This document shows, piece by piece, positions 1 to 64,000 of a stretch of 64,000 nt of DNA. The notes beneath the pieces were generated by a model. That model made no database searches and was not told the origin of the DNA. It saw nothing but the letters and a program-made list of their open reading frames with translations. The position numbers and the translations under genes were made by a program. The stretch spans positions 32,001 to 96,000 of the forward strand of contig SHMW01000004.1 in the NCBI GenBank assembly GCA_008080735.1, in the 5' to 3' direction. Position 1 is the first letter of the stretch. The number at the start of each line of letters is the position of its first letter. Source of the stretch: Promethearchaeota archaeon (GTDB taxonomy: Archaea; Asgardarchaeota; Lokiarchaeia; Sigyniarchaeales; SOKP01).

Positions 1-550
1 TAAAAGAAATAATGATAATTCCAACTACGATTAATAACGCATTTTTCCTAACCCACCCTGAACCCCGAATTGCGATAATTAAATGTATTATCAAAGGAAA
101 TATTATCATGAGGAATGTACCGATATTGAGGAGGATTGAGGCCATGCTTTTATTGAAAATAGCGATATATAATATACTAATAATAAGACTTATGATGGTA
201 AAAATATATTTTGTCTTTTTATACACGTATTTTTCGAGCAGGAAATTTAAAAGTGTCAATCCAGTTAACAAAATAATGTTTCCAATTCTCCACAGGATAT
301 CAGAGATATCATCAGGGGCGAAAAAGTCGTGGTAGAAGAAAAAGAATCTGTATATACCCAGTATTGAGAATAATAACACAATCCCAACGATATAAGTTTT
401 TGTTTGTTCATTTTCAAAGAATCCTTCTTTTCTATAATACATAAACGCAAAAAGTGCAATTAGAAATAATCCTATTCCATTAGTAATCTGTGAAATCATC
501 ATTATTGTCCGAATTGGCTCGGGATAGTCATAAGCAGAAACCAAAATCAT
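1..550 (-). CDS. multi-pass membrane protein, runs off the window start (partial)
   Basis: Manual translation from ATG at 550: MILVSAYDYPEPIRTIMMISQITNGIGLFLIALFAFMYY...; several hydrophobic helices; absent from the ORF track, presumably because it has no stop in the window. Confidence 0.7.
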   Translation of the reverse strand, partial: MILVSAYDYPEPIRTIMMISQITNGIGLFLIALFAFMYYRKEGFFENEQTKTYIVGIVLLFSILGIYRFFFFYHDFFAPDDISDILWRIGNIILLTGLTLLNFLLEKYVYKKTKYIFTIISLIISILYIAIFNKSMASILLNIGTFLMIIFPLIIHLIIAIRGSGWVRKNALLIVVGIIIISF

Positions 551-784
551 CTATTATATTCTCTGTTTGGTAATTTTGTTCTCAGTATAAATAATCAATT
601 TTTTCATATATTTTTTTCTATAAGCAATTCTACAACAAAGGCAAAAATTAAATAGTGGCTAAAAAATGAACTCTTCCTATGAATTCTCTTCTTAGACCAA
701 ACTTTTTTAGGAAATTAAGATATATAGAAAATCTATAGCAAAACTATAAATCTCTTTACCAATATTACTTTAAAGGAGTCAAAT

Positions 785-2041
785 ATGATTAATCATGATG
801 TAATAATCATCGGGGCGGGATTAGCGGGCTTAACTGCTGCATATAATTTAGCAAAAGAAGAAGTTGATGTAAAAGTGTTTGATCGTTTACCAAAAAGTGG
901 GATCCTTGACCATCCGTGCGGCTGTATGGTGTCTCCGGTTCCGAATTCTATCACTTTTAAGAACTCGTCCGAAGGTATCCTCTATAAAGAAGTGGATTTC
1001 TTATTTACCGAGGATATGATTTTAGAATATCCTGGAAAGATGGAATTTATCATGCCTAACGGATGTAAGTTTGGAATGGCTATTGAAAATCCGCAAGACG
1101 AGCAAATATTTCAAATCGATAAGGAGAAAGTTTTAATTGAGTTGGCAGAACGCGCAGAAAGGGAGGGTGCACAATTGGAATACGGAACCAATGTATCAAA
1201 GTTATTGATCGAAAAAGGCCAAGTGAAAGGGATCCTCGCGAGCGGTCAGCAGGTTAGAAGCCACCTAGTACTATCGGGAGAAGGCTTATCTCGACGGTTT
1301 TCATATCAAGCGGGTCTGTTTGATTCTGATCCAGAAGCCTATATTTTTTCGTATGCAGTTCACCTGCTAGACTTGCATCTCAAAAAAGAAGAAATCGGAC
1401 AAATAGGTTATTTTGGAGAAAATCTCGTACAAATCCCTAAATCATCGGTCATTTTCCATTCTTATGGTGATGATAAAGCATTAATTTTGATTTCTGTCTT
1501 ATTAGATGAGTATAAATGGTTCTTTGATAAGTCCGTAGAAGAATATTTACTCAATGCAATCTCCAAAGTACCCTTTTTGGAAGAAATATACAAAAGAGGA
1601 AAAGCTTATGAAAAAAATGCTTGCTGGATGAAAATTGCTAAACCTAAAAAATTAGTAGACCACGGGTTTATTGGAATGGGAGATAGCGTGGCTCCTTTAG
1701 GGCATTCATCCAATAGTATCGCAATGTTAATGGGAAAAGAAGCCGCAAATACCGCAATAGAAGCATTGCAAACTCAAGATTATTCTTATTCTGCCCTTAA
1801 ATCTTATAACAAATGGTTAGAGAGTGATTTGTTTGGTGGAGTAGAATTTGAAGCAAAGTTAATTATGACTCTCCTAAATTTTTCAGACTCGGACTTAAAT
1901 AAAATCTGCAACGCTTTTGAAGGGATCAATCTCGAACCGTTTTTCATAGGAAGTAGATGGGATATTATTAAGGCGTCACTCAAATTGTTGTTTAAGAAAC
2001 GAATTCTAAAAAATTGGAAATTAATACGGCAATTATTTTAA
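785..2041 (+). CDS. FAD-dependent oxidoreductase, geranylgeranyl reductase/FixC-like family
   Basis: N-terminal DVIIIGAGLAG Rossmann motif, PCG motif, GD motif (GMGDSVAP); AGGAG SD upstream. Confidence 0.75.
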   Translation: MINHDVIIIGAGLAGLTAAYNLAKEEVDVKVFDRLPKSGILDHPCGCMVSPVPNSITFKNSSEGILYKEVDFLFTEDMILEYPGKMEFIMPNGCKFGMAIENPQDEQIFQIDKEKVLIELAERAEREGAQLEYGTNVSKLLIEKGQVKGILASGQQVRSHLVLSGEGLSRRFSYQAGLFDSDPEAYIFSYAVHLLDLHLKKEEIGQIGYFGENLVQIPKSSVIFHSYGDDKALILISVLLDEYKWFFDKSVEEYLLNAISKVPFLEEIYKRGKAYEKNACWMKIAKPKKLVDHGFIGMGDSVAPLGHSSNSIAMLMGKEAANTAIEALQTQDYSYSALKSYNKWLESDLFGGVEFEAKLIMTLLNFSDSDLNKICNAFEGINLEPFFIGSRWDIIKASLKLLFKKRILKNWKLIRQLF

Positions 2042-2097
2042 GTTAATGCAAATAGAATCGGAAAATAAAAAGAAAAGTAGGTTCCCCTATGATACTC

Positions 2098-3252
2098 CTA
2101 TATATTTAGAGGGTATTTCCCATATTTGAGAGCAGTTTCAATCATCCATTCAAGCCGTTGTACCGAAATCTCTGGATGGAAGTTAGCAGGTGATACCATT
2201 CCTCCTCCTCCCGGACCCAATGCTCTTATCACATCTTTTGTGGCCTCTTCTACTTCTGTCTTATCAGCTTTCGTTAGGATATGTCGCGTATCTATATTTC
2301 CCGACAAGCATATCTTATCTCCTACTTTTTCTTTCGCTAAATATGGATCAACTAAAGGAGGCTCTAAACATTGTAGACCGTCAAAACGACATTCAACAAT
2401 AAAATCTAAAAGACTGGTGACATCACCGTCCGTATGGAGGATGTATTTGCACCCCCATTCGTGGAGTTGATCGGCTACTTCTTGGTATCTGGGTAATAAA
2501 TATTTATTAAAATATTTTGGATTAATCATAGGACCGTGACTATGAGCGATATCGCCTCCTTCAAGGAATATTTTTGCCCCACAATCTTTATATGCTCTGA
2601 AAGTCGTGAGAGTATAATCTGTGGTAAATCTAAATCGCTCCTCGATTAATTTCGGATCGTTTTTCAAAGCGCGTGCAAAATTGGCCATCCCCATCCCCTG
2701 CCACACAGGAGGAAAAATTGAGGTTAAAGCATTTTGAGCCACAATACAGATATCATCTTTAATATCTCTGCATTTTCGCTGGACTCCTTTAAAAAACTTT
2801 TTGGCTTTTTTATATTCCTCCTTCAAGTCTGGTTTGGGGTATGCTTCCCAATCGTCTCGATCTTTGATATACCCCCCATAATAATCGGGATAGGGGTTTC
2901 CATCAATATTCCTAACTTTATGCCGTTTTCCAAAAATATCGGTCATTTCCTCCTTACTTTCTAAAATAAATGGAATATATTGTACTCCCACACCATCAAA
3001 TCCTAATTTATGTCCCGCTCGCACCGTTTTTGCGAAAAACGAGATCTGGATATCGTTGAGAATTGCGTTTATTTTGTCAGCCCATGTATCTGGAAACTTT
3101 TCTTCCATCTCATCAAAGACATCGAATGCACTGCTCTCTGGAGCGCCCAATATCTTATCTGCGACATTCCCATCTAAATTTATTGTATGAATTGGCATAC
3201 GGTCAGCTTTGTCTAAATTTAGTGCCGTCCACATTCTTTCAAAACTATTCAT
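2098..3252 (-). CDS. uroporphyrinogen decarboxylase (UroD/MtaA superfamily) protein
   Basis: MNSFERMWTAL..DRMP start, DIAHSHGPMINP, HTDG, GNID, GGGMVSPAN, final KYGKYPL. Confidence 0.8.
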   Translation of the reverse strand: MNSFERMWTALNLDKADRMPIHTINLDGNVADKILGAPESSAFDVFDEMEEKFPDTWADKINAILNDIQISFFAKTVRAGHKLGFDGVGVQYIPFILESKEEMTDIFGKRHKVRNIDGNPYPDYYGGYIKDRDDWEAYPKPDLKEEYKKAKKFFKGVQRKCRDIKDDICIVAQNALTSIFPPVWQGMGMANFARALKNDPKLIEERFRFTTDYTLTTFRAYKDCGAKIFLEGGDIAHSHGPMINPKYFNKYLLPRYQEVADQLHEWGCKYILHTDGDVTSLLDFIVECRFDGLQCLEPPLVDPYLAKEKVGDKICLSGNIDTRHILTKADKTEVEEATKDVIRALGPGGGGMVSPANFHPEISVQRLEWMIETALKYGKYPLNI

Positions 3253-3480
3253 AATTAAAGGTTTGACGTAATCAAATAAAACTTTTGCTTCTTACAAAAA
3301 AGAAATCGACAGAAGGTCGATCGCTTTGTATTCAAAATTCATTAAGGAACATGGGAATAAATTATGGAAATTAATAGGTAAGGATGCATTTTCTTCAAAA
3401 ACAGAAAAGAAAATAACCCTTGTTTAATTGGTTCAAACGAGAAGGAAAGATTTTTCTCAAAATCACTCAGAAATTATGAG

Positions 3481-4887
3481 GTGTGGAAAATGTCAAAAAA
3501 AATAAATATGGATACAAATGAAATAGGTTACTATTCTAAACTTCTATTGTCATATTCTCCTAAAAGGGTCGTAAAATATCCGACATCTAAGACAGAGGAG
3601 ATCAGAGTTTTGAGGGTTATATGTCAGCGTCCTTATTATACGGGTTCAGGAATCAATCATGTAAACTTACTTCAAAAAGGGAAAGAAAAAGGCATTAAAC
3701 AAGCCTCAGTTTTTGGTCACCCCGTCGAGGAACCATATCCGCTCAATAATATCTTAGATTCCGAATACACTTATCCAATCACTTTTTTTAACCCAAAAAG
3801 ATCTGATAATGCTTCCGATGTTCCTTTCCCCGTCCCGGGGATGTCGGATGAAATGCCTTATGAATCCACCACCTTCTCCAGATTTGATGAAGAAATGCTG
3901 GAGATCTATTTAGAACAATTTGCGAACCAATTACAAGCAGCAGTCAGTACATTCCAACCAAATATCATCCATTCCCATCACCTCTGGTTGGTCACCTCTT
4001 TATGTAGGGTACTCTTTCCTGAGATTCCTCTAGTCGCAACGTGCCATAATACCGCGCTCCGTCAGATGGAATTAGCTCCTCAGTTACGGGATTTTGTCAA
4101 ATCAACAACTTGGGGGATAGATGCAATCGCAGTAATCGACGAGATACAGCAAAAACGAGTTGAAGAAGTATATGACTTTAATGAAGTAATTCAAGAGAGA
4201 GACCAATTTTTTCATATTGGACAAGGGATAAATACCACTATCTTCTCTCCTCCAAAAAAACCTAAGACAAGAGATTCTGACGAACCAATCAACCTCATTT
4301 ATGTGGGGAAACTAAATTATTCTAAAGGAGTACCTCAGCTCATCAGAGCATTCAAAGAGGTTGCGAAGGAAAGTACCATTCCTCTTCGATTGAATATTAT
4401 TGGCTCAGGGCAAGGACCACAAAAAGAGGAGATAACCTCTATAGGAAAAGAATGCGGTGAGGACGTGTGCTTTTTAGGACAACTGGATCAAGAAACACTT
4501 GCCAAATACTTTCGAAAAAGTGATCTGTTCGTGTTGCCAAGTTTTTATGATGGGCTACCAAAAGTATTACTTGAGGCGCTCTCTTCAGGATGCAGAGCCA
4601 TTATTACCGATCTCCCCGGAATACAAACAACCTTAATAAATAAATGCGGCCCGAATCAGACCGTCCAATTTATTTCAATGCCGGAAATGAAATCTATTGA
4701 CGAACCTCTTTCCGAAGAAATTCCGGAGTTTGTTGAGAATCTAAAAGGTTTGATTAAAAAACAGATTTCTGCTATTCGAGAACAAGAATATAGCTTTGAA
4801 TATGCCCAAGAAGTAAGACGCGCGTTTGGGTGGGACGCTCTATTTCAAACCTATATAGAAAAATATAGACAATTGCTTAATCTTTAA
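3481..4887 (+). CDS. glycosyltransferase family 4
   Basis: TGSG, PFPVPGMSDEMPY, HSHHLW, YVGKLNYSKG, LFVLPSFYDGLPKVLLEAL; true start may be a few codons downstream. Confidence 0.85.
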   Translation: MWKMSKKINMDTNEIGYYSKLLLSYSPKRVVKYPTSKTEEIRVLRVICQRPYYTGSGINHVNLLQKGKEKGIKQASVFGHPVEEPYPLNNILDSEYTYPITFFNPKRSDNASDVPFPVPGMSDEMPYESTTFSRFDEEMLEIYLEQFANQLQAAVSTFQPNIIHSHHLWLVTSLCRVLFPEIPLVATCHNTALRQMELAPQLRDFVKSTTWGIDAIAVIDEIQQKRVEEVYDFNEVIQERDQFFHIGQGINTTIFSPPKKPKTRDSDEPINLIYVGKLNYSKGVPQLIRAFKEVAKESTIPLRLNIIGSGQGPQKEEITSIGKECGEDVCFLGQLDQETLAKYFRKSDLFVLPSFYDGLPKVLLEALSSGCRAIITDLPGIQTTLINKCGPNQTVQFISMPEMKSIDEPLSEEIPEFVENLKGLIKKQISAIREQEYSFEYAQEVRRAFGWDALFQTYIEKYRQLLNL

Positions 4888-4971
4888 TTTTAATTTTTTC
4901 CAAAAATTTTGAGGATGCGTTTGCTTATCATCTAACGAAAAATAAAAAAAGTGAATAGATCTCAAAACCAC

Positions 4972-6819
4972 TTATTTGCAAACATTTTTTCGCTTAATAT
5001 CTACATAATCGGGCATTCGATATTCCCTAAATATATTGATTAATGCTTCTGTTCCGTGATCCATCGCATATTGTATCTCTTCATAATATAAGGGTACTAA
5101 TTGGAGAAAATATATCGCTTTATGTTTATTTATCTTTAAAGTATTGAACTCTTGCGGAATATCACCCATCGGAAAGGTGAATAACCATCCAGTTAACTCT
5201 GTATTCTCAGAGAATGCATCATTTCTCTGCCCTCGCATTGTATGATTTACCCAAAACCATTCTTTATTTTTATGAACATATTCAATAAGATGTAAAAGTT
5301 CTTCGAATGGCCAAGAATAATTGTTTTTCTCAATTTTCCCCTCGGGCATTGGCCAATCTGGAGGTAATTTAATCATCAGTTCCGCAAACCTTAATTCAAA
5401 AATCGCGCGATCCTTTTCTGCTACGTTCATCCTCTCGAAATCGAGCCCCCACCATTTCCAAGAATCTGGAGGGGCATGCATCGGCTTTTCACTCATTCCC
5501 GAGGTAATCAATAGATAATTATTTCTTTCTTTTGTAGGTGGGACAATAAAAATATCTATATGAACCTCAAAATCGCTTCTATCGTGGAGGACATTACCTA
5601 TCTTACCTATATATCTTTCAATATGCTCTTCAATTAATCTAAAGTTTGAATGCAAATGTGATGAATGGTCCTCACTCATTTCTTTTGATAATTTCATTTC
5701 TTCCATTTGACCAGAAACCCACATATGAGACTCTGGATTATCTGTGTTATCAATCCGATGATAAAATGCTTCTCTGATAGAATTCAAGGGCGTTAATGAG
5801 AGCGGATCTGTTCCCAATAACTTTATCCATGCTTTCTTTCTTAATTCTGGATTATAATAATTTTGCGAATTTAAAAAATGCGATTTATTCAAGGCTTTAG
5901 GTGTCCATCCTAAAGTTTCCGTAATTGCTTCTGCAATCTTCTCATTAGGTTTAATAGAGTGTTCAGAAACACTTAAGATTTCACTTGTCAAAGACGCTAT
6001 AATTGCAATCCATACCAAATATCCCTCTAAGATATCTTCGATTGTCTGAATTACATTCAATTTTGGGAATTTAGATTTTTTCCCTTCAAATTTTTTCCCG
6101 ATTTCTTGAATCAATTTATATAATTGCCCTAAAATACCCTCAACTTCGGGGAACATCTTGTTGTATTTATTATATTTTATTCTAATGGAGTTTTGCACTT
6201 CTCGGAAAAGGCGTTTGGACTCACGAATGATCCAATCGGCACTCGATTTTTGAGCGATCTCTTGCTTTAGCTCAGATAAGATGCTCTTAAATCTTTTTTT
6301 TGTCTTTTTCGCTTTTTTTGATTTTCCAGAAAGTTGATATGCTTTGATTAAATTTTGCCAAATAACAAATTGTCTGGGATAGATTTGCAAACCGAGTTGA
6401 AAAGTTTCAATTGCCTTCTCATAATTCTTCTTGTCAAGATAATTCATCCCGATCCCAAATTGCGGAAATGAATATGAGAATTTACGCGTGTCCTCTAAAT
6501 GCCAGCCCGATAACTCAGCAGCATTTCGTTTAGTTTCCTCCAATGGTTTCCCAGTGAGGCATCCTAAGACTCCATAATAAAAAAATTCGAAATCGATCTC
6601 CATTATCGGAAGCTCGAAACGATAGGTGCTTTTGAAATGTTTCACGAGCTCTTGCTTTGAGATTAAGGTTTCATTTCCCAGGAAATGATTTTTAATCTCG
6701 GTTAGAAGGATCCCTTGTTCAGAAAGCTTTTTCATATCTGGTTGCTTTTGAATTTTTCTCTCCTCATCTACTCTTTGGTTTAATTGATGTGATTTAAAAC
6801 ATTTGAAATAACACATCAT
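4972..6819 (-). CDS. TPR-containing protein with C-terminal Suppressor-of-fused (SUFU)-like domain
   Basis: TPR-like segment GMNYLDKKNYEKAIETFQLGLQIYP; C-terminal HIDIFIVPP..LITSGMS..AELMIKLPPDWP..FLQLVPLYYEE..KRKNVC; start uncertain. Confidence 0.7.
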   Translation of the reverse strand: MMCYFKCFKSHQLNQRVDEERKIQKQPDMKKLSEQGILLTEIKNHFLGNETLISKQELVKHFKSTYRFELPIMEIDFEFFYYGVLGCLTGKPLEETKRNAAELSGWHLEDTRKFSYSFPQFGIGMNYLDKKNYEKAIETFQLGLQIYPRQFVIWQNLIKAYQLSGKSKKAKKTKKRFKSILSELKQEIAQKSSADWIIRESKRLFREVQNSIRIKYNKYNKMFPEVEGILGQLYKLIQEIGKKFEGKKSKFPKLNVIQTIEDILEGYLVWIAIIASLTSEILSVSEHSIKPNEKIAEAITETLGWTPKALNKSHFLNSQNYYNPELRKKAWIKLLGTDPLSLTPLNSIREAFYHRIDNTDNPESHMWVSGQMEEMKLSKEMSEDHSSHLHSNFRLIEEHIERYIGKIGNVLHDRSDFEVHIDIFIVPPTKERNNYLLITSGMSEKPMHAPPDSWKWWGLDFERMNVAEKDRAIFELRFAELMIKLPPDWPMPEGKIEKNNYSWPFEELLHLIEYVHKNKEWFWVNHTMRGQRNDAFSENTELTGWLFTFPMGDIPQEFNTLKINKHKAIYFLQLVPLYYEEIQYAMDHGTEALINIFREYRMPDYVDIKRKNVCK

Positions 6820-7182
6820 ATTTTGTCTTGTGTCTTCTTCTCTCTTAATCTATATAAGCTTAACTGATAATTCATCGATTATTATTTCTGAGATTCTACA
6901 TGCTAAGTATGTGAAAAACATTTCTCTCATGATTTCAATAGTCTTTTTGCTTCTCTCGAAAAAGACCATAATAACTATAGAGTGGATGCTCTATTTATAA
7001 ATTTCAATTCAGTTTTTCTTTAGAGTCAGTAAGACTTTTTAGACCTGAATGTCAGAATTTTATAGAAAAGGTTCTTAAGATTTGGTTCATGATTCCGGTC
7101 AATAGCGAAAATCTTTCTTGTATACAAATGGATATACAATTCTAAAAATAAAAAATAGGAAAATAAAAAATAAAGTGAAGAT

Positions 7183-8592
7183 TTACTCTTCTTCTGGCTC
7201 AAAGCGGGTAAGCTCTAAGATGTAGTCCTCTGAGGGTTTCTCTTGGACATCAAGAAGATCGTATTTATCGATCATCTCGAGAATACCCAACACTTCCATG
7301 CCATGCTCGTACAATTCATTCGCATCTGACAGATTTCTCCAGCAGAACGGACATTCCGTTGTCAAGATATCTGCACCCACGGCATTCGCTTCGTCACATC
7401 GTAAGCTCGCAGTTCTGAGTGAGAAATCAGGATAACCTGCTCGGACTCCACCGCCCGCACCGCAGCACATCGAATTCATCTTAATACGATACATCTCTTG
7501 GAATTCAATACCCACGTCTTCTTCCAATTGCCTTAAGATGGTTCTGGGTTTATCAAACCATTCCTCGAGCTTCTGATCAAGCTTTCGAATATCGAACATT
7601 AAGTTCTTGCTCTGATCAATTAATTCTTGCTCGAAATCCACTCCAAAGTGTCTCCCAGTGTGGCAAGGGTCGTGGTATGTGACCTTTTTGCCTTTTAATT
7701 CTTTGTTCGCTTTGAATTTGATCTTTCCATCCTTAATCAGTTTGGCAATCAGTTCGAACGCGTGAAGAGTCTCAAATGGGAGATCCTCATCTTCGCTCAT
7801 CCATTTCGGATAATCGATGGTAAAGGTTCTGTAGCATCCCGCACATGAGAAAAAGACCTTCTTTAAGTTCTTGAAGCTTTCAAGGTTCTTGTTCATAAGT
7901 TCTTGGGCAGTATCTACAGCGCCTACTCTGAAGAACGGACTTCCACAGCACACTTCATCGGAAATTAAGGTGAAATTGATTCCAAGCTTCTCGAAGATCT
8001 TACATGTTGCCTCGGCAATGTTTTTCTGACGATAGCTCGCGGTACAACCTACATAATAACCGATCGTTGCGTCCTTGTTGTCAATGTATTTTTCTAATCC
8101 CGCATCTTTGGCCCATTGGAATCTCTCGCCCGCCTTACCACCGTATGGGTTGTTTAATTCCTTTACTAATCTATCGACTAATTGATGTTTGTCGATCATC
8201 GGTACTCCTGCTTCTACACACGCAGCTCGGAGAGATTCGATAATATCGACGGTTGGAACCTTGTTTTCGCATTGCGCAGAACACATACCGCATGTAATAC
8301 ATGGCATGATGACATCTCGAACCGACTCGGAAAATTCCAAATCACCGCTCAAAATTGAACGCGCAATCCAGATTTTTCCGGCATTCCAAAATGCTTCCCA
8401 TCCGTATTCTATCCCTGCTGGACAAGAGTCCACCATACCTTCATACAGAACGGTTTTTTGTTTCCCTTCATATTCACCAATACCCTTTTGGCTTGGTTTA
8501 CCAGAATATGCGAATCGGCATGCTTTACAATGGATACATCGGAAGACATCATTTTTGAGTTCTTGTAATCTTTCCATTCCAGTTTTTGACAT
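7183..8592 (-). CDS. HdrD/GlpC/GlcF-like Fe-S oxidoreductase (ferredoxin plus two CCG domains)
   Basis: CIHCKAC..CP, CITCGMCSAQC, GC, CCG, CAGC, YHDPCH, CCGAGGG, ECPFC. Confidence 0.9.
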   Translation of the reverse strand: MSKTGMERLQELKNDVFRCIHCKACRFAYSGKPSQKGIGEYEGKQKTVLYEGMVDSCPAGIEYGWEAFWNAGKIWIARSILSGDLEFSESVRDVIMPCITCGMCSAQCENKVPTVDIIESLRAACVEAGVPMIDKHQLVDRLVKELNNPYGGKAGERFQWAKDAGLEKYIDNKDATIGYYVGCTASYRQKNIAEATCKIFEKLGINFTLISDEVCCGSPFFRVGAVDTAQELMNKNLESFKNLKKVFFSCAGCYRTFTIDYPKWMSEDEDLPFETLHAFELIAKLIKDGKIKFKANKELKGKKVTYHDPCHTGRHFGVDFEQELIDQSKNLMFDIRKLDQKLEEWFDKPRTILRQLEEDVGIEFQEMYRIKMNSMCCGAGGGVRAGYPDFSLRTASLRCDEANAVGADILTTECPFCWRNLSDANELYEHGMEVLGILEMIDKYDLLDVQEKPSEDYILELTRFEPEEE

Positions 8593-8618
8593 ATTATTTT
8601 TAACCTCTTTGGTTTAAA

Positions 8619-10133
8619 TTATGGTAGAGCTAATCTACCTGGATGCATTATCATATTAGGATCAACAAGCTTTTTGAAAGCCCTCAAATATTTCCAGTAC
8701 ATTGCTGCATCATAGTACGCTTGAATATGGATATATGGATCTGGTCTGTAATTTAACCAGCCTTGCTTTAATCCGTATTCTGTGGTTTCTCTGTTCAGAT
8801 CTTGGACTTTTTCGAACTCCTTCGGGTCTGTGCTGTCGAAACAGATGATTGGCATACAAATCGCTTGGCGACATCGCTCGATAGACGCAATCCACATTTC
8901 CAGGTGCATCTTGAGGTAAGATGCGATAACTGGTGGAAAGTCGTATTTCTCCATCGCGGCATTATACATCTCGGCGAAGTGAGCACATTCATTCCATGGT
9001 GTGTACCACGTAATAAATAGGAAGCCCGCTTCCCAGAAGCTATACGGAATCGCTATTTTATTCGGTTTCTTCATTCTGCTCTCGATCTGCTTCGGATGTA
9101 ATTCCCACGGTCGCATCGCATCACCGTCTTTCGCTCGATTGGCAGCATAATCCTTACAATGGTTATTAATAGTATCAACAACATGCTCTAACTCTTTCTC
9201 TGATTGTGCCCAGCATTCCCAGTTCATCCACCACTCCGGAATACCAATCTTCTCAAAGAAAGCATATTCGTGAGGAATCTTATCTTTCGGCCATCGAGTC
9301 ATGACTAAGGGATAATTTCCCCCTTGTACCATAACGGTATTGTGAGCAACGCCAAATTCTTTCATACCTAATTCGAGCGTGACATCCTGCATATCATATG
9401 GGTTTGACATACCCCATGCGACCACAGTTTTTGCGTCTGGATGAGGATAAATCTTGACAGCAGCTTTCGTGACAACTCCTAATGCTCCTTGGGAGCCCAT
9501 CAAAAAGGACCACATGTCAGGCCCCAAACCATATTTATAGAACGGTTTTGCGCCTGGAAGAGCCCAAGAGCCAGTTTTTACGACATCACCATTTGGGAAC
9601 ACAATCTCGGCGCACATGAAATTGTCGCCTTGAGGTCCGACCGATGATGTATATAAGGAAAACCCTCTGTCAATCGCATCGCCCATAACGGTCGCCGCGG
9701 GAGGAGCTCCATCCGCGATTGGAGGTGCCCAATCAGGGTGGTTCTTATGCATATATGCCCAGAGCTGCCCGTTCGTGACGCCTGGTTCAATGATCGCATA
9801 ACGATTATCTTCATCGATTTCCAGAATTCTGTCCATCCGTCCTAAATCGAGCATAACGCCCGCTGGTTTAATAGTCGGGCATGCAAACCCTCCGGAGAGT
9901 CCCGCTGAAATGGGAGAGACGGCGATCTTCTCATCAGAACAGTATAAGAGAATCTTTCTGATTTCTTCGACGTATTTGGGTCGCAGTACGACATCAGGAA
10001 TCTGACTTTCCAAGCCCATGACGGATTTTGCGAGGTAGGACGCGGTGATGGCTTCATCCATCGTGGCGTATTCCTTCCCGACGATACCCTCGAAGGCTTG
10101 GAGGTCTTTTTCGGTTGGTGCTTTATAACTCAT
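8619..10133 (-). CDS. FAD-binding oxidoreductase (GlcD/VAO-PCMH family); contains a putative in-frame 30-nt intron
   Basis: PDVVLRP, LDLGRMDRILEID, IEPGVT, GSQGALGVVTKAAVK, DPNMIMHPG; 494 aa if 8898-8927 is removed. Confidence 0.85.
   Translation of the reverse strand: MSYKAPTEKDLQAFEGIVGKEYATMDEAITASYLAKSVMGLESQIPDVVLRPKYVEEIRKILLYCSDEKIAVSPISAGLSGGFACPTIKPAGVMLDLGRMDRILEIDEDNRYAIIEPGVTNGQLWAYMHKNHPDWAPPIADGAPPAATVMGDAIDRGFSLYTSSVGPQGDNFMCAEIVFPNGDVVKTGSWALPGAKPFYKYGLGPDMWSFLMGSQGALGVVTKAAVKIYPHPDAKTVVAWGMSNPYDMQDVTLELGMKEFGVAHNTVMVQGGNYPLVMTRWPKDKIPHEYAFFEKIGIPEWWMNWECWAQSEKELEHVVDTINNHCKDYAANRAKDGDAMRPWELHPKQIESRMKKPNKIAIPYSFWEAGFLFITWYTPWNECAHFAEMYNAAMEKYDFPPVIASYLKMHLEMWIASIERCRQAICMPIICFDSTDPKEFEKVQDLNRETTEYGLKQGWLNYRPDPYIHIQAYYDAAMYWKYLRAFKKLVDPNMIMHPGRLALP
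8898..8927 (-). other. putative BHB/BHL-type mRNA intron, 30 nt, in frame
   Basis: mRNA CA-CCAG-UU^A-UC-GCAUCUU-ACCUC-AAGAUGC-AC-CUGG-AA^A-UG: 4-bp central helix CCAG/CUGG, 3-nt bulges, perfect 7-bp hairpin; splicing gives P-P-V-M-W. Confidence 0.7.
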
Positions 10134-10366
10134 ATTATTCAGCTTTTTCTTTTTTTTATATAGTTAATTTTATAAACTATTAATGTTGTTTTTGAAAATT
10201 AATCGTCCTAATTAAAAATTTCTTATATGTTTTGCATAAAAAGAGTAATGGTTTCTTATAATTTCAATGATGAAGTTTTAAAAGGCGATCATTTGATTTG
10301 CTTATAAAAACTCGGAAAGGTATTTTTGAAGTTTAATACCTTTTTATGAAATTCTTTCCTAATTTC

Positions 10367-10648
10367 TCAGAAGAAAATAGATATGTGTTTATCTTTATTG
10401 ATTAAGTCCTTTTCAACAGTCATTTCTAGGGGTTCTTGATCTCTTCTTAAGGAAATATAATGTGTTTGGGCATCGACAATCTCGAGTTCCTTTCCCTCAA
10501 ATAACTGGACTAATTCCTCTAATTTATCTGCGTAAGTATCCAATTCTTTAGCTCAACCGAACAACGCGAGTTTAGCATTATCATCCGTATAACGGAGATG
10601 ATTCGCTAAATGATCACCTTGTTTCAGATGTAAAGATAAAGTATATTT
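10367..10648 (-). pseudogene. decayed paralog of the 11477..11797 hypothetical protein
   Basis: KYTLSLHLKQGDHLANHL..LALFG*AKEL aligns with EYSLFVHWKQGEHLAYYL..KAILDWDNN; TGA at 10553-10555 sits at the Trp position; no start codon of its own, in frame after the TAA of 10649..11128. Confidence 0.65.
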
Positions 10649-11128
10649 TTATTCAACAAATAAATCCTCTCTCTCATCCTTATCCAAGTAATTTTGTAAT
10701 TGTAAATGGATTAAGGCAGATGTTTTATCATAATCCTGTTCCTTAACAATTTTTCTGATTCTTTCGACTAAAAAAGGTTCGGTATATGCTCCAAATTTCC
10801 CTCTCATCATTAAACCAAACTCAGAGTCTATTATTGCATTTCTTTTACCTTTGTTCATTTTTGATAATTCGTTTATGAGGAATTTAATCATACTATATTT
10901 TTTAATAAGTGAAATCGAATCCTGTGTATCTAGGAAATCAATGAAAGAGATAGAATGTAAATCGAAAATAGTATCTAAATCTCTGTTTACAATTGCTAAT
11001 CCCAATCTTCTTAAATATTCAGACGATAATGACTCTCCAATACATCCAACAAACTCCGACTCCCAAAAACCATCTATAGGATCGTTATTTAGTGCTAAAA
11101 TGATATCAAAGAGTTTTCTATTAATCAT
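10649..11128 (-). CDS. hypothetical protein
   Basis: 159-aa ORF with protein-like composition, no recognised motif. Confidence 0.5.
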   Translation of the reverse strand: MINRKLFDIILALNNDPIDGFWESEFVGCIGESLSSEYLRRLGLAIVNRDLDTIFDLHSISFIDFLDTQDSISLIKKYSMIKFLINELSKMNKGKRNAIIDSEFGLMMRGKFGAYTEPFLVERIRKIVKEQDYDKTSALIHLQLQNYLDKDEREDLFVE

Positions 11129-11471
11129 CTTGAAAATATCTTTTCATTTTTCGTTCACCTAAATTTCTAATTATAGTTTCAAGAAGAATTTTATATTCAA
11201 AAGAATACCAGGAATGTAATTTATTTTCAAATTTATCTAAAAAGTTTTCTCTTAAATCATTAGTTTCAAAAATAGTCTCGATTGTGAGAATTAATATTTC
11301 ATTTTTAAGAGACTTATCCCTAATCTTATATCTACGAGAATATCCTTCTTTGTATTCTTCAAACGGTCATAGAGTTTCCCTAATCTCAAATAAAAAATCT
11401 ATTAATTCATCATTTTTTTCAATAGAATCCAATCTTTCTTGTAAAGCCTTTATACACAATTTAAAATTCAT
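11121..11471 (-). pseudogene. hypothetical ORF interrupted by one in-frame TGA
   Basis: MNFKLCIKALQERLDSIEK..EIRETL*PFEEYKEG..NLGERKMKRYFQDD*; TGA at 11367-11369; fills the gap between neighbouring ORFs. Confidence 0.45.
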
Positions 11472-11476
11472 TCATT

Positions 11477-11797
11477 TCAATCCTTTTCATACTTTTTGAT
11501 GACTAAATTTTGTTTAGCGGCATCTTCTAAGGCTTTTTCATCCCCCGCTAGTATTATGGAATGATCACTGCATAGGGATATTTTTAAGTTCTTATCCTTG
11601 AATAGTCCTAACAATTTTCTGATTTTATTTGCGCTTTTTCGGAAATTATTGTCCCAATCTAGTATTGCCTTTTTGGTATCATAATCGCGTTTTTCTAAAT
11701 AGTAGGCTAGGTGCTCTCCTTGTTTCCAGTGAACAAATAATGAATATTCTTCATTTTTGGAAGTTTCTTTGTTTTCCATATTTATCTTTTTTGACAT
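11477..11797 (-). CDS. hypothetical protein
   Basis: 106-aa ORF; the local degenerate paralog at 10367-10648 supports coding status. Confidence 0.65.
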   Translation of the reverse strand: MSKKINMENKETSKNEEYSLFVHWKQGEHLAYYLEKRDYDTKKAILDWDNNFRKSANKIRKLLGLFKDKNLKISLCSDHSIILAGDEKALEDAAKQNLVIKKYEKD

Positions 11798-11892
11798 TTA
11801 TTGAATTTTGTGTTATTAAATAATAAATTAACCCTAAATATTTGTTCCATTATTTAGAACCTTCATGATTATGTGAGAACCCTTTAAAAAAA

Positions 11893-12864
11893 TTATGTCT
11901 CGTTATTGTCAAAATAATCGGTAATTTTTCTCTGAGTGAATAAGAATATGATTTCATTTTTAATATCACTTATCCTTCCGGTAATTGTCTCCGTATTCCT
12001 TAGAATAATTCTAAAATGATTTATTCCTAATTTTCTTATAATTTCTGGAATTTCAATCTTTTCATGAATTTCTTCAGCTAAAAAGTGCAGGAACATTCGA
12101 ACTTTCGATCTTAGTGCTTCTTTTTCTTGTCTCCCAATATTAATTTCTCTACAATTATGTCTTAAAATATAATTAATAAATTCCATAACTCTAAAGTCTG
12201 TATCTTTTTCTTTTATCTTCCTTGAAATTATGAACTGTAAAAAGGAGTTAGTCAAAATAATGCCCGCATTTCTCTCAATATTTATTTTCCCATCCTTAGT
12301 TCCTGAAATGTCTAATATATCATCTAAAAGAAACGGAATGTAAACTTTTTCCCAAATATCATTCTGATTTGATATTTCCATCAAATTGTTTATATATTTA
12401 TGGTTTAAGGTTCCCTCTTTTACATTTAGCTCAAAAAACTTTTTGTTTTTTAAATCTATACAATATACATTTACTGGTTTTAAAATTGGAACAGTATCTA
12501 TTATTTTTAAAATAATATCTTCAGGTGAGTTATAAAATACATAATCTATGAAGACTTCTGCTTTAGAATTTACTGGAATTAGAGTGCTATCAAAATTCTT
12601 TACTTGAATTTGCAAATAGTTCTTATATTGAGGTTTTATGCTATTATTTATATCATTTTTTGAAAAAATGGTTCTTTTTTTAAATTCAAAAATTAAATAG
12701 AAATTAATCCCTTCGAGTTCATAATAACCTATAAAATCAGGTTTTACAGTACTTTCGTTACTTAATTCAATATCTAATTCAAAAACGCCCTTGATTAACC
12801 CTCCTACGGATTTCATCGCCGCTATAAGGAAATTGATGACTTTAGTTTGGTCCGACAATCTCAT
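11893..12864 (-). CDS. putative PD-(D/E)xK nuclease with C-terminal PIP box
   Basis: KPDFIG...IFEFKK motif; C-terminal QRKITDYF fits Qxx[ILM]xx[FY][FY]. Confidence 0.55.
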   Translation of the reverse strand: MRLSDQTKVINFLIAAMKSVGGLIKGVFELDIELSNESTVKPDFIGYYELEGINFYLIFEFKKRTIFSKNDINNSIKPQYKNYLQIQVKNFDSTLIPVNSKAEVFIDYVFYNSPEDIILKIIDTVPILKPVNVYCIDLKNKKFFELNVKEGTLNHKYINNLMEISNQNDIWEKVYIPFLLDDILDISGTKDGKINIERNAGIILTNSFLQFIISRKIKEKDTDFRVMEFINYILRHNCREINIGRQEKEALRSKVRMFLHFLAEEIHEKIEIPEIIRKLGINHFRIILRNTETITGRISDIKNEIIFLFTQRKITDYFDNNET

Positions 12865-12865
12865 A

Positions 12866-13942
12866 TTAATTCGCTAGGTTAATGTTTTCATTATCAACTT
12901 CTAATTCAATATTCGGGTCTAGGTGTGTTTGGAGATTAGAAAATAAACGCAATATGATGTTTCCACATGAATCACTATTTAAATTGATAAAAAGTTTATC
13001 CATGAAAATTTGTAATGTGAATCTTCCACCTGTATGTTCATCGATACAATTATATAATATAAAATCTTTCTCCCGAACTTGCTCAAAAATGATAATCTTA
13101 AATATTTTACGATTTTTCATTAATATCTTATAAATTTTTTGGGGATCTATTGCTGTCTTCAGTTGAATCCTATATAATTGACCTTTTAATTCACGCCAAT
13201 CCGTACGATAATTTTCTATTAATTCGATCTTTGAGTTATAATCATCTCTTATTAGTTCAATAAAGTCTAGATGTTTGTGAAAATCATATCCCTTATTGAT
13301 CGTGAACCTTCCATTTCTATAAAAATCTTCTTTTATAATTATTTCTTTATCGATATCTTCAAAAACGTAATTTAATGAATTAAAATTTATGGGTAAATTG
13401 ATATTGTCTATGAAATATTGCATACTATTAGCTTGCTTTGGCCATAACCTCATTGTGTAATTCAAAAGCTTTTCTTTTATGGGATCTCCCTCATCAAAGA
13501 AAAGTTGTTTAAATTTTATACTTACCCCCATTGAATCAGAACTATATATTTTCCAATATTTTGTAAGCATCTGATTTGTTAAATATATTCTATCTTGAAG
13601 ATAACTATTCCAAAATAAATCTTCAATTTTTGATTTTATTATTTTTTGAGATTCGATATTATGTAAAATCCAAAATCTATGGTTTGTAGTATCAGCATAT
13701 ATAAAATAATCTTCATTATTTGGTGATTTTATTAACACATTGAAAAAGTTTTCCTCTTTGGAAGGAATAATTGTAATCTTATCATACCTATTTCCAAATT
13801 CCTCAATAGAATCAAAATTCGACTCAATAATATTTCCTTTAATTTGATTTTGAATTCGTTCTTCATCTGAATATTCATTTTTTAGCACAGATTCAAAATA
13901 TTGGTACCAATCCGATTTGTATTCAAAAATCTTATCCATCAT
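12866..13942 (-). CDS. hypothetical protein, tightly coupled to the nuclease gene
   Basis: 358-aa ORF in very AT-rich DNA, 1-nt gap to the next ATG; C-terminal DEHTGG..SCGNIILRLFSNLQ. Confidence 0.7.
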   Translation of the reverse strand: MMDKIFEYKSDWYQYFESVLKNEYSDEERIQNQIKGNIIESNFDSIEEFGNRYDKITIIPSKEENFFNVLIKSPNNEDYFIYADTTNHRFWILHNIESQKIIKSKIEDLFWNSYLQDRIYLTNQMLTKYWKIYSSDSMGVSIKFKQLFFDEGDPIKEKLLNYTMRLWPKQANSMQYFIDNINLPINFNSLNYVFEDIDKEIIIKEDFYRNGRFTINKGYDFHKHLDFIELIRDDYNSKIELIENYRTDWRELKGQLYRIQLKTAIDPQKIYKILMKNRKIFKIIIFEQVREKDFILYNCIDEHTGGRFTLQIFMDKLFINLNSDSCGNIILRLFSNLQTHLDPNIELEVDNENINLAN

Positions 13943-14189
13943 AAATTTTAAATTTTGTTATTTTTGATCATTTAAAAGGATCTTTTCTATTTAGATATTG
14001 AGGGTGTAATAAGATATGAATTTATTATTAGAAAAGAAGATTTTTATTATAAATATATATGAAAATTCAGAGGTATGTATAGTTATTTTTTAATTTTTCC
14101 CAAGGAAAACGAATTTTTCCTCCGCATCGATTAATTCATGTTCCATTCTTCCTTAGTGAAACTGGGCTGTTGCATTTTTCGCGCTCAAC

Positions 14190-14324
14190 CTATTCCATCA
14201 TCTTGTACAAGGAAACGCCCGGCATGGTAGCTGCTTCAGCCAAGCTCACAAGACCTTTCTGATATAACATAACCGCTTCATTCATTTTACATTCTGAAAT
14301 TTGTTTAAGCAAGAATTTACGCAT
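14190..14324 (-). pseudogene. UPF0175-family (antitoxin-like HTH) remnant
   Basis: MRKFLLKQISECKMNEAVMLYQKGLVSLAEAATMPGVSLYKMME*; matches the AV.LY..G..SL..AA...G.S pattern; premature TAG followed by a decayed tail. Confidence 0.6.
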
Positions 14325-14700
14325 CTCTTTTATTTTTTATTCCTAATCTAAATTATACAATTTTTAAAACACAAAATCCAATTTATCTCTACGTATTAAC
14401 ATAATGTAATATTTTGTCTAATCTCTTGAAATAAAAAATCGGATAAATTAAAGTATTTGACGTTTCATCAGATAATAGAGTAAGAAGTTAAGAATTCCCC
14501 CAATAATCCCCGCATAAAAGCCCGTATCGAACCACCAATCGGTAGCATCAATTCCAATTTTTCTCATATTTTCGAATATAATCGTCGAAATATATTGATA
14601 ATTATGAAATCTCAGCAAAAAATACCCCATATTCTTTTATTATCACTATCTTTATATAGGTTTGAGAGTTTTATCATAATAAGACGTTCCACGCTAGGGG

Positions 14701-16440
14701 TTGGATTGTATGGTATTTCGGGAAAAACAATATGAAATGATTTTATCGCAGATCATCGATAAGTTCTCCAAAATTAATGGAGAAGCGGAAGAGAGACCTG
14801 AGAACAAAAAAATTTCCAAGAAATTAAACGAATTAAAACTGATTTTAAAATCCCTAAGAAATAATCCCGGGAAAAATCCATTAGAGGTAATTCAAACCAT
14901 TAAAAATAGAATAAACAACGACTCAATAATTCCACAATTATCCGGAAACGACTATTTTCAGTGGATCATAAATAATATGGATGATATCGTCTCAATTTTT
15001 GACAGTAATTTAAATTTAGAATTTATAAATAATGCTCAAGAGCGCTATTCTGGATTTACTAAAGAAGAAATTGTTGGAAAAAACACTGCTAGATATATTC
15101 ATCCCGATGACCAATTTAAAGTGCTTTCCGTGCTCAAAAATTCGTATAAGAAGGGTTATGGAGAAGCGGAATATCGTATGAGAACTAAGGAGGGGAAATA
15201 TGTGTGGTTACACGGTAAGGGACATTTGGTTAAAAAAGGTGGAAAAACCAAAATAATCATCATAGGAAGAGACATCACGCAGAGAAAGAAGTTGGAAAAC
15301 CAGTTAACGCATTGGAATAAGAAACTTGAAGAAAGGGTCGAAAGACGCACGAGGAGACTGAAAGAATCGCAAGAAAAATACAAGATCCTCACTGAAAACG
15401 TAAGTGATTTGATTATGAGTATTGATTCAAATCTTAATATAGACTACTTCAACCATCAAATTCATAAAGAAATATTAGGATATAAAGAAGACGAGTTAAT
15501 GAATGAACCAGTATCCAATATTCTACATCCAGAAGAATATCAAAAAGCTTTAGATACAGTTAAACAAACTTTTGAAAATGGTAGTGGTAAACTCGAATTT
15601 CGAGTCAAGCATAAGAATGGCAACTTTTTGTGGTTTGAGTCAAAAGCAAGGAGATATACTAATGAGGAGGGGGAGAGAAAAGTTATAGTCATATCTCGAG
15701 ATATAACCAAAAGAAGAGAGTTTGAGCACCAATTAAAAGAACTGAATAAACTGAAGTCAGATCTCCTCAGACGGGCTTCTCATGAATTAAAAACCCCTTT
15801 AGTCGCAATCAAAGGATATACGAATTTCCTATTGGAAAATTATAGCCAGTTTACGCATGATGATATAATTGATGTCTTGACTCAAATTCGCTCTGGTGCA
15901 GAGAGATTACAAGATCTCATCAATGAGATTTTAAAAGCATCTAAACTTGAATTAAAGGCAGATTCATTCCACCCAGAATATGAGGACCTTACATTTTTGA
16001 TACAGTTTGTTATTGATGAATTACAAGGATATATCCGCACTCGTCAGCATCAATTAGAGGTTAATCTTCACGAGGATTTAAGAGTAAAATGTGAAAAAGA
16101 AAAGATCTATGAGGTTTTTACAAATCTCTTATCAAATGCGATAAAATATACCCCGAAAAGGGGAAAAATCACGGTCAAATCACAAAAACTTGAAGATAAA
16201 ATTATTATAAGTGTCAAGGATACGGGTATTGGATTTACTCAAAACGAAAAGAAGCAAATATTTAAGAAATTTGGTAAGATTGAAAGATATGGGAATGGTT
16301 ATGATATAGAAATTGATGGTCATGGATTAGGCTTATATAATTCTAAGAAATTAATTGAATTACATGGCGGAGAATTATGGATGAAATCTCCTGGTAGAAA
16401 TAGAGGATCAACATTCTACTTTTCTCTACCGAGGAGCTGA
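14701..16440 (+). CDS. PAS/PAC sensor histidine kinase
   Basis: Two PAS-PAC repeats (IHPDD, LHPEE, RDIT), H-box ASHELKTPL, N-box NLLSNAIKY, DTGIG, GHGLGL. Confidence 0.95.
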   Translation: MDCMVFREKQYEMILSQIIDKFSKINGEAEERPENKKISKKLNELKLILKSLRNNPGKNPLEVIQTIKNRINNDSIIPQLSGNDYFQWIINNMDDIVSIFDSNLNLEFINNAQERYSGFTKEEIVGKNTARYIHPDDQFKVLSVLKNSYKKGYGEAEYRMRTKEGKYVWLHGKGHLVKKGGKTKIIIIGRDITQRKKLENQLTHWNKKLEERVERRTRRLKESQEKYKILTENVSDLIMSIDSNLNIDYFNHQIHKEILGYKEDELMNEPVSNILHPEEYQKALDTVKQTFENGSGKLEFRVKHKNGNFLWFESKARRYTNEEGERKVIVISRDITKRREFEHQLKELNKLKSDLLRRASHELKTPLVAIKGYTNFLLENYSQFTHDDIIDVLTQIRSGAERLQDLINEILKASKLELKADSFHPEYEDLTFLIQFVIDELQGYIRTRQHQLEVNLHEDLRVKCEKEKIYEVFTNLLSNAIKYTPKRGKITVKSQKLEDKIIISVKDTGIGFTQNEKKQIFKKFGKIERYGNGYDIEIDGHGLGLYNSKKLIELHGGELWMKSPGRNRGSTFYFSLPRS

Positions 16441-16557
16441 AATCTGTTTAATTTCAATTTTTTCTGTTTTCAGCCTTTTATAATATTCAATTTAGGTTTA
16501 TATATTTTCATTCCTTACCTAAAAAGGTGAAAATACTAAATTTTTCCTAAGAAGAAA

Positions 16558-18180
16558 ATGACCAAATCACAGTTTGATTGTATAATTATTGGGGGTGGTG
16601 CCACCGGAGCTGGTATAGCAAGGGATCTTAGCTTGAGAGGATTGAAAGTGTGTTTAGTGGAGAAGAAAGATCTAAGTGAAGGTACCACTGGTCGTTGTCA
16701 TGCGATGCTTCATTCTGGTGGGAGATATGTGTATAAGGATAAGGTTGCTGCCACCGAATGTGCCGAAGAAAGTGAAATTCTATTGAAAATTGCGCCCCAT
16801 ATCACTGAATTATGCGGAGGATATTTTGTTGCGGTAGATGACGAAGATGTAGAATATGGGAATATCTTTCGAGAAAGTTGTAAAAAGGCAAAGGTTTGGT
16901 GCGAGGAAATGTCTCCCCAAGAGTTTTTACAAGAGGAGCCGAAATGTAATGAAAATATAAAACGAGTATTTAAAGTTAAAGATGGATATATAGACCCATT
17001 CTTACTTACAATTTATAATGCCTATGACGCTAAACTTAACGGCGCGGAAATCCGTACATATTCAAAGGCAACTGACTTAATTTTCGAAAATGACAGAATA
17101 ATTGGAATAAAGGTTTTGGATAAGCTTCATAATACAACTTACGAACTTTATGGAAAAATCACGATTAATGCGACTGGGCCTTGGGCAGCATATTTAGAAA
17201 AAGACTTACAATTGGAAAAGAATTTAGAAATCGCGCCCACGATGGGCACTCTTTTAGTAATTAAGAATCGATTAGTTTCACACCTTATTAATCGTCTGCG
17301 AGAACCAGGCGACGGAGATATAATAGTTCCGAGTCATCAGTCCGTTATTTTAGGTACCACATCTAAACTTGTAGCTTTAGAAGAATTAGACAACTTACTC
17401 CCCGATAAAGAAGAGATAAAATATCTTTTGAATCTTGGAGAGTATTTAATCCCCTCTATTAAAGATCATCGAATAATTCGCTTCTATTCTGGTGCGCGAC
17501 CTCTCATAGCAAGCGGTGGTCCATTGCGAGAGGCTTCAAGAAAATTTGACATTATTGATTATAGCGATGAAGGATATGAAGGGTTGCTAACGATTTTTGG
17601 CGGAAAATTGACAACATATCGTCTCATGGCAGAAAAAACAGCTGATCTCATCTGCGAAAAACTCAATTATGAAGCGGAGTGTCAAACGGCTCAGAAACCA
17701 TTACCAGGAGGAGAGCAAAAGATAACTCAAAAAGTCTTCGAAAAGGAACTTAAAGTAGATGAGAAAACCGCATTTGATATGCAATATAAATGGGGTACAT
17801 ACTACAGCGATATTCTTTCTTTGTGTGAAACTTGTATGGATTCTTATACATCTCTTAATAAACCAAGAACCATCTGTGAATGTGAAAACGTGACAGAACC
17901 GGAGCTATCGTGGACAAATAAGAATTTAATGGTAAAAGTTATGGATGATTATCGTAGAAGAACTCGACAAGGAATGGGGCCTTGTCAAGGTCAATTTTGT
18001 TATTATAAATTGGCAAACTTGGAAGCAAAATGGACCGAAAAAAGTCACTCTCAAATCATGGAAGAATTAAAGACCGCACTCCAGAAAAGATGGAAAATAG
18101 AACCTTCCGCAAATGAATACCAACTTAGACAGATTAAACTAGCGAAATACGTGTATCTCTTAGGAGGGAATTTAAAATGA
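16558..18180 (+). CDS. glpA: anaerobic glycerol-3-phosphate dehydrogenase subunit A
   Basis: IIGGGATGAGIARDL, GTTGRCHAMLHSGGRY, GGKLTTYRLMAE, C-terminal CECE..RRRTRQGMGPCQG. Confidence 0.92.
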   Translation: MTKSQFDCIIIGGGATGAGIARDLSLRGLKVCLVEKKDLSEGTTGRCHAMLHSGGRYVYKDKVAATECAEESEILLKIAPHITELCGGYFVAVDDEDVEYGNIFRESCKKAKVWCEEMSPQEFLQEEPKCNENIKRVFKVKDGYIDPFLLTIYNAYDAKLNGAEIRTYSKATDLIFENDRIIGIKVLDKLHNTTYELYGKITINATGPWAAYLEKDLQLEKNLEIAPTMGTLLVIKNRLVSHLINRLREPGDGDIIVPSHQSVILGTTSKLVALEELDNLLPDKEEIKYLLNLGEYLIPSIKDHRIIRFYSGARPLIASGGPLREASRKFDIIDYSDEGYEGLLTIFGGKLTTYRLMAEKTADLICEKLNYEAECQTAQKPLPGGEQKITQKVFEKELKVDEKTAFDMQYKWGTYYSDILSLCETCMDSYTSLNKPRTICECENVTEPELSWTNKNLMVKVMDDYRRRTRQGMGPCQGQFCYYKLANLEAKWTEKSHSQIMEELKTALQKRWKIEPSANEYQLRQIKLAKYVYLLGGNLK

Positions 18181-19481
18181 ATAATGATGAAAACAGAAAG
18201 ATATTGGATGTATGTATTGTTGGAGATGGCTTTGCCGGACTCAATTGCGCCCGCCTATTAGCCAAAAAGAGTATAAAGTGTGAAATTTTTTCAAAAGGCT
18301 ATGGGGCTTCACAATTATGGGTTGGAACCTTCGATTTCTTAAATTATGAAGGAGGATCTCTTCAAAATGCTTATAGTAGATTTATTAATGATTTTCCTGA
18401 CCACCCTTATAAGTATTTATCTTATGATGAGGTAAAACAATCATTTAATGAATTTTTTCAAGAATTTCCGGGATTCAACTATTTTCTCGAGCATGACAAT
18501 TTTGTAAATAAACAGGTACTTACTCTAATTGGTAATTTAAAACCATGTATAGGAATATGGCATTCGATTTTCAATGAGTTTGATGAGTTATCTCCAGACA
18601 CTACAATTCTTTTAATAGATTTTCACGAGTTTAATAATAGTGCAATGTACTTGGTTAAAAAAGGATTGGAAAGTAAATATGAATCCATTTTTAGCATCGT
18701 CAAACTATCTTTCACGGAAGTATTGACATGTTGGGGAATTGGCAAAGATGATAAAGAGTTAGACAACTTAAGCGATTTTAGGATTGGGAATTTTTTTGAT
18801 TCTAATTATGAAAATCTTCGTCCTTTTTGTGAGTATCTTCAAGACCAAGTGAAAAAATCTTATCCTGACTTAGAACAAGGAAGGGTCAAATATATCCTAT
18901 TTCCTCCTATTCTTGGAATTGATAAAAACTCTCAGATCATAAAATCATTAGGGAAGCTTCTTGGGATTCCATGTCGAGAAGTCGTGGCATTTTCTCCATC
19001 TTTAATGTCTAAAAGGCTGATGAAAATATTTGATTCCAAAATAGATTCATATTCCATTACCCGTAATAAAAGATTGGAGCTAGTAGATTTAAAAATAGCA
19101 AAAAATGAGGGAAAAAGAGTGTGGCAGCTCATTTTTAAAAACTCTAAAGGTGATGAGAAGATAATTTTCTCAAACTATGTTATATTTGCAATAGGATCTG
19201 TTTTTAAGACGGGATTGTTTGAATCTAAGCATAATCTTGAGCTAAAGTTGAAAAATTTAGATATTCAAATTCCTAATAACTTTTCTTCGAATTTCGAGAT
19301 TCAATTCTCGAATGGAACAACAGAATCAGGACTTTTTGCTTGCGGTGCTGCTTCCTATGTATTGTGTGAGAATTTGGACGATGATCTTGAAATTAAATAC
19401 GGAGCGGGCTTGGGTCTCGCAATTTCTACTTCATTTAGAATTTCCAATTATATAAGCGATAAAGTACAAAAAGAATTTTAA
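18177..19481 (+). CDS. glpB: anaerobic glycerol-3-phosphate dehydrogenase subunit B (divergent)
   Basis: ATGA overlap with glpA, GDGFAG, TLIGNLKP, FPPILG, C-terminal FACGA..GAGLGLAIST. Confidence 0.75.
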   Translation: MNNDENRKILDVCIVGDGFAGLNCARLLAKKSIKCEIFSKGYGASQLWVGTFDFLNYEGGSLQNAYSRFINDFPDHPYKYLSYDEVKQSFNEFFQEFPGFNYFLEHDNFVNKQVLTLIGNLKPCIGIWHSIFNEFDELSPDTTILLIDFHEFNNSAMYLVKKGLESKYESIFSIVKLSFTEVLTCWGIGKDDKELDNLSDFRIGNFFDSNYENLRPFCEYLQDQVKKSYPDLEQGRVKYILFPPILGIDKNSQIIKSLGKLLGIPCREVVAFSPSLMSKRLMKIFDSKIDSYSITRNKRLELVDLKIAKNEGKRVWQLIFKNSKGDEKIIFSNYVIFAIGSVFKTGLFESKHNLELKLKNLDIQIPNNFSSNFEIQFSNGTTESGLFACGAASYVLCENLDDDLEIKYGAGLGLAISTSFRISNYISDKVQKEF

Positions 19482-19497
19482 AACGTATCTTTTTATC

Positions 19498-20298
19498 CTA
19501 TTTTACAATCCTTCTTTTGATCGCTATCTTATGCCCGATGTATGCTCCTCCAAGAGATGCGATGATAATAAAAGGCAAAAATGCTAAAATGATATAGATA
19601 AGCACCGGTTGCACAGACAAAAAGTACGTTATTATAATTATTATAAAATATATCAAGGCATTTATAAAGGATACTTTAAGATTCAGCGATAACAATCCTG
19701 AAATAAAATTTGCTATACCAAATACGATCACCAACTCCGCAAAAGAAAATAGGACTATCTGTGGTATCAAACGTGTTAAAATCTGCTCTATTGTAAAGAA
19801 GTTTGGATTTGGTGATAAAACTAAGTACTCTGTAGCAAAAATATTTAAAAGTGTAAACAAGATTGATAGTGGAGTTAATATAATCCAAGTCAATGCAAAG
19901 CGCACGGGAAGTGAATACGTGGTATAACGCTTCAGATTGGTTTGCAGTATCTCCTCGATATTACTCCTGTCTATCACTTCTAATTCATAATCAGGTGAAA
20001 ACTCATCAATAAAATCTTGTAATAAATCTTTTAAAAAGTTGCTAACCAATTCATTATTATCTTTTGAACTCACAATTGCCGCTCCGAAAATTTTTTCCTC
20101 TGGTTTTGGCTCGAGAATTAATTTATTATCCTCTCCAAGATCGACGAATTTAACCACGCTTTCAAGCGCTTCTCTGCTAAAATTCGCAACAGAGGCAAAA
20201 AAACCTATTAAAATATTATCATCATATGGTTGGTCCATAAAATTCTTCGAATATAAGAGAATGCCATTTCTTTTGAGTATATATACACTTTTTATCAT
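19498..20298 (-). CDS. longin-like N-terminal domain fused to a multi-TM membrane domain
   Basis: MIKSVYILKRNGILLYSKNF..LIGFFASVANFSRE pattern typical of longin-like domains; about 4 hydrophobic helices in the C-terminal half. Confidence 0.6.
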   Translation of the reverse strand: MIKSVYILKRNGILLYSKNFMDQPYDDNILIGFFASVANFSREALESVVKFVDLGEDNKLILEPKPEEKIFGAAIVSSKDNNELVSNFLKDLLQDFIDEFSPDYELEVIDRSNIEEILQTNLKRYTTYSLPVRFALTWIILTPLSILFTLLNIFATEYLVLSPNPNFFTIEQILTRLIPQIVLFSFAELVIVFGIANFISGLLSLNLKVSFINALIYFIIIIITYFLSVQPVLIYIILAFLPFIIIASLGGAYIGHKIAIKRRIVK

Positions 20299-20331
20299 TT
20301 TAATCCTCTTGAATATTTTTTAATGTTATTT

Positions 20332-22095
20332 TTAATATGTTAATTCTAAAAATTGAGCGACTTCTGTCAAGGATGCTCTATAACGTTTAAAACTATAAAG
20401 ATCTGGTCCAAATATATGGATTAATTTTTTTATTATCTCATTAGGCGCTTCTTTAGGAAATAGTTTGTATTTTTCGTATTTTCTTTCTTCAATTACTATT
20501 GCTGATTTCAGCTCAAATAATTTGTTAATTGCTTCAGTATTTGGATAATTCAGTTCCACGGTAATCAATTCCCCAGATTGAGGTATTTTTTCTATGAGTT
20601 CTTCTTTGGTTCCACATTCTAAACCTTTTTCTGTAATAGTTAGTACCTTATCACAATCAGAAATAATGGTTTCTGGACCGTGAACTATTAATGCTACATG
20701 AAACTCTCTTTTTACATCTTCTAAATATTTCTTAAATTTCTCGTATTGGAGCCGATTTAAAATACCCTTTGGAAGTGAGAACATAATGATATCAGGAGAT
20801 TGTATAAGAGCCCGAGCAATACAAAATAGAAAATAATCTAACGCTTTTAAATCAGATACTGTATTTTTTCTTTTATTATACACTCCCGTAATTTGAAGTG
20901 CCCTCTTCCTAAGTTGTCGTCTTTCGCGATAATCCTGTAGAAATGATACGCTTTTCCAAAAAGGTCCTTTCGTCATCCATTCATCAAACAGAGTTGTAAG
21001 CTCAGACTCTCGTAAAATATTCATAAATTCTTCTTTGCTCCGTTGTCCCTTTATCTTTGTTTCCACATTATATTTAATCGCCTTTTTCAGCTTCATGCCC
21101 GCCATTTTAGAATCAATTGCTTCAGGAACAATGAATATCTTTTCTAAATCCTCTTCAGTGGTTAACTGAATAAATTTACCGAATATTTTTATAGTACCCG
21201 AAAACTGATGGCTTTTTCCTGCGATCGTAGAAAAAAATCTCATTATATTAATCTGTTCTCTACTTGATTCTGAGGAACCTTCATATAAAATTCCTAATGA
21301 TTGTCCTCTCGTAAGCCTAAAACTTATATCTTCCAATTCATCGCTGATTGAGACATCTTCTAATAAAAGATGTTGATAATTTTTGTAAAAATTCCGAATC
21401 TCTAAAATAGATAGAATAATATCTATTAATTCCTCAATTAAATCGATAATATGAGGTGGATTTAACTCATCCCAATTTCTAATAATATCTAATTGGGAAA
21501 ACTCTTCTAGTTTTATTATTCGGGACAGAAAACGTGAGAAATTTATATTTGGTTGAAGCGGGTAATTTTCAAAATTGATATCCAATTGTACATAAAACCC
21601 TGGAAAATAAATTCTTACTCTTCGATGATAAGGTATCTGGTCGAGTTGATAATTCTCAAAATTATCATTGAGAAGTTCTAATTCTCTATCTACTTCTTTT
21701 AAATGGTGTTGAAATTCCCTCTCGATTAATTTATCAATTCTCTGAATGATTTTTCTTGGACTTATTAAACCATCCTCGTCAAAATCCGGTTCGACCAAGA
21801 TTTCATTAAAATCTACTGTCGTTTCTATTGGGGTATTGATTTTTAATAGTGGAACACCTTTTTCTAATACATCCGTGTTAGTAAAGAATAAAACCTCGAT
21901 AAAACTTTTTTTATATTCTAAATCTAAAACGGTCGCTAATCCAAAGGTCCCTTGCCGAAAGATTAACCAATATTTTTCTGAAAACCGAATTGCATCAGTT
22001 ATTTTTTTTCTGAGAATTTCTAATTCTTCTTTCCTTGTTCTACTCAATTTCTGGCACCTCCATTGCTCTAAATCTAAAGTATTGTTCCATAACAC
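20332..22095 (-). CDS. degenerate ABC ATPase-like protein with N-terminal UBC/RWD-like region
   Basis: ISFRLTRGQSLGI, IARALIQSPDIIMF, CDKVLTI, but Walker A/B and signature motifs lost; VQLDINFENYPLQPNINFS..NWDELNPPHIIDLIEEL; true start probably the TTG near 22047. Confidence 0.65.
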   Translation of the reverse strand: MLWNNTLDLEQWRCQKLSRTRKEELEILRKKITDAIRFSEKYWLIFRQGTFGLATVLDLEYKKSFIEVLFFTNTDVLEKGVPLLKINTPIETTVDFNEILVEPDFDEDGLISPRKIIQRIDKLIEREFQHHLKEVDRELELLNDNFENYQLDQIPYHRRVRIYFPGFYVQLDINFENYPLQPNINFSRFLSRIIKLEEFSQLDIIRNWDELNPPHIIDLIEELIDIILSILEIRNFYKNYQHLLLEDVSISDELEDISFRLTRGQSLGILYEGSSESSREQINIMRFFSTIAGKSHQFSGTIKIFGKFIQLTTEEDLEKIFIVPEAIDSKMAGMKLKKAIKYNVETKIKGQRSKEEFMNILRESELTTLFDEWMTKGPFWKSVSFLQDYRERRQLRKRALQITGVYNKRKNTVSDLKALDYFLFCIARALIQSPDIIMFSLPKGILNRLQYEKFKKYLEDVKREFHVALIVHGPETIISDCDKVLTITEKGLECGTKEELIEKIPQSGELITVELNYPNTEAINKLFELKSAIVIEERKYEKYKLFPKEAPNEIIKKLIHIFGPDLYSFKRYRASLTEVAQFLELTY

Positions 22096-25000
22096 TGTCC
22101 GATTGCTTTAATCCAAGTATACTGTTTTCTCCAAACGTTTTTTCTAGCTCCTCGCGAACTTCATTCAAATTAAGGTTCGTGAGCAATGCAAAATCCGTCC
22201 CTACCTTATTTTCCAATGCCTTGTCTATTCCTTCAATTTTCTCTAATCTCTCAACAGCATCTTCTTGAATATCGTAGAAGAAAAGCTCAATAGTTCTCCC
22301 ATCACCGGGTAATTGAGACAATAGTTGTCTAGGCGTGCCAAAATCGATCATACCCCTTCCTCTTCCAAATACAACTACTTTATTACAGAATCGTGATTCT
22401 TCAGGATAATGACTGATTACTATTAAGGTGGTATTATATTTCTCATTAATTTGAGTAAGTGCGAGCCATAAATTCTCACGCACAACTGGGTCTAAGCCCG
22501 AAGTAGGCTCGTCCAGTATGCAAAAGATTGGATTATGAATCAGACCCATAGCAATACTCACCCGACGCTTCTGCCCACCCGATAGATTTTTTACAAGCTC
22601 ATTCATCTTATCTTCAATTTCGAGACTTCGAAGAAGTCGTTTGGACTTGCTTACTATTTCTTTTTCGGTTAGACCATATTGCTTTCCAAAATAGATAAGG
22701 TTTTGCAGAGTAGTAAAATCAGTATAGATCTTGCCTAAATCTTGAGGAACATAACCATAAATAGGTCTAATTTTCCGTTTATTTTTTTTTACATCCATTC
22801 CATAAATTTCACATATTCCCGTATATTTGCGCATTCCTAATAAAGCTTTTACGAAGGTGGACTTACCCGCTCCACTTTCTCCTAAAACGCCCAATATCTC
22901 ACCGTGTTCTAATTCAAGCGAAACACCATCCACAATTAGTTTCTTTCCGATATAAATATCTAAATTTTCACAATAAACCGCTGAAAAACGTTTAAGATAA
23001 TTTATATTTAAATCTCCTTCTAGTCCGATCATTGACTTTAAAATTTTCATCACGCGTTCATTAAGATAAGACAATATACTGATGACGATGAAAGCTACTA
23101 TGAGCAGTGCTTCTGATATCATTAACCATATTAATAAATTACTCCACGGCAATGGATCAAATGCCTGGTCATATCGAATTTCATCTATGATCACTAAACC
23201 ATATGGCGTGTTTCTTAAATCGCCCCCAAATGATGGAATATCGCCAACCCCTCCCGTATTTAGACTAATGCATCGTCTATACCATTCGGTAAGAGTTTTG
23301 ATATCTTCGGGTTGTGAACGATATCGATATAAAGCAATCGAACCTAAATAGGTAGATATGAATGAGGAGGGTAATTCAGTTAATTGGGAAAGAAACGGGA
23401 TAATATTAAAGCTCCCCTCCTCTTTTTGGGCGCCTTTTAAAAATTCTATTGCAGCAATTTTAGAAAGAGGTTCTAAATTCAATATTTTATGAATTTCCAA
23501 TCCATAATATGTAGAGATTACATCCGAATGAAATCCGTGAATAATGGAAAATCCTCCATCGGGATTCTGTCCAGAAGAGATCCAGTGAGTAAGAGTATTT
23601 TGATCTATTAGATTAAGAGCATTTAGATCATTCAAACTTTTAATTGCCCAATAGGTACTTTCTGTGGTGGAAATATTCGTGTCAATCAGATCTTTAAGAA
23701 GTAACTCATAAGCAGGTCCGAAATATGATAAAAGTAACTCAAAATCCTCCCCAAGTTTGAATCCTCCATCCGGATTCTGTAAATTAGCTAAATAATTGAC
23801 TGTTGCGGTCACATTTGGGAGATTTTGAAGCGTATACGGTTTAAATAACTGGTATAGAAATACAGCGCAGTAAGTGGAAAATATTGATGAATTAGCTAAA
23901 GGTTGGGAGCCGAATCCCCCATCCTCGGGATTATAACACGAATTTACAAAATTTATTATGCTATTTATATCTATGTATGTTATATATTTTTCTGAATTCC
24001 AATTATAAAGAGCCAAAACGCCGAGATAATTGATTTGAAGATTCGTCTCACCGATGAGACCATTGAAGGCTTGATATTCATACAACCAATTATAATAGTT
24101 TATTTTAAAAGAATCATCAATTACTAAACTACCATTTTTTTCTAATAAAAAGATTGAATTCATTCCACCCCATCCCGATGTGAAATCGGAAACGTTTATC
24201 GCCCAATGAGGACCAAATCCGCCGTCCAAATTAGTACAATTTGTTACAAATTCTTTAGTTTGTGTTTGATTAATAAAAAAACTATTATTAAAATGATAAA
24301 TATTCCATAATGAATAATAAGTTGCCGATATGTCTGAAATCGCGGCTTGAGTAGATGATCTGAACCCCCCATCCAATGGATTATACAATAGATTATAATA
24401 TCCGAAAATTGCTAATTCTTCTGAAGAATTATATGTATACCCCATTTCTAAATACGCTCGAACGCCATAATATGTGGTTTCAGCGGTCACTGTCGTATAG
24501 GAACGATTAGAATACCTATAACTCCCAGAAAATCCTATTGAGTAGTTCCCTAACAATTTAATATAAGCGGTAATAGACGCATTATTCGTTTCGAGAATAG
24601 AGTTAGCGTTGAGTCTTTTTACGAGCTTAATTGCATAGTATGTAGAGATGATATCTGCCTCGGGGACTTCCTCATTATATTTAAATCCCATCCCCCCTTC
24701 ATCTAATGAATTATTGATGTAATCGATTGTCCGATTTATTCTATCTTGATGCTCGGGTGCATCTAAATAACTCCCGTTGAGCAAATCGATCGTTTCAATA
24801 ACCTTATATGTAGAATACATATCGCCAAGACCTCCTATATCAGAATAAGACCCATCGGGATTTTGTTTTTCAAATAAATAATCTAAGAAAAATTCCCGCT
24901 TACTCTCGCTTAGGTTGGGATTATTCACAGGATGGACAAAATGAGATGTGTTAAATAATGGACTGGAAAAATTAATGGAATCGATAGCTCGATAATTCGA

Positions 25001-25168
25001 ATCTATTGTTGGTTCTACGAACAAGTTGTCGGGATTTTGATGAGTGCCAGAAAAATACGCCATATTGTTTTTATAGCTTTTCACTTGAGCTTCACTAAAA
25101 TATTCAATAAACGGAATATTGATTAATCCTAATACAATTAATTCTCCGATGAACAACCCGATAATCAA
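22040..25168 (-). CDS. prenyltransferase/squalene-cyclase repeat domain, TM helix and ABC ATPase fusion
   Basis: Repeated QNPDGGF-like motifs, many N-x-S/T sequons, TM LLIWLMISEALLIVAFIVISIL, GESGAGKST, LSGGQ, ILDEPTSGLD; frame is open upstream to 25213. Confidence 0.88.
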   Translation of the reverse strand: MIIGLFIGELIVLGLINIPFIEYFSEAQVKSYKNNMAYFSGTHQNPDNLFVEPTIDSNYRAIDSINFSSPLFNTSHFVHPVNNPNLSESKREFFLDYLFEKQNPDGSYSDIGGLGDMYSTYKVIETIDLLNGSYLDAPEHQDRINRTIDYINNSLDEGGMGFKYNEEVPEADIISTYYAIKLVKRLNANSILETNNASITAYIKLLGNYSIGFSGSYRYSNRSYTTVTAETTYYGVRAYLEMGYTYNSSEELAIFGYYNLLYNPLDGGFRSSTQAAISDISATYYSLWNIYHFNNSFFINQTQTKEFVTNCTNLDGGFGPHWAINVSDFTSGWGGMNSIFLLEKNGSLVIDDSFKINYYNWLYEYQAFNGLIGETNLQINYLGVLALYNWNSEKYITYIDINSIINFVNSCYNPEDGGFGSQPLANSSIFSTYCAVFLYQLFKPYTLQNLPNVTATVNYLANLQNPDGGFKLGEDFELLLSYFGPAYELLLKDLIDTNISTTESTYWAIKSLNDLNALNLIDQNTLTHWISSGQNPDGGFSIIHGFHSDVISTYYGLEIHKILNLEPLSKIAAIEFLKGAQKEEGSFNIIPFLSQLTELPSSFISTYLGSIALYRYRSQPEDIKTLTEWYRRCISLNTGGVGDIPSFGGDLRNTPYGLVIIDEIRYDQAFDPLPWSNLLIWLMISEALLIVAFIVISILSYLNERVMKILKSMIGLEGDLNINYLKRFSAVYCENLDIYIGKKLIVDGVSLELEHGEILGVLGESGAGKSTFVKALLGMRKYTGICEIYGMDVKKNKRKIRPIYGYVPQDLGKIYTDFTTLQNLIYFGKQYGLTEKEIVSKSKRLLRSLEIEDKMNELVKNLSGGQKRRVSIAMGLIHNPIFCILDEPTSGLDPVVRENLWLALTQINEKYNTTLIVISHYPEESRFCNKVVVFGRGRGMIDFGTPRQLLSQLPGDGRTIELFFYDIQEDAVERLEKIEGIDKALENKVGTDFALLTNLNLNEVREELEKTFGENSILGLKQSDSVMEQYFRFRAMEVPEIE

Positions 25169-25238
25169 TAATAAATACTTGATTCGGCGTTTTTTCTTTC
25201 TGTCTATTATTATTCACCTGGTTTATGTATTGCTTTTT

Positions 25239-26269
25239 CTACTTTTCTAATAATTCTAATCTATCTTTCTCTTCCTCTCTTTTGATTCGTAATTGGAAAT
25301 AACGTCTAAAATTTGCAACATCTCTGCTCATTGCCATTATCTTGACTTCTCTTTCCAGTAAATAGTCGATAAGAGGGAGTAAATTTTCCTCGAAATCTTC
25401 TAAAAATACCTCGACTACATCATTACCTACTCGAGATACTTCTTCACAATGCTCAAAATCCGCTATTATATCAATGATCTCTCCTGTGAGGTTTTCAATC
25501 GATAATCTCGCTAGTAATCCATTGCTTGGTAGAGAGGAAATTAAATTATGGGGGGTATCGAAATCAAGTAATTTTCCTTTCCTTAAGATTGCGGTCTTAT
25601 CACAGACAAGTGCCGCCTCTAAATCATGTGTGATGATAAACATTGTAGTCCCTAGTTTTCGGTTTAATTTCTTAAGATAATTAAGGATATCATAACGCTT
25701 ATTGGCGTCTACACCTTTTATCCAAATTAATTGAGATAATTAATTTGTGTGGTAGGTTCATCTAAAAATAAGACGCCTGGATTATGAATAAGCCCTATAG
25801 CCATTGAGACTCTCTTTTTTTCTCCTCCACTAAGACTTTTTAGTGGGTTTTTCCATGTATCTTCGGGAATATCAAGTATAGAAAATAACTCTCTAGCACG
25901 TTTTCTTGCGTCCTTTTTTGTCATCCCGTAATTTGATCCGAATATTTCTACATTAACTAGCGGGGAAAGTTCATAATAGAGATTTAGTAATTCTAACTGT
26001 GGAACATAACCAATATTACTTAATATCTCAGAGTGATTTCTTTTCTTAGCAGGATTCAGACCAGTGACCATTATATCACCTGACCAATTGTTTTTCTTGA
26101 TTTGACAAGTTAGAACTCTAATTATAGTTGTCTTTCCAGCTCCAGATATTCCAAATAATCCAATTAATTCCTTTTTTTTAACATTGAAAGATACATTATG
26201 AATAATTTGAGAATCACCAAAAAACACATTAAGATTCTCAACATCAACAGATACTTGATTTAAAATCAA
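25239..26269 (-). CDS. ABC transporter ATP-binding protein interrupted by a putative 32-nt intron (join 26269-25749, 25716-25239; 332 aa)
   Basis: Exon 1 GISGAGKTT, LSGGE, LFLDEPTT; exon 2 GVDANKRYDILNYLKKLNRKLGTTMFIITHD; joins track ORFs 25727..26269 and 25239..25643. Confidence 0.9.
25717..25748 (-). other. putative BHB-type mRNA intron, 32 nt, stop-containing and frameshifting
   Basis: mRNA ACC-UACC-AC^A-CAAAUUAAUU-AUCUC-AAUUAAUUUG-GAUA-AA^A-GGU: 10-bp perfect hairpin, central helix UACC/GAUA (one C-A mismatch), two 3-nt bulges, exon helix ACC/GGU. Confidence 0.85.
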
Positions 26270-26476
26270 ACACCACCACTAAGTAGGAAGTTTTTCTCAT
26301 TTTCATTACAATAAATTATACCTAAATTAGTAAACATTACTTTAATTAATGATTTAATGATATTTACAATTTTTAAAATTATGTTAATAAGAAAATTGTT
26401 TAAATTATTTTATTTTTTGTGGGATTTTGACTACTCTTAAAACTCTAAATAACCCGAGAGAATTTTTAAATGAAAT

Positions 26477-27678
26477 TTACTTATTATATCGTTTTAATAT
26501 CAAATGAATCCAATTAATAGTATTAATAAAAATATTGGGAGTGGTATCTGAGTCTTGTGGTGTGGAATGCGAACCATAATTTGATAAAATTCCAAAAGTT
26601 TTATAAACTGAAGATCTTTCAATATGAGTGTCTTGTTTATTTTCAGGAGTTTCTTTTAGGATTTTATGTTTTTCCAGCGTTTCTAGATTTTTCATCATAT
26701 TTTTTGGCTTTTTCCCGAAGCTTTTGATAATTTCTTTCACCACCCCTCAAGAACATTTTTAATCAATGATAAGGGTGCTTTACGTTTGGAGTCAAACAAT
26801 TCCTGCGCTTCATTAAAATCTCGAAGAGCAGTTTTAAAATTGTATTTAATTAATAGCTGATTAATTTCTTTTATTTCTCTTTTAAATTGATCCACAATTT
26901 TTTGTTTTAATATGTCATTCTGTGTTTTGCATTTCTCAGTGTTAAAGTCTTCAATATTTTCTGTAGCTCTTTGGCATACCTTTGTTCCGTTTTCTTTAAT
27001 TTCTATTAATTCATTTAATCTAGGTTCAAAAGTACTATTTTCGAGGATTTTATTTATTTTATCTAATATTTTAGGTAATTCTTGAAAATTCTCTTTATAT
27101 TTTCCCCTTAATTCTTTCTTTGATAATTTATCTAAAATATTTCTAAATATAGTTAGAGCTTCGGCATAATTTCTATAACTTTGAAGGTATTTATCTAATT
27201 TATAATAAATTTCTCCTAAAATTAAGAAATTTTTGACTTTAAGTTTAATATCCCCTATTTCCTTACTAATATCAATTGATTTCTTAGCAAAATTAATAGC
27301 TTTATTATTTTCTCCTTTACTTTTATAAATCACTGCTAAATCGTAATATGTTGCACAGATTTCTCGTCTAATATTACTTTCTTGAGCAATCTTTAAGGCA
27401 TTTAGAGTAGATTGCTCAGATCTCTCGTAATTCCCTTTTCTGAGATAAATCTTCCCTAAATCTAATAAAACTATGATCTTGCAGCCCTTTAAATTATTCC
27501 CTTCACTATATTCTAACATATAATACAATATCTCCTCTTCATTATCGAACTCTTCAAGAGTTCCTAAAGTTGAAAGAATATTTATAAAAAATGTAAGAAT
27601 TCTATCAGAATCTTGAATATTTTCATAAGAATTTAATGCTAGATTTATATAATTGTTAAATTGATCTATATCTCTCAA
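26477..27678 (-). pseudogene. 5'-truncated, frameshifted TPR protein with a possible HEPN/Abi-C-like C-terminal domain
   Basis: TPRs (LGKIYLRKGNYERS, LAVIYKSKGENNKA, LGEIYYKLDKYLQS); one extra G in GAGGGGTGGTG near 26743 joins both ORFs (LEG-VVKEIIK); C-terminal LSNYGSHS. Confidence 0.6.
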
Positions 27679-27691
27679 TTCGAGATAAATA

Positions 27692-27823
27692 TCAGATAAA
27701 TAATCCTATCAATTCTCCTTCATTAACTTCAAATGATACATCATGGATAATATGGGCATCTCCAAAAGAGACATTTAGTTTATCCACCTCTACGACTGGA
27801 ATAACATTATTTATAGCATTCAT
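27692..27823 (-). pseudogene. truncated ABC ATPase N-terminus (43 aa)
   Basis: MNAINNVIPVVEVDKLNVSFGDAHIIHDVSFEVNEGELIGLFI*, paralogous to VDVENLNVFFGDSQIIHNVSFNVKKKELIGLF of the 26269 gene; stops just before Walker A. Confidence 0.8.
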
Positions 27824-27825
27824 AT

Positions 27826-29067
27826 TTACACTTCATACCTCCGTTTGTAGAATAGAATGAATGTGACTATATTCAATACGATGCTTATCCCAAGAAGGAA
27901 AAAGAAATGAAATCCAAATACAGTCTTTCCTTTTGCCAAAATAGCTTCCACCATCGGACTTCCATGTGTTAATGGCAATATATTCGCAAAGACTCGTAAA
28001 TAGATGGGCATCGATCCTAATGGAACAAAAATACCACTGAGCAAAATAATAACAATGAAAAATGCAAAGAATAACTGATTTGCCTCCGTTTTACTCTTAC
28101 TGAGAGAACTAATGAAAAGACCGAGACTAATTCCAGTGTATCCTAGGATATATATCGCTAGGAACAGCTCAGATAAGGACCCCTTCAAATAAAGACCGCC
28201 AAATATAGAAGCTAAAAGTATGAGAAGAGTTTGTAGAAATAATACTAACGAGTAAGTGATATATTTCGAGATGAGTACTTCTGCTCGTTTTACGGGGGTG
28301 AGTAATAATCGTGCTATGGGTTTTTCTTTCACGATCACTAGAATCGTCAATACATTTGCGATTCCGAAAATCATCAAAGGCAAAATCATAATCAAATTCG
28401 AGTTCAAGCTGGCATTATAATCTGCTGGAATTGAAAACTCTTCATTCGGCTCTAATACAATTTGAGGAGTCAAATTATTCGCTGAGATAAAAAGATTCAC
28501 AGAATCATATATCGCATTCAATATTTTTTGAATATCTGCGATTCGTGAAGAATCTGGTATACACTCGATCGAGGCGGGGAGCTCATATTCAAGCATCTCA
28601 CTAAATTCTAAAGGAACAACAATAATGCATTTTATTTCTCCATGTAATAACATATTTCTAGCAGTTTCCATCGAATATCTTTGTTCGGGGTTTGTGGTAT
28701 TATAAAATGCTATTAGATTCAAAGAGTCTGTCTCATTGACCGCGTTTATGTATGGAATGGTATAATTATCCCATGTGGTTTCTGTATAATTATTATTGGG
28801 ATTAATAAAGGTGTTTGAATCATTTGAGACGATTACTACGGGAAATGCACTTCCATTACCCGCTTCTTGATTCATAAAAGAAAATAACATAATGATTCCA
28901 GGAGGTAATAGTAGCGCGATGACTAAATTCCACGGATCAGTCCGTAATAGTCTAAATTCTTTTTTAATTTGTTTAAAAAGGCGAAATAAGCTGTTCTTCA
29001 AATTTATTATTGTTCTTTTGAAAGAACTCTTTTGATTTTTATCTGTTTTCTGTTCTTTCACCATCAA
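27826..29067 (-). CDS. ABC-2 type transporter permease
   Basis: KKEFRLLRTD, large extracellular loop, RLLLTPVKRAEVLISK, LSGIFVPLGSMP..LPLTH. Confidence 0.9.
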   Translation of the reverse strand: MMVKEQKTDKNQKSSFKRTIINLKNSLFRLFKQIKKEFRLLRTDPWNLVIALLLPPGIIMLFSFMNQEAGNGSAFPVVIVSNDSNTFINPNNNYTETTWDNYTIPYINAVNETDSLNLIAFYNTTNPEQRYSMETARNMLLHGEIKCIIVVPLEFSEMLEYELPASIECIPDSSRIADIQKILNAIYDSVNLFISANNLTPQIVLEPNEEFSIPADYNASLNSNLIMILPLMIFGIANVLTILVIVKEKPIARLLLTPVKRAEVLISKYITYSLVLFLQTLLILLASIFGGLYLKGSLSELFLAIYILGYTGISLGLFISSLSKSKTEANQLFFAFFIVIILLSGIFVPLGSMPIYLRVFANILPLTHGSPMVEAILAKGKTVFGFHFFFLLGISIVLNIVTFILFYKRRYEV

Positions 29068-30203
29068 ACCTCCACCTTTTTAAACATATATACTATATAA
29101 GCTAATGCATCATATATAAGCGCAATAATTACTACAATCAACAATGAATAGATATCTACGGGCAATCCTTTCAACGTGATTTCCAATACCAATGGTATTG
29201 AATGATACAATGGGAACGAATAAATTATTGCTTGCATAAATACGGGCAAATTATCGGCACTAATAAACTGCCCTGAAAATATTAATATGACAATAAAAAA
29301 CATAATATATAACTGATTTGCTTGTTGATCGGTGCCACTTAGAGACGAAATAAATAGACCTATTGACACCCCAGAAAATCCAATGGCAAGCAGAACTAGA
29401 AATAATTCAAAGAGAGATCCAAGACTATAAAGCCCAAAGAGAGCTGTCGCAACAAAGATTTCCGCTACTTGTATGCTCATTATTGCTGAATTTGCGATAA
29501 GTTTACTTAATATAATTGACCTTTTTGAGGTTGGAGTAATCAGCATTCGAGGTAATGGTCCTTCAGAAACAATTGATAAGCAAGATAAATTCATCGTGGT
29601 TCCAATAATAATTAACGGAATAGTCAGCGCAAATGCGTAGTTCACGACCTGAGCCTCCCAGAATGGTACTTCAAATTCTAAATATGGTATGAAATATGTG
29701 AAATTGGCGGTTTTTCCAATTTTTATTCTAAATTGAGCGATTGGCTCGAACATGGTCACGTTTATAGCACTTACTGCATCTGAATCTGAGCCGTCTATAT
29801 AAAAAATTATTGGAATATCAGTATTATTCTCAACTGTTTCCGAAAAATTTTCGGGAAGGACTAAGAACACATCAATGACTTCATCTTTTAACCATTGGGT
29901 ATAAAATGATTTTGCTTCTTCATATTCTTCTGGATTAGTAACATTACGATAGCCCTTGAATCCAAAAGATGATAAATTACCTTCAAACACATTAATAAAA
30001 TCGTCCGCATATTGGGACGAATTTTCGGGGAAATTCTCATATGTGGGAATACTATCTTTTGAAATAATAGATACATTGAAGAATTCAGTAGGACCCCCTC
30101 CTGAGGTTAACCCGAATACTATAATTAAGATCAGTGGGATTGCAAATAAGAGAATTAGAGTACGCTTATCACTTCGTATTCTCCCAAACTCCTTTCTTAT
30201 CAA
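29064..30203 (-). CDS. ABC-2 type transporter permease
   Basis: RKEFGRIRSDKRTL, IDGSD, RMLITPTSKRSIILSK, FSGQFISADNLP. Confidence 0.9.
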   Translation of the reverse strand: MIRKEFGRIRSDKRTLILLFAIPLILIIVFGLTSGGGPTEFFNVSIISKDSIPTYENFPENSSQYADDFINVFEGNLSSFGFKGYRNVTNPEEYEEAKSFYTQWLKDEVIDVFLVLPENFSETVENNTDIPIIFYIDGSDSDAVSAINVTMFEPIAQFRIKIGKTANFTYFIPYLEFEVPFWEAQVVNYAFALTIPLIIIGTTMNLSCLSIVSEGPLPRMLITPTSKRSIILSKLIANSAIMSIQVAEIFVATALFGLYSLGSLFELFLVLLAIGFSGVSIGLFISSLSGTDQQANQLYIMFFIVILIFSGQFISADNLPVFMQAIIYSFPLYHSIPLVLEITLKGLPVDIYSLLIVVIIALIYDALAYIVYMFKKVEV

Positions 30204-30521
30204 TCCACTTAATTTAATTTTAAATACCTCTGATTTCGTTCTGCTGAAATTTTAAACTTATTCTGATAACAATTATAAAATAAACATAAAAATTTGTTTT
30301 AAAAAATCTATTTTTTTCGAAATTATTCAATTAGATTAGATAGATTAGATAGTCTTGTAATAAAAAGTTGATTCAGACATTACGATAAGATGAATATCTA
30401 ATTACAAAATTACTTGGGATGTTTAGATATTTATGAAGATTGAAGAAACCTATAAATATAAGTTAATCTGAATTAAAACCTAAAAGAGCGACTATTTGGA
30501 AGAAGAATTTTACTTAAGAAT

Positions 30522-31157
30522 ATGAGTTTATTAGAAGAATTAAAAAATAGTGTAATTGAGGGAGAACCTACAAAATCTGCCGAAATTGCAGATCAGATCG
30601 TAAAAAATAAGGGAAATATTCAGGAAGCGATAATCAAGGGACTGAATGCTGCTATGCTTGAAGTTAGCAGATTATATAAATCAAAGGAATATTATTTACC
30701 CGAAATAATAATTGCATCTGATGCATTGTATAGTGCGTTAGAGGTGTTTAAACCACATCTCGAAAAGGTTACATTAAAGAAGAAAGCTGTAGTGGTAATT
30801 GGTGTGGTGCGCGGAGATATTCATGATATTGGAAAAAACCTTACCAAGTTATTTTTGGAAGCCATGGGGTATGAAGTTATTGATTGTGGAAGAAATGTGA
30901 AAGCAGAGACCTTTATTGAGAAAATTCGCGAACATGATGCGGATATTCTCGCTCTTTCAACTCTTATGAATCCAACTCTAGAAAGCATCAGTGAACTTAT
31001 TGAAATTCTTAAAAAAGAGGGTATATACAGCAAATTAACGATATTGATTGGTGGTGCGGCTACGAACGAAGAATTTTCAAAAAAAATCGGGGTAACCTAT
31101 TGTAGAGAGGCTTTTGAAGCTATTGAGGTGTTAGATAGAAAATATGGGGGGAAATAA
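30522..31157 (+). CDS. corrinoid (cobalamin-binding) methyl-acceptor protein
   Basis: B12 cap domain YYLPEIIIAS, GDIHDIGKN, LSTLM, IGGAA. Confidence 0.92.
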   Translation: MSLLEELKNSVIEGEPTKSAEIADQIVKNKGNIQEAIIKGLNAAMLEVSRLYKSKEYYLPEIIIASDALYSALEVFKPHLEKVTLKKKAVVVIGVVRGDIHDIGKNLTKLFLEAMGYEVIDCGRNVKAETFIEKIREHDADILALSTLMNPTLESISELIEILKKEGIYSKLTILIGGAATNEEFSKKIGVTYCREAFEAIEVLDRKYGGK

Positions 31158-31160
31158 GAC

Positions 31161-32213
31161 ATGGAATCAATAACAGAAAAGTTAAATACGAACTTTTTTA
31201 AGGGTGTATTGGCGCAGGAGGGCTTTTCGGTTCCGGCTGTACCGATTATACTTGGCTATTCAATTTGGGCTTATTCCCATTATAAAAAAATTCCCGCAGA
31301 AAGAATTATGAGAAATGGAGAATTCCACGCCGCAGCACAATTATATGTTGCAAAAAAATATGAACTCCCGTTTGTGGTTACCTTCACAGATCTCAATCTT
31401 ATTGGAGAAGCATTGGGAGCCCAATTAACTTACTTGCCCGATGTGATTCCTGTTCATGAATCTCCTGCAATTCAAAATTTAGATGAGATAAATAACCTTT
31501 CTCCCGCTAATCCTGAAAAAGATGGAAGATTGCCCGTAATCGTGAAGACCGCCGAAATTTTCAGTGAAAAATTTAAAGCTGATGAACATATTTTAATGGC
31601 TGGATGTGAAGGTCCCGTCACTGCAAGTGGCTCGATTGTAGGGATGGAAAACTTAATGAGAAATATGATTAATCGACCCGAAAAAGTTCACAAGGTGTTA
31701 GATATCGCCTCTCAGAGTATAATCCGCTTTTTAAATGCCCAATTAAAACGAGGAATGGAATTTGTAACACTCGCGGATCCAAGTGCCTCTTGTACTTGTA
31801 TCTCTCCGGAATTCTTTAAGGAATTTGCGCGTCCGTATTATAAAAAGATTGTAAAACAGGTTAATTCCCCTATTTTTATGATTCATATCTGTGGAGAAGT
31901 CCTACCAATCTTAAAAGATCTAATAAGAATTCCAAAGATGATGATTATTAGCGTTGATGATGTCGATATGGCACAGGCTAAAAAAATAATTGGAAATAAA
32001 TTTGTCTTGTTAATGGGAAATGTTTCAACTTCAATCATGCGATACGGAACGGCTTCCCAAGTTGAAATGGAAGTTAGGCGAGTGATTAATAAAGCGGGAA
32101 AAGGGGGTAAACTTTTACTTAGTTCTGCGTGTGATTTATCACCAGGCACTCCCGAAAGAAACATTCTTACAATGATTAAGGCGGCAAAAAAATATGGTAC
32201 ATTTCCACTTTAA
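31161..32213 (+). CDS. MtaA/CmuA-like methylcobamide methyltransferase (UroD superfamily)
   Basis: EALGA, DGRLPVI, GPVT, ADPSAS, HICG and SSACDL Zn-ligand motifs; directly follows the corrinoid gene. Confidence 0.85.
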   Translation: MESITEKLNTNFFKGVLAQEGFSVPAVPIILGYSIWAYSHYKKIPAERIMRNGEFHAAAQLYVAKKYELPFVVTFTDLNLIGEALGAQLTYLPDVIPVHESPAIQNLDEINNLSPANPEKDGRLPVIVKTAEIFSEKFKADEHILMAGCEGPVTASGSIVGMENLMRNMINRPEKVHKVLDIASQSIIRFLNAQLKRGMEFVTLADPSASCTCISPEFFKEFARPYYKKIVKQVNSPIFMIHICGEVLPILKDLIRIPKMMIISVDDVDMAQAKKIIGNKFVLLMGNVSTSIMRYGTASQVEMEVRRVINKAGKGGKLLLSSACDLSPGTPERNILTMIKAAKKYGTFPL

Positions 32214-32227
32214 TTTCTAATGGGTGA

Positions 32228-33307
32228 TCAATCCAAATATTCTTTCCAAGCGAGCTCAAATGCTTCCCGCATTGGTAAAAACCCCACTTCGGACACCACT
32301 GAAGAATAAAAATCGGGTTTGGTCGTATCAAAAGCACTAAATCCCGTTTCCAGTAGTCTTCTGGAAGTTCCATTATTCTCTACCTTTTTATCTAAATTAG
32401 ATTCTAAATCTATTCCTAAATGGTTAAACAATATTTTTTCTTCAACTTTTCTGCGTTCTACTTTTACAAGCCCTCCTAATAAAGTGTTTCGAGCATACTT
32501 GTAGGTCGCGCCAAGGAAGTATACAGGTAAATCTTTTGTTTTAGCAAGAGTCGCGATCATACGAGTCCCCATCTTATTTAAGACTACTCCATCAGCGGAT
32601 ACAGCATCGATTCCGAACATAAATAGATTGATCTTACGAAATTCAAATCCAAATTGACTAAGATTTATTAATTTCACCGGAATTCCCTCTTGAATCAATT
32701 GATACGCCGTAAGAACTCCTTGTTGTTCTGGTTCGGTTTTATCTACGATAACTTGGCTTATATAATCGCGAGCTTCTATGATTGCTTTTCTCACGACACC
32801 AGAATGACAGTGAGTGCCGATGATCAGTTTATCCAGTTCATAAGATTCGACACGGTCTATAATCCGGTTTTTAAAAATCGATGCGATTTTATCCTCTGAT
32901 GCATCATAATTTTCTTGATGAAATATGATTTCCTTTTCTAAAATTGACTTAGCTTCACTCACAGTCGCAATAGTAAATTTTTCAAGCCGTTTTCTAATAA
33001 AAAATGCGGTATTTAAAGGAACTTGACTCGTTAACCGAACAGTTAACAAAAAATCAATGATAATATTAATATTGGTTAAAAATTGTTCTAGGTTTTTTTC
33101 GGGCACACTTGTTTTTTTACAATATGTTAAGAGCGCATCAAGCATTCCTCGGGCATTTCCAGTGGCTCCTTGATATTTCTGATTTTCTGGAATCATAAAT
33201 TTCTTAATTTGAAAACCGATCTCTTCTACAAATTTAGGATATGGTTCATTATAACCATACTGTTTATTAGTTTTTTCCCATGCTGCTTTAAATTCGTTTA
33301 CATTCAT
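32228..33307 (-). CDS. ribose-1,5-bisphosphate isomerase / eIF-2B alpha-beta-delta family protein
   Basis: QGATGNAR, THCHSGVV, TEPEQQG, GIDAVSADGVVLNKMGT, AFDTT..VVSEVG. Confidence 0.8.
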   Translation of the reverse strand: MNVNEFKAAWEKTNKQYGYNEPYPKFVEEIGFQIKKFMIPENQKYQGATGNARGMLDALLTYCKKTSVPEKNLEQFLTNINIIIDFLLTVRLTSQVPLNTAFFIRKRLEKFTIATVSEAKSILEKEIIFHQENYDASEDKIASIFKNRIIDRVESYELDKLIIGTHCHSGVVRKAIIEARDYISQVIVDKTEPEQQGVLTAYQLIQEGIPVKLINLSQFGFEFRKINLFMFGIDAVSADGVVLNKMGTRMIATLAKTKDLPVYFLGATYKYARNTLLGGLVKVERRKVEEKILFNHLGIDLESNLDKKVENNGTSRRLLETGFSAFDTTKPDFYSSVVSEVGFLPMREAFELAWKEYLD

Positions 33308-33469
33308 ATAAATTCACGATTAAATGTTTTGTTACTAACTATTTTAATTTTAATATATTATATATTCATAATTATCTTACTATGGATTTCTTTTTATCTT
33401 TTCCTTGAAAATCAGAAGTAAATCAATCAAATAAGCTTTATCACCATAATCTATATATTTTCTTCTCTT

Positions 33470-33492
33470 AAAAAAATGGACTCCATTTTTTT
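33470..33492. promoter_or_regulatory. perfect inverted repeat in a divergent intergenic region (possible regulator site)
   Basis: AAAAAAATGGA-C-TCCATTTTTTT. Confidence 0.3.
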
Positions 33493-33558
33493 TTAAACCT
33501 AGTAATGGTTATTGTTGATTAAGATAAAAAAAATATTAGTAAAAGTGAGATATAAAAA

Positions 33559-34026
33559 ATGTCAAGTATCTTGGATTATAGTTTGGAAATGGAAAATTTT
33601 CCCACCTGGACAGAAATCGTTGAATGGTTTTTGGCTCTTCCCATTCATTTTCAAGTTCTCCTAGTTATCGGGATCTTCTTGATCATTGCTGGGTCCTTAG
33701 TGCTGGTATATTATATTCTTAAAGGATTGTTTTATCTCCTAAAGGCTGTCGCTAAAGGATTAAAGAAACTTTTTACAAATCTCTACTATGCAATATCAGG
33801 AAAAACACGACCAGGAGAACCTGTTTATGTGAGTCAATATCCTCCATCAAGTAAAAGTCATCAACCTTCAGAACAATCTTTATCACCAAAAATACCGAGA
33901 CAATCTGGTGGGATTCAATTTTGCACTGAATGCGGTAATAAAATTACAAAGAAAATGCAAAATAAACTCAACGAGACCGGTGTGGTTTATTGTGTGTTTT
34001 GTGGGAGTGAAATTATTAAAGAATAA
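33559..34026 (+). CDS. membrane-anchored zinc-ribbon protein
   Basis: N-terminal TM helix, C-terminal FCTECG..YCVFCG. Confidence 0.75.
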   Translation: MSSILDYSLEMENFPTWTEIVEWFLALPIHFQVLLVIGIFLIIAGSLVLVYYILKGLFYLLKAVAKGLKKLFTNLYYAISGKTRPGEPVYVSQYPPSSKSHQPSEQSLSPKIPRQSGGIQFCTECGNKITKKMQNKLNETGVVYCVFCGSEIIKE

Positions 34027-34134
34027 ACTTTTGTTTTCTTTTCTTTTTTAAAGTATCATTATAATTCAAAAATAGTGATTTTCTGCTATTATAGTTATGT
34101 AAGCGCTTAAGCGCGTTTAATTTGTTCTTTTTCT

Positions 34135-34545
34135 CTAAACGAGATTTTCCATAATTTCTTGGCAAGATAAAATGAAATCATACATATAATTGAGGAGGAA
34201 ATTACTCCATAGAGAATCTTTATACCATCCTATTTTTCCCAATCTATCCATTTTTAGCAATGCAGTTTCTTTTGATATTAGTCCTTTAGATTTATATTGT
34301 AAAATGAATGAAAGAGTGGAAAAATACTTGACATCCAGAATTCTAAATACTTTAAGTGTCCTAAAGTCATCAGTTCATAATAAATCTCCTTTATTTTCTA
34401 CATATAAACGTATCGCTTCAGCTTCTCCATCATGTATATTAAAATTATTCATAAGGTTTAAACCTAACTTGATCATACGTTTTAAAAGCCAGCGCGGTGC
34501 CTTTGAACTATGGAGAGAAAGAGTTGCTATTCCAACTTTACTCAT
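34135..34545 (-). pseudogene. chimeric pseudogene: DUF763-like N-terminus joined to a PIN/VapC C-terminal half
   Basis: MSKVGIATLSLHSSKAPRWLLKRMIKLG then IHDGEAEAIRLY..LL*TDD..KGLISKETAL; TGA at 34375-34377. Confidence 0.6.
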
Positions 34546-34650
34546 AAAAAATAATTTTTATTTGTTTTTATTCTATCATCCTCTTTGCAGACTTTAAAAG
34601 AGAAGATAGTGCCAATTTTCTAAAAGATAAAAAAAATTGTATTAAAAATT

Positions 34651-35511
34651 CTATTCAATTTTGATGGTTCTTGGGCTAGTATCAATATCTAATTTTTTGT
34701 AATAAGAATCCATTCTCTTATTATAGCTTGGAGCTCTCGCTTCAACAAAAAGAGAAATTGGAACGAAAGTGAAGATTATTACAATTGGATCGATAAAAAC
34801 TATAAATATAGTTGAGAAATCACTGGTTGTTGTGAAATATTGATATAAAATTAAGCTATAGCTGATCACAGTAGAAATTCCTACAAATCCTTTCAATAAT
34901 TTTTTATAAAATCTTCCAACACTTTCGATATCGGGTGCAACGGGACGATTATATTCTTCGATCTTTTTAGCACACATTAAACCTGAAGAATCGAGCATCC
35001 ATAGAGGGATTATGATTAAAGAGGCGACAGGAGCGCCAATAATGATTGAAATCCATTCTATCACGACAGGTAAATCTTGAGCTCCTCCGCCATCAACAAC
35101 AAATAAATGATTTAATGTCCCATATAGAGTTAAATATATCGCAATATTTACAGCTAATAATCCAGGGAATATAGAACGTAAGAGAATCGTCCTTCCGGGC
35201 ATTTTTTTTTCATAAGAGATTTTGAAATATTCATATTTATTCAATCGGACTAATCTGTGTAGAAATATAAAAAATAGATTCATCAGTGGTCCAATTAGAA
35301 GGGAAATAAACATAAAAATAAACGGTATCATGATAGAAATTAGTAAATCCGTGAAAGCTCCCCCAGGTATTAATGGAATGATATCACCACTATTAATACC
35401 ACCTCCCAATATTAATGGTAAACCAAATTGAAGAAATATGACTAAAACGATTAAAATCACTGAAACTATTAATGGAATCTGAAAGCGTTTTTCCATATTT
35501 TTTCCTCTCAT
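34651..35511 (-). CDS. hypothetical multi-pass membrane protein
   Basis: About 6 TM segments, PLWMLDSSGL, PDIESVGRFY. Confidence 0.7.
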   Translation of the reverse strand: MRGKNMEKRFQIPLIVSVILIVLVIFLQFGLPLILGGGINSGDIIPLIPGGAFTDLLISIMIPFIFMFISLLIGPLMNLFFIFLHRLVRLNKYEYFKISYEKKMPGRTILLRSIFPGLLAVNIAIYLTLYGTLNHLFVVDGGGAQDLPVVIEWISIIIGAPVASLIIIPLWMLDSSGLMCAKKIEEYNRPVAPDIESVGRFYKKLLKGFVGISTVISYSLILYQYFTTTSDFSTIFIVFIDPIVIIFTFVPISLFVEARAPSYNKRMDSYYKKLDIDTSPRTIKIE

Positions 35512-35797
35512 TATTTATAAATATAATATAAATTCCACCTCAAAGTATATAAATTTTTTCACTTCTCAATTTAGCTTTACAATTTTTTGTTTTTCATAAC
35601 GAATGATATGGTAAATTTTTTAGCGAATTAGTAACACCTAATGGAATATATAAACTAAATATCTAAACCAAATGAAAAGCTAAGCCTTTGAAAATAAAAA
35701 TTTTAAAATTCAATTAAATTTAAAAATTCGTACTTTTACCTTTACTTAACAAGGATTTTGGATTTGAATTTCAAATTTTCCGTAGTTTTGATCTGTA

Positions 35798-37141
35798 ATG
35801 CTTGAGGAGATTTATTTAGATTTAATACTTGCAGTAATATCCTTAATAACTGCAAGTTTGTTTGTTTTTATGTATAATAAGCGAGCGTATCCAAAATTAT
35901 GGATAGTAACTGCCATAACCCTTGCTATAGGTTCATTTGTTTTTTTATTTCGTCATATTGATCAAGACTATCGGATTTTCGGAAACATTTTTTACCTATT
36001 AACAACCTTATTTTTAGGTTTTTCCATAATATTTGAATATTTTCAAAAAATTATATCAAACGAGAAAATCAAATCAAAATTGTATTTAATCTTATCCATT
36101 TTGATTTCAAATTTCTTGATTATAATCATCCTGGGTATCTTTCAAGTCTCTCTAATAAATGTCATCCAAATCTCTGTGATGTTCTTTTTATTTCTCATTG
36201 CGTTTATTATGATTCGGTTATATAACAAGGAAAAATCCATAACTCATATTTTAATGCTATTTACAGTGATCTTTTCCTTTTTAACTTTATTTTTCTCTGT
36301 TCTTCATAATTATAATCTGGAATTGTGTTGGGAGTTCGCTTATATCATGAAAGTTATGCTCTACGCAACCTTATTATTAACAGCCACATCAGCGCCAATT
36401 GAGAATAGAAGAAAGGAGATTGAAAAAAGATTTTGGGAATCATTCAGTCGAGCTGAATTCTACAAGGATGTATTTATACATGATATCAATAATATGCTCC
36501 AAATAATTTTATCTGCGATACAAATACTCTTAATAAAGAATCCTAACCTAAATAAGGAGAGAGAACAGGATTATCTCAAAATGATTAAAAATCAAGTATA
36601 TAGAGGTTCAAAATTAATTGAAAATCTTAGAATGCTTTCATATCTTGAAAAAAAAGAATTCTTTTTGAAAAATTTGGAAATCGTTTCAAAATTAAAGTAT
36701 GTGTTAAACCAAATTAGAGACTATTATAAAGATAAAAATATTGATATTCAAATTGAAACATATGCCAAATCAATTTATATACATGCGAATGAGTTAATAA
36801 AGGAGGTTTTCCATAATCTACTAACGAATGCAATAGAACATAATGATAATAAAGAGATTTTTATATCCGTTCGAATTAAAAGAGCACAACAGATTAACCA
36901 AAATTTTCTAAGAATAGAAATAGAAGATAACGGAAAAGGGATTGAAGATTCCAGAAAGAAATCAATCTTCTCTCGAGCTTTTAAAATAGATAATGATTTG
37001 AGGGGTTTAGGTCTAGGATTATCTCTTGTCAACAAAATTCTAAATATCTTTAATGGAAAAATTTGGGTTGAAGATCGAGTGGAAGGTGATTATTCTCAAG
37101 GAAGCAAATTTATAATGCTTATTCCTCAAATCGAAAAATAA
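35798..37141 (+). CDS. membrane-bound sensor histidine kinase
   Basis: Multi-TM N-terminus, FIHDINNMLQ, NLLTNAIEH, EDNGKGI, GLGLGL. Confidence 0.92.
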   Translation: MLEEIYLDLILAVISLITASLFVFMYNKRAYPKLWIVTAITLAIGSFVFLFRHIDQDYRIFGNIFYLLTTLFLGFSIIFEYFQKIISNEKIKSKLYLILSILISNFLIIIILGIFQVSLINVIQISVMFFLFLIAFIMIRLYNKEKSITHILMLFTVIFSFLTLFFSVLHNYNLELCWEFAYIMKVMLYATLLLTATSAPIENRRKEIEKRFWESFSRAEFYKDVFIHDINNMLQIILSAIQILLIKNPNLNKEREQDYLKMIKNQVYRGSKLIENLRMLSYLEKKEFFLKNLEIVSKLKYVLNQIRDYYKDKNIDIQIETYAKSIYIHANELIKEVFHNLLTNAIEHNDNKEIFISVRIKRAQQINQNFLRIEIEDNGKGIEDSRKKSIFSRAFKIDNDLRGLGLGLSLVNKILNIFNGKIWVEDRVEGDYSQGSKFIMLIPQIEK

Positions 37142-37179
37142 AATTGGTTTATCCACTTGTGCTGGAATGTTAATATAAT

Positions 37180-37761
37180 TTAAAATTCAATTCCCTTTCT
37201 TGCTTCTACACCCTCTTCATATGGGTGTCTGTAACAATTGTATCCGATTGAATAATCCGCAATATTCACTAATTTTTTATAATACATTGCACCGGTAATG
37301 ATAACTTCTATATGATTGGGTTTTTGTTTCAATAAAGTGATAAGTTCATCCATGTCTATTAAATTCAATGATATGGCATTGATTATTTCATCAAGACCTA
37401 CTATATCATATTTACCTGAATAAATTATCTTTTGGGCAAATTCAAATCCTTTTTCTGCCAATTTAATATCTTTATCTGATTTGCTTTTGCCACTGTTTAT
37501 AAAATCACCTGTTCCAAATTGCTTAATTTCAATAAAGGGTTGGAGAAAATGGATCTCACCCATGAAATACCCCTTTCTCCCATCTTCTCCATTATTATGA
37601 GACTTTAGATATTGAATTAAAATTGGTTTTAGACCATGTCCTAACCCTCTTATTATAGAACCGATAAGAGTTGTGGTTTTTCCTTTTCCATTTCCGAAAT
37701 AATAGTGAATTAAACCTCGATTTAAGCGATAGCTTGATTTCTTAGCGGTTGATTTTTCCAT
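37180..37761 (-). CDS. cobO: cob(I)yrinic acid a,c-diamide adenosyltransferase (CobA/CobO/BtuR)
   Basis: GLIHYYFGNGKGKTT, YDIVGLDEI, EVIITG, HPYEEGVEARKGIEF. Confidence 0.9.
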   Translation of the reverse strand: MEKSTAKKSSYRLNRGLIHYYFGNGKGKTTTLIGSIIRGLGHGLKPILIQYLKSHNNGEDGRKGYFMGEIHFLQPFIEIKQFGTGDFINSGKSKSDKDIKLAEKGFEFAQKIIYSGKYDIVGLDEIINAISLNLIDMDELITLLKQKPNHIEVIITGAMYYKKLVNIADYSIGYNCYRHPYEEGVEARKGIEF

Positions 37762-38051
37762 TTTTTATTGCATAATTTTTCCGTTTCTATTCTTTTCACT
37801 ATACATGAATAAGGTAATATACACATTTAAATCTCTAGGATAAGTTTCCTATTTTATTAATCGCATAATATTACTACCTAAACATCAATCTCTAATAGAT
37901 AAAAAATTATACCAATACTATTAAAAAACTAAAGAGATCGTTCTAAAATAATTTCCAATGAAAAATATGATAAGAGAGGTTCTAAGTAGAAAATTTTATT
38001 AAATCCTAATTCTTAAAAATAGTATCTAAAATTTCCCTAATTCCATGGATT

Positions 38052-39110
38052 TTGACCGAATTTCCGAATTTCGACGATGTGGGCAGTTTTCCTCTTCCAG
38101 AAAATATAGATAAAGACATATTTGCTAATTTTTATTGGAAAGCGTATTCCGCCATAACCAATAATATTGACGTTTTTTCTCATAGAGGGATATTGAGTAA
38201 TGTCATTGAACCAATCTATTCCTCTTTCAGAAAGAAATTAAATGCCGGAGTAGAGGTTATCAATTATCCACAGCATATGAATATGTACGATCAGTTTTTA
38301 AAACCCCTCGAAGAATATAAAAAGACATTAGGCTTAATAGAAAAAGAAAAGGCTATTATCCCAGAGATCAATTATATTGAAAAATTCGCTAAAGAAAACT
38401 ATGAAAAAACACAAGAACCGTTGGACATTAAAATTTGTGTTAGTGGCCCAATAGAATTATACATTAAACGTCACTCCTTCACCATTTATGAAGATATGGC
38501 TCTTAATTATGCGAAATCAATTAATCACTTCATCAAAAATAGTCTCCGTTCTAATAAATGCATAAAAACGTCAACAATTTCAATAGATGAGCCTTCCTTT
38601 GGATATGTAGATTTAGTAAATGTTGAGGATGATACTCTCATTAGGATATTTGACAAGTGCTTGGAAAATATCGATTGCGTTAGTCAAATCCATCTTCATA
38701 CTCTAAACCGTTCCAATGTCCCCCTTCAGACTGAAAATATCGATGTACTGACATGTGAGTACGCTTCTGATCACTCAAATCTGATTCCAAAAAATTTATT
38801 GGATGAGTATGATAAATATATACGGGTGGGAATTACAAGAACAGATATTAATGGGATAATGGCGGAGAAACTAGATCGGGGCGTGTCCCATGATGAATTA
38901 AAAACTTACAATGGCTTATTGAGCTTAATAGATTCGGAGGAACAAATCGAAGAAAACTTGAAAGTTGCGCTTAATCATTATAAAGACCGACTAAGATTCA
39001 TAGGGCCTGATTGTGGATTATCTGGGTGGACACCTCCTCAATTAGCATTTGAATTGCTTAGTAGAACCGCACGAGTAATACATAAAGTTCAAAACTCTTA
39101 TAACGCGTGA
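38052..39110 (+). CDS. MetE catalytic-domain-only (core) methionine synthase-like protein
   Basis: DVGSFPLP, SGPIEL, SIDEPSFG, IHLH, GPDCGLSGW; TTG start. Confidence 0.7.
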   Translation: MTEFPNFDDVGSFPLPENIDKDIFANFYWKAYSAITNNIDVFSHRGILSNVIEPIYSSFRKKLNAGVEVINYPQHMNMYDQFLKPLEEYKKTLGLIEKEKAIIPEINYIEKFAKENYEKTQEPLDIKICVSGPIELYIKRHSFTIYEDMALNYAKSINHFIKNSLRSNKCIKTSTISIDEPSFGYVDLVNVEDDTLIRIFDKCLENIDCVSQIHLHTLNRSNVPLQTENIDVLTCEYASDHSNLIPKNLLDEYDKYIRVGITRTDINGIMAEKLDRGVSHDELKTYNGLLSLIDSEEQIEENLKVALNHYKDRLRFIGPDCGLSGWTPPQLAFELLSRTARVIHKVQNSYNA

Positions 39111-39286
39111 TACTATTAATAAAATATAGTAAAGTTTTCATAAAGCGATACTTCATAGCTTAGAATAACAAAAAAACTTCCAAAATTATTCTCTCTATAA
39201 TTTAAATTTAAAAACTCCACCTAATATGTTTTATTATTATAATTCAAAGTGAAATTCTTTTTTTTTCAATAAACATTTAAAAAATT

Positions 39287-39628
39287 ATGAAAGATAACCA
39301 ATCAATTCATTTGACGATCGATGCATTTCGAGACCTTTTAGAGGATATATTCCAGATCTCTACGAGTGAGGAGGAGGTTAAGAAAATATTCTCAAAAAAA
39401 TATAAACATGAAATTGAGAAAAGAGTTGATTACTATTTCGATCACGAGGTTAACGATTTATACAGCGAGAAAGATTTATACACTATGAAAGATGGCGTGA
39501 AATATTTATTGGAAAAAGTTCGTAATTCTAGAAAAATTATGAAAGCACTTTTTTATGCTACGCTATTTAACGATGATGAAATCCTTCTCGAAAATGAAAT
39601 GGCAGACATTATGGACAAACTCTTATAA
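39287..39628 (+). CDS. hypothetical protein
   Basis: 113-aa acidic ORF. Confidence 0.55.
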   Translation: MKDNQSIHLTIDAFRDLLEDIFQISTSEEEVKKIFSKKYKHEIEKRVDYYFDHEVNDLYSEKDLYTMKDGVKYLLEKVRNSRKIMKALFYATLFNDDEILLENEMADIMDKLL

Positions 39629-39646
39629 GTAATATCTAATATCATT

Positions 39647-40531
39647 CTAATTGTTCTGATATCTGTATCTATACCTTTTATCTAATGATTTGAGAAGATC
39701 TTTACTATTGTAGGTAATGCTGCCTCCTAATTGTTCAGGAGACAAATTATAAAACTTAACATATCCCCAAATCGTTGTATTTGAAAATAAATAATAGATA
39801 ACACGATCTCTAAAACTCATATCATCAAATTTAGGAGGACTTACAAGTTTTCCATCTTCAGAACTTTTTTGTTCTCGCACACTCTCCGACGTTTTCTTTG
39901 TTTCCAAGAGATGTCTCAAAATACTTAGTTTATTATAAAAAGTAATAATTAATTTACTCTGGAAGGAAGAATATTGACTTTTATGCTTTTCTAATGATTT
40001 CTTAACAATCTTAAAATCTCTCCATTGACATTTAAGATAAAAATGTGTTTTTGTGGAATAATAATAAAACGTTCTTTTGGGCCGAGATACTGGTTTTAGT
40101 TTCTTGAGAGAGAAATACACCAGACGACCTGTATTTAGGTGATCAGCATGAAAATCTTGGGCAAACCAAGGATCTGGAGCAAAAATTATCGCTGGCTTTA
40201 GCTTTTTGATTAGATTCATCACTTTATTCAAAGAGTCTGTATTTAAGGGAAGATGTCCATCTATGTAGTCCATTCTAATAACTTTTACCTTATTTCCTGA
40301 TTCTTTTTCAAAAACTCTATTAGCCTCGTCCAATTCTTTAATCCTAATCTGTTCCAATCGTTTTCCTTTGAGCTTATCATATTCCGTTCCATAGGCATTA
40401 TTTGTCATAACGACCTCTATGACTTTATTCCCTAACCTCAAGCTTTCCAGATACATAAACGGAATCCCAAGCTCAATATCATCCGCATGTGGGGTAAAGA
40501 ACATTACAGTGTATTTTGAAAGATCGCTCAT
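39647..40531 (-). CDS. PIG-L family deacetylase
   Basis: PHADDIELG, IRIKE, HADH, HKSQ. Confidence 0.88.
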   Translation of the reverse strand: MSDLSKYTVMFFTPHADDIELGIPFMYLESLRLGNKVIEVVMTNNAYGTEYDKLKGKRLEQIRIKELDEANRVFEKESGNKVKVIRMDYIDGHLPLNTDSLNKVMNLIKKLKPAIIFAPDPWFAQDFHADHLNTGRLVYFSLKKLKPVSRPKRTFYYYSTKTHFYLKCQWRDFKIVKKSLEKHKSQYSSFQSKLIITFYNKLSILRHLLETKKTSESVREQKSSEDGKLVSPPKFDDMSFRDRVIYYLFSNTTIWGYVKFYNLSPEQLGGSITYNSKDLLKSLDKRYRYRYQNN

Positions 40532-40555
40532 TGATAATAAAATCCCCTCTTTTCT

Positions 40556-41137
40556 CTATTTTCGAAACTTTTTGTAAATTTCATAATAGAATAGGAAAGC
40601 AAGGAAATAATGGACAACTATACTAAAAAGGATTCCGAAGGTAATCAAAATATAGGCATTTAATAAACCCAGCAAAAATGAATATGCTAAGTAAATTAGT
40701 GTTATATCTCTATTATGATGAGAAAACCAAGTATGAATGTGGAAGAATGCGAAGATAATACTCGAAACCAGAATCGTGTAAATGCTCCCAATAAAATGAA
40801 TCAATAACCCAACAATGTAAAACCTGAAAATCAACTCCTCCATTATCATTGTTATTAGAAAAGTGGAGTATAGCGCAAAATAATCGGAGGATATGAAGCT
40901 CTCAATAACTTCCTGAGACTTAAGATTTTCATAGCTAGCTTCCGTAATTTGGTACCTCACTGTTATTTTACTTAAAGTAAAGATCAAGATTATCCCGAAG
41001 ATTACAGTAGAGATGGAAAAAGCATTCATTTTTTGGGGTAAAAGAAACTCGCTACTAAACCCAAAGAATATTGGAGTAATGAGAAACATCACAATTATTA
41101 GCTTGATTATAAATCTAAAATCAATCTCTCTTCTCAT
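40556..41137 (-). CDS. CPBP family intramembrane glutamic endopeptidase (CAAX protease/Abi)
   Basis: EELIFR, FAFFH, VVH motifs within TM helices. Confidence 0.88.
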   Translation of the reverse strand: MRREIDFRFIIKLIIVMFLITPIFFGFSSEFLLPQKMNAFSISTVIFGIILIFTLSKITVRYQITEASYENLKSQEVIESFISSDYFALYSTFLITMIMEELIFRFYIVGLLIHFIGSIYTILVSSIIFAFFHIHTWFSHHNRDITLIYLAYSFLLGLLNAYILITFGILFSIVVHYFLAFLFYYEIYKKFRK

Positions 41138-41220
41138 TCTTACATTTCTCCTTTTATTTTTTCTTAATAATTACATTCAAATTAAGTTTTTTAATTGACT
41201 AGAATATAGAAAGCATACAT

Positions 41221-42261
41221 TTAAAACAGGTGCTGTTCTACTACCTTAGAACCTTGTTCTGCTTGTCTTACTCTTACGAGGTTCCGTTCTGGGATGCCCA
41301 TATCACGAAGCATAGTATGTGCAAGATCTAAATCCTCCATTCTACAAAAACAATGGACATTTGGACCTGCATCAACAGTGAAATAAAATTCAGTTTCTTC
41401 ATTTTTTCTCTTGTTTATAATGGATTTTATAACTGACAAAGTGCCTGGATTCCAATAGAATAATGGAGGCTCCGAGGTCATCATTACGCTGTGCATATAG
41501 AGACAACTTTTTTCTGCAATCTTTCCCACGGTTGGAAAATCGTCATTTAAAATGGCCTTGGTAATTTTTTTCGCTTGTTTTTGGGATTCTGTGATTCTGA
41601 CTGGATTGAAAGCACTCGAGTGTGCATAATTAATTCCCACATCCGATGATACAGCTTTTTCTCCCCGATCAATGACAGCTATCACTGCTGCGATATCAAA
41701 TTCATTGCACGCGCAGATCTGTTCCGCATAGGAGGTTTCATGGGAATCTCCTTTATGCCAGCGGACAAAACCTCCATGTATAGAGCGTGCTGCTGATCCC
41801 GAACCCAATCTTGCGAATGTAGAGAGAACCTTTTGTGATAAATCAAGCTTTAATGCCTTGCTAGTCGCTGTAGTGAGGGCTGCAAAGGCTGATGCGGATG
41901 ATGCTAAACCCGCTGCTGTTGGAAATTTATTCTCACTGACCATCTTAAACTTTAAAACCGTTTGTGCTAATCTTCGTAAAGGGTCAACTACTTTTTTAAT
42001 TCTTTTCATTTGAAATTCATTAAATGGAATTAGATCTGTCTCTGTTTTTAAAAAGCCCTCATCATCTTCATAGTGTTCAGAAAATTCAATTGTCGTATGA
42101 GTTAACAATTCTATATTGGATTTATCGCTGTGAATCGTTTCCTTCGTCATGCTAATACTATCATTTGTCGGGATATTGAGATGAGATGGGAAATTTGGGT
42201 TCCTTCCCCAATATTTAATTAACGCAATATTGGGATGAGTTTGTGCGGAAGCTTTCATCAT
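41221..42261 (-). CDS. mvaD: (di)phosphomevalonate decarboxylase
   Basis: NIALIKYWG, FPTAAGLASSASAFAAL, ARLGSGSAARS, TVDAGPNVH. Confidence 0.9.
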   Translation of the reverse strand: MMKASAQTHPNIALIKYWGRNPNFPSHLNIPTNDSISMTKETIHSDKSNIELLTHTTIEFSEHYEDDEGFLKTETDLIPFNEFQMKRIKKVVDPLRRLAQTVLKFKMVSENKFPTAAGLASSASAFAALTTATSKALKLDLSQKVLSTFARLGSGSAARSIHGGFVRWHKGDSHETSYAEQICACNEFDIAAVIAVIDRGEKAVSSDVGINYAHSSAFNPVRITESQKQAKKITKAILNDDFPTVGKIAEKSCLYMHSVMMTSEPPLFYWNPGTLSVIKSIINKRKNEETEFYFTVDAGPNVHCFCRMEDLDLAHTMLRDMGIPERNLVRVRQAEQGSKVVEQHLF

Positions 42262-42462
42262 ATGATTAATAAATAAACCCCCATAGTTAAATAAAGTTTT
42301 TTCTTTGAGTAAATTGAATTCTTGAAAAAATATAACGAGTTCTCAAAGCTCTAACTCAACGAAAAGTAAAAAATATTTATGCCATAATTGATAATTTTCG
42401 AATAATTGAGTTTTTATATTATATAATCTAATTTCTTAAAAAATAAGAAAATAATAGAAAAT

Positions 42463-43638
42463 ATGACTAAGAAAATGTATTCTTCAGAAATTTCTGGGTT
42501 TTATAAACTCTCGGTTAAAGAGCGTTTAAGCCTTATCCAAGAAAAGTCAGGACTTAATCAGGAAGAATTGAGTGTGCTTAAGAACTTTGGTTATTTCAAA
42601 CCAGAAGAAATGGATTTATTGATTGAAAATGTGGTGGGAAGCTATCAATTACCATATTCTATCGCATGTAATTTTAAAATCAACAATAGAGACTACTTGA
42701 TTCCGATGGTGATCGAGGAACCTTCAGTGGTGGCTGCGGCTTCGAATGTGGCTAGAATGGCAAGAAAGATGGGTGGATTTCATTCTGAAAGCATAGATCA
42801 GGTTATGATAGGACAAATTCAGATTGTCGATATTGAGAATATAAATGAAGCTGTAGAAAAAATCAAAGCAAACAAGGAAAGAATAATACAACGTGCAAAT
42901 GATCAAGATCCTATTCTCATAAAGTTAGGAGGGGGAGTAGTGGATTTAGAGATTAGGACTATTGAAACCATAAAAGGACCGATGATCGTTATTCATCTAC
43001 TGGTAAATGTGTTGGATGCGATGGGAGCTAATGCCGTGAATACGATGGCAGAAGCCGTAGCACCGTATCTTGAGGAATTGAGCAACGGACAGGTCTTTCT
43101 TAGAATAATTTCGAATTTGGCAACCCATAGGATCGCAAAATGTAGAGCTGTTTTTGATAAAGAAATGCTTGGAGGTTCCGATATAGTTGAAGGAATATTA
43201 TACGCCTATGCATTTGCTAAGGCAGATCCATATCGAGCAACGACGCATAATAAGGGCATCATGAATGGGATTATCGCTCTCACACTGGCGACGGGAAATG
43301 ATACACGAGCAATAGAAGCAGGAGCACATGCCTATGCTGCGTTAGGCGGATATTCTCCCTTAAGCAAATTTGATATAGACGAGCATGGAAATTTAATCGG
43401 GGAGTTAGAACTTCCGCTTGCCTTGGGAATTATCGGTGGATTAACAAAAACGCACCCGCTTGCGAGAATTTCGTTAAAAATACTTGGTATCGATACTGCA
43501 GAAGAATTAGCACAAGTGGCAGTAGCTCTTGGACTCTGCCAGAATGTGGCGGCACTCCGCGCTCTGGCTTCAGAAGGAATTCAAGCTGGACACATGAAAT
43601 TACATAAGAGAAAGGAAATGAAAAGAAAATCTATTTAA
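42463..43638 (+). CDS. mvaA: hydroxymethylglutaryl-CoA reductase, class II
   Basis: ENVVG, EEPSVVAAAS, DAMGANAVN, RATTHNKGIMNG, GNDTRAIEAGAH, EGIQAGHMKLH. Confidence 0.93.
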   Translation: MTKKMYSSEISGFYKLSVKERLSLIQEKSGLNQEELSVLKNFGYFKPEEMDLLIENVVGSYQLPYSIACNFKINNRDYLIPMVIEEPSVVAAASNVARMARKMGGFHSESIDQVMIGQIQIVDIENINEAVEKIKANKERIIQRANDQDPILIKLGGGVVDLEIRTIETIKGPMIVIHLLVNVLDAMGANAVNTMAEAVAPYLEELSNGQVFLRIISNLATHRIAKCRAVFDKEMLGGSDIVEGILYAYAFAKADPYRATTHNKGIMNGIIALTLATGNDTRAIEAGAHAYAALGGYSPLSKFDIDEHGNLIGELELPLALGIIGGLTKTHPLARISLKILGIDTAEELAQVAVALGLCQNVAALRALASEGIQAGHMKLHKRKEMKRKSI

Positions 43639-43645
43639 ATTTAAT

Positions 43646-45148
43646 TTACACTAATTTATTTTTTACATCTTCCACTATTTTCTCATAAGCGAGTTGGGCA
43701 GAGATAATCGAGACCGGAACTCCTACACCAGGGTGGGAATACATTCCCGCATAGTATAGGTTATTAACCTTTTCGCTTTTGTGTTTTGGCCGAAATATGG
43801 CAGTTTGCCGCAAAGTATGTGCTAAACTGAGAGCAGTTCCTTTATATGCATTGAAAGTATCTTTAAAATGCTCATGTGCGACAATTCTCTTCACAACAAT
43901 CGAGTCTTTGAAAGACTCTCCAGCGATAGTTTCCACTTTCTCAATAATTTTATCAAAATACTCTTCCCGGAATGATTCCTCATCTTCAAGATCTGGTGAA
44001 ACTAAAACCAAAATTGTCATAAGCTCTCCGCCAGGAGGTATAAGAGAGGGATCCGATTGTGAGGGAACCGTGATATAAATTGAGGGATCTTCTGGCCATT
44101 CAGGGTTTTCGAAAAGTTGATTGAAATATTTATCCCAATCTGAATTGAAATAGAAATTATGATGAAGAAAATTGTTTAATTTTTTATTAAGGCCAAGATA
44201 AACCAAATAAGAAGAGGGTGCTATCATTTTCTTTTTCCAATATTTTTCATCATAAGTTCGATATTTTTTATCTAACAGTTTTATTTCTCCATGATGATAA
44301 TCTCCGGTGTTCAAAATAATGTCAGCGTCAAATTTTCCATTGTTTGTTATGATCTTTTTGGCATTATCATCTTCAACAATTATGTCGGTGACTTCAGTAT
44401 TAAATTTAATTTGCACCCCTTCTTCTAATCCCAATTTCATAATAGCATCTACAATAGCTCCAAATCCCCCCTTAGGATACCAAATTCCCAAATTCATATC
44501 AACATGAGCAAGCATTGAATAAACTGCTGGGCTGGTTGGGGGCGAAGCTCCAACAAACGCGACGTGATACGACACAATCTTTTTTGCTTTTTGCGTATCA
44601 AAAAATTTATCTACATATTTATTCAATTTTGTAAAAATTTTTAGCTTCATTCCATCCACGATAAGAGTTCTATCCAGAAGATCTCGAACATTCCAATAGT
44701 CTCTATACAAAAAATTCTCAAAAGCAATATCATACATTTTTTGCGAACGTGCTAAGAAACGTTTTAATTTTTCTCCCCCATTTTCTTCAAAAGTATCAAA
44801 TAAATCGATGTTTTTATTGACATCATCCATTATATCATATGATTCATTCTCACCGAAAAAGACTCTATAAGAAGGATCTAGTCGTATAGTTTCGTAGTAA
44901 TCTTCTGGTTTTTTTCCAAATTGTTCAAATAATTTCTCAAAAGCCTCTATCATCATATACCACGATGGACCCATATCAAAAGAATAACCCTTTTCTTTCC
45001 ATACCATAGCACGGCCCCCAGGTCTGTCATTCTTCTCCAGTATGGTTACATCAAACCCCTCCTTAGCCAAAAGAGCTGCTGAAGATAACCCTGAAAAACC
45101 TGCCCCAATTACAAATACTTTTCTTCCATTATTTACTTTCATTATCAT
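43646..45148 (-). CDS. crtI: phytoene desaturase family
   Basis: IGAGFSGL, FDMGPSWY, WYPKGG, LAHTLRQTAIFRP, HPGVGVP. Confidence 0.9.
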   Translation of the reverse strand: MIMKVNNGRKVFVIGAGFSGLSSAALLAKEGFDVTILEKNDRPGGRAMVWKEKGYSFDMGPSWYMMIEAFEKLFEQFGKKPEDYYETIRLDPSYRVFFGENESYDIMDDVNKNIDLFDTFEENGGEKLKRFLARSQKMYDIAFENFLYRDYWNVRDLLDRTLIVDGMKLKIFTKLNKYVDKFFDTQKAKKIVSYHVAFVGASPPTSPAVYSMLAHVDMNLGIWYPKGGFGAIVDAIMKLGLEEGVQIKFNTEVTDIIVEDDNAKKIITNNGKFDADIILNTGDYHHGEIKLLDKKYRTYDEKYWKKKMIAPSSYLVYLGLNKKLNNFLHHNFYFNSDWDKYFNQLFENPEWPEDPSIYITVPSQSDPSLIPPGGELMTILVLVSPDLEDEESFREEYFDKIIEKVETIAGESFKDSIVVKRIVAHEHFKDTFNAYKGTALSLAHTLRQTAIFRPKHKSEKVNNLYYAGMYSHPGVGVPVSIISAQLAYEKIVEDVKNKLV

Positions 45149-45149
45149 C

Positions 45150-45992
45150 TCACCTTACTATAAATGTATTTTTTAAAATAGTTGAAAATATCTTAATTTT
45201 AGAAGGTTTAACCTTTTTTTCGTAAATGATGAATGGATTATCTCTAATCTTTAATGCTGTCCAATTATACATATCTGACGCAGTTTTTATTGGGATTAAA
45301 TATCTTTTTGGAATAAATTTAAATCCGCTCTCTGCTTGGTTTTGCCATTTGAAATATAAGTTAATTTGAGTATTAATAAAGTCTTGAAATTCCTTTCTTT
45401 TTTTCATTACTTCTTCTTTCTCTAATGATTCCAAATTAAAGTCAAATAAGGGGAGATAACGCCTCCCAAATCTGATATCCTCTTTAACATCTCTGATAAA
45501 ATTAATATATTGCATCGCTCTTCCTAGCCTTTCCGCCGCAAAGTAAGATTCCTCTGGCAGATCTAAAATTTTCGCCATAAATAACCCAATTACTTCTGCA
45601 GATCCATGGATGTATTCAAGTGTTTCTTCTAATGTATTATAATTTTTTTTTGTGAGATCCAGCTCCATTGCATATAGAAAATCATCAACCCATTCAGGTT
45701 TAAAATCTTTCCTTCTCATCAAATCTACGAATGAATTAATTACAATATCATCAACAGTCTCTCCAGCAAGTGCTTTTCTATAACGCTTACAAAAATCCAA
45801 GAAATCCTCTTTTTTTTGCGGTACAACATCAACGAAATCGTCGGCTACCCTTACAAATCCATATAGAATAAAAACATCTTTTCTCACTGATTTCGGGAAG
45901 AAAATACTACTATTAAAATAGGTTTTAGAACCACGTTTAAATATTTCTCTAAATAGTTCTTCATTTTGATTTTCTAAATCCGAACTCACCAT
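45150..45992 (-). CDS. crtB: phytoene synthase
   Basis: GSKTYF, YGFVRVADDFVD, GSAEVIG, LGRAMQYINFIRDVKED..GRRYLP; adjacent to crtI. Confidence 0.9.
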   Translation of the reverse strand: MVSSDLENQNEELFREIFKRGSKTYFNSSIFFPKSVRKDVFILYGFVRVADDFVDVVPQKKEDFLDFCKRYRKALAGETVDDIVINSFVDLMRRKDFKPEWVDDFLYAMELDLTKKNYNTLEETLEYIHGSAEVIGLFMAKILDLPEESYFAAERLGRAMQYINFIRDVKEDIRFGRRYLPLFDFNLESLEKEEVMKKRKEFQDFINTQINLYFKWQNQAESGFKFIPKRYLIPIKTASDMYNWTALKIRDNPFIIYEKKVKPSKIKIFSTILKNTFIVR

Positions 45993-46376
45993 CTTACTTT
46001 AAGATTGGTTTAGTGATTTTTTATATTTTGTCTTTTGAAATATAAATTATAGCATCTCCAGAGAGTATAAAATAATTATGGGATGAAGATTCATGTTATA
46101 TGAATATGAATTTAAAAACCGTACTTATTCTCGATTAACAAGATATCATTGATATTTTGATTATAATGTAAGAATTCTCATCATATGACTTATACAGCGA
46201 TATTATAAATTCTATAAACTCAAGTGAATAAAATTGCTTGATAAAATTGAATAAAACCGAAAAGATCTGTATCTTAGCATTCCAAAATAATAGACTTTCC
46301 GAAAAGAGAAGAATTGAATGCAAATATTTTATAAAGTAAAATTTTATTTTTTTCCTAATTCTATTTTCCAATTGAT

Positions 46377-46889
46377 ATGGTTAATCCTTTAGATTATTTG
46401 CCATTTCCCTATGCAATAATAACATCCATCATGATTGTGGTTTTTATGACCTTCTTTATGGAATTTGTGGCATGGTCTCTTCATAGATATATCATGCATG
46501 GGATTGGATGGTATCTCCATGAAGATCATCATAGATATACAAAAAAAATGTTTCAAAAAAATGATCTCTTTGCGGTCTTTTTCAGCTTAATATCATTCCT
46601 ATCTATATTTTTCGGCTCTCTTTCCTATGATATTCTCTTTTGGATCGGGATAGGAGTTGCCATGTATGGATTAGGATACTTTATCTTCCACGATGTTCTA
46701 TTCCATAAGAGAATTAGAAATCATTATAGACCAAAAAGTAAGTATATGAAGAGAATATTCACCTCGCATTCATTTCACCATCAAACCACTAATAGGAAGG
46801 GATCAGACGGTTACGCATATGGATTTCTTTATTCAAGTAAAAAATATATGGATATGGCAAGTGAACTAAAAAATAAAAGAATTAAATAA
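46377..46889 (+). CDS. crtZ: beta-carotene hydroxylase
   Basis: MEFVAWSLHRYIMHG.GWYLHEDHH, KNDLFA, FHDVLFHKR, HSFHH, YGFL. Confidence 0.88.
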   Translation: MVNPLDYLPFPYAIITSIMIVVFMTFFMEFVAWSLHRYIMHGIGWYLHEDHHRYTKKMFQKNDLFAVFFSLISFLSIFFGSLSYDILFWIGIGVAMYGLGYFIFHDVLFHKRIRNHYRPKSKYMKRIFTSHSFHHQTTNRKGSDGYAYGFLYSSKKYMDMASELKNKRIK

Positions 46890-46918
46890 TAAAAATAATA
46901 ATTATATCTGATAAGAAT

Positions 46919-48538
46919 ATGACAAACTCGAAAGATGATTTTTTCTTTAATGTAGGCATCGATTCGATGAGTTTCTATACACCAAAATATTATGTCGATC
47001 TGAAAGACTTAGCTGAGATAAGGGGTATAGATCCAAACAAATATTTGAAAGGATTGTTAACAAAAGAAATGCGAATACCGGGTCCCGGGGAAGATATTGT
47101 AAGTATGGCCGTAAAAGCTGGGCATCATGCGTTAATGAAAGGGAATATTGATCCAAGCGAGATCGATGCTATTTTTTTGGGAACAGAAACAATGACTTAT
47201 GCTGTAAAATCGGTTTCCAATATACTTTCTGAAGTTCTTGGAACTTCGGTAAATTGTGTAACTCAGGATGTCTATAACGCATGCGCAGGGGCAACTCTCG
47301 CAGTTTTAAACGCAATAGGACTAGTTGAAAATGGAATAATCAATAAAGCAATGGTTATAGGTGCTGATATTTGCAGTTATAAGTTGCAGAGCCCTGGGGA
47401 ACCAACCCAAGGAGCAGCAGCTGCGGCCTTAATCATTAGTAAGAATCCTCGTATTGCAGCTTTCGGAAAAAAATTCGGAAAATTATCTGCTAACGTATTC
47501 GATTTTTATAGAATGCCTTATGAAGAATATCCTGTTGTTTTTGGGCATTATTCAATAGATTCATATCTTAGATTTCAATTAGGAGCGTTTGATGAATTTT
47601 TCCAAAATTCACAAAATATATTACCTGATTATCTTGTGTTCCATTCACCATTCGCAAAATTACCGATGAAAAATATCCAAAACCTTCTAAAACAAAGATG
47701 GTCCACAATGAAAGAGATATTGCTTAATAAGACCGTAAATAAAACAAATTCGGTGGGAATTCAAGAGGAGTCATTTGAATATTTAGAAAGTTTGGTTGAA
47801 GATATCATTGAGGAAGTAAAAGAAGAAGAAAATGTTGATGATATAGAAGGTATTAAAGTTAATTTAATAGAAAGTCTTAGACAGAGATTTCTTCCTGCGC
47901 TTAATGTCCCAATGTCTATAGGAAACATGTATTCTGCTTCGGTATGGGGTCAATTGATTTATATGTTGGAAAGTGTTGTAGATGCGAATGATTTGATCTA
48001 TTTTGGTTCTTATGGCTCTGGGGCAACCTGCATTTCTGGAATGCTAAAAGTAATGACAGGATTCAAAGAAATTGTGCAACAGACACCCAAGGTAGACAGT
48101 TTTATCGGTAAAAAAAAGAAAATATCAATCAAAAAGTATGAAGATTTGAGAAATAAAATAGATACTCAAAAAGCTTATTATGCGAAGATTGAGCCGCATC
48201 CCTCCAACGCAAACTTTTTCATTAAAATGAATATCTGTGAGGGGGGATGTTTAGTATCAAAATTAGACGGTCTTGATTATTGTCCAGATGGAAAAAACAA
48301 GACATATGTAAAAAATCTTCCGATGTATGCGGTTGTGAGCTCTGATCCTATAGAAAAAGTTGGAGATGACGATTTATTGGATGAGTCTATCGTTAAGGTA
48401 TTTCCAAATACGAAAAAAGGAGCGCTCGTTGAATATACCTTGCTTAGAGCTGGAAAAAACGATTCGTTAGCTTGCTCTCAGAGCGGATATATAAATTGGA
48501 TTCCCACTTACAAACAAGTTCCTTATCCACTTGTTTAA
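46919..48538 (+). CDS. hydroxymethylglutaryl-CoA synthase with C-terminal extension
   Basis: GTET, NACAGAT, GEPTQGAAAAA, FHSPF, GNMYSAS, SYGSG. Confidence 0.9.
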   Translation: MTNSKDDFFFNVGIDSMSFYTPKYYVDLKDLAEIRGIDPNKYLKGLLTKEMRIPGPGEDIVSMAVKAGHHALMKGNIDPSEIDAIFLGTETMTYAVKSVSNILSEVLGTSVNCVTQDVYNACAGATLAVLNAIGLVENGIINKAMVIGADICSYKLQSPGEPTQGAAAAALIISKNPRIAAFGKKFGKLSANVFDFYRMPYEEYPVVFGHYSIDSYLRFQLGAFDEFFQNSQNILPDYLVFHSPFAKLPMKNIQNLLKQRWSTMKEILLNKTVNKTNSVGIQEESFEYLESLVEDIIEEVKEEENVDDIEGIKVNLIESLRQRFLPALNVPMSIGNMYSASVWGQLIYMLESVVDANDLIYFGSYGSGATCISGMLKVMTGFKEIVQQTPKVDSFIGKKKKISIKKYEDLRNKIDTQKAYYAKIEPHPSNANFFIKMNICEGGCLVSKLDGLDYCPDGKNKTYVKNLPMYAVVSSDPIEKVGDDDLLDESIVKVFPNTKKGALVEYTLLRAGKNDSLACSQSGYINWIPTYKQVPYPLV

Positions 48539-48613
48539 GATTTTTTTTTATTTCGATATCTTGAGAATTAAGATAAGGATTTTTTTCTACTTGATAAAAC
48601 AATACTATTGAAG

Positions 48614-49708
48614 CTAAAATGCTATTTTTCTCTGAATTAGCCATTCTTTTAGTTTAGAAGTGATAATAATTGGAACTCTTTTCAAATCGTCTATATTTTT
48701 GCACCCTGTTAATAGCATCGTGATTTCCAATTCTTTGAAAGTTTTTTCTATAAATTGTTCAATTTCACTCTGTCCTTGTAGTGCGACCATAAGAAAAGGT
48801 CTTGCTAAAGCAGTAAAATGAGCGCCGATTCTTAATGCTTTTGCAACATCAATTCCGTCTCTAATGCCCCCACTTCCGATTATTTCCATCCTTGGATTAT
48901 TCTTTGCTACCGAACTTACCTCAAATATGCTCGCGGCGGTAGGAATTCCCCAATCCCAAAATAATTTCCCTAATTCTTGTTTTAACTTCATATTCTCTTT
49001 TTTTGCTCGATAATATTCCACAGCAACCCAACTGGTACCTCCTATACCCGATACATCGATAATATTTATTCCGATTTCACCCAACTGGGATGCGATTTCT
49101 TTTGAAATTCCGCAACCCGTCTCTTTAATTACTATGGGAATGTCTATCTGCTCTTTTAAAAGCTTCAATTTTTCAAGCACTCCAGAAAAAGTTTTATCTC
49201 CCTCGGGTTGTATTAGTTCCTGAATAACATTGAGGTGTATCGCTAAAGCGTCTGCATTAATATTTTCAACAATTTCATTTACATAATCAAAACTTTCGGA
49301 ACTAGCTATTTGTGCTATTCCTAAATTTCCAATTATGGGAATATCAGGTGCTGATTCTCTAACCGCAGAAAAGGTATCCTTAGTTTCTGGATGTCGAAGT
49401 ATTACTCTTTGACTTCCCACCATCATTGGAATCTGATACTTTTGTGCAGCTTTAGCTAGTGATACATTTAACTTTTTGGTAAGTTCCGTTCCACCGGTCA
49501 TCGCTCCTATGAACACCGGAGCTGAAATTTGTTTACCTAAAAACTCACACGCTAAATCTATATCATCTAAACTTAATTCTGGTATTGGTTTGTGCACAAA
49601 TCTGATATGTTCAAACCAAGTCGTTTCATGACTTTCTACATCTTCGGTGCTTACGAGATAAATATGTTCGTCTTTTCTGTTTTTAATTGGGATTTTCGAT
49701 ATGTCCAT
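48614..49708 (-). CDS. fni: type 2 isopentenyl-diphosphate isomerase
   Basis: RKDEHI, AMTGG, VGSQR, HLNVIQELIQPEGD, KETGCG, GGTSW, SGGIRDG. Confidence 0.95.
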   Translation of the reverse strand: MDISKIPIKNRKDEHIYLVSTEDVESHETTWFEHIRFVHKPIPELSLDDIDLACEFLGKQISAPVFIGAMTGGTELTKKLNVSLAKAAQKYQIPMMVGSQRVILRHPETKDTFSAVRESAPDIPIIGNLGIAQIASSESFDYVNEIVENINADALAIHLNVIQELIQPEGDKTFSGVLEKLKLLKEQIDIPIVIKETGCGISKEIASQLGEIGINIIDVSGIGGTSWVAVEYYRAKKENMKLKQELGKLFWDWGIPTAASIFEVSSVAKNNPRMEIIGSGGIRDGIDVAKALRIGAHFTALARPFLMVALQGQSEIEQFIEKTFKELEITMLLTGCKNIDDLKRVPIIITSKLKEWLIQRKIAF

Positions 49709-50211
49709 AAGTACACCTAGTCTGTCACAATTAAATAATTAAAGCATATTTTAAGAAATCTTAAACATTTGATCTTTTTTAAGAATTTTCTTTATGAAAT
49801 ATGAAAAAATGAATATTTTGTTTTTAATCTCATTAATCACAGCATCATATTAAATATCGTACCTAAAATGTCTCAGCAACACGATAATTGATATTAAATT
49901 TATTTGACATTATAGTAAAGAAATTACTTTTCTGAATCAAATTATTTGCTTAAGCTTAAATAGAACTTATATTATCTATAAAATATAAAAATTGGACCAC
50001 GACCATTGATTTTAAGTTTCTAAGACTGAAAATATTTCCAGATGATTATATTAGGATTTAAATATACAAGATAATCTTTCGCAAATCTATCAGTTTGACA
50101 AGATAATCAAAAATCCTTTATTTTCTTCAAGGTTAATATTTTATGTTTTGGAGACTCTTGGAAGTGACTTATTTTAATATTTATAAGAAAAATAACAGAG
50201 GTTAAAAAAGA

Positions 50212-50910
50212 ATGAGAAGTTACAAAAAATACATAGCTGAGCTAATTGGTACATTTGCATTAGTCTTTATCGGATGCGGTACTGCTGTTATAGCGGGAGA
50301 TGATGTGGGTTTTCTTGGGATATCTTTTGCGTTCGGTCTTACATTATTGGGTATGGTTTACGCTATTGGACATATATCAGGATGTCATATTAATCCTGCG
50401 GTCTCCGTTTCAATGAGAATAAATGGCAAAATTAATACAAAGGATATGTTCATGTACATTGCGTTTCAATGCATTGGAGCAATAATTGCAAGTACCTTAT
50501 TATTTCTAGTTGCGGCAGGTCAACCTGGATATTCAGTTTTATCAGATGGCTTAGGTCAAAACGGATATGATGCAGCTTCGCCAGGAAACTATAGTCTTGT
50601 TTCAGCTCTCATTGCAGAGATACTCATGACTATGGTTTTTCTTCTAGTGATTCTCGGCTCTACCAGCAAAAATGCACCAAAAGGCTTAGCGGGTATTGCA
50701 ATTGGGTTGACACTGGTACTTATCCACATTTTTGGCATACCCATAACTGGGGTCTCGGTAAATCCTGCAAGGAGTCTAGGCCCAGCTATTTTAGTCGCTA
50801 TTTTTGGAAATATGACAGCAATAATTCAGTTATGGATGTTTTGGGTAGGACCTATGATCGGTGCTACTTTAGCAGCTCTGATGTGGATTTTTATATTTAA
50901 AGAAGATTAA
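50212..50910 (+). CDS. aqpZ: aquaporin Z (MIP family)
   Basis: AELIGTF, SGCHINPAVS, SVNPARS. Confidence 0.93.
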   Translation: MRSYKKYIAELIGTFALVFIGCGTAVIAGDDVGFLGISFAFGLTLLGMVYAIGHISGCHINPAVSVSMRINGKINTKDMFMYIAFQCIGAIIASTLLFLVAAGQPGYSVLSDGLGQNGYDAASPGNYSLVSALIAEILMTMVFLLVILGSTSKNAPKGLAGIAIGLTLVLIHIFGIPITGVSVNPARSLGPAILVAIFGNMTAIIQLWMFWVGPMIGATLAALMWIFIFKED

Positions 50911-51041
50911 TCCTAAATACAAAATCAAAAAATTCGGACTTTCCATCTATTTTTTTTTATATCTTTTTAATTGAACCTCTATTTGTAAGCAACATTAGTT
51001 TTAAATTTAAATCTTTCTTTTTTGCTAATTATCTGAAAAAA

Positions 51042-52571
51042 TTGGTATTGAAGAAACTCAACATGGAAAATATTAACAAAAGATTATTAACTGTAATATC
51101 TGAAAAATACTTGAGCGATAACATTTATGTAAGACATGCTTATTCAAGAGTGGTCGATTCAATTCAGCAAGGTGTTCCAGATATCGTAATTCGACCCGGA
51201 GATACTGAAGAAATCTCTGAAATTGTAAAAATTGCTAATGAAGAAGATATTCCGATTACCATTAGAGGAGGGGGTTGCTGTGAATTTGGCGGTAGTAAAC
51301 CAATAGGAGATGGAGGTATACTCTTGGATATGAAGCGAATGAACAACATTATCGACATTGATGAAGAGAATCTTATCGCCACCGTTGAGGCAGGAACATC
51401 ATGGGCTGAGTTAAATAATGCTCTCTCTAGTAATGGACTTTATACGGGATGTTTAGGACCAGGAAGCGGATTGACGGCTTCAGTGGGAGGCGGTATCAGT
51501 CATCATTCTGTCGGAGGTGGCGGCGGTGCCAAATATGGACCATGTACAAAACATGTAGTTTCTCTTGAAGTGGTGTTGCCCACAGGTGAGATTATAAATA
51601 CAGGTTCACAGGCAAATAAATTTTCTACGGCTCCATTCAATCGATTTGGAAATGGACCTGATTTAGCAGCTCTTTTTATGGGGGATAATGGAATTATGGG
51701 GATTAAGACAAAAATCGCTCTCAAAATTTATCCAAAACCCAAGTTTGTAGAGTATAAAACATTCGTACTCCCAAGAAAATCTATGGAGATCTCTGCCAAG
51801 ATCTTCAATGAAATTCGCCATAAAGGAATTGATGTATATGATGCGATGTACTTCATGGATCTTTTAGTAAATGTGGGAGTACAACAAGGAATATTTCCAC
51901 TATGGGAAGATTTAAAGAAAAAAAGAGGGATTATGTTTTATACCGTAGAAGCGAATTCCGATATTGAGTTAGAGGAAAAAGTGAAACAATTAGATGAAAT
52001 CTTTCTGGACTATAAAGGGCAAGAATTGGGCCCCGAAATTTCAGATGGGAATATTGGAAAATGGCATTACGAAGAGCAAGGACATTGGCTTATCGCTCAT
52101 AATCTTTGGGGTTTAATTCCTGGTTTTATGCCCTTAGATGCAGAATGTAAAACTTCTATCACTAGCTATCCGAAAATTTTGAAAGATTTAGAACTTTGGG
52201 ATATGGAAAATTCAGATGATATGATTAAGATTTTGGAAATTACTGGAATGAGACCAATATCCGGGGCAGGGCCCATCATATTAATTGAAGATAATACTGT
52301 AGAATTAACTGCGGGGTTTACAAGTTTTGAAAGTTATCATAAGGAAAAAGTATATGAAGAAATAGCAGATATTAATATTAAATTATGGAAATCGATGTTA
52401 GAGCGAATGACGAAGCATGGAGTCTCATGGTATATGATGGGAGATATTTTAAGCAGATTATTAGTTGATATTGGTGCATTTGACAAAACCTATTTTGAAT
52501 TTTTAAAAAATATCAAGAATACGCTAGATCCAAAGCACATAATCAGCAGAGGGAAGTTTAATTTCTATTAG
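51042..52571 (+). CDS. FAD-binding oxidoreductase (GlcD/Dld-like)
   Basis: PDIVIRP, RGGG, LEVVLPTGE, GDNGIMG; colinear paralog of 56419..57936. Confidence 0.85.
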   Translation: MVLKKLNMENINKRLLTVISEKYLSDNIYVRHAYSRVVDSIQQGVPDIVIRPGDTEEISEIVKIANEEDIPITIRGGGCCEFGGSKPIGDGGILLDMKRMNNIIDIDEENLIATVEAGTSWAELNNALSSNGLYTGCLGPGSGLTASVGGGISHHSVGGGGGAKYGPCTKHVVSLEVVLPTGEIINTGSQANKFSTAPFNRFGNGPDLAALFMGDNGIMGIKTKIALKIYPKPKFVEYKTFVLPRKSMEISAKIFNEIRHKGIDVYDAMYFMDLLVNVGVQQGIFPLWEDLKKKRGIMFYTVEANSDIELEEKVKQLDEIFLDYKGQELGPEISDGNIGKWHYEEQGHWLIAHNLWGLIPGFMPLDAECKTSITSYPKILKDLELWDMENSDDMIKILEITGMRPISGAGPIILIEDNTVELTAGFTSFESYHKEKVYEEIADINIKLWKSMLERMTKHGVSWYMMGDILSRLLVDIGAFDKTYFEFLKNIKNTLDPKHIISRGKFNFY

Positions 52572-52621
52572 ATCCTATTTTTTGGATTAACTATGCCTAA
52601 TTTTGCATAAAACATTTAGAA

Positions 52622-52861
52622 ATGCTGGATCTATCGAATAATCGATTGAGATCGATAAACGGCTTGCACAAGCTACAAAAAATAACTCACCTCTATTTGA
52701 GAAACAATAAATTAAAAGATTTGGAAAGTATTAGAGATATAAAAAAAATGGATCAATTAGAGCACTTGGATATTCGAGGAAACAATATAGCAGATGATAT
52801 TAACAAGAAAGACTTTCCTAATTTGAACTTAATTCTTAAAAATTATTTGGCTTTTATGTAA
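52622..52861 (+). pseudogene. C-terminal fragment of a leucine-rich repeat protein
   Basis: LDLSNNRL, LYLRNNKL, LDIRGNNI; begins mid-repeat. Confidence 0.6.
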
Positions 52862-53338
52862 TTGATATCATTTGATATAATATTTTTAAGGAAGTGGTGG
52901 ATTTTGGATTTTGAGCGTATTAAAAAGAAATTTCCTCTGGATATGTATTTCAAAAATGCAAAAAAATTAGGTAGAGAGGTATTAGATACTTACTTTAGTA
53001 AAGTTCCCTATTCAAAGGAAGAACGAGAAAAAGAAATCCGATTTTTTTATGAAAATTTAGAGTTTATAACAAAAAAATGGGTTCTTGAGATTCTCTGGGA
53101 ATTGGAAACTTACAAAGGTTCGAATTTTAATGAATTAAAACGAGCTCTAAAGGGAATATCTTCACGATCCCTCTCAGATCGTCTTAAAGATCTGGAAGAG
53201 CACAACATAGTTTCTCGTATTGTAGAAGATACACGTCCCCCTAGCGTATTATACAGATTAAGTGAAAAAGGCAAGGGTTTTGTAGAATTAATGACCTTAG
53301 TTATTCTATTTCTAAAAAAAAATAAAGAAAATACTTAA
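52862..53338 (+). CDS. HxlR-family winged-helix transcriptional regulator
   Basis: KKWVLEIL, FNELKRALKGISSRSLSDRLKDLE, RPPSVLYRLSEKG; true start probably slightly downstream. Confidence 0.9.
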   Translation: MISFDIIFLRKWWILDFERIKKKFPLDMYFKNAKKLGREVLDTYFSKVPYSKEEREKEIRFFYENLEFITKKWVLEILWELETYKGSNFNELKRALKGISSRSLSDRLKDLEEHNIVSRIVEDTRPPSVLYRLSEKGKGFVELMTLVILFLKKNKENT

Positions 53339-53352
53339 TCTTAATAATTATT

Positions 53353-54084
53353 TTAATCCTTGAAAAAAAATCTCTTTGCAAAATTAGGCATAGTTAATCC
53401 AATATAGAACTCAATTGAACTTAGGATTAAAATTGATCTTGCAATGATGTTTGATTCGGGAGTAGTGAATAGAATTTCAACAATATTTCCAACTACAAAG
53501 GTGATAAACGCCAGTAACAAAAACTGACCACGGAGCTTAACTTCCTTATCCATGGAACGTAAAAGCTCACGCGCAAATAGAAATCCCGTTATAAGAACGA
53601 TGCTTAAACTAGAGATTAAAACAATATCGCTCAAAGGAGACCAAACAACTTGGTAAGGATAATCACCAATTTTTCCAATCATATTAATCTCAATAAAAAT
53701 GAATGAAACTATTAGTATTTCCATAATTATTGCGAATATTCCATAAACCAGTAGTATAATCTTTTTTGTCCTGTTCTTAAGATGTAATAAATTAGTTAAA
53801 GCTGTGAGCCATAGCAGGACAACAATGGGAATTATTATGATATTAAATAGGGCATAGAGCACGATTAGTGAAAAATCCGAAATTTCTGGAGAAAAAAAAC
53901 TAAAGAAAAATTGAAGAATATCGGGAATCAGGGGAAAAGCGATTCCTAACCAAGCAATTCCAACATATAGATAATTTATATTTTTTCTGTTTCTATAGGT
54001 CGATGCGATTTTAATACCTAAAATAAAATTAATGAGAACAAATAATATCGTTATTATACCAGTTGTTATTTGAAATATCTCCAT
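53353..54084 (-). CDS. hypothetical 7-TM-like membrane protein
   Basis: About 7 hydrophobic helices, DKEVKLRGQFLLLAF; paralog of 55463..56200. Confidence 0.75.
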   Translation of the reverse strand: MEIFQITTGIITILFVLINFILGIKIASTYRNRKNINYLYVGIAWLGIAFPLIPDILQFFFSFFSPEISDFSLIVLYALFNIIIIPIVVLLWLTALTNLLHLKNRTKKIILLVYGIFAIIMEILIVSFIFIEINMIGKIGDYPYQVVWSPLSDIVLISSLSIVLITGFLFARELLRSMDKEVKLRGQFLLLAFITFVVGNIVEILFTTPESNIIARSILILSSIEFYIGLTMPNFAKRFFFKD

Positions 54085-54218
54085 AATAATGTCCTATTTT
54101 TCTAATTGTTAATTTAGAAATAGTTATAACTACATATATTTTTTATCTAAAAAGATCAGATCTCATAATTTACCACTTGAATAAAAGGATATAACTGTTT
54201 AAATTTAGATATTTTTAA

Positions 54219-54260
54219 ACGCTTTCATCCATGCCCTAAAGGACACATGGGTTTCTGCGT
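54219..54260. repeat. isolated GC-rich hairpin, possible IS200/IS605-type end remnant
   Basis: Minus strand CCA-TG-TGTCC-TTTA-GGGCA-TGG enclosed by ACGC/GCGT within an AT-rich intergenic region. Confidence 0.3.
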
Positions 54261-54340
54261 GAAAAATGATTAAAAGAACCAAATATTGAAATTTTTAATA
54301 GTTACTTCATTGTTTTACTAAAAAATGATTTTTACTAATA

Positions 54341-55306
54341 ATGATGAATAAAAGAAATATTTTGATCACAGGAGGAGCGGGCTTTATAGGGTCACATCTC
54401 GCAGAAAAACTCTTGAGAACTAATAATTATGTCCTAATTATTGATAATTTCAGAGAACATAGGGAAGAAAAAAGACATCAATTACAACATATTTTGGAAA
54501 ATTATCAAGAAGGAATTGATTTCAATATTATTGAAGGAAGTCTTCTTAATCCAGAAATCTTTGAAAAAATTGAGAAAAATATTGATATAATTTTTCATTT
54601 AGCCGCGATAGCGGGAGTTCGATATTCACTATTAAATCCAACAGTAATAACAGAAAATAATATATGTAGCACGGTCAATATTTTTGAATATTCTCGTAGA
54701 TGTGGTAAAAAAAAAGTGGTTTTTGCATCTTCTTCCTCTGTGTATGGAAATCCCATTTATACGCCTGTTGATGAAGATCATCCAAAAACTCCGATATCTC
54801 CATATGCGGTATCAAAATTAGCTTGTGAATCTTATTGCGATTATTATTTTCGGGAATATTCGATACCTTCCACTTGGCTTAGATTCTATACCGTCTACGG
54901 CCCATGGGGTCGAAAGGATATGGCTATTAGAAAATTTATCGAACGTGTTCTTAATGGGGAAGAAATCGTAATTTATGGTGATGGAGAACAACTAAGGGAT
55001 TTTACATATATCTCAGACATTGTGGATGGATTAATCTTAGCTGCTGAGAATGAAGACGCCGATGGAGAAGCTTTTAATTTAGGGTGCGGCAATCCCATAT
55101 CAGTAAACGAATTAGTAAATAAGATTTATAGCATTGCTGATAGACCCAAAAACGTTAAATATATTGATGCGAAAAAGGGGGATGTGAGAGTTACTCATTC
55201 AGATATTACAAAAGCCCAAAAAAAATTAGGATTTTCTCCCAAGGTAAATATCTATCAAGGAATCAAGAATACTTTCGAATGGGAAAAAGAATATCTGAGT
55301 ATGTGA
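54341..55306 (+). CDS. NAD-dependent nucleotide-sugar epimerase/dehydratase
   Basis: TGGAGFIGSH, ASSSSVYG, YAVSK, RFYTVYGP, RDFTYISD. Confidence 0.93.
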   Translation: MMNKRNILITGGAGFIGSHLAEKLLRTNNYVLIIDNFREHREEKRHQLQHILENYQEGIDFNIIEGSLLNPEIFEKIEKNIDIIFHLAAIAGVRYSLLNPTVITENNICSTVNIFEYSRRCGKKKVVFASSSSVYGNPIYTPVDEDHPKTPISPYAVSKLACESYCDYYFREYSIPSTWLRFYTVYGPWGRKDMAIRKFIERVLNGEEIVIYGDGEQLRDFTYISDIVDGLILAAENEDADGEAFNLGCGNPISVNELVNKIYSIADRPKNVKYIDAKKGDVRVTHSDITKAQKKLGFSPKVNIYQGIKNTFEWEKEYLSM

Positions 55307-55462
55307 GAAATAAGCTGAAAACATTATTAGAAATACTCTTTGTTTAATAGATCGTATCACATTCTTCTTAATTTAATAAATATCATTGTTAGCTTTAAAT
55401 ATAACATTTACTTAATAACTCTCGATCGATAATTCGATTATTCTTAAATGGGTGATTAGTAA

Positions 55463-56200
55463 ATGGCAAGTGTAACTATTTCGGATCTCGAAGTGAAAGA
55501 TTTTTTCCACGGAATATCGGCGATAATTATTATTATTGTTTCTGTGATTATCGGTATAAGGATTTTGTATACATACTATAAATACAAGGATAAAATAAAT
55601 ATCACTGTCGGGTTAACCTACTTTTTTCTGTTATCTCCATATTGGGGTGGCGCAATTTCGTTTATCGGTGTTTTGATAGCAAATTATGCATTAGATATTC
55701 CCGTATACCTATTTCTCTCAAGCGCATTTTTACCCATTGCTTTGGTTAGTTGGATATATTCAGTTGCGACTTTGATTTATAAGAAATATAAAAAAATGAT
55801 GGTTATAATTTACATCGCAATCTCGATTATTTTTGAAATTCTACTCATTGTATTTTTATTGACAGATTATACCATTATAGGAGAGAAAACTACAGAAATC
55901 AATATAATTAGCAACGATTTCCTCCTAATATTCCAAATCATTACAATCGTTTCGATGGAGGCCACTGGAATTCATTTTAGTATCATTTCGATAAAATCAG
56001 CCGATCCAAAAGTTAATCTAAAAGGAAAATTCTTATTAGCAGCATGGTTATTGATTCTTGTTTCTGTTCTCTTAGATGCGGTATTAACCACAGACGCTTT
56101 ATTAATGTTAGTAATTAGGATATTGCTGGTTTCTGGAGTTGTCTTTTATTACTTGGGTTTTTTTTTACCCGAAGCAGTATCAGAGAGAATTTTAAAATAG
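55463..56200 (+). CDS. hypothetical 7-TM-like membrane protein
   Basis: About 7 TM helices, DPKVNLKGKFLLAAW, YLGFFLP; paralog of 53353..54084. Confidence 0.75.
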   Translation: MASVTISDLEVKDFFHGISAIIIIIVSVIIGIRILYTYYKYKDKINITVGLTYFFLLSPYWGGAISFIGVLIANYALDIPVYLFLSSAFLPIALVSWIYSVATLIYKKYKKMMVIIYIAISIIFEILLIVFLLTDYTIIGEKTTEINIISNDFLLIFQIITIVSMEATGIHFSIISIKSADPKVNLKGKFLLAAWLLILVSVLLDAVLTTDALLMLVIRILLVSGVVFYYLGFFLPEAVSERILK

Positions 56201-56418
56201 GAACCACCCCAATTCTTTTTTTTGACTATTCTGGATTTTATATGATTTCTGACGAGGATTGCTCTCACATGAATTTATTATAAATTTGCAAAAATTGGTA
56301 GTGTAGATATTTAAACTACCTTTTTTTCAGTTTACTGAGCAATTTATAAATATAATTCGATCTATTAATTGTATAGTAGGAAATTAGTTAAAAACTAATA
56401 AATCAAACACTATCGAAA

Positions 56419-57936
56419 ATGTCGGAATTATATCAAAAACTAGAAAATATCGTATCTGATCAATTCATTTCCGATAATGAATATATTCGCCATTCATATT
56501 CGCGAAATGTAGATCCATTACTACAAGGAGTACCCGATATCATTATACGTCCTAAAGATGCCAAGGAGATTTCGGAGATTTTAAAAGTTGCGAATCAGGA
56601 AAAAATTCCCGTTTATCCGCGAGGAGGAGGGGATTGTGAATTTGGCGGCAGCAAACCCATAGGTAATAACGGAATTCTATTAGATATGAAGCGAATGAAT
56701 AAAATTATCAACTTAGATACAAAAAACCTTATAGTCACTGTTGAGGCGGGAACATCTTGGGGTAAGCTGAATGAATATCTTTCTGATTTTGACTTATATA
56801 CGGGTTGTATGGGACCTGGAAGTGGAATGACTGCTTCAATAGGAGGAGGGATTTCCCATCATAGCGTTGGCGGGGGGGGATGTGCGAAATATGGTGCATG
56901 CACGAATCAACTGGTTTCATTAGAAGTGGTTCTTCCCACAGGAGAGATCATTGAAACTGGCTCGCAAGCAAATAAATATTCAGAATATCCATTCAATAGG
57001 TTTGGAAACGGACCTGATCTCGCTGGACTATTTTGTGGAGATAATGGAATTATGGGAGTAAAGACGAGAGTCTCTTTACAAGTGTTTCCACGACCCACAT
57101 TCGCGAATTACAAAACCTTTCTATTGGAGAGGAAATCGGCTGAAATTAGTTCTGAAATCTTTTCTGAGATAAGAAAAATGGGAATAGAGGTATATGATGC
57201 GATGTATATTATGGATTTGGTTGTAAATGTTGGTTGCCAACAAGGACTTTTTCCCATGTGGGACGATCTCAAGCGAAAAAAGGGGATTTTCTTTTATACT
57301 ATTGAGGCGAATTCAGAAGAGGAATTAGAAGCGAAAACTAACCAATTAGATCAGATTATTCTCAATAAAAGGAAAGTCCAAGAATTGGGCCCTGAAATTT
57401 CGGAGGGAAATATCGCAAAATGGCATTATGAAGAGCAAGGACACTGGCAGATGTATCACAATTTATGGGGGATGTTTCCCGCATTAGAACCCTTAACCGC
57501 AGAATGTTTTACTCCGATTAGTACCTATCCTAGGATTTTGACAGATCTTGACCAATGGGATATAGAACATAACGATGATATCCAAAAAATTACAGAAATT
57601 ACCGGTCAAAGACCCATAACAGGAAGTGGACCTATACTGCTAATTGATGGATGTAATGTAGAACTTACTTGCGGTTTTACCAGTTTTTCTGCTTATCACA
57701 ATGGTAAATATCATGACCTAATTGATGAGATCAATGAAAAGCTTTGGAAATCCGTTCTTGAGCGCGTCACCCGACACGGAGTACAATGGTATATGATGGG
57801 CGATATGATGTCCCGAATGATGGTCGAGATAGGAGCCTATCCAGAAGCTTTTTATAATTTAATGAAATCTGTCAAACAAACACTAGATCCAAACTTAATC
57901 CTAAGTAGGGGTAAATTCAAATTTGGAAATGACTAA
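56419..57936 (+). CDS. FAD-binding oxidoreductase (GlcD/Dld-like)
   Basis: PDIIIRP, PRGGG, LEVVLPTGE, GDNGIMG, LDPNLILSRGK. Confidence 0.85.
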   Translation: MSELYQKLENIVSDQFISDNEYIRHSYSRNVDPLLQGVPDIIIRPKDAKEISEILKVANQEKIPVYPRGGGDCEFGGSKPIGNNGILLDMKRMNKIINLDTKNLIVTVEAGTSWGKLNEYLSDFDLYTGCMGPGSGMTASIGGGISHHSVGGGGCAKYGACTNQLVSLEVVLPTGEIIETGSQANKYSEYPFNRFGNGPDLAGLFCGDNGIMGVKTRVSLQVFPRPTFANYKTFLLERKSAEISSEIFSEIRKMGIEVYDAMYIMDLVVNVGCQQGLFPMWDDLKRKKGIFFYTIEANSEEELEAKTNQLDQIILNKRKVQELGPEISEGNIAKWHYEEQGHWQMYHNLWGMFPALEPLTAECFTPISTYPRILTDLDQWDIEHNDDIQKITEITGQRPITGSGPILLIDGCNVELTCGFTSFSAYHNGKYHDLIDEINEKLWKSVLERVTRHGVQWYMMGDMMSRMMVEIGAYPEAFYNLMKSVKQTLDPNLILSRGKFKFGND

Positions 57937-58005
57937 TCTATGAAAATGCAAATCATTTTGAAGAAATTCTCATAAGTCTTGATTATTATAAAGAGATGAA
58001 CTAAC

Positions 58006-58314
58006 ATGTATGAAGATACAAAAAGAAAGCTTGAAGAAAACGAAGGAAACACAATAAGTATTGTTGGAATAATTTCAAGTATTATTTGGCAGCATATGCT
58101 AATCCATGATGATAGGCACCCCGAAATAAACTATATTGATCTTGAAAATGGATTCCAACTGGTCGTGTATACAGATAAGGAAATAAACTGTGAAGATGAA
58201 ATAGAAATTATTGGAAAGGTAATTAAGGTGAAGGGAAGTAAAAATCCCAGATCAAAATTATCTGATGAATATTGTGAATTTCAGCTTATTGCAGATTCAT
58301 GGAAATGTATTTAG
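58006..58314 (+). CDS. small hypothetical protein, possible OB fold
   Basis: Beta-rich 102-aa ORF (ISIVGII..IEIIGKV..FQLIADSW). Confidence 0.55.
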   Translation: MYEDTKRKLEENEGNTISIVGIISSIIWQHMLIHDDRHPEINYIDLENGFQLVVYTDKEINCEDEIEIIGKVIKVKGSKNPRSKLSDEYCEFQLIADSWKCI

Positions 58315-58352
58315 AATTATGGAAAATAAAAAAATTATGTTGAAAAATTAAA

Positions 58353-59585
58353 ATGAGCAAATTAGAAAATCTAAAAAAGCAATGGGAAGCCATAATGTCC
58401 TGTATGGGTTGCGGAGATTGCGGATACGCCATCCGACCTGCGGTGGGGCGATTTCTCACCTGCCCCGTGAAAGAAGCAAAAGGTGATGAAGCCTTTGAAA
58501 TCTGGTTCTCTCGGGGGCGCATGAACGTACTTAAGAGTATTTTGGAGGGGAAAATCCCATTGAGTAAAGATTTAGCGGAGTTTGTATATCAATGCTCTGA
58601 ATGTGGAAATTGTACGGAAGTATGTCATCAGACGCAGAATGAACATATAGTGTTAAATACTTCAAAGTGGATTGATCATGTAGAAGTATGGAATGCGTTG
58701 CGCGAAGATCTTGTTGAGGCGGGTTTTGCTCCTTTAGAGAGACATCAAGTATTGATTGAATACATGAATAATCCAGAAATGAGAAACCCATATGGAGAAG
58801 TAAAAATTGATAAAACGAAATGGGCCTCAGAATTTTCAAATATTAAAGAAAATGCGGATCTTGTGTTTTTTACTGGATGCACTATGCCTTTAAGACAAGT
58901 CAACACACTTAGAAGTTTAATGAAAATTTTGGAAGCCGCTAAAACGGACATAACATTATTAGATGAAGAATGGTGTTGTGGTTCCATAGCTCTTCGAATT
59001 GGGGATAAAAAGGCTGTAATGGATTCAATTTACCACAATATCGATCAAATTAAGAATATAGGTGGAAAAGAAATATTTACGGCGTGTGCAGGCTGTTATC
59101 GAACGTTGAATAAGGATTATCCGGAACTTTTGGGCGAAGAATTACCGTTTAGAGTAAAACATATTACAGAAATTTTAATAGACTTAATAAATAAGGACCA
59201 AATTCCCTTTAATCAAGGATCTAATCCTCAAAAGATAACATATCATGATCCGTGCCATTTAGGAAGACATATGGATTTATATGAGATTCCAAGAGAAGTA
59301 ATCGCAAAACTTCCAGGAGTCGAATTGGTTGAGATGAAACGTAATAGAAAGAATGCATGGTGTTGTGGTGCTGGAGGGGGCGTGAAAAGTCAATTTGCGG
59401 ATTTAGCAATGGAAATTTCTTGGGAACGAATCAAAGAAGCTATTGAAAGTGGCGCAGATATATTAACCACTAGTTGTCCGTTTTGTATTGGAAATTTTAA
59501 AGATGCATATGAACAAATGGACCCTAAAGAGCAAGAGAAGATCGTCGTAATTGACGTGATTGATCTAATCGCTTCAAAAATTTAA
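58353..59585 (+). CDS. HdrD/GlcF-like Fe-S oxidoreductase (CCG domains)
   Basis: CMGCGDC..CP, CSECGNCTEVC, WCCG, ACAGC, YHDPCHLGR, CCGAGGG, SCPFC. Confidence 0.9.
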   Translation: MSKLENLKKQWEAIMSCMGCGDCGYAIRPAVGRFLTCPVKEAKGDEAFEIWFSRGRMNVLKSILEGKIPLSKDLAEFVYQCSECGNCTEVCHQTQNEHIVLNTSKWIDHVEVWNALREDLVEAGFAPLERHQVLIEYMNNPEMRNPYGEVKIDKTKWASEFSNIKENADLVFFTGCTMPLRQVNTLRSLMKILEAAKTDITLLDEEWCCGSIALRIGDKKAVMDSIYHNIDQIKNIGGKEIFTACAGCYRTLNKDYPELLGEELPFRVKHITEILIDLINKDQIPFNQGSNPQKITYHDPCHLGRHMDLYEIPREVIAKLPGVELVEMKRNRKNAWCCGAGGGVKSQFADLAMEISWERIKEAIESGADILTTSCPFCIGNFKDAYEQMDPKEQEKIVVIDVIDLIASKI

Positions 59586-59765
59586 ACAATCTCTTTCTCT
59601 ATATTATATTTCTCACTTTTTTCTTTTTATCTTTATTCCGATAAATCAAAAGCCTTAAAATTAAAAGTAAATAGTAAAATTACTTATATAGAATGATCTT
59701 TTTCACAGATCTATCTATATAGACTTATATTTCAAACTTTTATAACTAGAATTGGGAAGATATAT

Positions 59766-61421
59766 ATGAATAATACGGAAGAAAATTTAGATTTGAAAGA
59801 ATTCAAAAATCACTATGAAGAGATTTTTGATAAAATGAGAAGTGGAGTGGCAATTTATAAACCAATAGAGAATGGTAAAGATTTTGAATTTGTAAATATC
59901 AACCAAGCTGCTGAAGAAATAGATAATATAGAAAAACAACAAGTTATAGGACGAAAATTAACTGATGTTTTTCCGGGGGTAATAGATTTTGGACTCTTGG
60001 ATGTACTTCAAAATGTTTGGATCTCGGGGGAACCAGAGCGACATCCGATTTCAAAATATAAAGACAATCGTATTGAAGGATGGAGAGATAATTATGTGTA
60101 CAAATTATCTTCAGGTGAAATTATTGCGATTTATGATGATGTTTCCGAGTTAAAATTAAAAGAAAAACAGCTTAGAAACGCACTGAAAGAATCGGAACGA
60201 CGGAGAAACCAAATAAGTGCCTTATTAAAGGCAACTAAAGCTGTATTAGAATATAAACATTTCAAAGATGCTGCAAAGGCTATTTTTGAAGTATCTAAAG
60301 ATATAACAGGAGCTCAATCTGGATATGTAGCATTGTTGTCTGAGGATGGAAGTGAGAATGAGGTATTATTTCTTGATTCTGGAGGTCTTCCTTGTAGAGT
60401 TAATCCCAATCTCCCTATGCCGATACGCGGACTCAGAGCAGAAGCATATAAAAAGGGAAAGCCCATATATGACAATAATTTTATGAAAAGTGATTGGATT
60501 AAATATTTACCTGATGGTCATGTAGAATTAAAAAATGTATTATTCGCACCTCTAAATTTAGAAAATAAAACAATTGGCATAATTGGGCTTGCTAATAAGA
60601 AAAATGGTTTCAATGAAAACGACAAAAATTTGAGTGCTGGATTATCTGAATTAGTTGCTATTGCGTTAAAAAATAGTCAAATGCTTGATTCACTTGAAAA
60701 TTCCAGACAAGAGTGTTTATATGCTTACAATCAGGCTAATCTCTATAAAGATCTTTTTACGCATGATATAAATAATATTTTGCATAATATTAAAACCGCT
60801 TCAGATTTACTTTCGAATATAGTAGAGCAGCAACTTGAGAGTAAAAAAGTTCACGAACTTATCGATATGATTGACGATCAGATAATAAGAGGCTCCAATC
60901 TAATTTCTAATATAAGAAAACTTTCCGATCTTGATATGATAAACGGTAATTTGAATAGAATTTCCCTGAATAAAGAACTAACTAAAGCTATTAGGTTTGT
61001 TAAAGAAAGTTATCCAAATAAAAATATTATAATAAACTATGATTCCCCATCTGAAAATTATCATATAAAAGGAAATGAATTTTTGGTTGAAGTTTTTGAA
61101 AATATTTTGATTAATGCTGTGAAATATAACGAGAAAGATCCTAAAATCCAAATTAGAGTTTCAAGAATTGAAGAAAAGGATACCAAATTCACTAAGATCG
61201 AATTTATTGATAATGGAATTGGTATTCCAGATGAGATGAAAGAGTCTTTATTCAAATCTCGGATTAAAAAAGAAAAAGAAAGTAGTGGAATGGGATTGGG
61301 ATTATTACTTACTAAAAAGATCCTAAAGGTTCATAACGGAAAAATTTGGGTTCAAAATAGAATCATGGGAGAATATCAGAAAGGCAGTAATTTCGTTGTT
61401 TTGTTACCCTTATTAGAGTGA
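59766..61421 (+). CDS. PAS-GAF sensor histidine kinase
   Basis: PAS, GAF (PIRGLRAEAY..NVLFAPL..GLANK), FTHDINN, NILINAVKY, DNGIGI, GMGLGL. Confidence 0.93.
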   Translation: MNNTEENLDLKEFKNHYEEIFDKMRSGVAIYKPIENGKDFEFVNINQAAEEIDNIEKQQVIGRKLTDVFPGVIDFGLLDVLQNVWISGEPERHPISKYKDNRIEGWRDNYVYKLSSGEIIAIYDDVSELKLKEKQLRNALKESERRRNQISALLKATKAVLEYKHFKDAAKAIFEVSKDITGAQSGYVALLSEDGSENEVLFLDSGGLPCRVNPNLPMPIRGLRAEAYKKGKPIYDNNFMKSDWIKYLPDGHVELKNVLFAPLNLENKTIGIIGLANKKNGFNENDKNLSAGLSELVAIALKNSQMLDSLENSRQECLYAYNQANLYKDLFTHDINNILHNIKTASDLLSNIVEQQLESKKVHELIDMIDDQIIRGSNLISNIRKLSDLDMINGNLNRISLNKELTKAIRFVKESYPNKNIIINYDSPSENYHIKGNEFLVEVFENILINAVKYNEKDPKIQIRVSRIEEKDTKFTKIEFIDNGIGIPDEMKESLFKSRIKKEKESSGMGLGLLLTKKILKVHNGKIWVQNRIMGEYQKGSNFVVLLPLLE

Positions 61422-61437
61422 ACATATGGATGTGTGA

Positions 61438-62763
61438 TCATTTAAAATTTGGGAGATATTTCTTCTGTAAATCCATCATCTCATCAAATACTTTCTCAGC
61501 AATTTCATAGCTTCCGCAATTCACATCTAGAGCTAAACAATTAATAGCCATCATTTTTGATTCTTCTAATATTGCTTCTATGCATAAATCTTGTGTAGCC
61601 GCTTCTCTTTTCAATAAAACTCCCAGATCTTTTGGAATCTTTCCAATCTTTACTCCATGAAGACCGTTTTTATCAACCTTCGCTGAACATTCAATAATAA
61701 GATTATTTGGCAAGTTTTCAATGATTCCATCATTAGGGATATTGACCGCATATTCATAAGAATGTTTATCCTCAATAATCGCTTCTATAATGGGTATTGC
61801 CCTTTCTCCAGAAGGTTCTGGTCTTAGCATTCCTTTTCGGGGATATCTTCCCTTTTTCAAGCGTTTATAATATCTTTGTAGACGTGCGTTCGTTCCAAGA
61901 TTTGCTTGCTCCATCCTTTTGATCCACGCTTTAATATCTTCTATTTTCGTAAATTCAGAGCCAAATTGGACATATTCACAGAGATGGTTATCTCCAACAT
62001 AAGGAAAAAACCCAAATCGTTTATAGACTTCGAAAGTAAGTTCCGAATAATGAAATCTGTCCCATCCATCTTCAAAATATTCCAGACAGCGATGATTAAA
62101 ATCGGGCATTAAATTTTCCCCAGTTTTAAAATTTTCTAATCCAAATAAAAAAGCAAAATGATTAAGCCCCCCAACTATTAACCTTAGTTCTTCCAATTCC
62201 CTATTAAGCATTTTAGGTAAATGTTCATTTGTTAAAAGCTCTATTTGGTGGCACAATCCAAACATTTTTATATCAGGATACACCCGTTTTATAGCTAAAC
62301 ATATTCTCGAAAGAGGATTTGAATAATTAATGAAATATGCGTTAGGACAAATTCGATCTACATCCGCAACGATTTTTAATACCTCTGGAATTTGTCGCGC
62401 ACTATGAAAAAATCCGCCTGGACCTCCATTTTCTCCCATCATTTCCGTAGTACCATATTTTCTTGGGATTGTATTATCTTGCCATCTTAGTTTAAATCTA
62501 TCTCCATGTTCAATCGAACAAATAACAAAATCAGCATCTTCTAATGCCTCTTCGCGATTCAAAGTCTTCTTAATGGTAAATATTCCACCCGTTCTTTCAT
62601 TCTCTTTTGAGATTACCTCATAAACCATATTCAGTTTAGGTTTATCAACATCGTGTAGTATTATATTCGATCCATGCAAACCTTCACTTAAATATAGGTC
62701 TGTAAAAGTAGGAGGCCCAAAGGCCGCACTCCCTGCCCCGACCAAAACAATATTTAACTCCAT
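61438..62763 (-). CDS. family 4 glycoside hydrolase (alpha-galactosidase/glucosidase)
   Basis: VGAGSAAF, GENGGPGG, NYSNP, GLCH, GLNH. Confidence 0.92.
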   Translation of the reverse strand: MELNIVLVGAGSAAFGPPTFTDLYLSEGLHGSNIILHDVDKPKLNMVYEVISKENERTGGIFTIKKTLNREEALEDADFVICSIEHGDRFKLRWQDNTIPRKYGTTEMMGENGGPGGFFHSARQIPEVLKIVADVDRICPNAYFINYSNPLSRICLAIKRVYPDIKMFGLCHQIELLTNEHLPKMLNRELEELRLIVGGLNHFAFLFGLENFKTGENLMPDFNHRCLEYFEDGWDRFHYSELTFEVYKRFGFFPYVGDNHLCEYVQFGSEFTKIEDIKAWIKRMEQANLGTNARLQRYYKRLKKGRYPRKGMLRPEPSGERAIPIIEAIIEDKHSYEYAVNIPNDGIIENLPNNLIIECSAKVDKNGLHGVKIGKIPKDLGVLLKREAATQDLCIEAILEESKMMAINCLALDVNCGSYEIAEKVFDEMMDLQKKYLPNFK

Positions 62764-62941
62764 TTTCTCCTATATAAAAAATTATATTTTCTTTTCTAAT
62801 CAAAAGAAATCATGTATTCAATAAAAAACCTTTAAAATGAAGATATGCACTAGTGAATTGAAATATGAATTAGTTTTTGATAATTTTTATATTCTTATAC
62901 ACTATTGTATAAATGAACGAGAATTTTTGGGGATACTACAC

Positions 62942-64000
62942 ATGTCGAATCTACAGAATAAGGAAATGCATTTTTTCAACGAAATTTCAGACGCGATAAT
63001 TATAACTGATATAGATTATAATATAAATGCATGGAATAGGGCAGCTGAAGAAATATATGGATGGAAAGCTGAAGAAATTATTGGGAAAAACATAATGGAT
63101 ACTATTAAAATTGAATATCAAAATCAAAATCCCAAAGATGTTATTTCCGAGTTTGAAAAGGAAGGTAGTTGGAAAGGTGAGGTTTTACAATATACCAAAA
63201 AGGGAGACCCTATTCACATATATTCATCTGTCTCACTCATTCACGACTCCTCTGGTATCCCAAAAAATATATTGGCTATTAATGAGGATTTAACCAAAAC
63301 TAAAGCGATAGAAAAAAAATTAAGAATCTCTGAAAGAAAATATGGTCTAATTGTTGAAAATGCTTTAGAAGGGATTTGGATGATAGATGAAGATGATCGC
63401 ACTAATTTTGTGAATGAACGGATGGCTCAAATGCTAGGATATTCTAGAGAGGAGATGGTGGGCAAGCATCTTTTAGATTTTTGTGATAATCAATATTCGC
63501 AGATTGCCAAAAAGAATATTAATCGCAGAAAGCAAGGGATTGAGGAAGAACATGTATTTCAATTTACAAAGAAAAACGGAGAAAAGATCTATACAAATCT
63601 AAACGCATCTCCGATCTTTACTGATGAAGGAAAATATATTGGATCAGTCGCATTCATTACGGATATTACGGAGAAAAGAGAAGCAGAGAGAATGTTAAAA
63701 GAATCCGAAGAAAAGTTTAGGACTATGTCGGAACAATCTCTTATTGGACTGCAGATTGTTCAAGATGGAAAACTCAAATATATAAATAGTAAGGCAGCGA
63801 AATTTACGGGATTTACACCAAAAGAAATAGAGGAGATGAATTTTCATGACATCCTTGATCATATTCATCCTGAAGATATAAAGAAAGTTCAAAATCGCTT
63901 TAAAGAAAGAGTTAAAAATCCACACAAATTAGAGGATCCATTCCAATTTCGTGTATGTAGTAAAAGTGGAGATATTAAATGGGTTGAAAGTCTTAACAGA
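62942..64000 (+). CDS. multi-PAS domain sensor protein, probably a histidine kinase (partial, runs off the window end)
   Basis: Manual translation from ATG 62942: ..ISDAIIITDIDYNINAWNRAAEEIYGWKAEEIIGK..; further PAS repeats (VNERMAQMLGY, IHPED). Confidence 0.85.
   Translation, partial: MSNLQNKEMHFFNEISDAIIITDIDYNINAWNRAAEEIYGWKAEEIIGKNIMDTIKIEYQNQNPKDVISEFEKEGSWKGEVLQYTKKGDPIHIYSSVSLIHDSSGIPKNILAINEDLTKTKAIEKKLRISERKYGLIVENALEGIWMIDEDDRTNFVNERMAQMLGYSREEMVGKHLLDFCDNQYSQIAKKNINRRKQGIEEEHVFQFTKKNGEKIYTNLNASPIFTDEGKYIGSVAFITDITEKREAERMLKESEEKFRTMSEQSLIGLQIVQDGKLKYINSKAAKFTGFTPKEIEEMNFHDILDHIHPEDIKKVQNRFKERVKNPHKLEDPFQFRVCSKSGDIKWVESLNR

What the first reader, a model, noticed from the sequence alone, without database searches (positions are those of the whole stretch)
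8898..8927. Hidden in-frame 30-nt BHB/BHL intron in an FAD oxidoreductase
Seen: the codons for IASYLKMHLE form GCAUCUU-ACCUC-AAGAUGC (7 perfect bp). They are bracketed by a perfect central helix CCAG/CUGG, bulges UUA and AAA, and exon pairing CA/UG. The two pairs next to the 5' bulge are mismatched, so the motif is a relaxed BHL form. Canonical cuts (UU^A, AA^A) remove exactly 30 nt and give FPPV-MWIASIERC. Because the frame is preserved, gene callers would not notice it. Inference: a second mRNA intron, which implies such introns are under-counted.
Basis: partly seen in the sequence, partly recalled or inferred. Interest (0 to 1): 0.85.

Follow-up and report, generated by a model that had tools for sequence, protein, structure and literature searches.

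The report
Hidden in-frame tRNA-type mini-intron
A 30-base structured insert in an Asgard archaeon's flavoenzyme gene has the shape cut by the tRNA-splicing enzyme and is missing at exactly the predicted cut sites from almost all relatives, so it is most likely an mRNA intron that gene finders cannot see because it keeps the reading frame open.

Summary
On the minus strand, 8898-8927 forms a 7-bp hairpin between a 4-bp helix (CCAG/CUGG) and two 3-nt bulges.

The motif alone is not significant: seven comparable in-frame hits lie in this window. The comparative evidence is what supports it.
- The 10 residues IASYLKMHLE are absent, at exactly the predicted junction, from 24 aligned homologs. In the order, 126 genomes carry the gene, and only this genome and one congener have a match long enough to hold the insert.
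- The same gene in relatives carries 28-34 nt inserts at 17 or more other positions. Most break the frame or add stops.
- 11-13 of 15 tested sites fit the same splice register (P about 1e-8 to 1e-10). Removing the inserts restores one clean ORF.
- About a third of the insert lengths are multiples of three. Half of the in-frame sites lack stops, so roughly one in five is "hidden".
- The genome encodes an alpha/beta splicing endonuclease pair and RtcB.

Splicing of this copy is inferred, not shown. Its only two substitutions between species are synonymous, so translation of unspliced mRNA is not excluded.

The scan had already noted frame-breaking mini-introns in other genes of this genome. I found only cbf5 published as an archaeal mRNA intron of this type.

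The parts
8619..10133 (-). Host gene: FAD-binding oxidoreductase of the VAO/PCMH flavoprotein superfamily. The unspliced ORF is 504 aa; the spliced product would be 494 aa.
   Evidence: ORF. PF01565 at E 1e-20. PDB relatives are p-cresol methylhydroxylase, eugenol oxidase and D-lactate dehydrogenase-like flavoenzymes. The spliced product is 94.5% identical to an intron-less ortholog with no internal gap.
8898..8927 (-). The 30-nt insert (proposed BHB mini-intron), codons for IASYLKMHLE, in frame and without a stop.
   Evidence: Absent from 24 aligned homologs. Only G000 and G003 of the 126 gene-bearing genomes of the order have a match long enough to hold it. The G003 copy differs at 2 nt.
8930..8933 (-). 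5' strand of the central 4-bp helix (exonic CCAG).
   Evidence: Pairs 4/4 with 8900-8903 in the canonical register. Also paired in the MFE fold.
8927..8929 (-). 5' bulge UUA. The predicted cut lies between 8928 and 8927.
   Evidence: Register analysis. The first bulge base is U, whereas nearly all of the 23 sister intron instances have A.
8906..8924 (-). Intron hairpin: 7 perfect base pairs and a 5-nt loop. It is set off from the central helix by a 2x2 mismatch (8925-8926 against 8904-8905).
   Evidence: In G003 one stem A-U becomes G-U, so the pair is kept.
8900..8903 (-). 3' strand of the central helix (intronic CUGG).
8897..8899 (-). 3' bulge AAA. The predicted cut lies between 8898 and 8897.
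   Evidence: The MFE fold prefers a 5-nt bulge (8895-8899) with a shifted outer helix.
8891..8896 (-). Exon-2 side of the outer helix. UG pairs with CA at 8934-8935; alternatively UGGA pairs with UCCA at 8934-8937.
7183..8592 (-). Downstream partner gene: CCG-domain and 4Fe-4S protein (GlcF/HdrD-like). It is context only and not part of the intron.
   Evidence: PF02754 and PF13183. The same neighbour follows the orthologs.

Best explanation
The 30 nt at 8898-8927 are a bulge-helix-bulge (tRNA-type) mini-intron inside the coding sequence of a flavoenzyme gene of a Loki-type Asgard archaeon.

Proposed mechanism:
1. In the pre-mRNA the last exon bases (CCAG) pair with the intron's 3' end (CUGG). 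This presents one 3-nt bulge on each strand, next to a 7-bp intron hairpin.
2. The heterotetrameric (alpha-beta)2 splicing endonuclease cuts after the second base of each bulge (UU^A and AA^A).
3. RtcB joins the exons. The intron is probably released as a small circle.

The product is a 494-aa enzyme with the short helix-to-strand turn that all relatives have. Because the insert is 3n long and has no stop, unspliced mRNA would still encode a full-length protein with a 10-residue extra loop. That is why gene callers miss the intron.

Shown here: the anatomy, the exact ortholog gap, membership of a large class of sister inserts that must be removed from RNA, and the presence of the enzymes.

Inferred: that this copy is actually cut and ligated in vivo, and how efficiently.
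For: 1. Exact gap. Homologs lack precisely the 10 residues, and the nucleotide gap coincides with the canonical cut register: 4/4 central pairs, outer 2, inner 7 bp. The composite score is reached by about 1% of random positions, even when the best of 15 shifts is taken.

2. Sister inserts. Orthologs from genomes and metagenomes carry 28-34 nt inserts at 17 or more other positions of this one gene.
- Excluding the finding itself, 11-13 of 15 sites have a perfect 4-bp helix in the same register within 2-3 nt of the alignment gap. The null rate is 0.10-0.13 per site, giving a binomial P of 1e-8 to 1e-10.
- Most sites break the frame or carry stops. Removing them at the predicted cuts restores a single ORF with no internal gap. 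One example is a metagenome copy with 5 inserts and 11 stops.

3. No selection for frame. Only 6 of 19 site/length combinations are 3n, and 3 of the 6 in-frame sites carry stops. The class is therefore not selected for translation, and a hidden fraction of about 1 in 5 is expected.

4. A second hidden in-frame insert (33 nt, in two species) differs at 4 nt, all at unpaired positions, and 3 of the changes are non-synonymous. It evolves as RNA, not as protein.

5. Flank conservation. Between the two carriers of this insert, four-fold sites are saturated (0.62). Yet the 12 exon codons flanking the insert are the only stretch of the gene without a single difference. Intron-less pairs show 3-6 differences in 9 of those codons (397-405). 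This points to constraint or co-transfer at the RNA/DNA level.

6. Enzymes. The genome has two EndA paralogs that are 28% identical. In the alignment one keeps Tyr, His and Lys at the places I recall as catalytic and the other does not; this is read by eye. It also has two RtcB genes. Asgard EndA is reported as the broad-specificity (alpha-beta)2 type with the L1 loop (PMC5829648).
Against: - No transcript or peptide data exist, so splicing of this copy is not shown.
- The only two substitutions between the two carrier species are synonymous third-position changes. I estimate about a 5% chance of that if the sequence were untranslated. The insert is far more conserved (2/30) than neutral sites, which is what a translated, constrained peptide would show.
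- The first 5' bulge base is U, where nearly all sister introns have A.
- The two pairs next to the 5' bulge are mismatched.
- The MFE fold prefers a 5-nt 3' bulge, and the fold z-score is modest.
- The insert sits in a loop between a helix and a strand, so a retained insert could be tolerated.
- The motif alone is common by chance.
Confidence: 0.7

Rival explanations
1. Exonised or retained insert. The 30 nt arose as a mini-intron (or resembles one), but in this genome it is no longer removed, or only partly. It is translated as a 10-residue surface loop under purifying selection.
For: - It is in frame and stop-free in both carrier species.
- Both substitutions are synonymous, and there are 0 changes at 20 first and second codon positions.
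- The 5' bulge base deviates from the class, the inner pairs are mismatched, and the 3' bulge is less stable.
- The insert lies in a loop, and both structure models keep the flanking helix and strand.
Against: - The loop is a tight 6-residue turn predicted with pLDDT about 90 in the intron-less protein. No other aligned homolog or ortholog has an insert at this position, and no other genome of the order has a match long enough to hold it.
- Synonymous sites of the flanking exon codons, which form the splice motif, are uniquely frozen. Protein-level selection does not explain that.
- Sister in-frame inserts carry stops or evolve as RNA.
- In the congener the same transcript also carries a 29-nt frame-breaking insert before the invariant C-terminus. 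That mRNA must be processed anyway.
Confidence: 0.2
2. An ordinary lineage-specific 10-codon insertion whose hairpin and flanking pairing are coincidence.
For: Motifs of this quality occur hundreds of times in frame in this genome's ORFs, including a false one in the same gene.
Against: - The indel boundaries were fixed independently by the alignment and fall on the canonical register (about 1% by chance).
- The size (30 nt) and architecture match 17 or more sister inserts in the same gene that cannot be coding.
- The flanking synonymous sites are frozen.
Confidence: 0.05
3. A translational bypass element: ribosomes hop over the insert, as in phage T4 gene 60 or the yeast mitochondrial 'byp' elements (this comparison is from my own knowledge).
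For: Short hairpin-forming inserts of about 30 nt, of any length modulo 3, in otherwise intact genes resemble byp elements. One sister site has a 5-nt direct repeat at both ends.
Against: - Here the take-off codon (GUU) and the triplet before the resume codon (GAA) do not match.
- Of the eight insert copies (six sites) tested for sliding, only the two copies at the C-terminal site can slide by 3 nt or more.
- The feature shared by the class is the exon-intron 4-bp helix with two bulges, which bypassing does not require.
Confidence: 0.03

Closest known systems
BHB intron of the cbf5 (pseudouridine synthase) pre-mRNA in Desulfurococcales and Sulfolobales (Watanabe 2002; Yoshinari 2006; Yokobori 2009, PMC2738675)
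   Same: It is a protein-coding gene interrupted by a short insert whose exon-intron junctions fold into a bulge-helix-bulge. It is removed by the tRNA splicing endonuclease of hetero-oligomeric type, and its presence among relatives is patchy (gain and loss).
   Different: - A different phylum (Asgard, Loki-type) and a different gene.
- In frame and stop-free, so invisible to annotation.
- One of 17 or more positions in a single gene family, and one of many in the same genome, rather than a single conserved site.
- Splicing is not yet shown experimentally.
Non-canonical and relaxed (hBH, HBh', BHL) tRNA introns of archaea with (alpha-beta)2 EndA, including the heavily interrupted tRNA genes of Asgard archaea (PMC5829648; bioRxiv 10.64898/2026.10.13.758758)
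   Same: The same motif geometry: a 4-bp helix, 3-nt bulges and a cut after the second bulge base. The small size, tolerance of mismatches beside a bulge, the same enzymes, and many independent gains are also shared.
   Different: [quoted passage not shown] The tRNA paper, searched for 'protein-coding', 'mRNA' and 'cbf5', gave no report of introns in protein genes.
Frame-breaking mini-introns noted earlier by this scan in other genes of the same genome (e1-5636347 in this window; e1-5636666, e1-5636246, e1-5636845, e1-5636851)
   Same: The same genome, the same size class (28-37 nt) and the same proposed mechanism.
   Different: Those inserts betray themselves by stops or frameshifts. This one does not and needed ortholog comparison. 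Those notes are AI notes. I re-read the sequence of only one of them.

Membership tests
Archaeal BHB (bulge-helix-bulge) intron | [quoted passage not shown] | tested here: met
   CCAG/CUGG pairs 4/4, and the bulges UUA and AAA are in the canonical register. Caveat: the MFE fold prefers a 5-nt 3' bulge.
Archaeal BHB (bulge-helix-bulge) intron | Flanking helices h (exon-exon) and h' (intron-intron) directly abutting the bulges (strict hBHBh' form) | tested here: not met
   The outer helix is only 2 bp before a mismatch. The two inner pairs next to the 5' bulge are mismatched, followed by 7 bp. It therefore belongs to the relaxed (BHL-like) forms, as do several sister introns.
Archaeal BHB (bulge-helix-bulge) intron | The insert is absent from the mature RNA or product, and homologs lack exactly the segment between the cuts | tested here: met
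   The comparative half is met: 24 aligned homologs lack exactly these residues, and no other genome of the order has a match long enough to hold the insert. The mature RNA itself could not be tested.
Archaeal BHB (bulge-helix-bulge) intron | Cleavage by EndA and ligation by RtcB | not testable with these tools
   Only the genes could be checked. There are two EndA paralogs, one of which looks catalytic and the other not, and two RtcB genes.
Archaeal BHB (bulge-helix-bulge) intron | Evolves under RNA-structure rather than protein constraint | tested here: inconclusive
   The one stem change keeps the pair, and the exon flanks are frozen at synonymous sites. However, both changes are synonymous, and the unpaired bases are also conserved. 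A sister in-frame intron clearly evolves as RNA.
Translational bypass (byp/gene 60-type) element | Matching take-off and landing codons flanking the skipped segment | tested here: not met
   GUU against GAA at this site. Of the eight insert copies (six sites) tested, only the two at the C-terminal site have a direct repeat of 3 nt or more.

The most novel reading that the evidence does not exclude
Both forms are made. The in-frame, stop-free mini-intron is spliced only in part of the transcripts, so one archaeal gene yields two full-length protein isoforms (with or without a 10-residue loop). On this reading, hidden endonuclease-type introns are a route by which Asgard proteins gain loop insertions (exonisation). 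This would be a prokaryotic counterpart of intron retention and alternative splicing.
Probability: 0.2. Interest if true: 0.9.

Novelty: new variant of a known kind. Interest (0 to 1): 0.8.

Why it matters
If these inserts are spliced, Loki-type Asgard archaea, the closest prokaryotic relatives of eukaryotes, process many mRNAs with the tRNA-splicing machinery. In the papers I could search, that is reported for only one archaeal gene (cbf5).

This finding adds a practical point. Roughly one mini-intron in five is expected to be in frame and stop-free. Such introns are silently translated in public protein sets. Examples are this gene's 504-aa model and the database protein P0015, which contains a translated 33-nt insert. 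Counts based on broken ORFs therefore underestimate these introns, and some lineage-specific loops in Asgard proteins may be artefacts.

It also gives a directly testable case of possible intron retention in an archaeon.

Tried and rejected
- **Motif-only genome scans.** A permissive scan and a refined scan (A-first bulges, 26-38 nt) could not separate hidden in-frame introns from chance. Sense and mirror counts are nearly equal for in-frame hits. Only frame-breaking hits with 100 or more open codons on each side show an excess: 143 loci in the true register against 80 in the mirror. Many of those are gene boundaries, so I give no firm genome count.
- **Repeat test.** The insert with its flanks (71 nt) matches nothing else in its own genome, so this copy is not a repeated mobile element.
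- **Loop word.** A loop word shared by several sister introns is not enriched in this genome.
- **Metagenome scan.** It used a peptide spanning the insert-exon junction and returned no further carrier of this insert.
- **Structure models** with and without the insert. They show a disordered extra loop against a tight turn, which does not decide between splicing and retention.
- **An 11-residue insert in another ortholog.** I first read it as a genuine protein insertion used as a negative control. Re-reading with a 2-nt shift showed that it also fits the motif and restores the consensus sequence.
- **tRNA scan of the window.** None found.

Full report
**What is there**

The finding lies in a minus-strand gene, 8619-10133. 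It encodes 504 aa with a PF01565 FAD-binding domain of the VAO/PCMH flavoprotein superfamily. A CCG/4Fe-4S partner gene follows it. The closest homologs carry names of Promethearchaeota/Lokiarchaeota, so the organism is a Loki-type Asgard archaeon.

Read in mRNA sense, 8898-8927 are the ten codons for IASYLKMHLE.
- exon CCAG pairs with intronic CUGG;
- the bulges UUA and AAA lie 3' of that helix on each strand, which is the canonical geometry;
- there is a 7-bp hairpin with a 5-nt loop;
- two mismatched pairs lie beside the 5' bulge;
- the exon-exon helix is short.

The predicted cuts remove exactly 30 nt. The MFE fold reproduces the hairpin and the central helix. However, it prefers a 5-nt 3' bulge, and its z-score is only about -2.

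**Is the motif more than chance?**

On its own, no. A scan of the whole 4.1-Mb genome finds about 800 in-frame, stop-free hits of comparable quality inside long ORFs on the sense strand and about 720 on the antisense strand. Seven lie in this window. One of them is at 9011 in the same gene, in a segment that every homolog conserves. A reader finding such a motif by eye would be wrong most of the time.

**What makes this one real**

- All 24 aligned homologs (45-94% identity) lack exactly the ten residues and read FPPV-MWIAS. Most of the closest database homologs are 494-496 aa long.
- At the nucleotide level the gap coincides with the canonical register. The other placements that give the same deletion pair 0/4 or 2/4 in the central helix.
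- Of 154 genomes of the order, 126 carry the gene. Only this genome and one congener (G003) have a match long enough to hold the insert.

**A class of sister inserts**

The orthologs revealed far more than expected.
- G003 has the same insert. It also has a second in-frame 30-nt insert and a 29-nt insert just before the invariant C-terminal HPGRLALP. That motif is restored only if the 29 nt are removed.
- A genome of another genus has three inserts (34, 32 and 31 nt). Between the first two, the most conserved segment of the protein is read in the wrong frame.
- In all, 79 metagenome loci and further genomes gave 28-34 nt inserts at 17 or more positions in this single gene.

Leaving the finding itself out, 11-13 of 15 sites have a perfect 4-bp exon-intron helix in the same register within 2-3 nt of the alignment gap. 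The null rate is 0.10-0.13 per site, giving a binomial P of 1e-8 to 1e-10.

Removing the inserts at those cuts restores one ORF with no internal gap in every full-length copy. One copy has five inserts and eleven stops when unspliced. The insert near codon 43 recurs in several species with different hairpins but the same junction helix.

I see no reading of frame-breaking, structure-conserving inserts in an otherwise conserved gene other than removal from the RNA.

**Why hidden ones are expected**

Insert lengths show no preference for multiples of three: 6 of 19 site/length combinations are 3n. Of the six in-frame sites, three carry in-frame stops and three do not. About one in five is therefore invisible to gene finders, close to the neutral expectation.

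One of the other hidden inserts (33 nt) is translated in a public protein. Between two species it differs at four unpaired bases, and three of those changes are non-synonymous. It behaves as RNA.

**Evidence specific to this copy**

*For RNA-level selection or co-transfer.* Four-fold sites between the two carriers are saturated (0.62). Yet the twelve exon codons flanking the insert are the only stretch of the gene without any difference. Intron-less pairs show 3-6 differences in nine of those codons (397-405).

*For translation.* The insert differs at only 2 of 30 positions. Both changes are synonymous third-position changes, and the unpaired bases are conserved as well. By my count about 21% of possible single changes are synonymous, so two out of two has roughly a 5% chance if the insert is untranslated.

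*Other points.* The first 5' bulge base is U, where nearly all sister instances have A. The structure models place the ten residues in a disordered extension (pLDDT about 36). In the intron-less ortholog the same position is a tight six-residue turn with pLDDT about 90. This does not decide the matter.

**Machinery**

The genome has two EndA paralogs with both Pfam domains, 28% identical to each other. In the alignment one keeps Tyr, His and Lys at the places I recall as catalytic and the other does not; this is read by eye. It also has two RtcB genes. Asgard EndA has been described as the (alpha-beta)2 type with the L1 loop, which confers broad specificity for relaxed motifs (PMC5829648).

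**Verdict**

Origin as a BHB mini-intron is very likely. Splicing of this copy in vivo is likely, at about 0.7.

The rivals are:
- a retained or exonised insert, about 0.2;
- coincidence, about 0.05;
- translational bypass, about 0.03. The take-off and landing triplets do not match here, and of the eight insert copies (six sites) tested only the two at the C-terminal site have a direct repeat of 3 nt or more.

**Relation to what is known**

Five searches of the paper library found only cbf5 of Crenarchaeota as an archaeal mRNA intron of this type (PMC2738675). A 2026 preprint covers Asgard tRNA introns; searched for 'protein-coding', 'mRNA' and 'cbf5', it gave no report of introns in protein genes.

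This scan had already noted frame-breaking mini-introns in other genes of this genome, including an ABC ATPase in this window. I re-read that one. It fits the same register, with one mismatch in the central helix.

What this finding adds is the stop-free in-frame case, the evidence that one gene family is a hot spot with 17 or more positions, and an estimate of the hidden fraction.

Noticed in passing
window 25717-25748 (minus strand): A 32-nt insert splits the Walker B region of an ABC ATPase gene; the scan had noted it earlier. In the register used here it has a 3-bp exon helix, a central helix with 3 of 4 pairs and a 10-bp hairpin that starts directly after the bulge.
   Followed up: partly
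L004 (G003, same genus): about 1621-1650 and the 29 nt before the last five codons: The congener's copy of this gene has three inserts: the same one as here, a second in-frame stop-free 30-nt insert (IRKGKPLLRE), and a 29-nt frame-breaking insert before the invariant C-terminus.
   Followed up: yes
L087 (metagenome contig Ga0209977_10023344): One ortholog carries five mini-inserts (32, 31, 28, 29 and 33 nt). Unspliced it has 11 stops; spliced it gives a clean 494-codon ORF.
   Followed up: yes
L014 and L106/L112 (G014; protein P0015): A 33-nt in-frame stop-free insert is translated in a public protein model as an 11-residue Cys-containing loop. The two copies differ only at unpaired bases, mostly non-synonymously.
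   Followed up: yes
L064, L087, L027 and L105 (hairpin loops of inserts at different gene positions): Several inserts at unrelated positions share a similar hairpin-loop word (GCAUUUCGC or a close variant). Two others, in L004 and L020, share a G-rich/C-rich stem. This hints at families of related, possibly mobile, mini-introns. The word is not enriched in this window's genome.
   Followed up: partly
table, genus g11 (for example G061, G065, G068, G100, G107, G108, G109): Many species show an open frame of only about 454 aa for this gene. This is consistent with the frame-breaking insert near codon 43, which I verified in three of them (G068, G100, G107) and in G059 of genus g5. It implies long-term retention of that insert.
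   Followed up: partly
window 9011 region (minus strand, same gene): An in-frame 27-nt motif hit with a 7-bp stem and a 3-bp outer helix lies in a segment conserved in all homologs. It is a clear false positive of the motif.
   Followed up: yes
L111 (G117:C11): Another position in the gene (about nt 1121) carries a 30-nt in-frame insert with a TAA stop and a near-perfect canonical motif (9-bp inner helix).
   Followed up: partly

Follow-up and report, generated by a model that had tools for sequence, protein, structure and literature searches.

Short introns with a bulge-helix-bulge (BHB) structure are known in archaeal mRNA from the transcript of cbf5, the gene for a pseudouridine synthase, in Desulfurococcales and Sulfolobales (Yokobori et al., 2009, PMC2738675). 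This is the only archaeal mRNA intron of this sort described in the literature searched. In eukaryotes, XBP1/HAC1 mRNA undergoes unconventional splicing by IRE1 and RtcB; the XBP1 intron is 26 nt, its splicing is stress-regulated, and IRE1 cuts twin stem-loops with 7-nt loops whose sequence matters for recognition. Asgard archaea possess non-canonical tRNA introns, with two EndA paralogues being present in most genomes and with repeated intron gains from no identifiable donor (10.64898/2026.10.13.758758). That preprint concerns tRNA genes only; in a word search of its text 'mRNA' and 'hairpin' were not found, nor was anything on a loop consensus, and 'protein-coding' is used for neighbouring genes only. 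In Thermoproteales, families of tRNA introns attributed to transposition share at least 80% identity (Fujishima et al., 2010, as cited in 10.64898/2026.10.13.758758).

The DNA analysed here, referred to as the window, is a stretch of 64,000 nt from a genome of the Promethearchaeota, a Loki-type Asgard. An initial annotation had placed two inserts in it, of 30 and 32 nt, in unrelated host genes approximately 17 kb apart. Both are present at the stated positions on the minus strand, the first in a FAD-binding oxidase gene and the second in an ABC-transporter ATPase gene (Table 1). As it described, both begin with A and have AAA as their 3′ bulge. Their precise absence from orthologs, together with helix covariation, supports their assignment as putative endonuclease-type (BHB) introns. 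From these sequence comparisons it appears quite likely that they are BHB mini-introns in mRNAs, the similar tops of their hairpins being two instances of a class-wide build and not recent copies of each other.

Table 1. Host genes and predicted intron elements in the window (positions are counted from the first base of the window).
Feature	Position	Strand	Basis
FAD-binding oxidase gene (GlcD-like), intron 1 host	8619..10133	-	ORF list; Pfam FAD_binding_4, E 1e-20
Intron 1, 30 nt	8898..8927	-	Absent in orthologs at FPPV/MWIAS; BHB parse, 4/4 central pairs
Intron 1 apical pentaloop ACCUC	8913..8917	-	MFE fold
Intron 1 exon-1 strand CCAG of 4-bp central helix	8930..8933	-	Pairs with intron CUGG at 8900-8903
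ABC-transporter ATPase exon 2, starts (T)GVDANKRYDIL...	25239..25716	-	Translation
Intron 2, 32 nt	25717..25748	-	Ortholog gap of 0 or 31-34 nt insert; covariation
Intron 2 apical pentaloop AUCUC	25733..25737	-	Folds
Intron 2 exon-1 strand UACC of central helix	25751..25754	-	Pairs with intron GAUA at 25719-25722, 3/4 pairs
ABC-transporter ATPase exon 1, ends ...LFLDEPT-T just after Walker B	25749..26269	-	ORF list; Pfam ABC_tran, E 5e-25

Intron 1 has the layout A + UC + GCAUCUU + ACCUC + AAGAUGC + AC + CUGG + AA. It possesses a 7-bp stem (GCAUCUU/AAGAUGC), a CCAG/CUGG helix with all four pairs formed, and bulges of UUA upstream and AAA downstream, which are predicted to be cut as UU/A and AA/A. 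The folding energy of the region gives a z-score of -3.1 against 200 shuffles. As the 30 nt are in frame and stop-free, the oxidase ORF is open across the insert; it is 504 aa in length with the intron included, its orthologs being 494-496 aa, and the unspliced intron would encode IASYLKMHLE. In an ortholog comparison the insert was missing exactly at the predicted BHB cut points in 27 of 29 FAD-oxidase orthologs, the only carriers being the present genome (G000) and another of the same genus (G003). The intron-less relatives have CCCG, CCGG or CCAG at the exon position of the central helix. There are two differences between the intron and its G003 copy, both synonymous, and the helix change between these only two sequences is one A-U to G.U. 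Being in frame and stop-free, the insert of site 1 might be translated.

Intron 2 has the layout A + CAAAUUAAUU + AUCUC + AAUUAAUUUG + GAUA + AA, with a 10-bp stem and bulges of ACA (AC/A) upstream and AAA (AA/A) downstream (z-score of -2.1, folded likewise against 200 shuffles). It disrupts the reading frame and introduces a stop, and the orthologs read through (333-380 aa). One C.A mismatch in UACC/GAUA leaves three of four central pairs in the host genome, and the ortholog counterparts UACC/GGUA and AACU/AGUU each have all four. The complementarity of the intron 3′ end to its upstream exon, which the initial annotation claimed for both introns, is thus complete at site 1 and only partial at site 2. 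With the ABC ATPase orthologs, 23 of 30 have a gap of 0 at the EPTT/GVD junction, exactly at the predicted cut points, and the other seven have an insert of 31-34 nt (31, 32, 33 or 34) at the same position as intron 2. These inserts break or stop the frame in the Walker-B/D-loop region, yet are retained in five genera. When the BHB structure is imposed on the alignment of this site, 87.6% of cells pair, and 7 of 18 pairs show changes on both sides (matched by none of 500 shuffles), including two of the four exon-intron pairs. It had also been proposed that introns are adapted to new sites by a special mechanism; only ordinary compensatory change between exon and intron 3′ end is seen.

The genome has two EndA genes (two matches above cut-off in a PF01974 profile search) and two RtcB genes (two matches above cut-off for PF01139). 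With two EndA paralogues the endonuclease is probably an alpha-beta heterotetramer. In the proposed pathway, the last four exon bases of the transcript would pair with four bases close to the intron 3′ end, forming a helix that has the intron hairpin and two 3-nt bulges as its neighbours. The tRNA-splicing endonuclease would then cut each bulge after its second base, and ligation of the exons by RtcB would restore the oxidase (FPPV-MWIAS) and ATPase (DEPTT-GVD) sequences.

It could be argued that the inserts are unspliced DNA palindromes of the REP- or MITE-like kind, site 1 being translated as ten residues and the ABC gene being a pseudogene or a gene in two pieces. Each insert is indeed a nearly perfect palindrome, that of site 1 keeps the frame, has no stop and differs from G003 by synonymous substitutions only, and descriptor counts are equal on sense and antisense strands (see below). 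However, this is very improbable: both elements are single-copy, where REP/MITE elements would be expected as many near-identical copies in either orientation and mostly intergenic, the insert borders coincide with BHB cut sites, and the exon-intron helix covaries. Frame-breaking inserts also persist across genera within invariant motifs (Walker B, P-loop, YSGGLDTS), with conserved exons on either side, and the A start, the AAA bulge and loops that end in C and are not G-initial form an asymmetry confined to the sense strand.

The motif TTAYCTCAA, on which the initial annotation based its family signature (TT-AYCTC-AA), is found in the window at chance frequency (4 observed, 3.0 expected), and the only copies which cap a hairpin are those of the two introns. 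Genome-wide, five hairpins carry an AYCTC loop on a Watson-Crick stem of 7 bp or more, with BHB flanks only at both window sites and at one tRNA intron. The signature fails beyond the window, as AYCUC is not the representative loop of any of the 13 other sites and the UU/AA closing pairs are not shared by other introns. Its near-identity in the two introns, closing pairs included, could be a remnant of common ancestry if they were recent copies of one mobile intron. They are of the same size class with the same kind of bulges, and the confinement of intron 1 to two same-genus genomes points to a recent gain or polymorphism. Nevertheless, such an origin is hardly credible. The introns are dissimilar outside the loop, with unrelated stems, and fall short of the approximately 80% identity between sites that marks a transposed family. 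A BLAST search with 7-nt words of the whole genome and 2.14 Mb of the congener returned only self matches for either intron, and the intron of site 2 is old, being common to five genera. There are almost no cross-gene families among Asgard tRNA introns either (10.64898/2026.10.13.758758).

The two introns were compared with a catalogue assembled blind to loops, comprising 49 unique intron sequences from 22 sites. Its sources are ortholog sets of five genes and a comparison of ORFs, in both directions, with a genome of the same genus. This comparison covered 58% of the congener and misses introns present in both genomes. The catalogued introns are 29-34 nt in length (mode 30), have A as first base at 19 of the 22 sites and AAA as 3′ bulge in 31 of the 49 sequences, and carry a pentaloop at 15 sites, seven being without one. 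The stem is typically 8-9 bp and can be of any sequence, and the layout also includes a 4-nt exon-complementary segment near the 3′ end. A sense-strand BHB parse exists for every catalogued insert, with the A-start and AAA asymmetry. Nine mini-introns of this class were verified in the 4.1-Mb genome, which makes the window unusually dense and not typical, and the expectation of many genome-wide is not supported. A comparison with the tRNA introns of the same genome, as had been recommended, identified two with the same build, these being 30 nt in length with a 9-bp stem and a pentaloop (AUCUC and AAUUA). It is thus supported that the window introns belong to a stereotyped class of mini-introns, of which some tRNA introns of this genome are also members.

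A BHB descriptor combined with ORF fusion gave 1142 'frame-restoring' candidates, as against 1114 when a 40-nt shift was applied as control, a signal in which ordinary gene boundaries dominate. The ratio of right- to wrong-frame excision with abutting ORFs and hairpin energies was approximately 0.5-0.6 at all thresholds, providing no usable enrichment. A strict descriptor, requiring a perfect stem of 7 bp or more, a central helix with 4/4 pairs, A as first base and AA at the end, had 9 sense, 11 antisense and 19 other matches and recovered only site 1; the genome-wide test proposed in the initial annotation, with no excess over antisense or control, is therefore powerless, and its null result reflects low power and not a DNA repeat. 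When paralogues were used to support spliced junctions, the introns on C11, C43 and C4 were recovered, the rest being mostly noise. Several apparent introns were rejected: three of 39 nt correspond to in-frame TGA codons in HdrA-like genes, an event at C42 proved on sequence inspection to be a gene boundary, and events on C1 (near 79964) and C14 lie in N-terminal or upstream regions.

With regard to the loop, position counts for 27 pentaloops (first 42 sequences) are A 21, U 17, U 15 or C 7, U 23, and C 18 or A 7, giving a consensus A-U-Y-U-C which is partly defined post hoc and to which orthologous introns contribute non-independently. The ACCUC loop of intron 1 matches it at positions 1, 3, 4 and 5. 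In a hold-out test of 13 sites outside the window against 4716 sense-strand hairpins, the last loop base was C at 10 sites (0.145 of ordinary hairpins; P 8e-7), the loop ended in UC at 8 (0.048; P 3e-8) and was of the form ANYUC at 6 (0.85%), while 12 of the 13 loops were G-free. Four genera have an identical AUUUC loop, on differing stems, at the P-loop site of the GTPase; RNAalifold predicted no structure for 11 GTPase introns because their hairpins lie in different registers. AUCUC is found again in an ACS intron of another genus and, within this genome, in a 30-nt intron of a tRNA T-loop. The loops of the ACS introns are variable at four of five positions among genera, and at the ABC site the AUCUC loop of intron 2 corresponds to AUCUA, AUUUA and (U)AAG(A) in orthologs, the ABC ortholog loops ending in A, outside the consensus final C.

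These last features would suit real introns whose loops are unconstrained, the likeness of the two in the window being a coincidence. The chance frequency of the 9-mer, the lack of AYCUC at the 13 other sites, the drift of orthologous loops from AUCUC through AUCUA to AUUUA and the differing ACS loops all fit with it, and A/U-rich loops are expected in an AT-rich genome. It is nonetheless unlikely in view of the hold-out frequencies of a final C and of UC endings, the near lack of G in the loops, and the retention of AUUUC in four genera above unrelated stems. A class-wide A-U-Y-U-C consensus on variable stems, common to dozens of mini-introns in related genomes, is the reading supported, and the conserved loop on variable stems of the initial annotation survives in this looser form and not as an exact 9-nt motif. 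Both the consensus and the fixed stem length look selected. The most likely reason is that loop and stem would assist recognition or folding of a BHB without a tRNA body, either by the splicing machinery or by an accessory RNA-binding protein. A more speculative proposal, rather doubtful at present, is that the 8-9 bp stem and G-free A-U-Y-U-C pentaloop constitute a dedicated recognition module for mRNA-intron splicing, read by an Asgard protein; this could be the surface of an EndA subunit, or an accessory RNA-binding protein such as an Sm-like protein of the kind that binds U-rich RNA. If true, the archaea most closely related to eukaryotes would possess an mRNA splicing signal coded in sequence.

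The class affects many Asgard housekeeping genes, often within their most conserved motifs, and host genes would be prone to mis-annotation as split, frameshifted or bearing odd 10-residue insertions. The features conserved in the class, namely its length, first base A, AAA bulge and loop consensus, are a usable model for annotators, and also define mutants for asking how tRNA-splicing enzymes recognise mRNA. In addition, the class is a tractable system in which to follow how introns are gained and lost in the lineage nearest to eukaryotes.

With XBP1/HAC1, the predicted introns share the features of a non-spliceosomal mRNA mini-intron, cutting by a protein endonuclease and joining by RtcB; they differ in that IRE1 cuts twin stem-loops, whereas here a BHB with predicted EndA cutting is present. 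In contrast to the Thermoproteales families as cited, the present introns have unrelated stems and are alike only in architecture and in a 5-nt loop consensus. The Asgard tRNA introns are similar in lineage and presumed enzymes, and two of this genome's share the 30-nt, 9-bp, pentaloop build; their median length is 22-23 nt (10.64898/2026.10.13.758758), whereas the mode here is 30 nt. Like the cbf5 intron, those described here are short BHB introns in archaeal mRNA, with removal by the tRNA-splicing endonuclease (predicted here) and gain or loss among relatives (PMC2738675). However, the cbf5 intron involves one gene of Crenarchaeota, whereas the present introns are found in many unrelated Asgard genes (the nine verified in this genome) and have a stereotyped hairpin build of approximately 30 nt with a loop consensus.

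Two probable introns were identified in the window, one in a gene for an FAD-binding oxidase (site 1) and one in a gene for an ABC-transporter ATPase (site 2), and their anatomy is as the initial annotation had described it. At site 1 the exon four-mer CCAG lies opposite CUGG near the intron 3′ end, with a hairpin of 7 bp and the loop ACCUC; at site 2 UACC lies opposite GAUA, with a 10-bp stem and the loop AUCUC. Both introns begin with A, possess an AAA 3′ bulge and lie in regions folding better than their own shuffles (z = -3.1 and -2.1 respectively). Their identification as introns is supported by exact absence from most orthologs and, at site 2, by helix covariation.

Coordinates of introns, host genes and associated features (G000, source genome; G005, same-genus genome; C, contig)
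Feature	Location	Strand	Basis or remark
Site 1 host ORF, 504 aa	window 8619-10133	-	Pfam FAD_binding_4 domain
Site 1 insert, 30 nt, in frame	window 8898-8927	-	lies within the 504-aa ORF
Site 2 host, split ABC-transporter ATPase	window 25727-26269 + 25239-25643	-	Pfam ABC_tran
Site 2 insert, 32 nt	window 25717-25748	-	excision fuses ...LFLDEPTT with GVDANKRY...
ORF, 1042 aa	window 22040-25168	-	immediately downstream of split ABC gene
Further TTAYCTCAA copy	window 36571-36579	+	
Further TTAYCTCAA copy	window 48916-48924	+	
Translation-type GTPase	G000 C123:294-318		intron in P-loop
AMP phosphorylase	G000 C49:13354-14943		split gene
MoxR-like AAA ATPase	G000 C18:6311-7228		one 30-nt intron
Same MoxR-like AAA ATPase	G005 C10:139517-139871		two different 31-nt introns
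tRNA gene, 128 nt	G000 C69:7125-7252		intron in T-loop
CWK-(TGA)-GYGGAD gene	C13 near 34241-34315		Cys at TGA position in relatives

Both host genes were searched for in 60 related genomes and the junctions were then aligned. A clean 10-residue gap at FPPV-MWIAS is seen in 27 of 29 oxidase orthologs, among them proteins of 94-95% identity from the same genus, and the insert is found only in G000 and its same-genus relative G003. The two copies differ by two substitutions, both synonymous and both keeping the fold intact. As the insert is in frame and free of stops, it may at times be translated. The oxidase gene is also an intron hot spot, with at least 10 distinct insertion sites across Promethearchaeota genomes (ortholog loci L002, L013, L024, L294, L323, L328, L329, L340 and L348); these inserts are of the bulge-helix-bulge (BHB) type, the motif cut by the tRNA-splicing endonuclease EndA, with a length of 29-34 nt each, and some genomes have two.

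Among 30 orthologs of the ABC ATPase, 23 run from EPTT directly into GVD, while the other seven, from five genera, have 31-34 nt exactly there. Inserts of 31, 32 or 34 nt disrupt the reading frame adjoining Walker B and both exons are still conserved, which implies from sequence that the insert must leave the RNA. With the BHB structure imposed, the five different ABC sequences paired in 87.6% of cells and showed changes on both sides in 7 of 18 pairs, a number matched by none of 500 shuffles; the signal collapsed in slid registers, and RNAalifold likewise showed covariation. Of these seven compensatory pairs, two belong to the helix between exon and intron (UACC/GGUA versus AACU/AGUU). The complementarity of intron 3′ end and upstream exon is read as the central helix of the motif, maintained by compensatory change, and no evidence was found for the suggested mechanism tailoring introns to new sites. 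The 32-nt intron is identical in G000 (L031) and same-genus G006 (L032), with exon-2 proteins of only 86% identity, which suggests that the entire intron is either strongly constrained or recently exchanged. By its translation, the downstream 1042-aa ORF combines repeats bearing NPDGGF-like motifs with a membrane segment and another ABC ATPase domain.

The descriptor search proposed in the initial annotation was uninformative, as hairpins arising by chance and ordinary gene boundaries dominated the output of all structure-only versions tried; therefore a catalogue was built without reference to loops. Its sources were ORF-versus-DNA comparison, in both directions, of G000 with 2.14 Mb (58%) of G005; in-genome paralogues; ortholog sets of five genes, with inserts called relative to intron-less proteins; and a scan of 79 further oxidase loci. 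The resulting catalogue has 22 sites with 49 different intron sequences; nine of the sites are in G000, where besides the two window genes the hosts are a Rab-like GTPase, a P-loop GTPase, an acyl-CoA synthetase (ACS), a zinc-ribbon gene, a thiolase-like gene, AMP phosphorylase and a MoxR-like ATPase. Intron length is 29-34 nt (30 nt in 22/49), the first base is A at 19/22 sites, the 3′ bulge is AAA in 31/49, most stems have 8-9 pairs and 15/22 sites have a pentaloop. Successive pentaloop bases, counted out of 27 for the first 42 sequences, are A (21), U (17), U (15) or C (7), U (23), and C (18) or A (7), with G almost missing.

In at least 11 of 30 related genomes the translation-type GTPase (also L222-L238) is interrupted between GHVDHG and KT by an intron of 29-32 nt. 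AMP phosphorylase, scored by an open frame of ~338 versus ~520 aa, has the same split point in 11 of 38 genomes, among them G000 (30-nt insert) and G005 (31 nt). In the G005 MoxR-like gene, one intron interrupts Walker A between GEPG and TGKT. Outside the window, HdrA-like paralogues on G000 contigs C13, C49 and C87 have an in-frame TGA in FPT-x-DCSI-(TGA)-IL; this and the TGA of the CWK-(TGA)-GYGGAD gene appear to encode selenocysteine and not to interrupt the genes.

The hairpin top TT-AYCTC-AA had been put forward as the signature of a mini-intron family. The 9-mer TTAYCTCAA is not a signal: it occurs four times in the window against 3.0 expected, and the two further copies are consistent with chance, being absent from a scan for hairpins with an AYCTC loop. 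Loops were compared at 13 sites, leaving out both window sites and using one representative per site as orthologs are non-independent, with 4716 sense-strand hairpins in long ORFs (stem at least 7 bp, pentaloop) as the null. Strict AYCUC was found at 0/13 sites (null 0.002, P 1). Enrichment was found for a final C (10/13, null 0.145, P 8e-7), for loops ending UC (8/13, null 0.048, P 3e-8), for absence of G (12/13, null 0.34, P 2e-5) and for A-N-Y-U-C (6/13, null 0.0085, P 6e-10); the wider consensus was defined once the data had been seen. The notion of a conserved loop on variable stems survives as this loose bias and at the GTPase P-loop site, where AUUUC is identical across four genera on stems with little in common, but not as strict AYCUC: orthologous ABC loops drift from AUCUC to AUCUA and AUUUA, and ACS introns keep their stems but vary in the loop (final C in six of eight, a seventh being a triloop closed by G-C; AUCUC in one of eight). 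The two window introns do not represent copies of a single element, and no second copy of either was found in G000 or the compared 58% of G005; their loops are alike because each follows the loose class consensus. The loop consensus and fixed stem length look selected and, most economically, such a build would aid recognition or folding of the BHB where there is no tRNA body.

Within the literature searched, BHB introns of archaeal mRNA are described only for cbf5 (PMC2738675). Asgard tRNA genes have heavy intron loads, and the work describing these reports nothing on mRNAs and identifies no route of arrival (bioRxiv 10.64898/2026.10.13.758758); further literature searches found no report of Asgard mRNA introns. 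Inspection of the splicing machinery, as the initial annotation had advised, identified two EndA paralogues and two genes for the ligase RtcB in G000, and most genomes of that preprint also have two EndA paralogues (bioRxiv 10.64898/2026.10.13.758758). The C69 tRNA gene, long enough to have space for a second insert, carries a canonical 30-nt BHB intron with a GUUC/GAAC helix, a 9-bp stem and the loop AUCUC. In all, two tRNA introns of G000 share the 30-nt, 9-bp build of the mRNA introns, with loops AUCUC and AAUUA; the other tRNA introns are shorter with loops of 3-4 nt.

What the first reader, a model, noticed from the sequence alone, without database searches (positions are those of the whole stretch)
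25717..25748. Frame-restoring 32-nt bulge-helix-bulge intron inside an ABC ATPase mRNA
Seen: the ATPase is split into two ORFs exactly at Walker B/D-loop (LFLDEPTT | GVDANKR). The interrupting DNA is a perfect 10-bp hairpin (CAAATTAATT-ATCTC-AATTAATTTG) containing an in-frame TAA. It sits inside ACC-UACC-ACA...GAUA-AAA-GGU: two 3-nt bulges around a 4-bp helix with one C-A mismatch. A further exon-exon 7-bp pairing (GGCGUCU/AGACGCC) extends the structure. Established: archaeal splicing endonuclease EndA cuts after the second base of each bulge and RtcB ligates. Applying that rule gives GAA CCU ACC AC|A GGU GUA GAC = EPTTGVD, matching DEPTSGLD in the intact neighbouring paralog and yielding a 332-aa protein. 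The established protein-gene case I know is crenarchaeal cbf5. Inference: this is an mRNA intron in an Asgard archaeon that makes transporter expression splicing-dependent, conceptually like non-spliceosomal XBP1/HAC1 splicing.
Basis: partly seen in the sequence, partly recalled or inferred. Interest (0 to 1): 0.93.

Follow-up and report, generated by a model that had tools for sequence, protein, structure and literature searches.

The report
tRNA-type mini-intron in Asgard ABC-ATPase gene
A 32-base insert that breaks an ABC-transporter ATPase gene of a Loki-type Asgard archaeon has the shape and borders of an intron cut by the tRNA-splicing enzyme. Relatives show it is kept by selection, so the mRNA is very probably spliced, which published work reports for only one archaeal protein gene (cbf5).

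Summary
On the minus strand a 32-nt insert (window 25717-25748) splits an ABC ATPase between Walker B and the D-loop, and it folds as helix-bulge-helix-bulge-helix.

Inserts of 31-34 nt sit at the same codon in 11 of 66 orthologs read, in five genera of one Promethearchaeota family. RNAalifold predicted the same motif without guidance. 96.5% of pair cells are paired, and 7 of 13 pairs show changes on both sides, including synonymous exon positions. No shuffle of 500 reached the observed covariation score.

Cutting after the second base of each bulge gives a full-length open frame wherever the contig allows (10 of 11 genes) and reproduces the 55 insert-free orthologs. Exon 2 is under purifying selection (dN/dS 0.02-0.23). 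The genome has two EndA and two RtcB genes and heavily interrupted tRNA genes. A pseudogene, a misassembly, a repeat element and ribosomal bypass are all disfavoured.

Splicing itself is inferred, because no transcript data could be reached. The XBP1/HAC1-like regulatory idea has no direct support. The intron is patchy among close relatives and seems to move with short exon tracts.

The closest known case is the crenarchaeal cbf5 intron. Earlier notes of this scan report similar inserts in other genes of this genome. I verified one of them, in dnaG.

The parts
25749..26269 (-). Exon 1 of the ABC-2-type transporter ATPase: Walker A, signature motif and Walker B, ending ...LFLDEPT plus the first two bases (AC) of the next Thr codon.
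   Evidence: ORF list and translation. Pfam ABC_tran matches model positions 2-136 of 137.
25717..25748 (-). 32-nt bulge-helix-bulge intron. It runs from the last base of the 5' bulge, through the hairpin and the 3' strand of the central helix, to the first two bases of the 3' bulge.
   Evidence: Sequence. Homologous 31-34-nt inserts at the same codon in 10 other genomes. Consensus structure and covariation.
25239..25716 (-). Exon 2: the third base of the Thr codon, then GVDANKRYD... (D-loop, H-loop, C-terminal domain), with the stop codon.
   Evidence: dN/dS is 0.06 against G006, which also carries the intron.
25755..25757 (-). Outer helix h, 5' strand (ACC: Glu wobble base plus CC of the Pro codon). 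It pairs with GGU at 25713-25715.
   Evidence: Pair 30-76 of alignment A1 is A-U in 5 rows, G-C in 5 and G.U in 1. It can pair in 11 of 11 genes with the intron and 34 of 56 without.
25751..25754 (-). Central 4-bp helix H, 5' strand (UACC, exon). It pairs with GAUA at 25719-25722, with one C.A mismatch in this genome.
   Evidence: Pairs 33-70 (U-A, A-U, G.U) and 36-67 (C-G, U-A, U.G) change on both sides across genera.
25748..25750 (-). 5' bulge ACA. The predicted cut lies between 25749 and 25748.
   Evidence: ACA is invariant in all 11 intron-bearing genes.
25723..25747 (-). Inner helix h': a 10-bp perfect hairpin with loop AUCUC, holding the in-frame TAA (25727-25729).
   Evidence: It occurs once in the 4.1-Mb genome. 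Other genera have a hairpin of different sequence at the same place.
25719..25722 (-). Central helix H, 3' strand (GAUA, intron).
25716..25718 (-). 3' bulge AAA. The predicted cut lies between 25717 and 25716; base 25716 becomes the third base of the Thr codon.
   Evidence: The third bulge base varies (A or U) and always completes a Thr codon.
25713..25715 (-). Outer helix h, 3' strand (GGU, the Gly codon of the D-loop).
27826..30203 (-). Two ABC-2 permease genes of the same transporter, upstream on the same strand.
   Evidence: Pfam ABC2_membrane_3.
27692..27823 (-). 43-codon remnant of an older ATPase 5' end. Together with the TPR gene at 26737-27678 it marks a rearrangement that brought in the present exon 1 and intron.
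   Evidence: 66% identity over 32 aa to the present exon 1. G006 has the permease directly followed by the ATPase.

Best explanation
The 32 nt are an archaeal bulge-helix-bulge (hBHBh') intron inside a protein-coding transcript.

**How it would work.** In the pre-mRNA, exon bases ACC/GGU form the outer helix. Exon UACC pairs with intron GAUA to form the 4-bp central helix. A 10-bp intron hairpin forms the inner helix, and ACA and AAA are the two 3-nt bulges. The splicing endonuclease (two EndA-family genes, probably the alpha-beta heterotetramer type) cuts after the second base of each bulge. RtcB then joins the exons to give ...GAA CCU ACC AC|A GGU GUA GAC..., which encodes a 332-aa ABC ATPase with an intact Walker B/D-loop (DEPTTGVD). 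Unspliced RNA can only give a truncated protein that ends seven codons into the insert.

**Shown here.** The motif, its conservation and covariation, exact junctions, intact and selected exons, and the presence of the enzymes.

**Inferred.** The cleavage and ligation themselves, and any effect on expression level.

**Likely nature.** The intron is most likely a tolerated passenger that must stay spliceable. It is inherited, lost and exchanged between species by homologous recombination.
For: 1. **Same site in many species.** Inserts of 31-34 nt sit at the same codon (Thr AC|N before GVD) in 11 of 66 family orthologs read (67 genomes matched). They come from five genera and independent MAG projects.
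2. **Structure found without guidance.** RNAalifold predicts h (3 bp), H (4 bp), two 3-nt bulges and an inner hairpin.
3. **Covariation.** 96.5% of pair cells are paired, against 11-50% when partners are slid. Seven of 13 pairs change on both sides. No shuffle of 500 reaches the covariation score or the percentage paired.
4. **RNA-level, sense-strand structure.** G.U pairs occur in the helices.
5. **Exon wobble bases take part.** Glu3/Gly3 can pair in 11 of 11 genes with the intron and 34 of 56 without.
6. **Junctions are exact.** Cutting by the BHB rule gives stop-free frames of 335-356 codons in 10 of the 11 genes; the 11th is cut by a contig end at 285 codons. The product equals the DEPTTGVD of the 55 insert-free orthologs.
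7. **Insert lengths rule out recoding.** Lengths of 31, 32, 33 and 34 nt give three different frame offsets, and the 33-nt one has two in-frame stops.
8. **Exon 2 is selected.** Its dN/dS is 0.02-0.23, including pairs in which both genes carry the intron.
9. **The intron is constrained.** In genera g2 and g11 the intron is 85% identical while 4-fold sites in the flanking exons are 39% identical.
10. **Machinery.** The genome has two EndA-family and two RtcB genes. ARAGORN finds only 26 tRNA genes, 16 of them with introns. Asgard EndA is reported as the broad-specificity (alpha beta)2 type (PMC5829648).
11. **A second case.** dnaG in the same genome is split exactly between positions 26 and 27 of its family model.
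Against: - No RNA evidence. The spliced junction was not found in metagenome contigs, and no full-length protein more than 81% identical exists in the protein collection.
- In this genome and G006 the central helix has a C.A mismatch, and the minimum-free-energy fold prefers a 6x6 internal loop. Cleavage of this weakened motif is assumed.
- The outer helix is only 3 bp.
- The 11 sequences are related, so covariation counts overstate the number of independent events.
Confidence: 0.87

Rival explanations
1. Conditional (regulated) splicing. The intron is a switch, and cleavage or ligation is controlled so that transporter output depends on a signal, as with HAC1/XBP1. This is an add-on to the best explanation, not an alternative to splicing.
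For: The intron sequence is far more conserved than synonymous sites (85% against 39%). This includes loop bases that the BHB fold alone does not require. The cbf5 authors proposed a negative-regulator role for their intron (PMC2738675).
Against: The intron is absent from 55 of 66 orthologs, including sisters about 96% identical (G010 against G051). It is therefore dispensable. The fold is a plain BHB motif, not the twin 7-nt loops that IRE1 recognises. No sensor is linked to the locus.
Confidence: 0.12
2. Split gene without splicing. The two halves are translated separately and assemble into an ATPase.
For: Both halves are open and conserved.
Against: Exon 2 has no start codon before the internal Met of TTMFIITHD. 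The break falls between Walker B and the D-loop, inside one fold. This reading does not explain the BHB covariation or the covarying exon wobble bases.
Confidence: 0.04
3. Translational recoding: ribosomal bypass or frameshifting over the hairpin, as in phage T4 gene 60.
For: There is a stable hairpin with a stop codon just after the break.
Against: There are no matching take-off and landing codons. The required shifts differ between species (31, 32, 33 and 34 nt). The covariation fits the two-bulge motif, including pairs between exon and the intron 3' end, which bypass does not need.
Confidence: 0.03
4. Decaying pseudogene, assembly error, or insertion of a small palindromic mobile DNA element.
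For: In this genome the operon is rearranged: there is a remnant ATPase start and an inserted TPR gene.
Against: The same site is interrupted in 11 independent assemblies. Exon 2 has dN/dS 0.02-0.23 and no disabling change. The hairpin occurs once per genome in G000 and in five g2 genomes.
Confidence: 0.02

Closest known systems
BHB intron of the cbf5 (pseudouridine synthase) pre-mRNA in Desulfurococcales and Sulfolobales (Watanabe 2002; Yoshinari 2006; Yokobori 2009, PMC2738675)
   Same: [quoted passage not shown] It lies at a catalytic-core position. Some versions keep the frame. It is patchily gained and lost among relatives, and the host has a hetero-oligomeric EndA.
   Different: The host gene is unrelated (ABC-2 transporter ATPase) and the phylum is different (Promethearchaeota, Asgard). 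Splicing of cbf5 was shown experimentally; here it is inferred. This case has evidence for transfer with short exon tracts, and other interrupted protein genes exist in the same genome.
Archaeal tRNA and rRNA BHB introns cut by EndA and joined by RtcB
   Same: The motif geometry is identical (3-nt bulges, 4-bp helix, flanking helices) and so is the cut rule. The host genome is rich in tRNA introns.
   Different: [quoted passage not shown]
HAC1/XBP1 unconventional mRNA splicing (IRE1 plus tRNA ligase/RtcB)
   Same: It is non-spliceosomal removal of a short, frame-changing intron from an mRNA, followed by RtcB-type ligation.
   Different: IRE1 recognises two stem-loops with 7-nt loops, not a BHB motif, and the reaction is stress-regulated. 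No regulation is shown here.

Membership tests
Archaeal bulge-helix-bulge intron (EndA/RtcB-spliced) | [quoted passage not shown] | tested here: met
   Window: UACC/GAUA with one C.A mismatch, bulges ACA and AAA. The helix is perfect or G.U-containing in the nine relatives outside this genus.
Archaeal bulge-helix-bulge intron (EndA/RtcB-spliced) | Flanking helices h (exon-exon) and h' (intron) | tested here: met
   h is a 3-bp helix, [A/G]CC with GG[U/C], paired in 11 of 11. h' is a hairpin of about 8-11 bp of differing sequence.
Archaeal bulge-helix-bulge intron (EndA/RtcB-spliced) | Cuts at the symmetric bulge positions give the functional product | tested here: met
   Spliced frames are 335-356 codons in 10 genes, and 285 in one cut by a contig end. 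The junction equals that of 55 intron-free orthologs. In this genome a repeated A leaves a 1-nt ambiguity.
Archaeal bulge-helix-bulge intron (EndA/RtcB-spliced) | Structure maintained by compensatory change | tested here: met
   Seven of 13 pairs change on both sides. No shuffle of 500 reaches the covariation score. Slid controls pair in 11-50% of cells.
Archaeal bulge-helix-bulge intron (EndA/RtcB-spliced) | Host encodes the splicing endonuclease and the RtcB ligase | tested here: met
   PF01974 matches twice (103.7 and 68 bits). PF01139 matches twice (570 and 556 bits).
Archaeal bulge-helix-bulge intron (EndA/RtcB-spliced) | Intron is actually removed from the RNA (spliced junction, circular or linear intron) | not testable with these tools
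   No transcript data could be reached. Junction searches were empty or uninformative.
cbf5 pre-mRNA intron family | Located in the cbf5 gene at its catalytic-residue codon (homologous intron) | tested here: not met
   The host gene is an ABC_tran ATPase. This is the same kind of intron but not the same one.
IRE1-type (HAC1/XBP1) splice sites | Two stem-loops with 7-nt loops that carry the cleavage sites | tested here: not met
   The conserved fold is a single BHB motif with 3-nt bulges.
Programmed translational bypass (T4 gene 60 type) | Matched take-off and landing codons flanking the gap | tested here: not met
   The codon before the gap is ACA and no ACA precedes GGU. Gap lengths differ between species.
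Self-splicing group I/II intron or known RNA family | Match to a ribozyme or Rfam model | tested here: not met
   At 31-34 nt the insert is too short. Rfam gives only two unrelated matches below the gathering score, on the other strand.
Miniature palindromic mobile DNA element | Several copies per genome | tested here: not met
   There is one copy in G000 (2 mismatches allowed) and one copy in each of five g2 genomes (3 mismatches allowed).

The most novel reading that the evidence does not exclude
Promethearchaeia routinely splice protein-coding transcripts with the tRNA-splicing machinery. A population of 28-37-nt BHB mini-introns sits in many genes, including the transporter ATPase here and dnaG. 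These introns are kept spliceable by selection on codon wobble bases and are passed between species together with short exon tracts. This would be a non-spliceosomal layer of mRNA splicing, with intron gain and loss dynamics, in the closest archaeal relatives of eukaryotes.
Probability: 0.6. Interest if true: 0.92.

Novelty: new member of a known kind. Interest (0 to 1): 0.83.

Why it matters
The papers I could search confirm endonuclease-type splicing of an archaeal mRNA for one gene only, cbf5 of Crenarchaeota (PMC2738675). They report none in Asgard archaea.

A second, unrelated gene with strong comparative support, in the lineage closest to eukaryotes, matters for three reasons.

- Broken genes in Asgard MAGs may be intact genes, so annotation undercounts them.
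- RNA structure constrains synonymous codon positions around such sites.
- Intron gain, loss and lateral exchange can be studied in a prokaryote that has eukaryote-like cell biology.

It also gives a short, defined substrate for testing the specificity of Asgard EndA.

Tried and rejected
- **Genome-wide scans for BHB sites that join two open frames, against decoy pairing and shifted junctions**. Real counts matched the controls (for example 551 against 465-541), because gene junctions dominate. At strict settings only the focal intron stood out. The scans say nothing about how many such introns exist, and their thresholds missed dnaG.
- **Spliced junction of this lineage in metagenome contigs.** No match.
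- **Spliced-type junction of the g2 lineage.** Two matches. Both share only a 56-nt stretch with the orthologs, so they are not orthologs, probably other ABC ATPases.
- **Longer proteins in the 5.8-billion protein collection.** The best hit was 81% identical, so there is neither a spliced product nor an intron-free allele of this lineage.
- **Rfam.** Nothing relevant.
- **Conserved 7-bp outer exon-exon helix.** Rejected; it is present only in genus g1.
- **Repeat or mobile-element reading.** Rejected; there is one copy per genome.
- **ARAGORN on the window.** No tRNA genes.

Full report
**What is there.** The gene lies on the minus strand.
- Exon 1 (25749-26269) encodes an ABC ATPase from its start through Walker A, the signature motif and Walker B. 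Pfam ABC_tran matches model positions 2-136 of 137.
- After ...GAA CCT ACC AC come 32 nt (25748 down to 25717): A, the perfect hairpin CAAATTAATT-ATCTC-AATTAATTTG, then GATAAA.
- Exon 2 follows as A GGT GTA GAC ..., reading (T)GVDANKRYD... to the stop at 25239.
- Unspliced, the frame ends at a TAA inside the hairpin.
- Two ABC-2 permease genes lie upstream, and a prenyltransferase-barrel/ABC fusion lies downstream.
- Related records are Promethearchaeota/Promethearchaeia MAGs, that is Loki-type Asgard archaea.

**The fold.** The flanks read ACC-UACC-ACA ... GAUA-AAA-GGU. That is an outer 3-bp helix, a central 4-bp helix with one C.A mismatch, two 3-nt bulges and the inner hairpin.
- The 91-nt region folds at -21.5 kcal/mol, with z = -4.1 against shuffles.
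- In this genome the minimum-free-energy fold pairs ACCU/AGGU and leaves a 6x6 loop instead of the mismatched central helix. On this sequence alone the motif is therefore suggestive, not compelling.

**Relatives decide it.** In a search of 135 genomes of the same family, 67 matched at E <= 1e-55. I read 66 of these orthologs, and 11 of them are interrupted at exactly this codon:
- G000 and G006 (genus g1): 32 nt.
- G008 (g3): 33 nt, in frame but with two stops.
- G010 (g5): 34 nt, with a GC-richer hairpin of unrelated sequence.
- Six genomes of genus g2 and G064 (g11): 31 nt.

The other 55 read DEPTTGVD without interruption.

**Structure and covariation.**
- RNAalifold on the 11 sequences, given no hint, returns exactly h (3 bp), H (4 bp), two 3-nt bulges and the inner hairpin.
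- On that structure 96.5% of cells are paired. When partners are slid by 1-3 columns, 11-50% are paired.
- Seven of 13 pairs have changes on both sides.
- No shuffle of 500 reaches the observed covariation score or percentage paired.
- The central helix is UACC/GGUA in g3 and g5, and AACU/AGUU (or GACU, or GGUU) in g2 and g11.
- The outer helix switches between A-U, G.U and G-C at the wobble bases of the Glu and Gly codons. These two bases can pair in 11 of 11 intron-bearing genes and in 34 of 56 intron-free ones.
- G.U pairs place the structure in RNA of the sense strand.

**Junctions and selection.**
- Cutting after the second base of each bulge gives stop-free frames of 335-356 codons in 10 of the 11 genes. 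The 11th runs off its contig.
- The third base of the 3' bulge always completes a Thr codon.
- Exon 2 has dN/dS 0.02-0.23, including pairs in which both genes carry the intron. For G000 against G006 it is 0.06, with dS 1.6.
- These results exclude a pseudogene.
- Eleven independent assemblies exclude an artefact.
- One copy per genome excludes a repeat element.
- Insert lengths of 31-34 nt, giving three frame offsets, argue against frameshifting or bypass.
- Exon 2 has no start codon of its own before an internal Met.

**Machinery.**
- The genome has two EndA-family genes and two RtcB genes.
- Asgard EndA has been described as the (alpha beta)2 type with the L1 loop linked to broad substrate range (PMC5829648).
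- ARAGORN recognises only 26 tRNA genes, 16 of them with introns. This fits the heavily interrupted tRNA genes reported for some Asgard archaea (bioRxiv 10.64898/2026.10.13.758758).

**Evolution.**
- On the gene tree the intron needs at least 8 gains or losses. For example, G010 has it and G051, about 96% identical, lacks it.
- Within g2 and g11 the intron is 85% identical while 4-fold sites of the flanking exons are 39% identical. The intron is therefore either strongly constrained or recently exchanged.
- In three close pairs with and without the intron, exon differences pile up within 24 nt of the junction: 6/48, 10/48 and 9/48, against 4-9% elsewhere.
- G113 differs from its near-identical intron-free sisters only in a patch from about -30 to +13 around the intron. 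The simplest reading is that the intron arrived with a short conversion tract.
- In G000 itself, 96% identity to G006 is confined to exon 1 plus the intron. Exon 2 is about 80% identical and the upstream region cannot be aligned.
- G000 also keeps a 43-codon remnant of an older exon 1 and a TPR gene between the permease and the ATPase. The present exon 1 and intron were therefore probably imported by recombination that ended next to the intron.
- These points are inference from a few cases.

**Not an isolated case.** Earlier notes of this scan list similar inserts in other genes of this genome. I tested one myself. In dnaG (G000 contig C77, 17330-17361, minus strand), a 32-nt insert with central helix GGAC/GUCU splits the NCBIfam DnaG equivalog exactly between model positions 26 and 27. 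My own genome-wide scans had no statistical power.

**What is missing.** There is no RNA evidence. The junction searches were empty or uninformative.

**Function.** Nothing supports a regulatory role beyond the unexpectedly high conservation of the intron sequence. Frequent absence in sister species argues that the intron is dispensable.

**Comparison with what is known.** This is the same kind of element as the cbf5 intron of Crenarchaeota: 16-44 bp, patchy, some versions in frame, with splicing shown experimentally (PMC2738675). It sits in an unrelated gene and in Asgard archaea. The literature I could search has no such report for Asgard archaea.

Noticed in passing
G000 contig C77:17330-17361 (minus); locus L125:1331-1362: dnaG is interrupted by a 32-nt insert with central helix GGAC/GUCU and bulges AAG and AAA. 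The DnaG equivalog NF003108 matches exon 1 at model positions 1-26 and exon 2 from position 27. The outer exon-exon helix is weak, so this is a relaxed motif.
   Followed up: partly
window 26270-27823: Between the permease and the ATPase lie a 43-codon remnant of an older ATPase start (27692-27823), a TPR gene (26737-27678) and an AT-rich spacer. G006 lacks these. Only exon 1 plus the intron is 96% identical to G006, and exon 2 is about 80% identical. The recombination end point therefore lies next to the intron.
   Followed up: partly
L015 (G113) against L032, L037, L024 (G133, G122, G127), junction -30 to +13: The intron-bearing gene differs from its near-identical intron-free sisters only in a patch of about 45 nt around the intron. 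It looks as if the intron was gained together with a short exon conversion tract.
   Followed up: partly
window 8889-8940 (minus strand): The hairpin GCATCTT-ACCTC-AAGATGC lies inside a coding region. Its loop resembles the AUCUC loop of the intron studied here. Earlier notes call it an in-frame 30-nt mini-intron of a flavoprotein gene.
   Followed up: no
window 22040-25168 and 20332-22095 (minus strand): Downstream genes of the same cluster. One is a 1042-aa fusion of a prenyltransferase alpha-alpha-toroid ectodomain with an ABC ATPase. The other is a 587-aa protein with no Pfam match.
   Followed up: no
G000 whole genome: ARAGORN finds only 26 tRNA genes, 16 of them with introns, in a genome estimated 93% complete. 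Many tRNA genes are probably too interrupted to be recognised.
   Followed up: no
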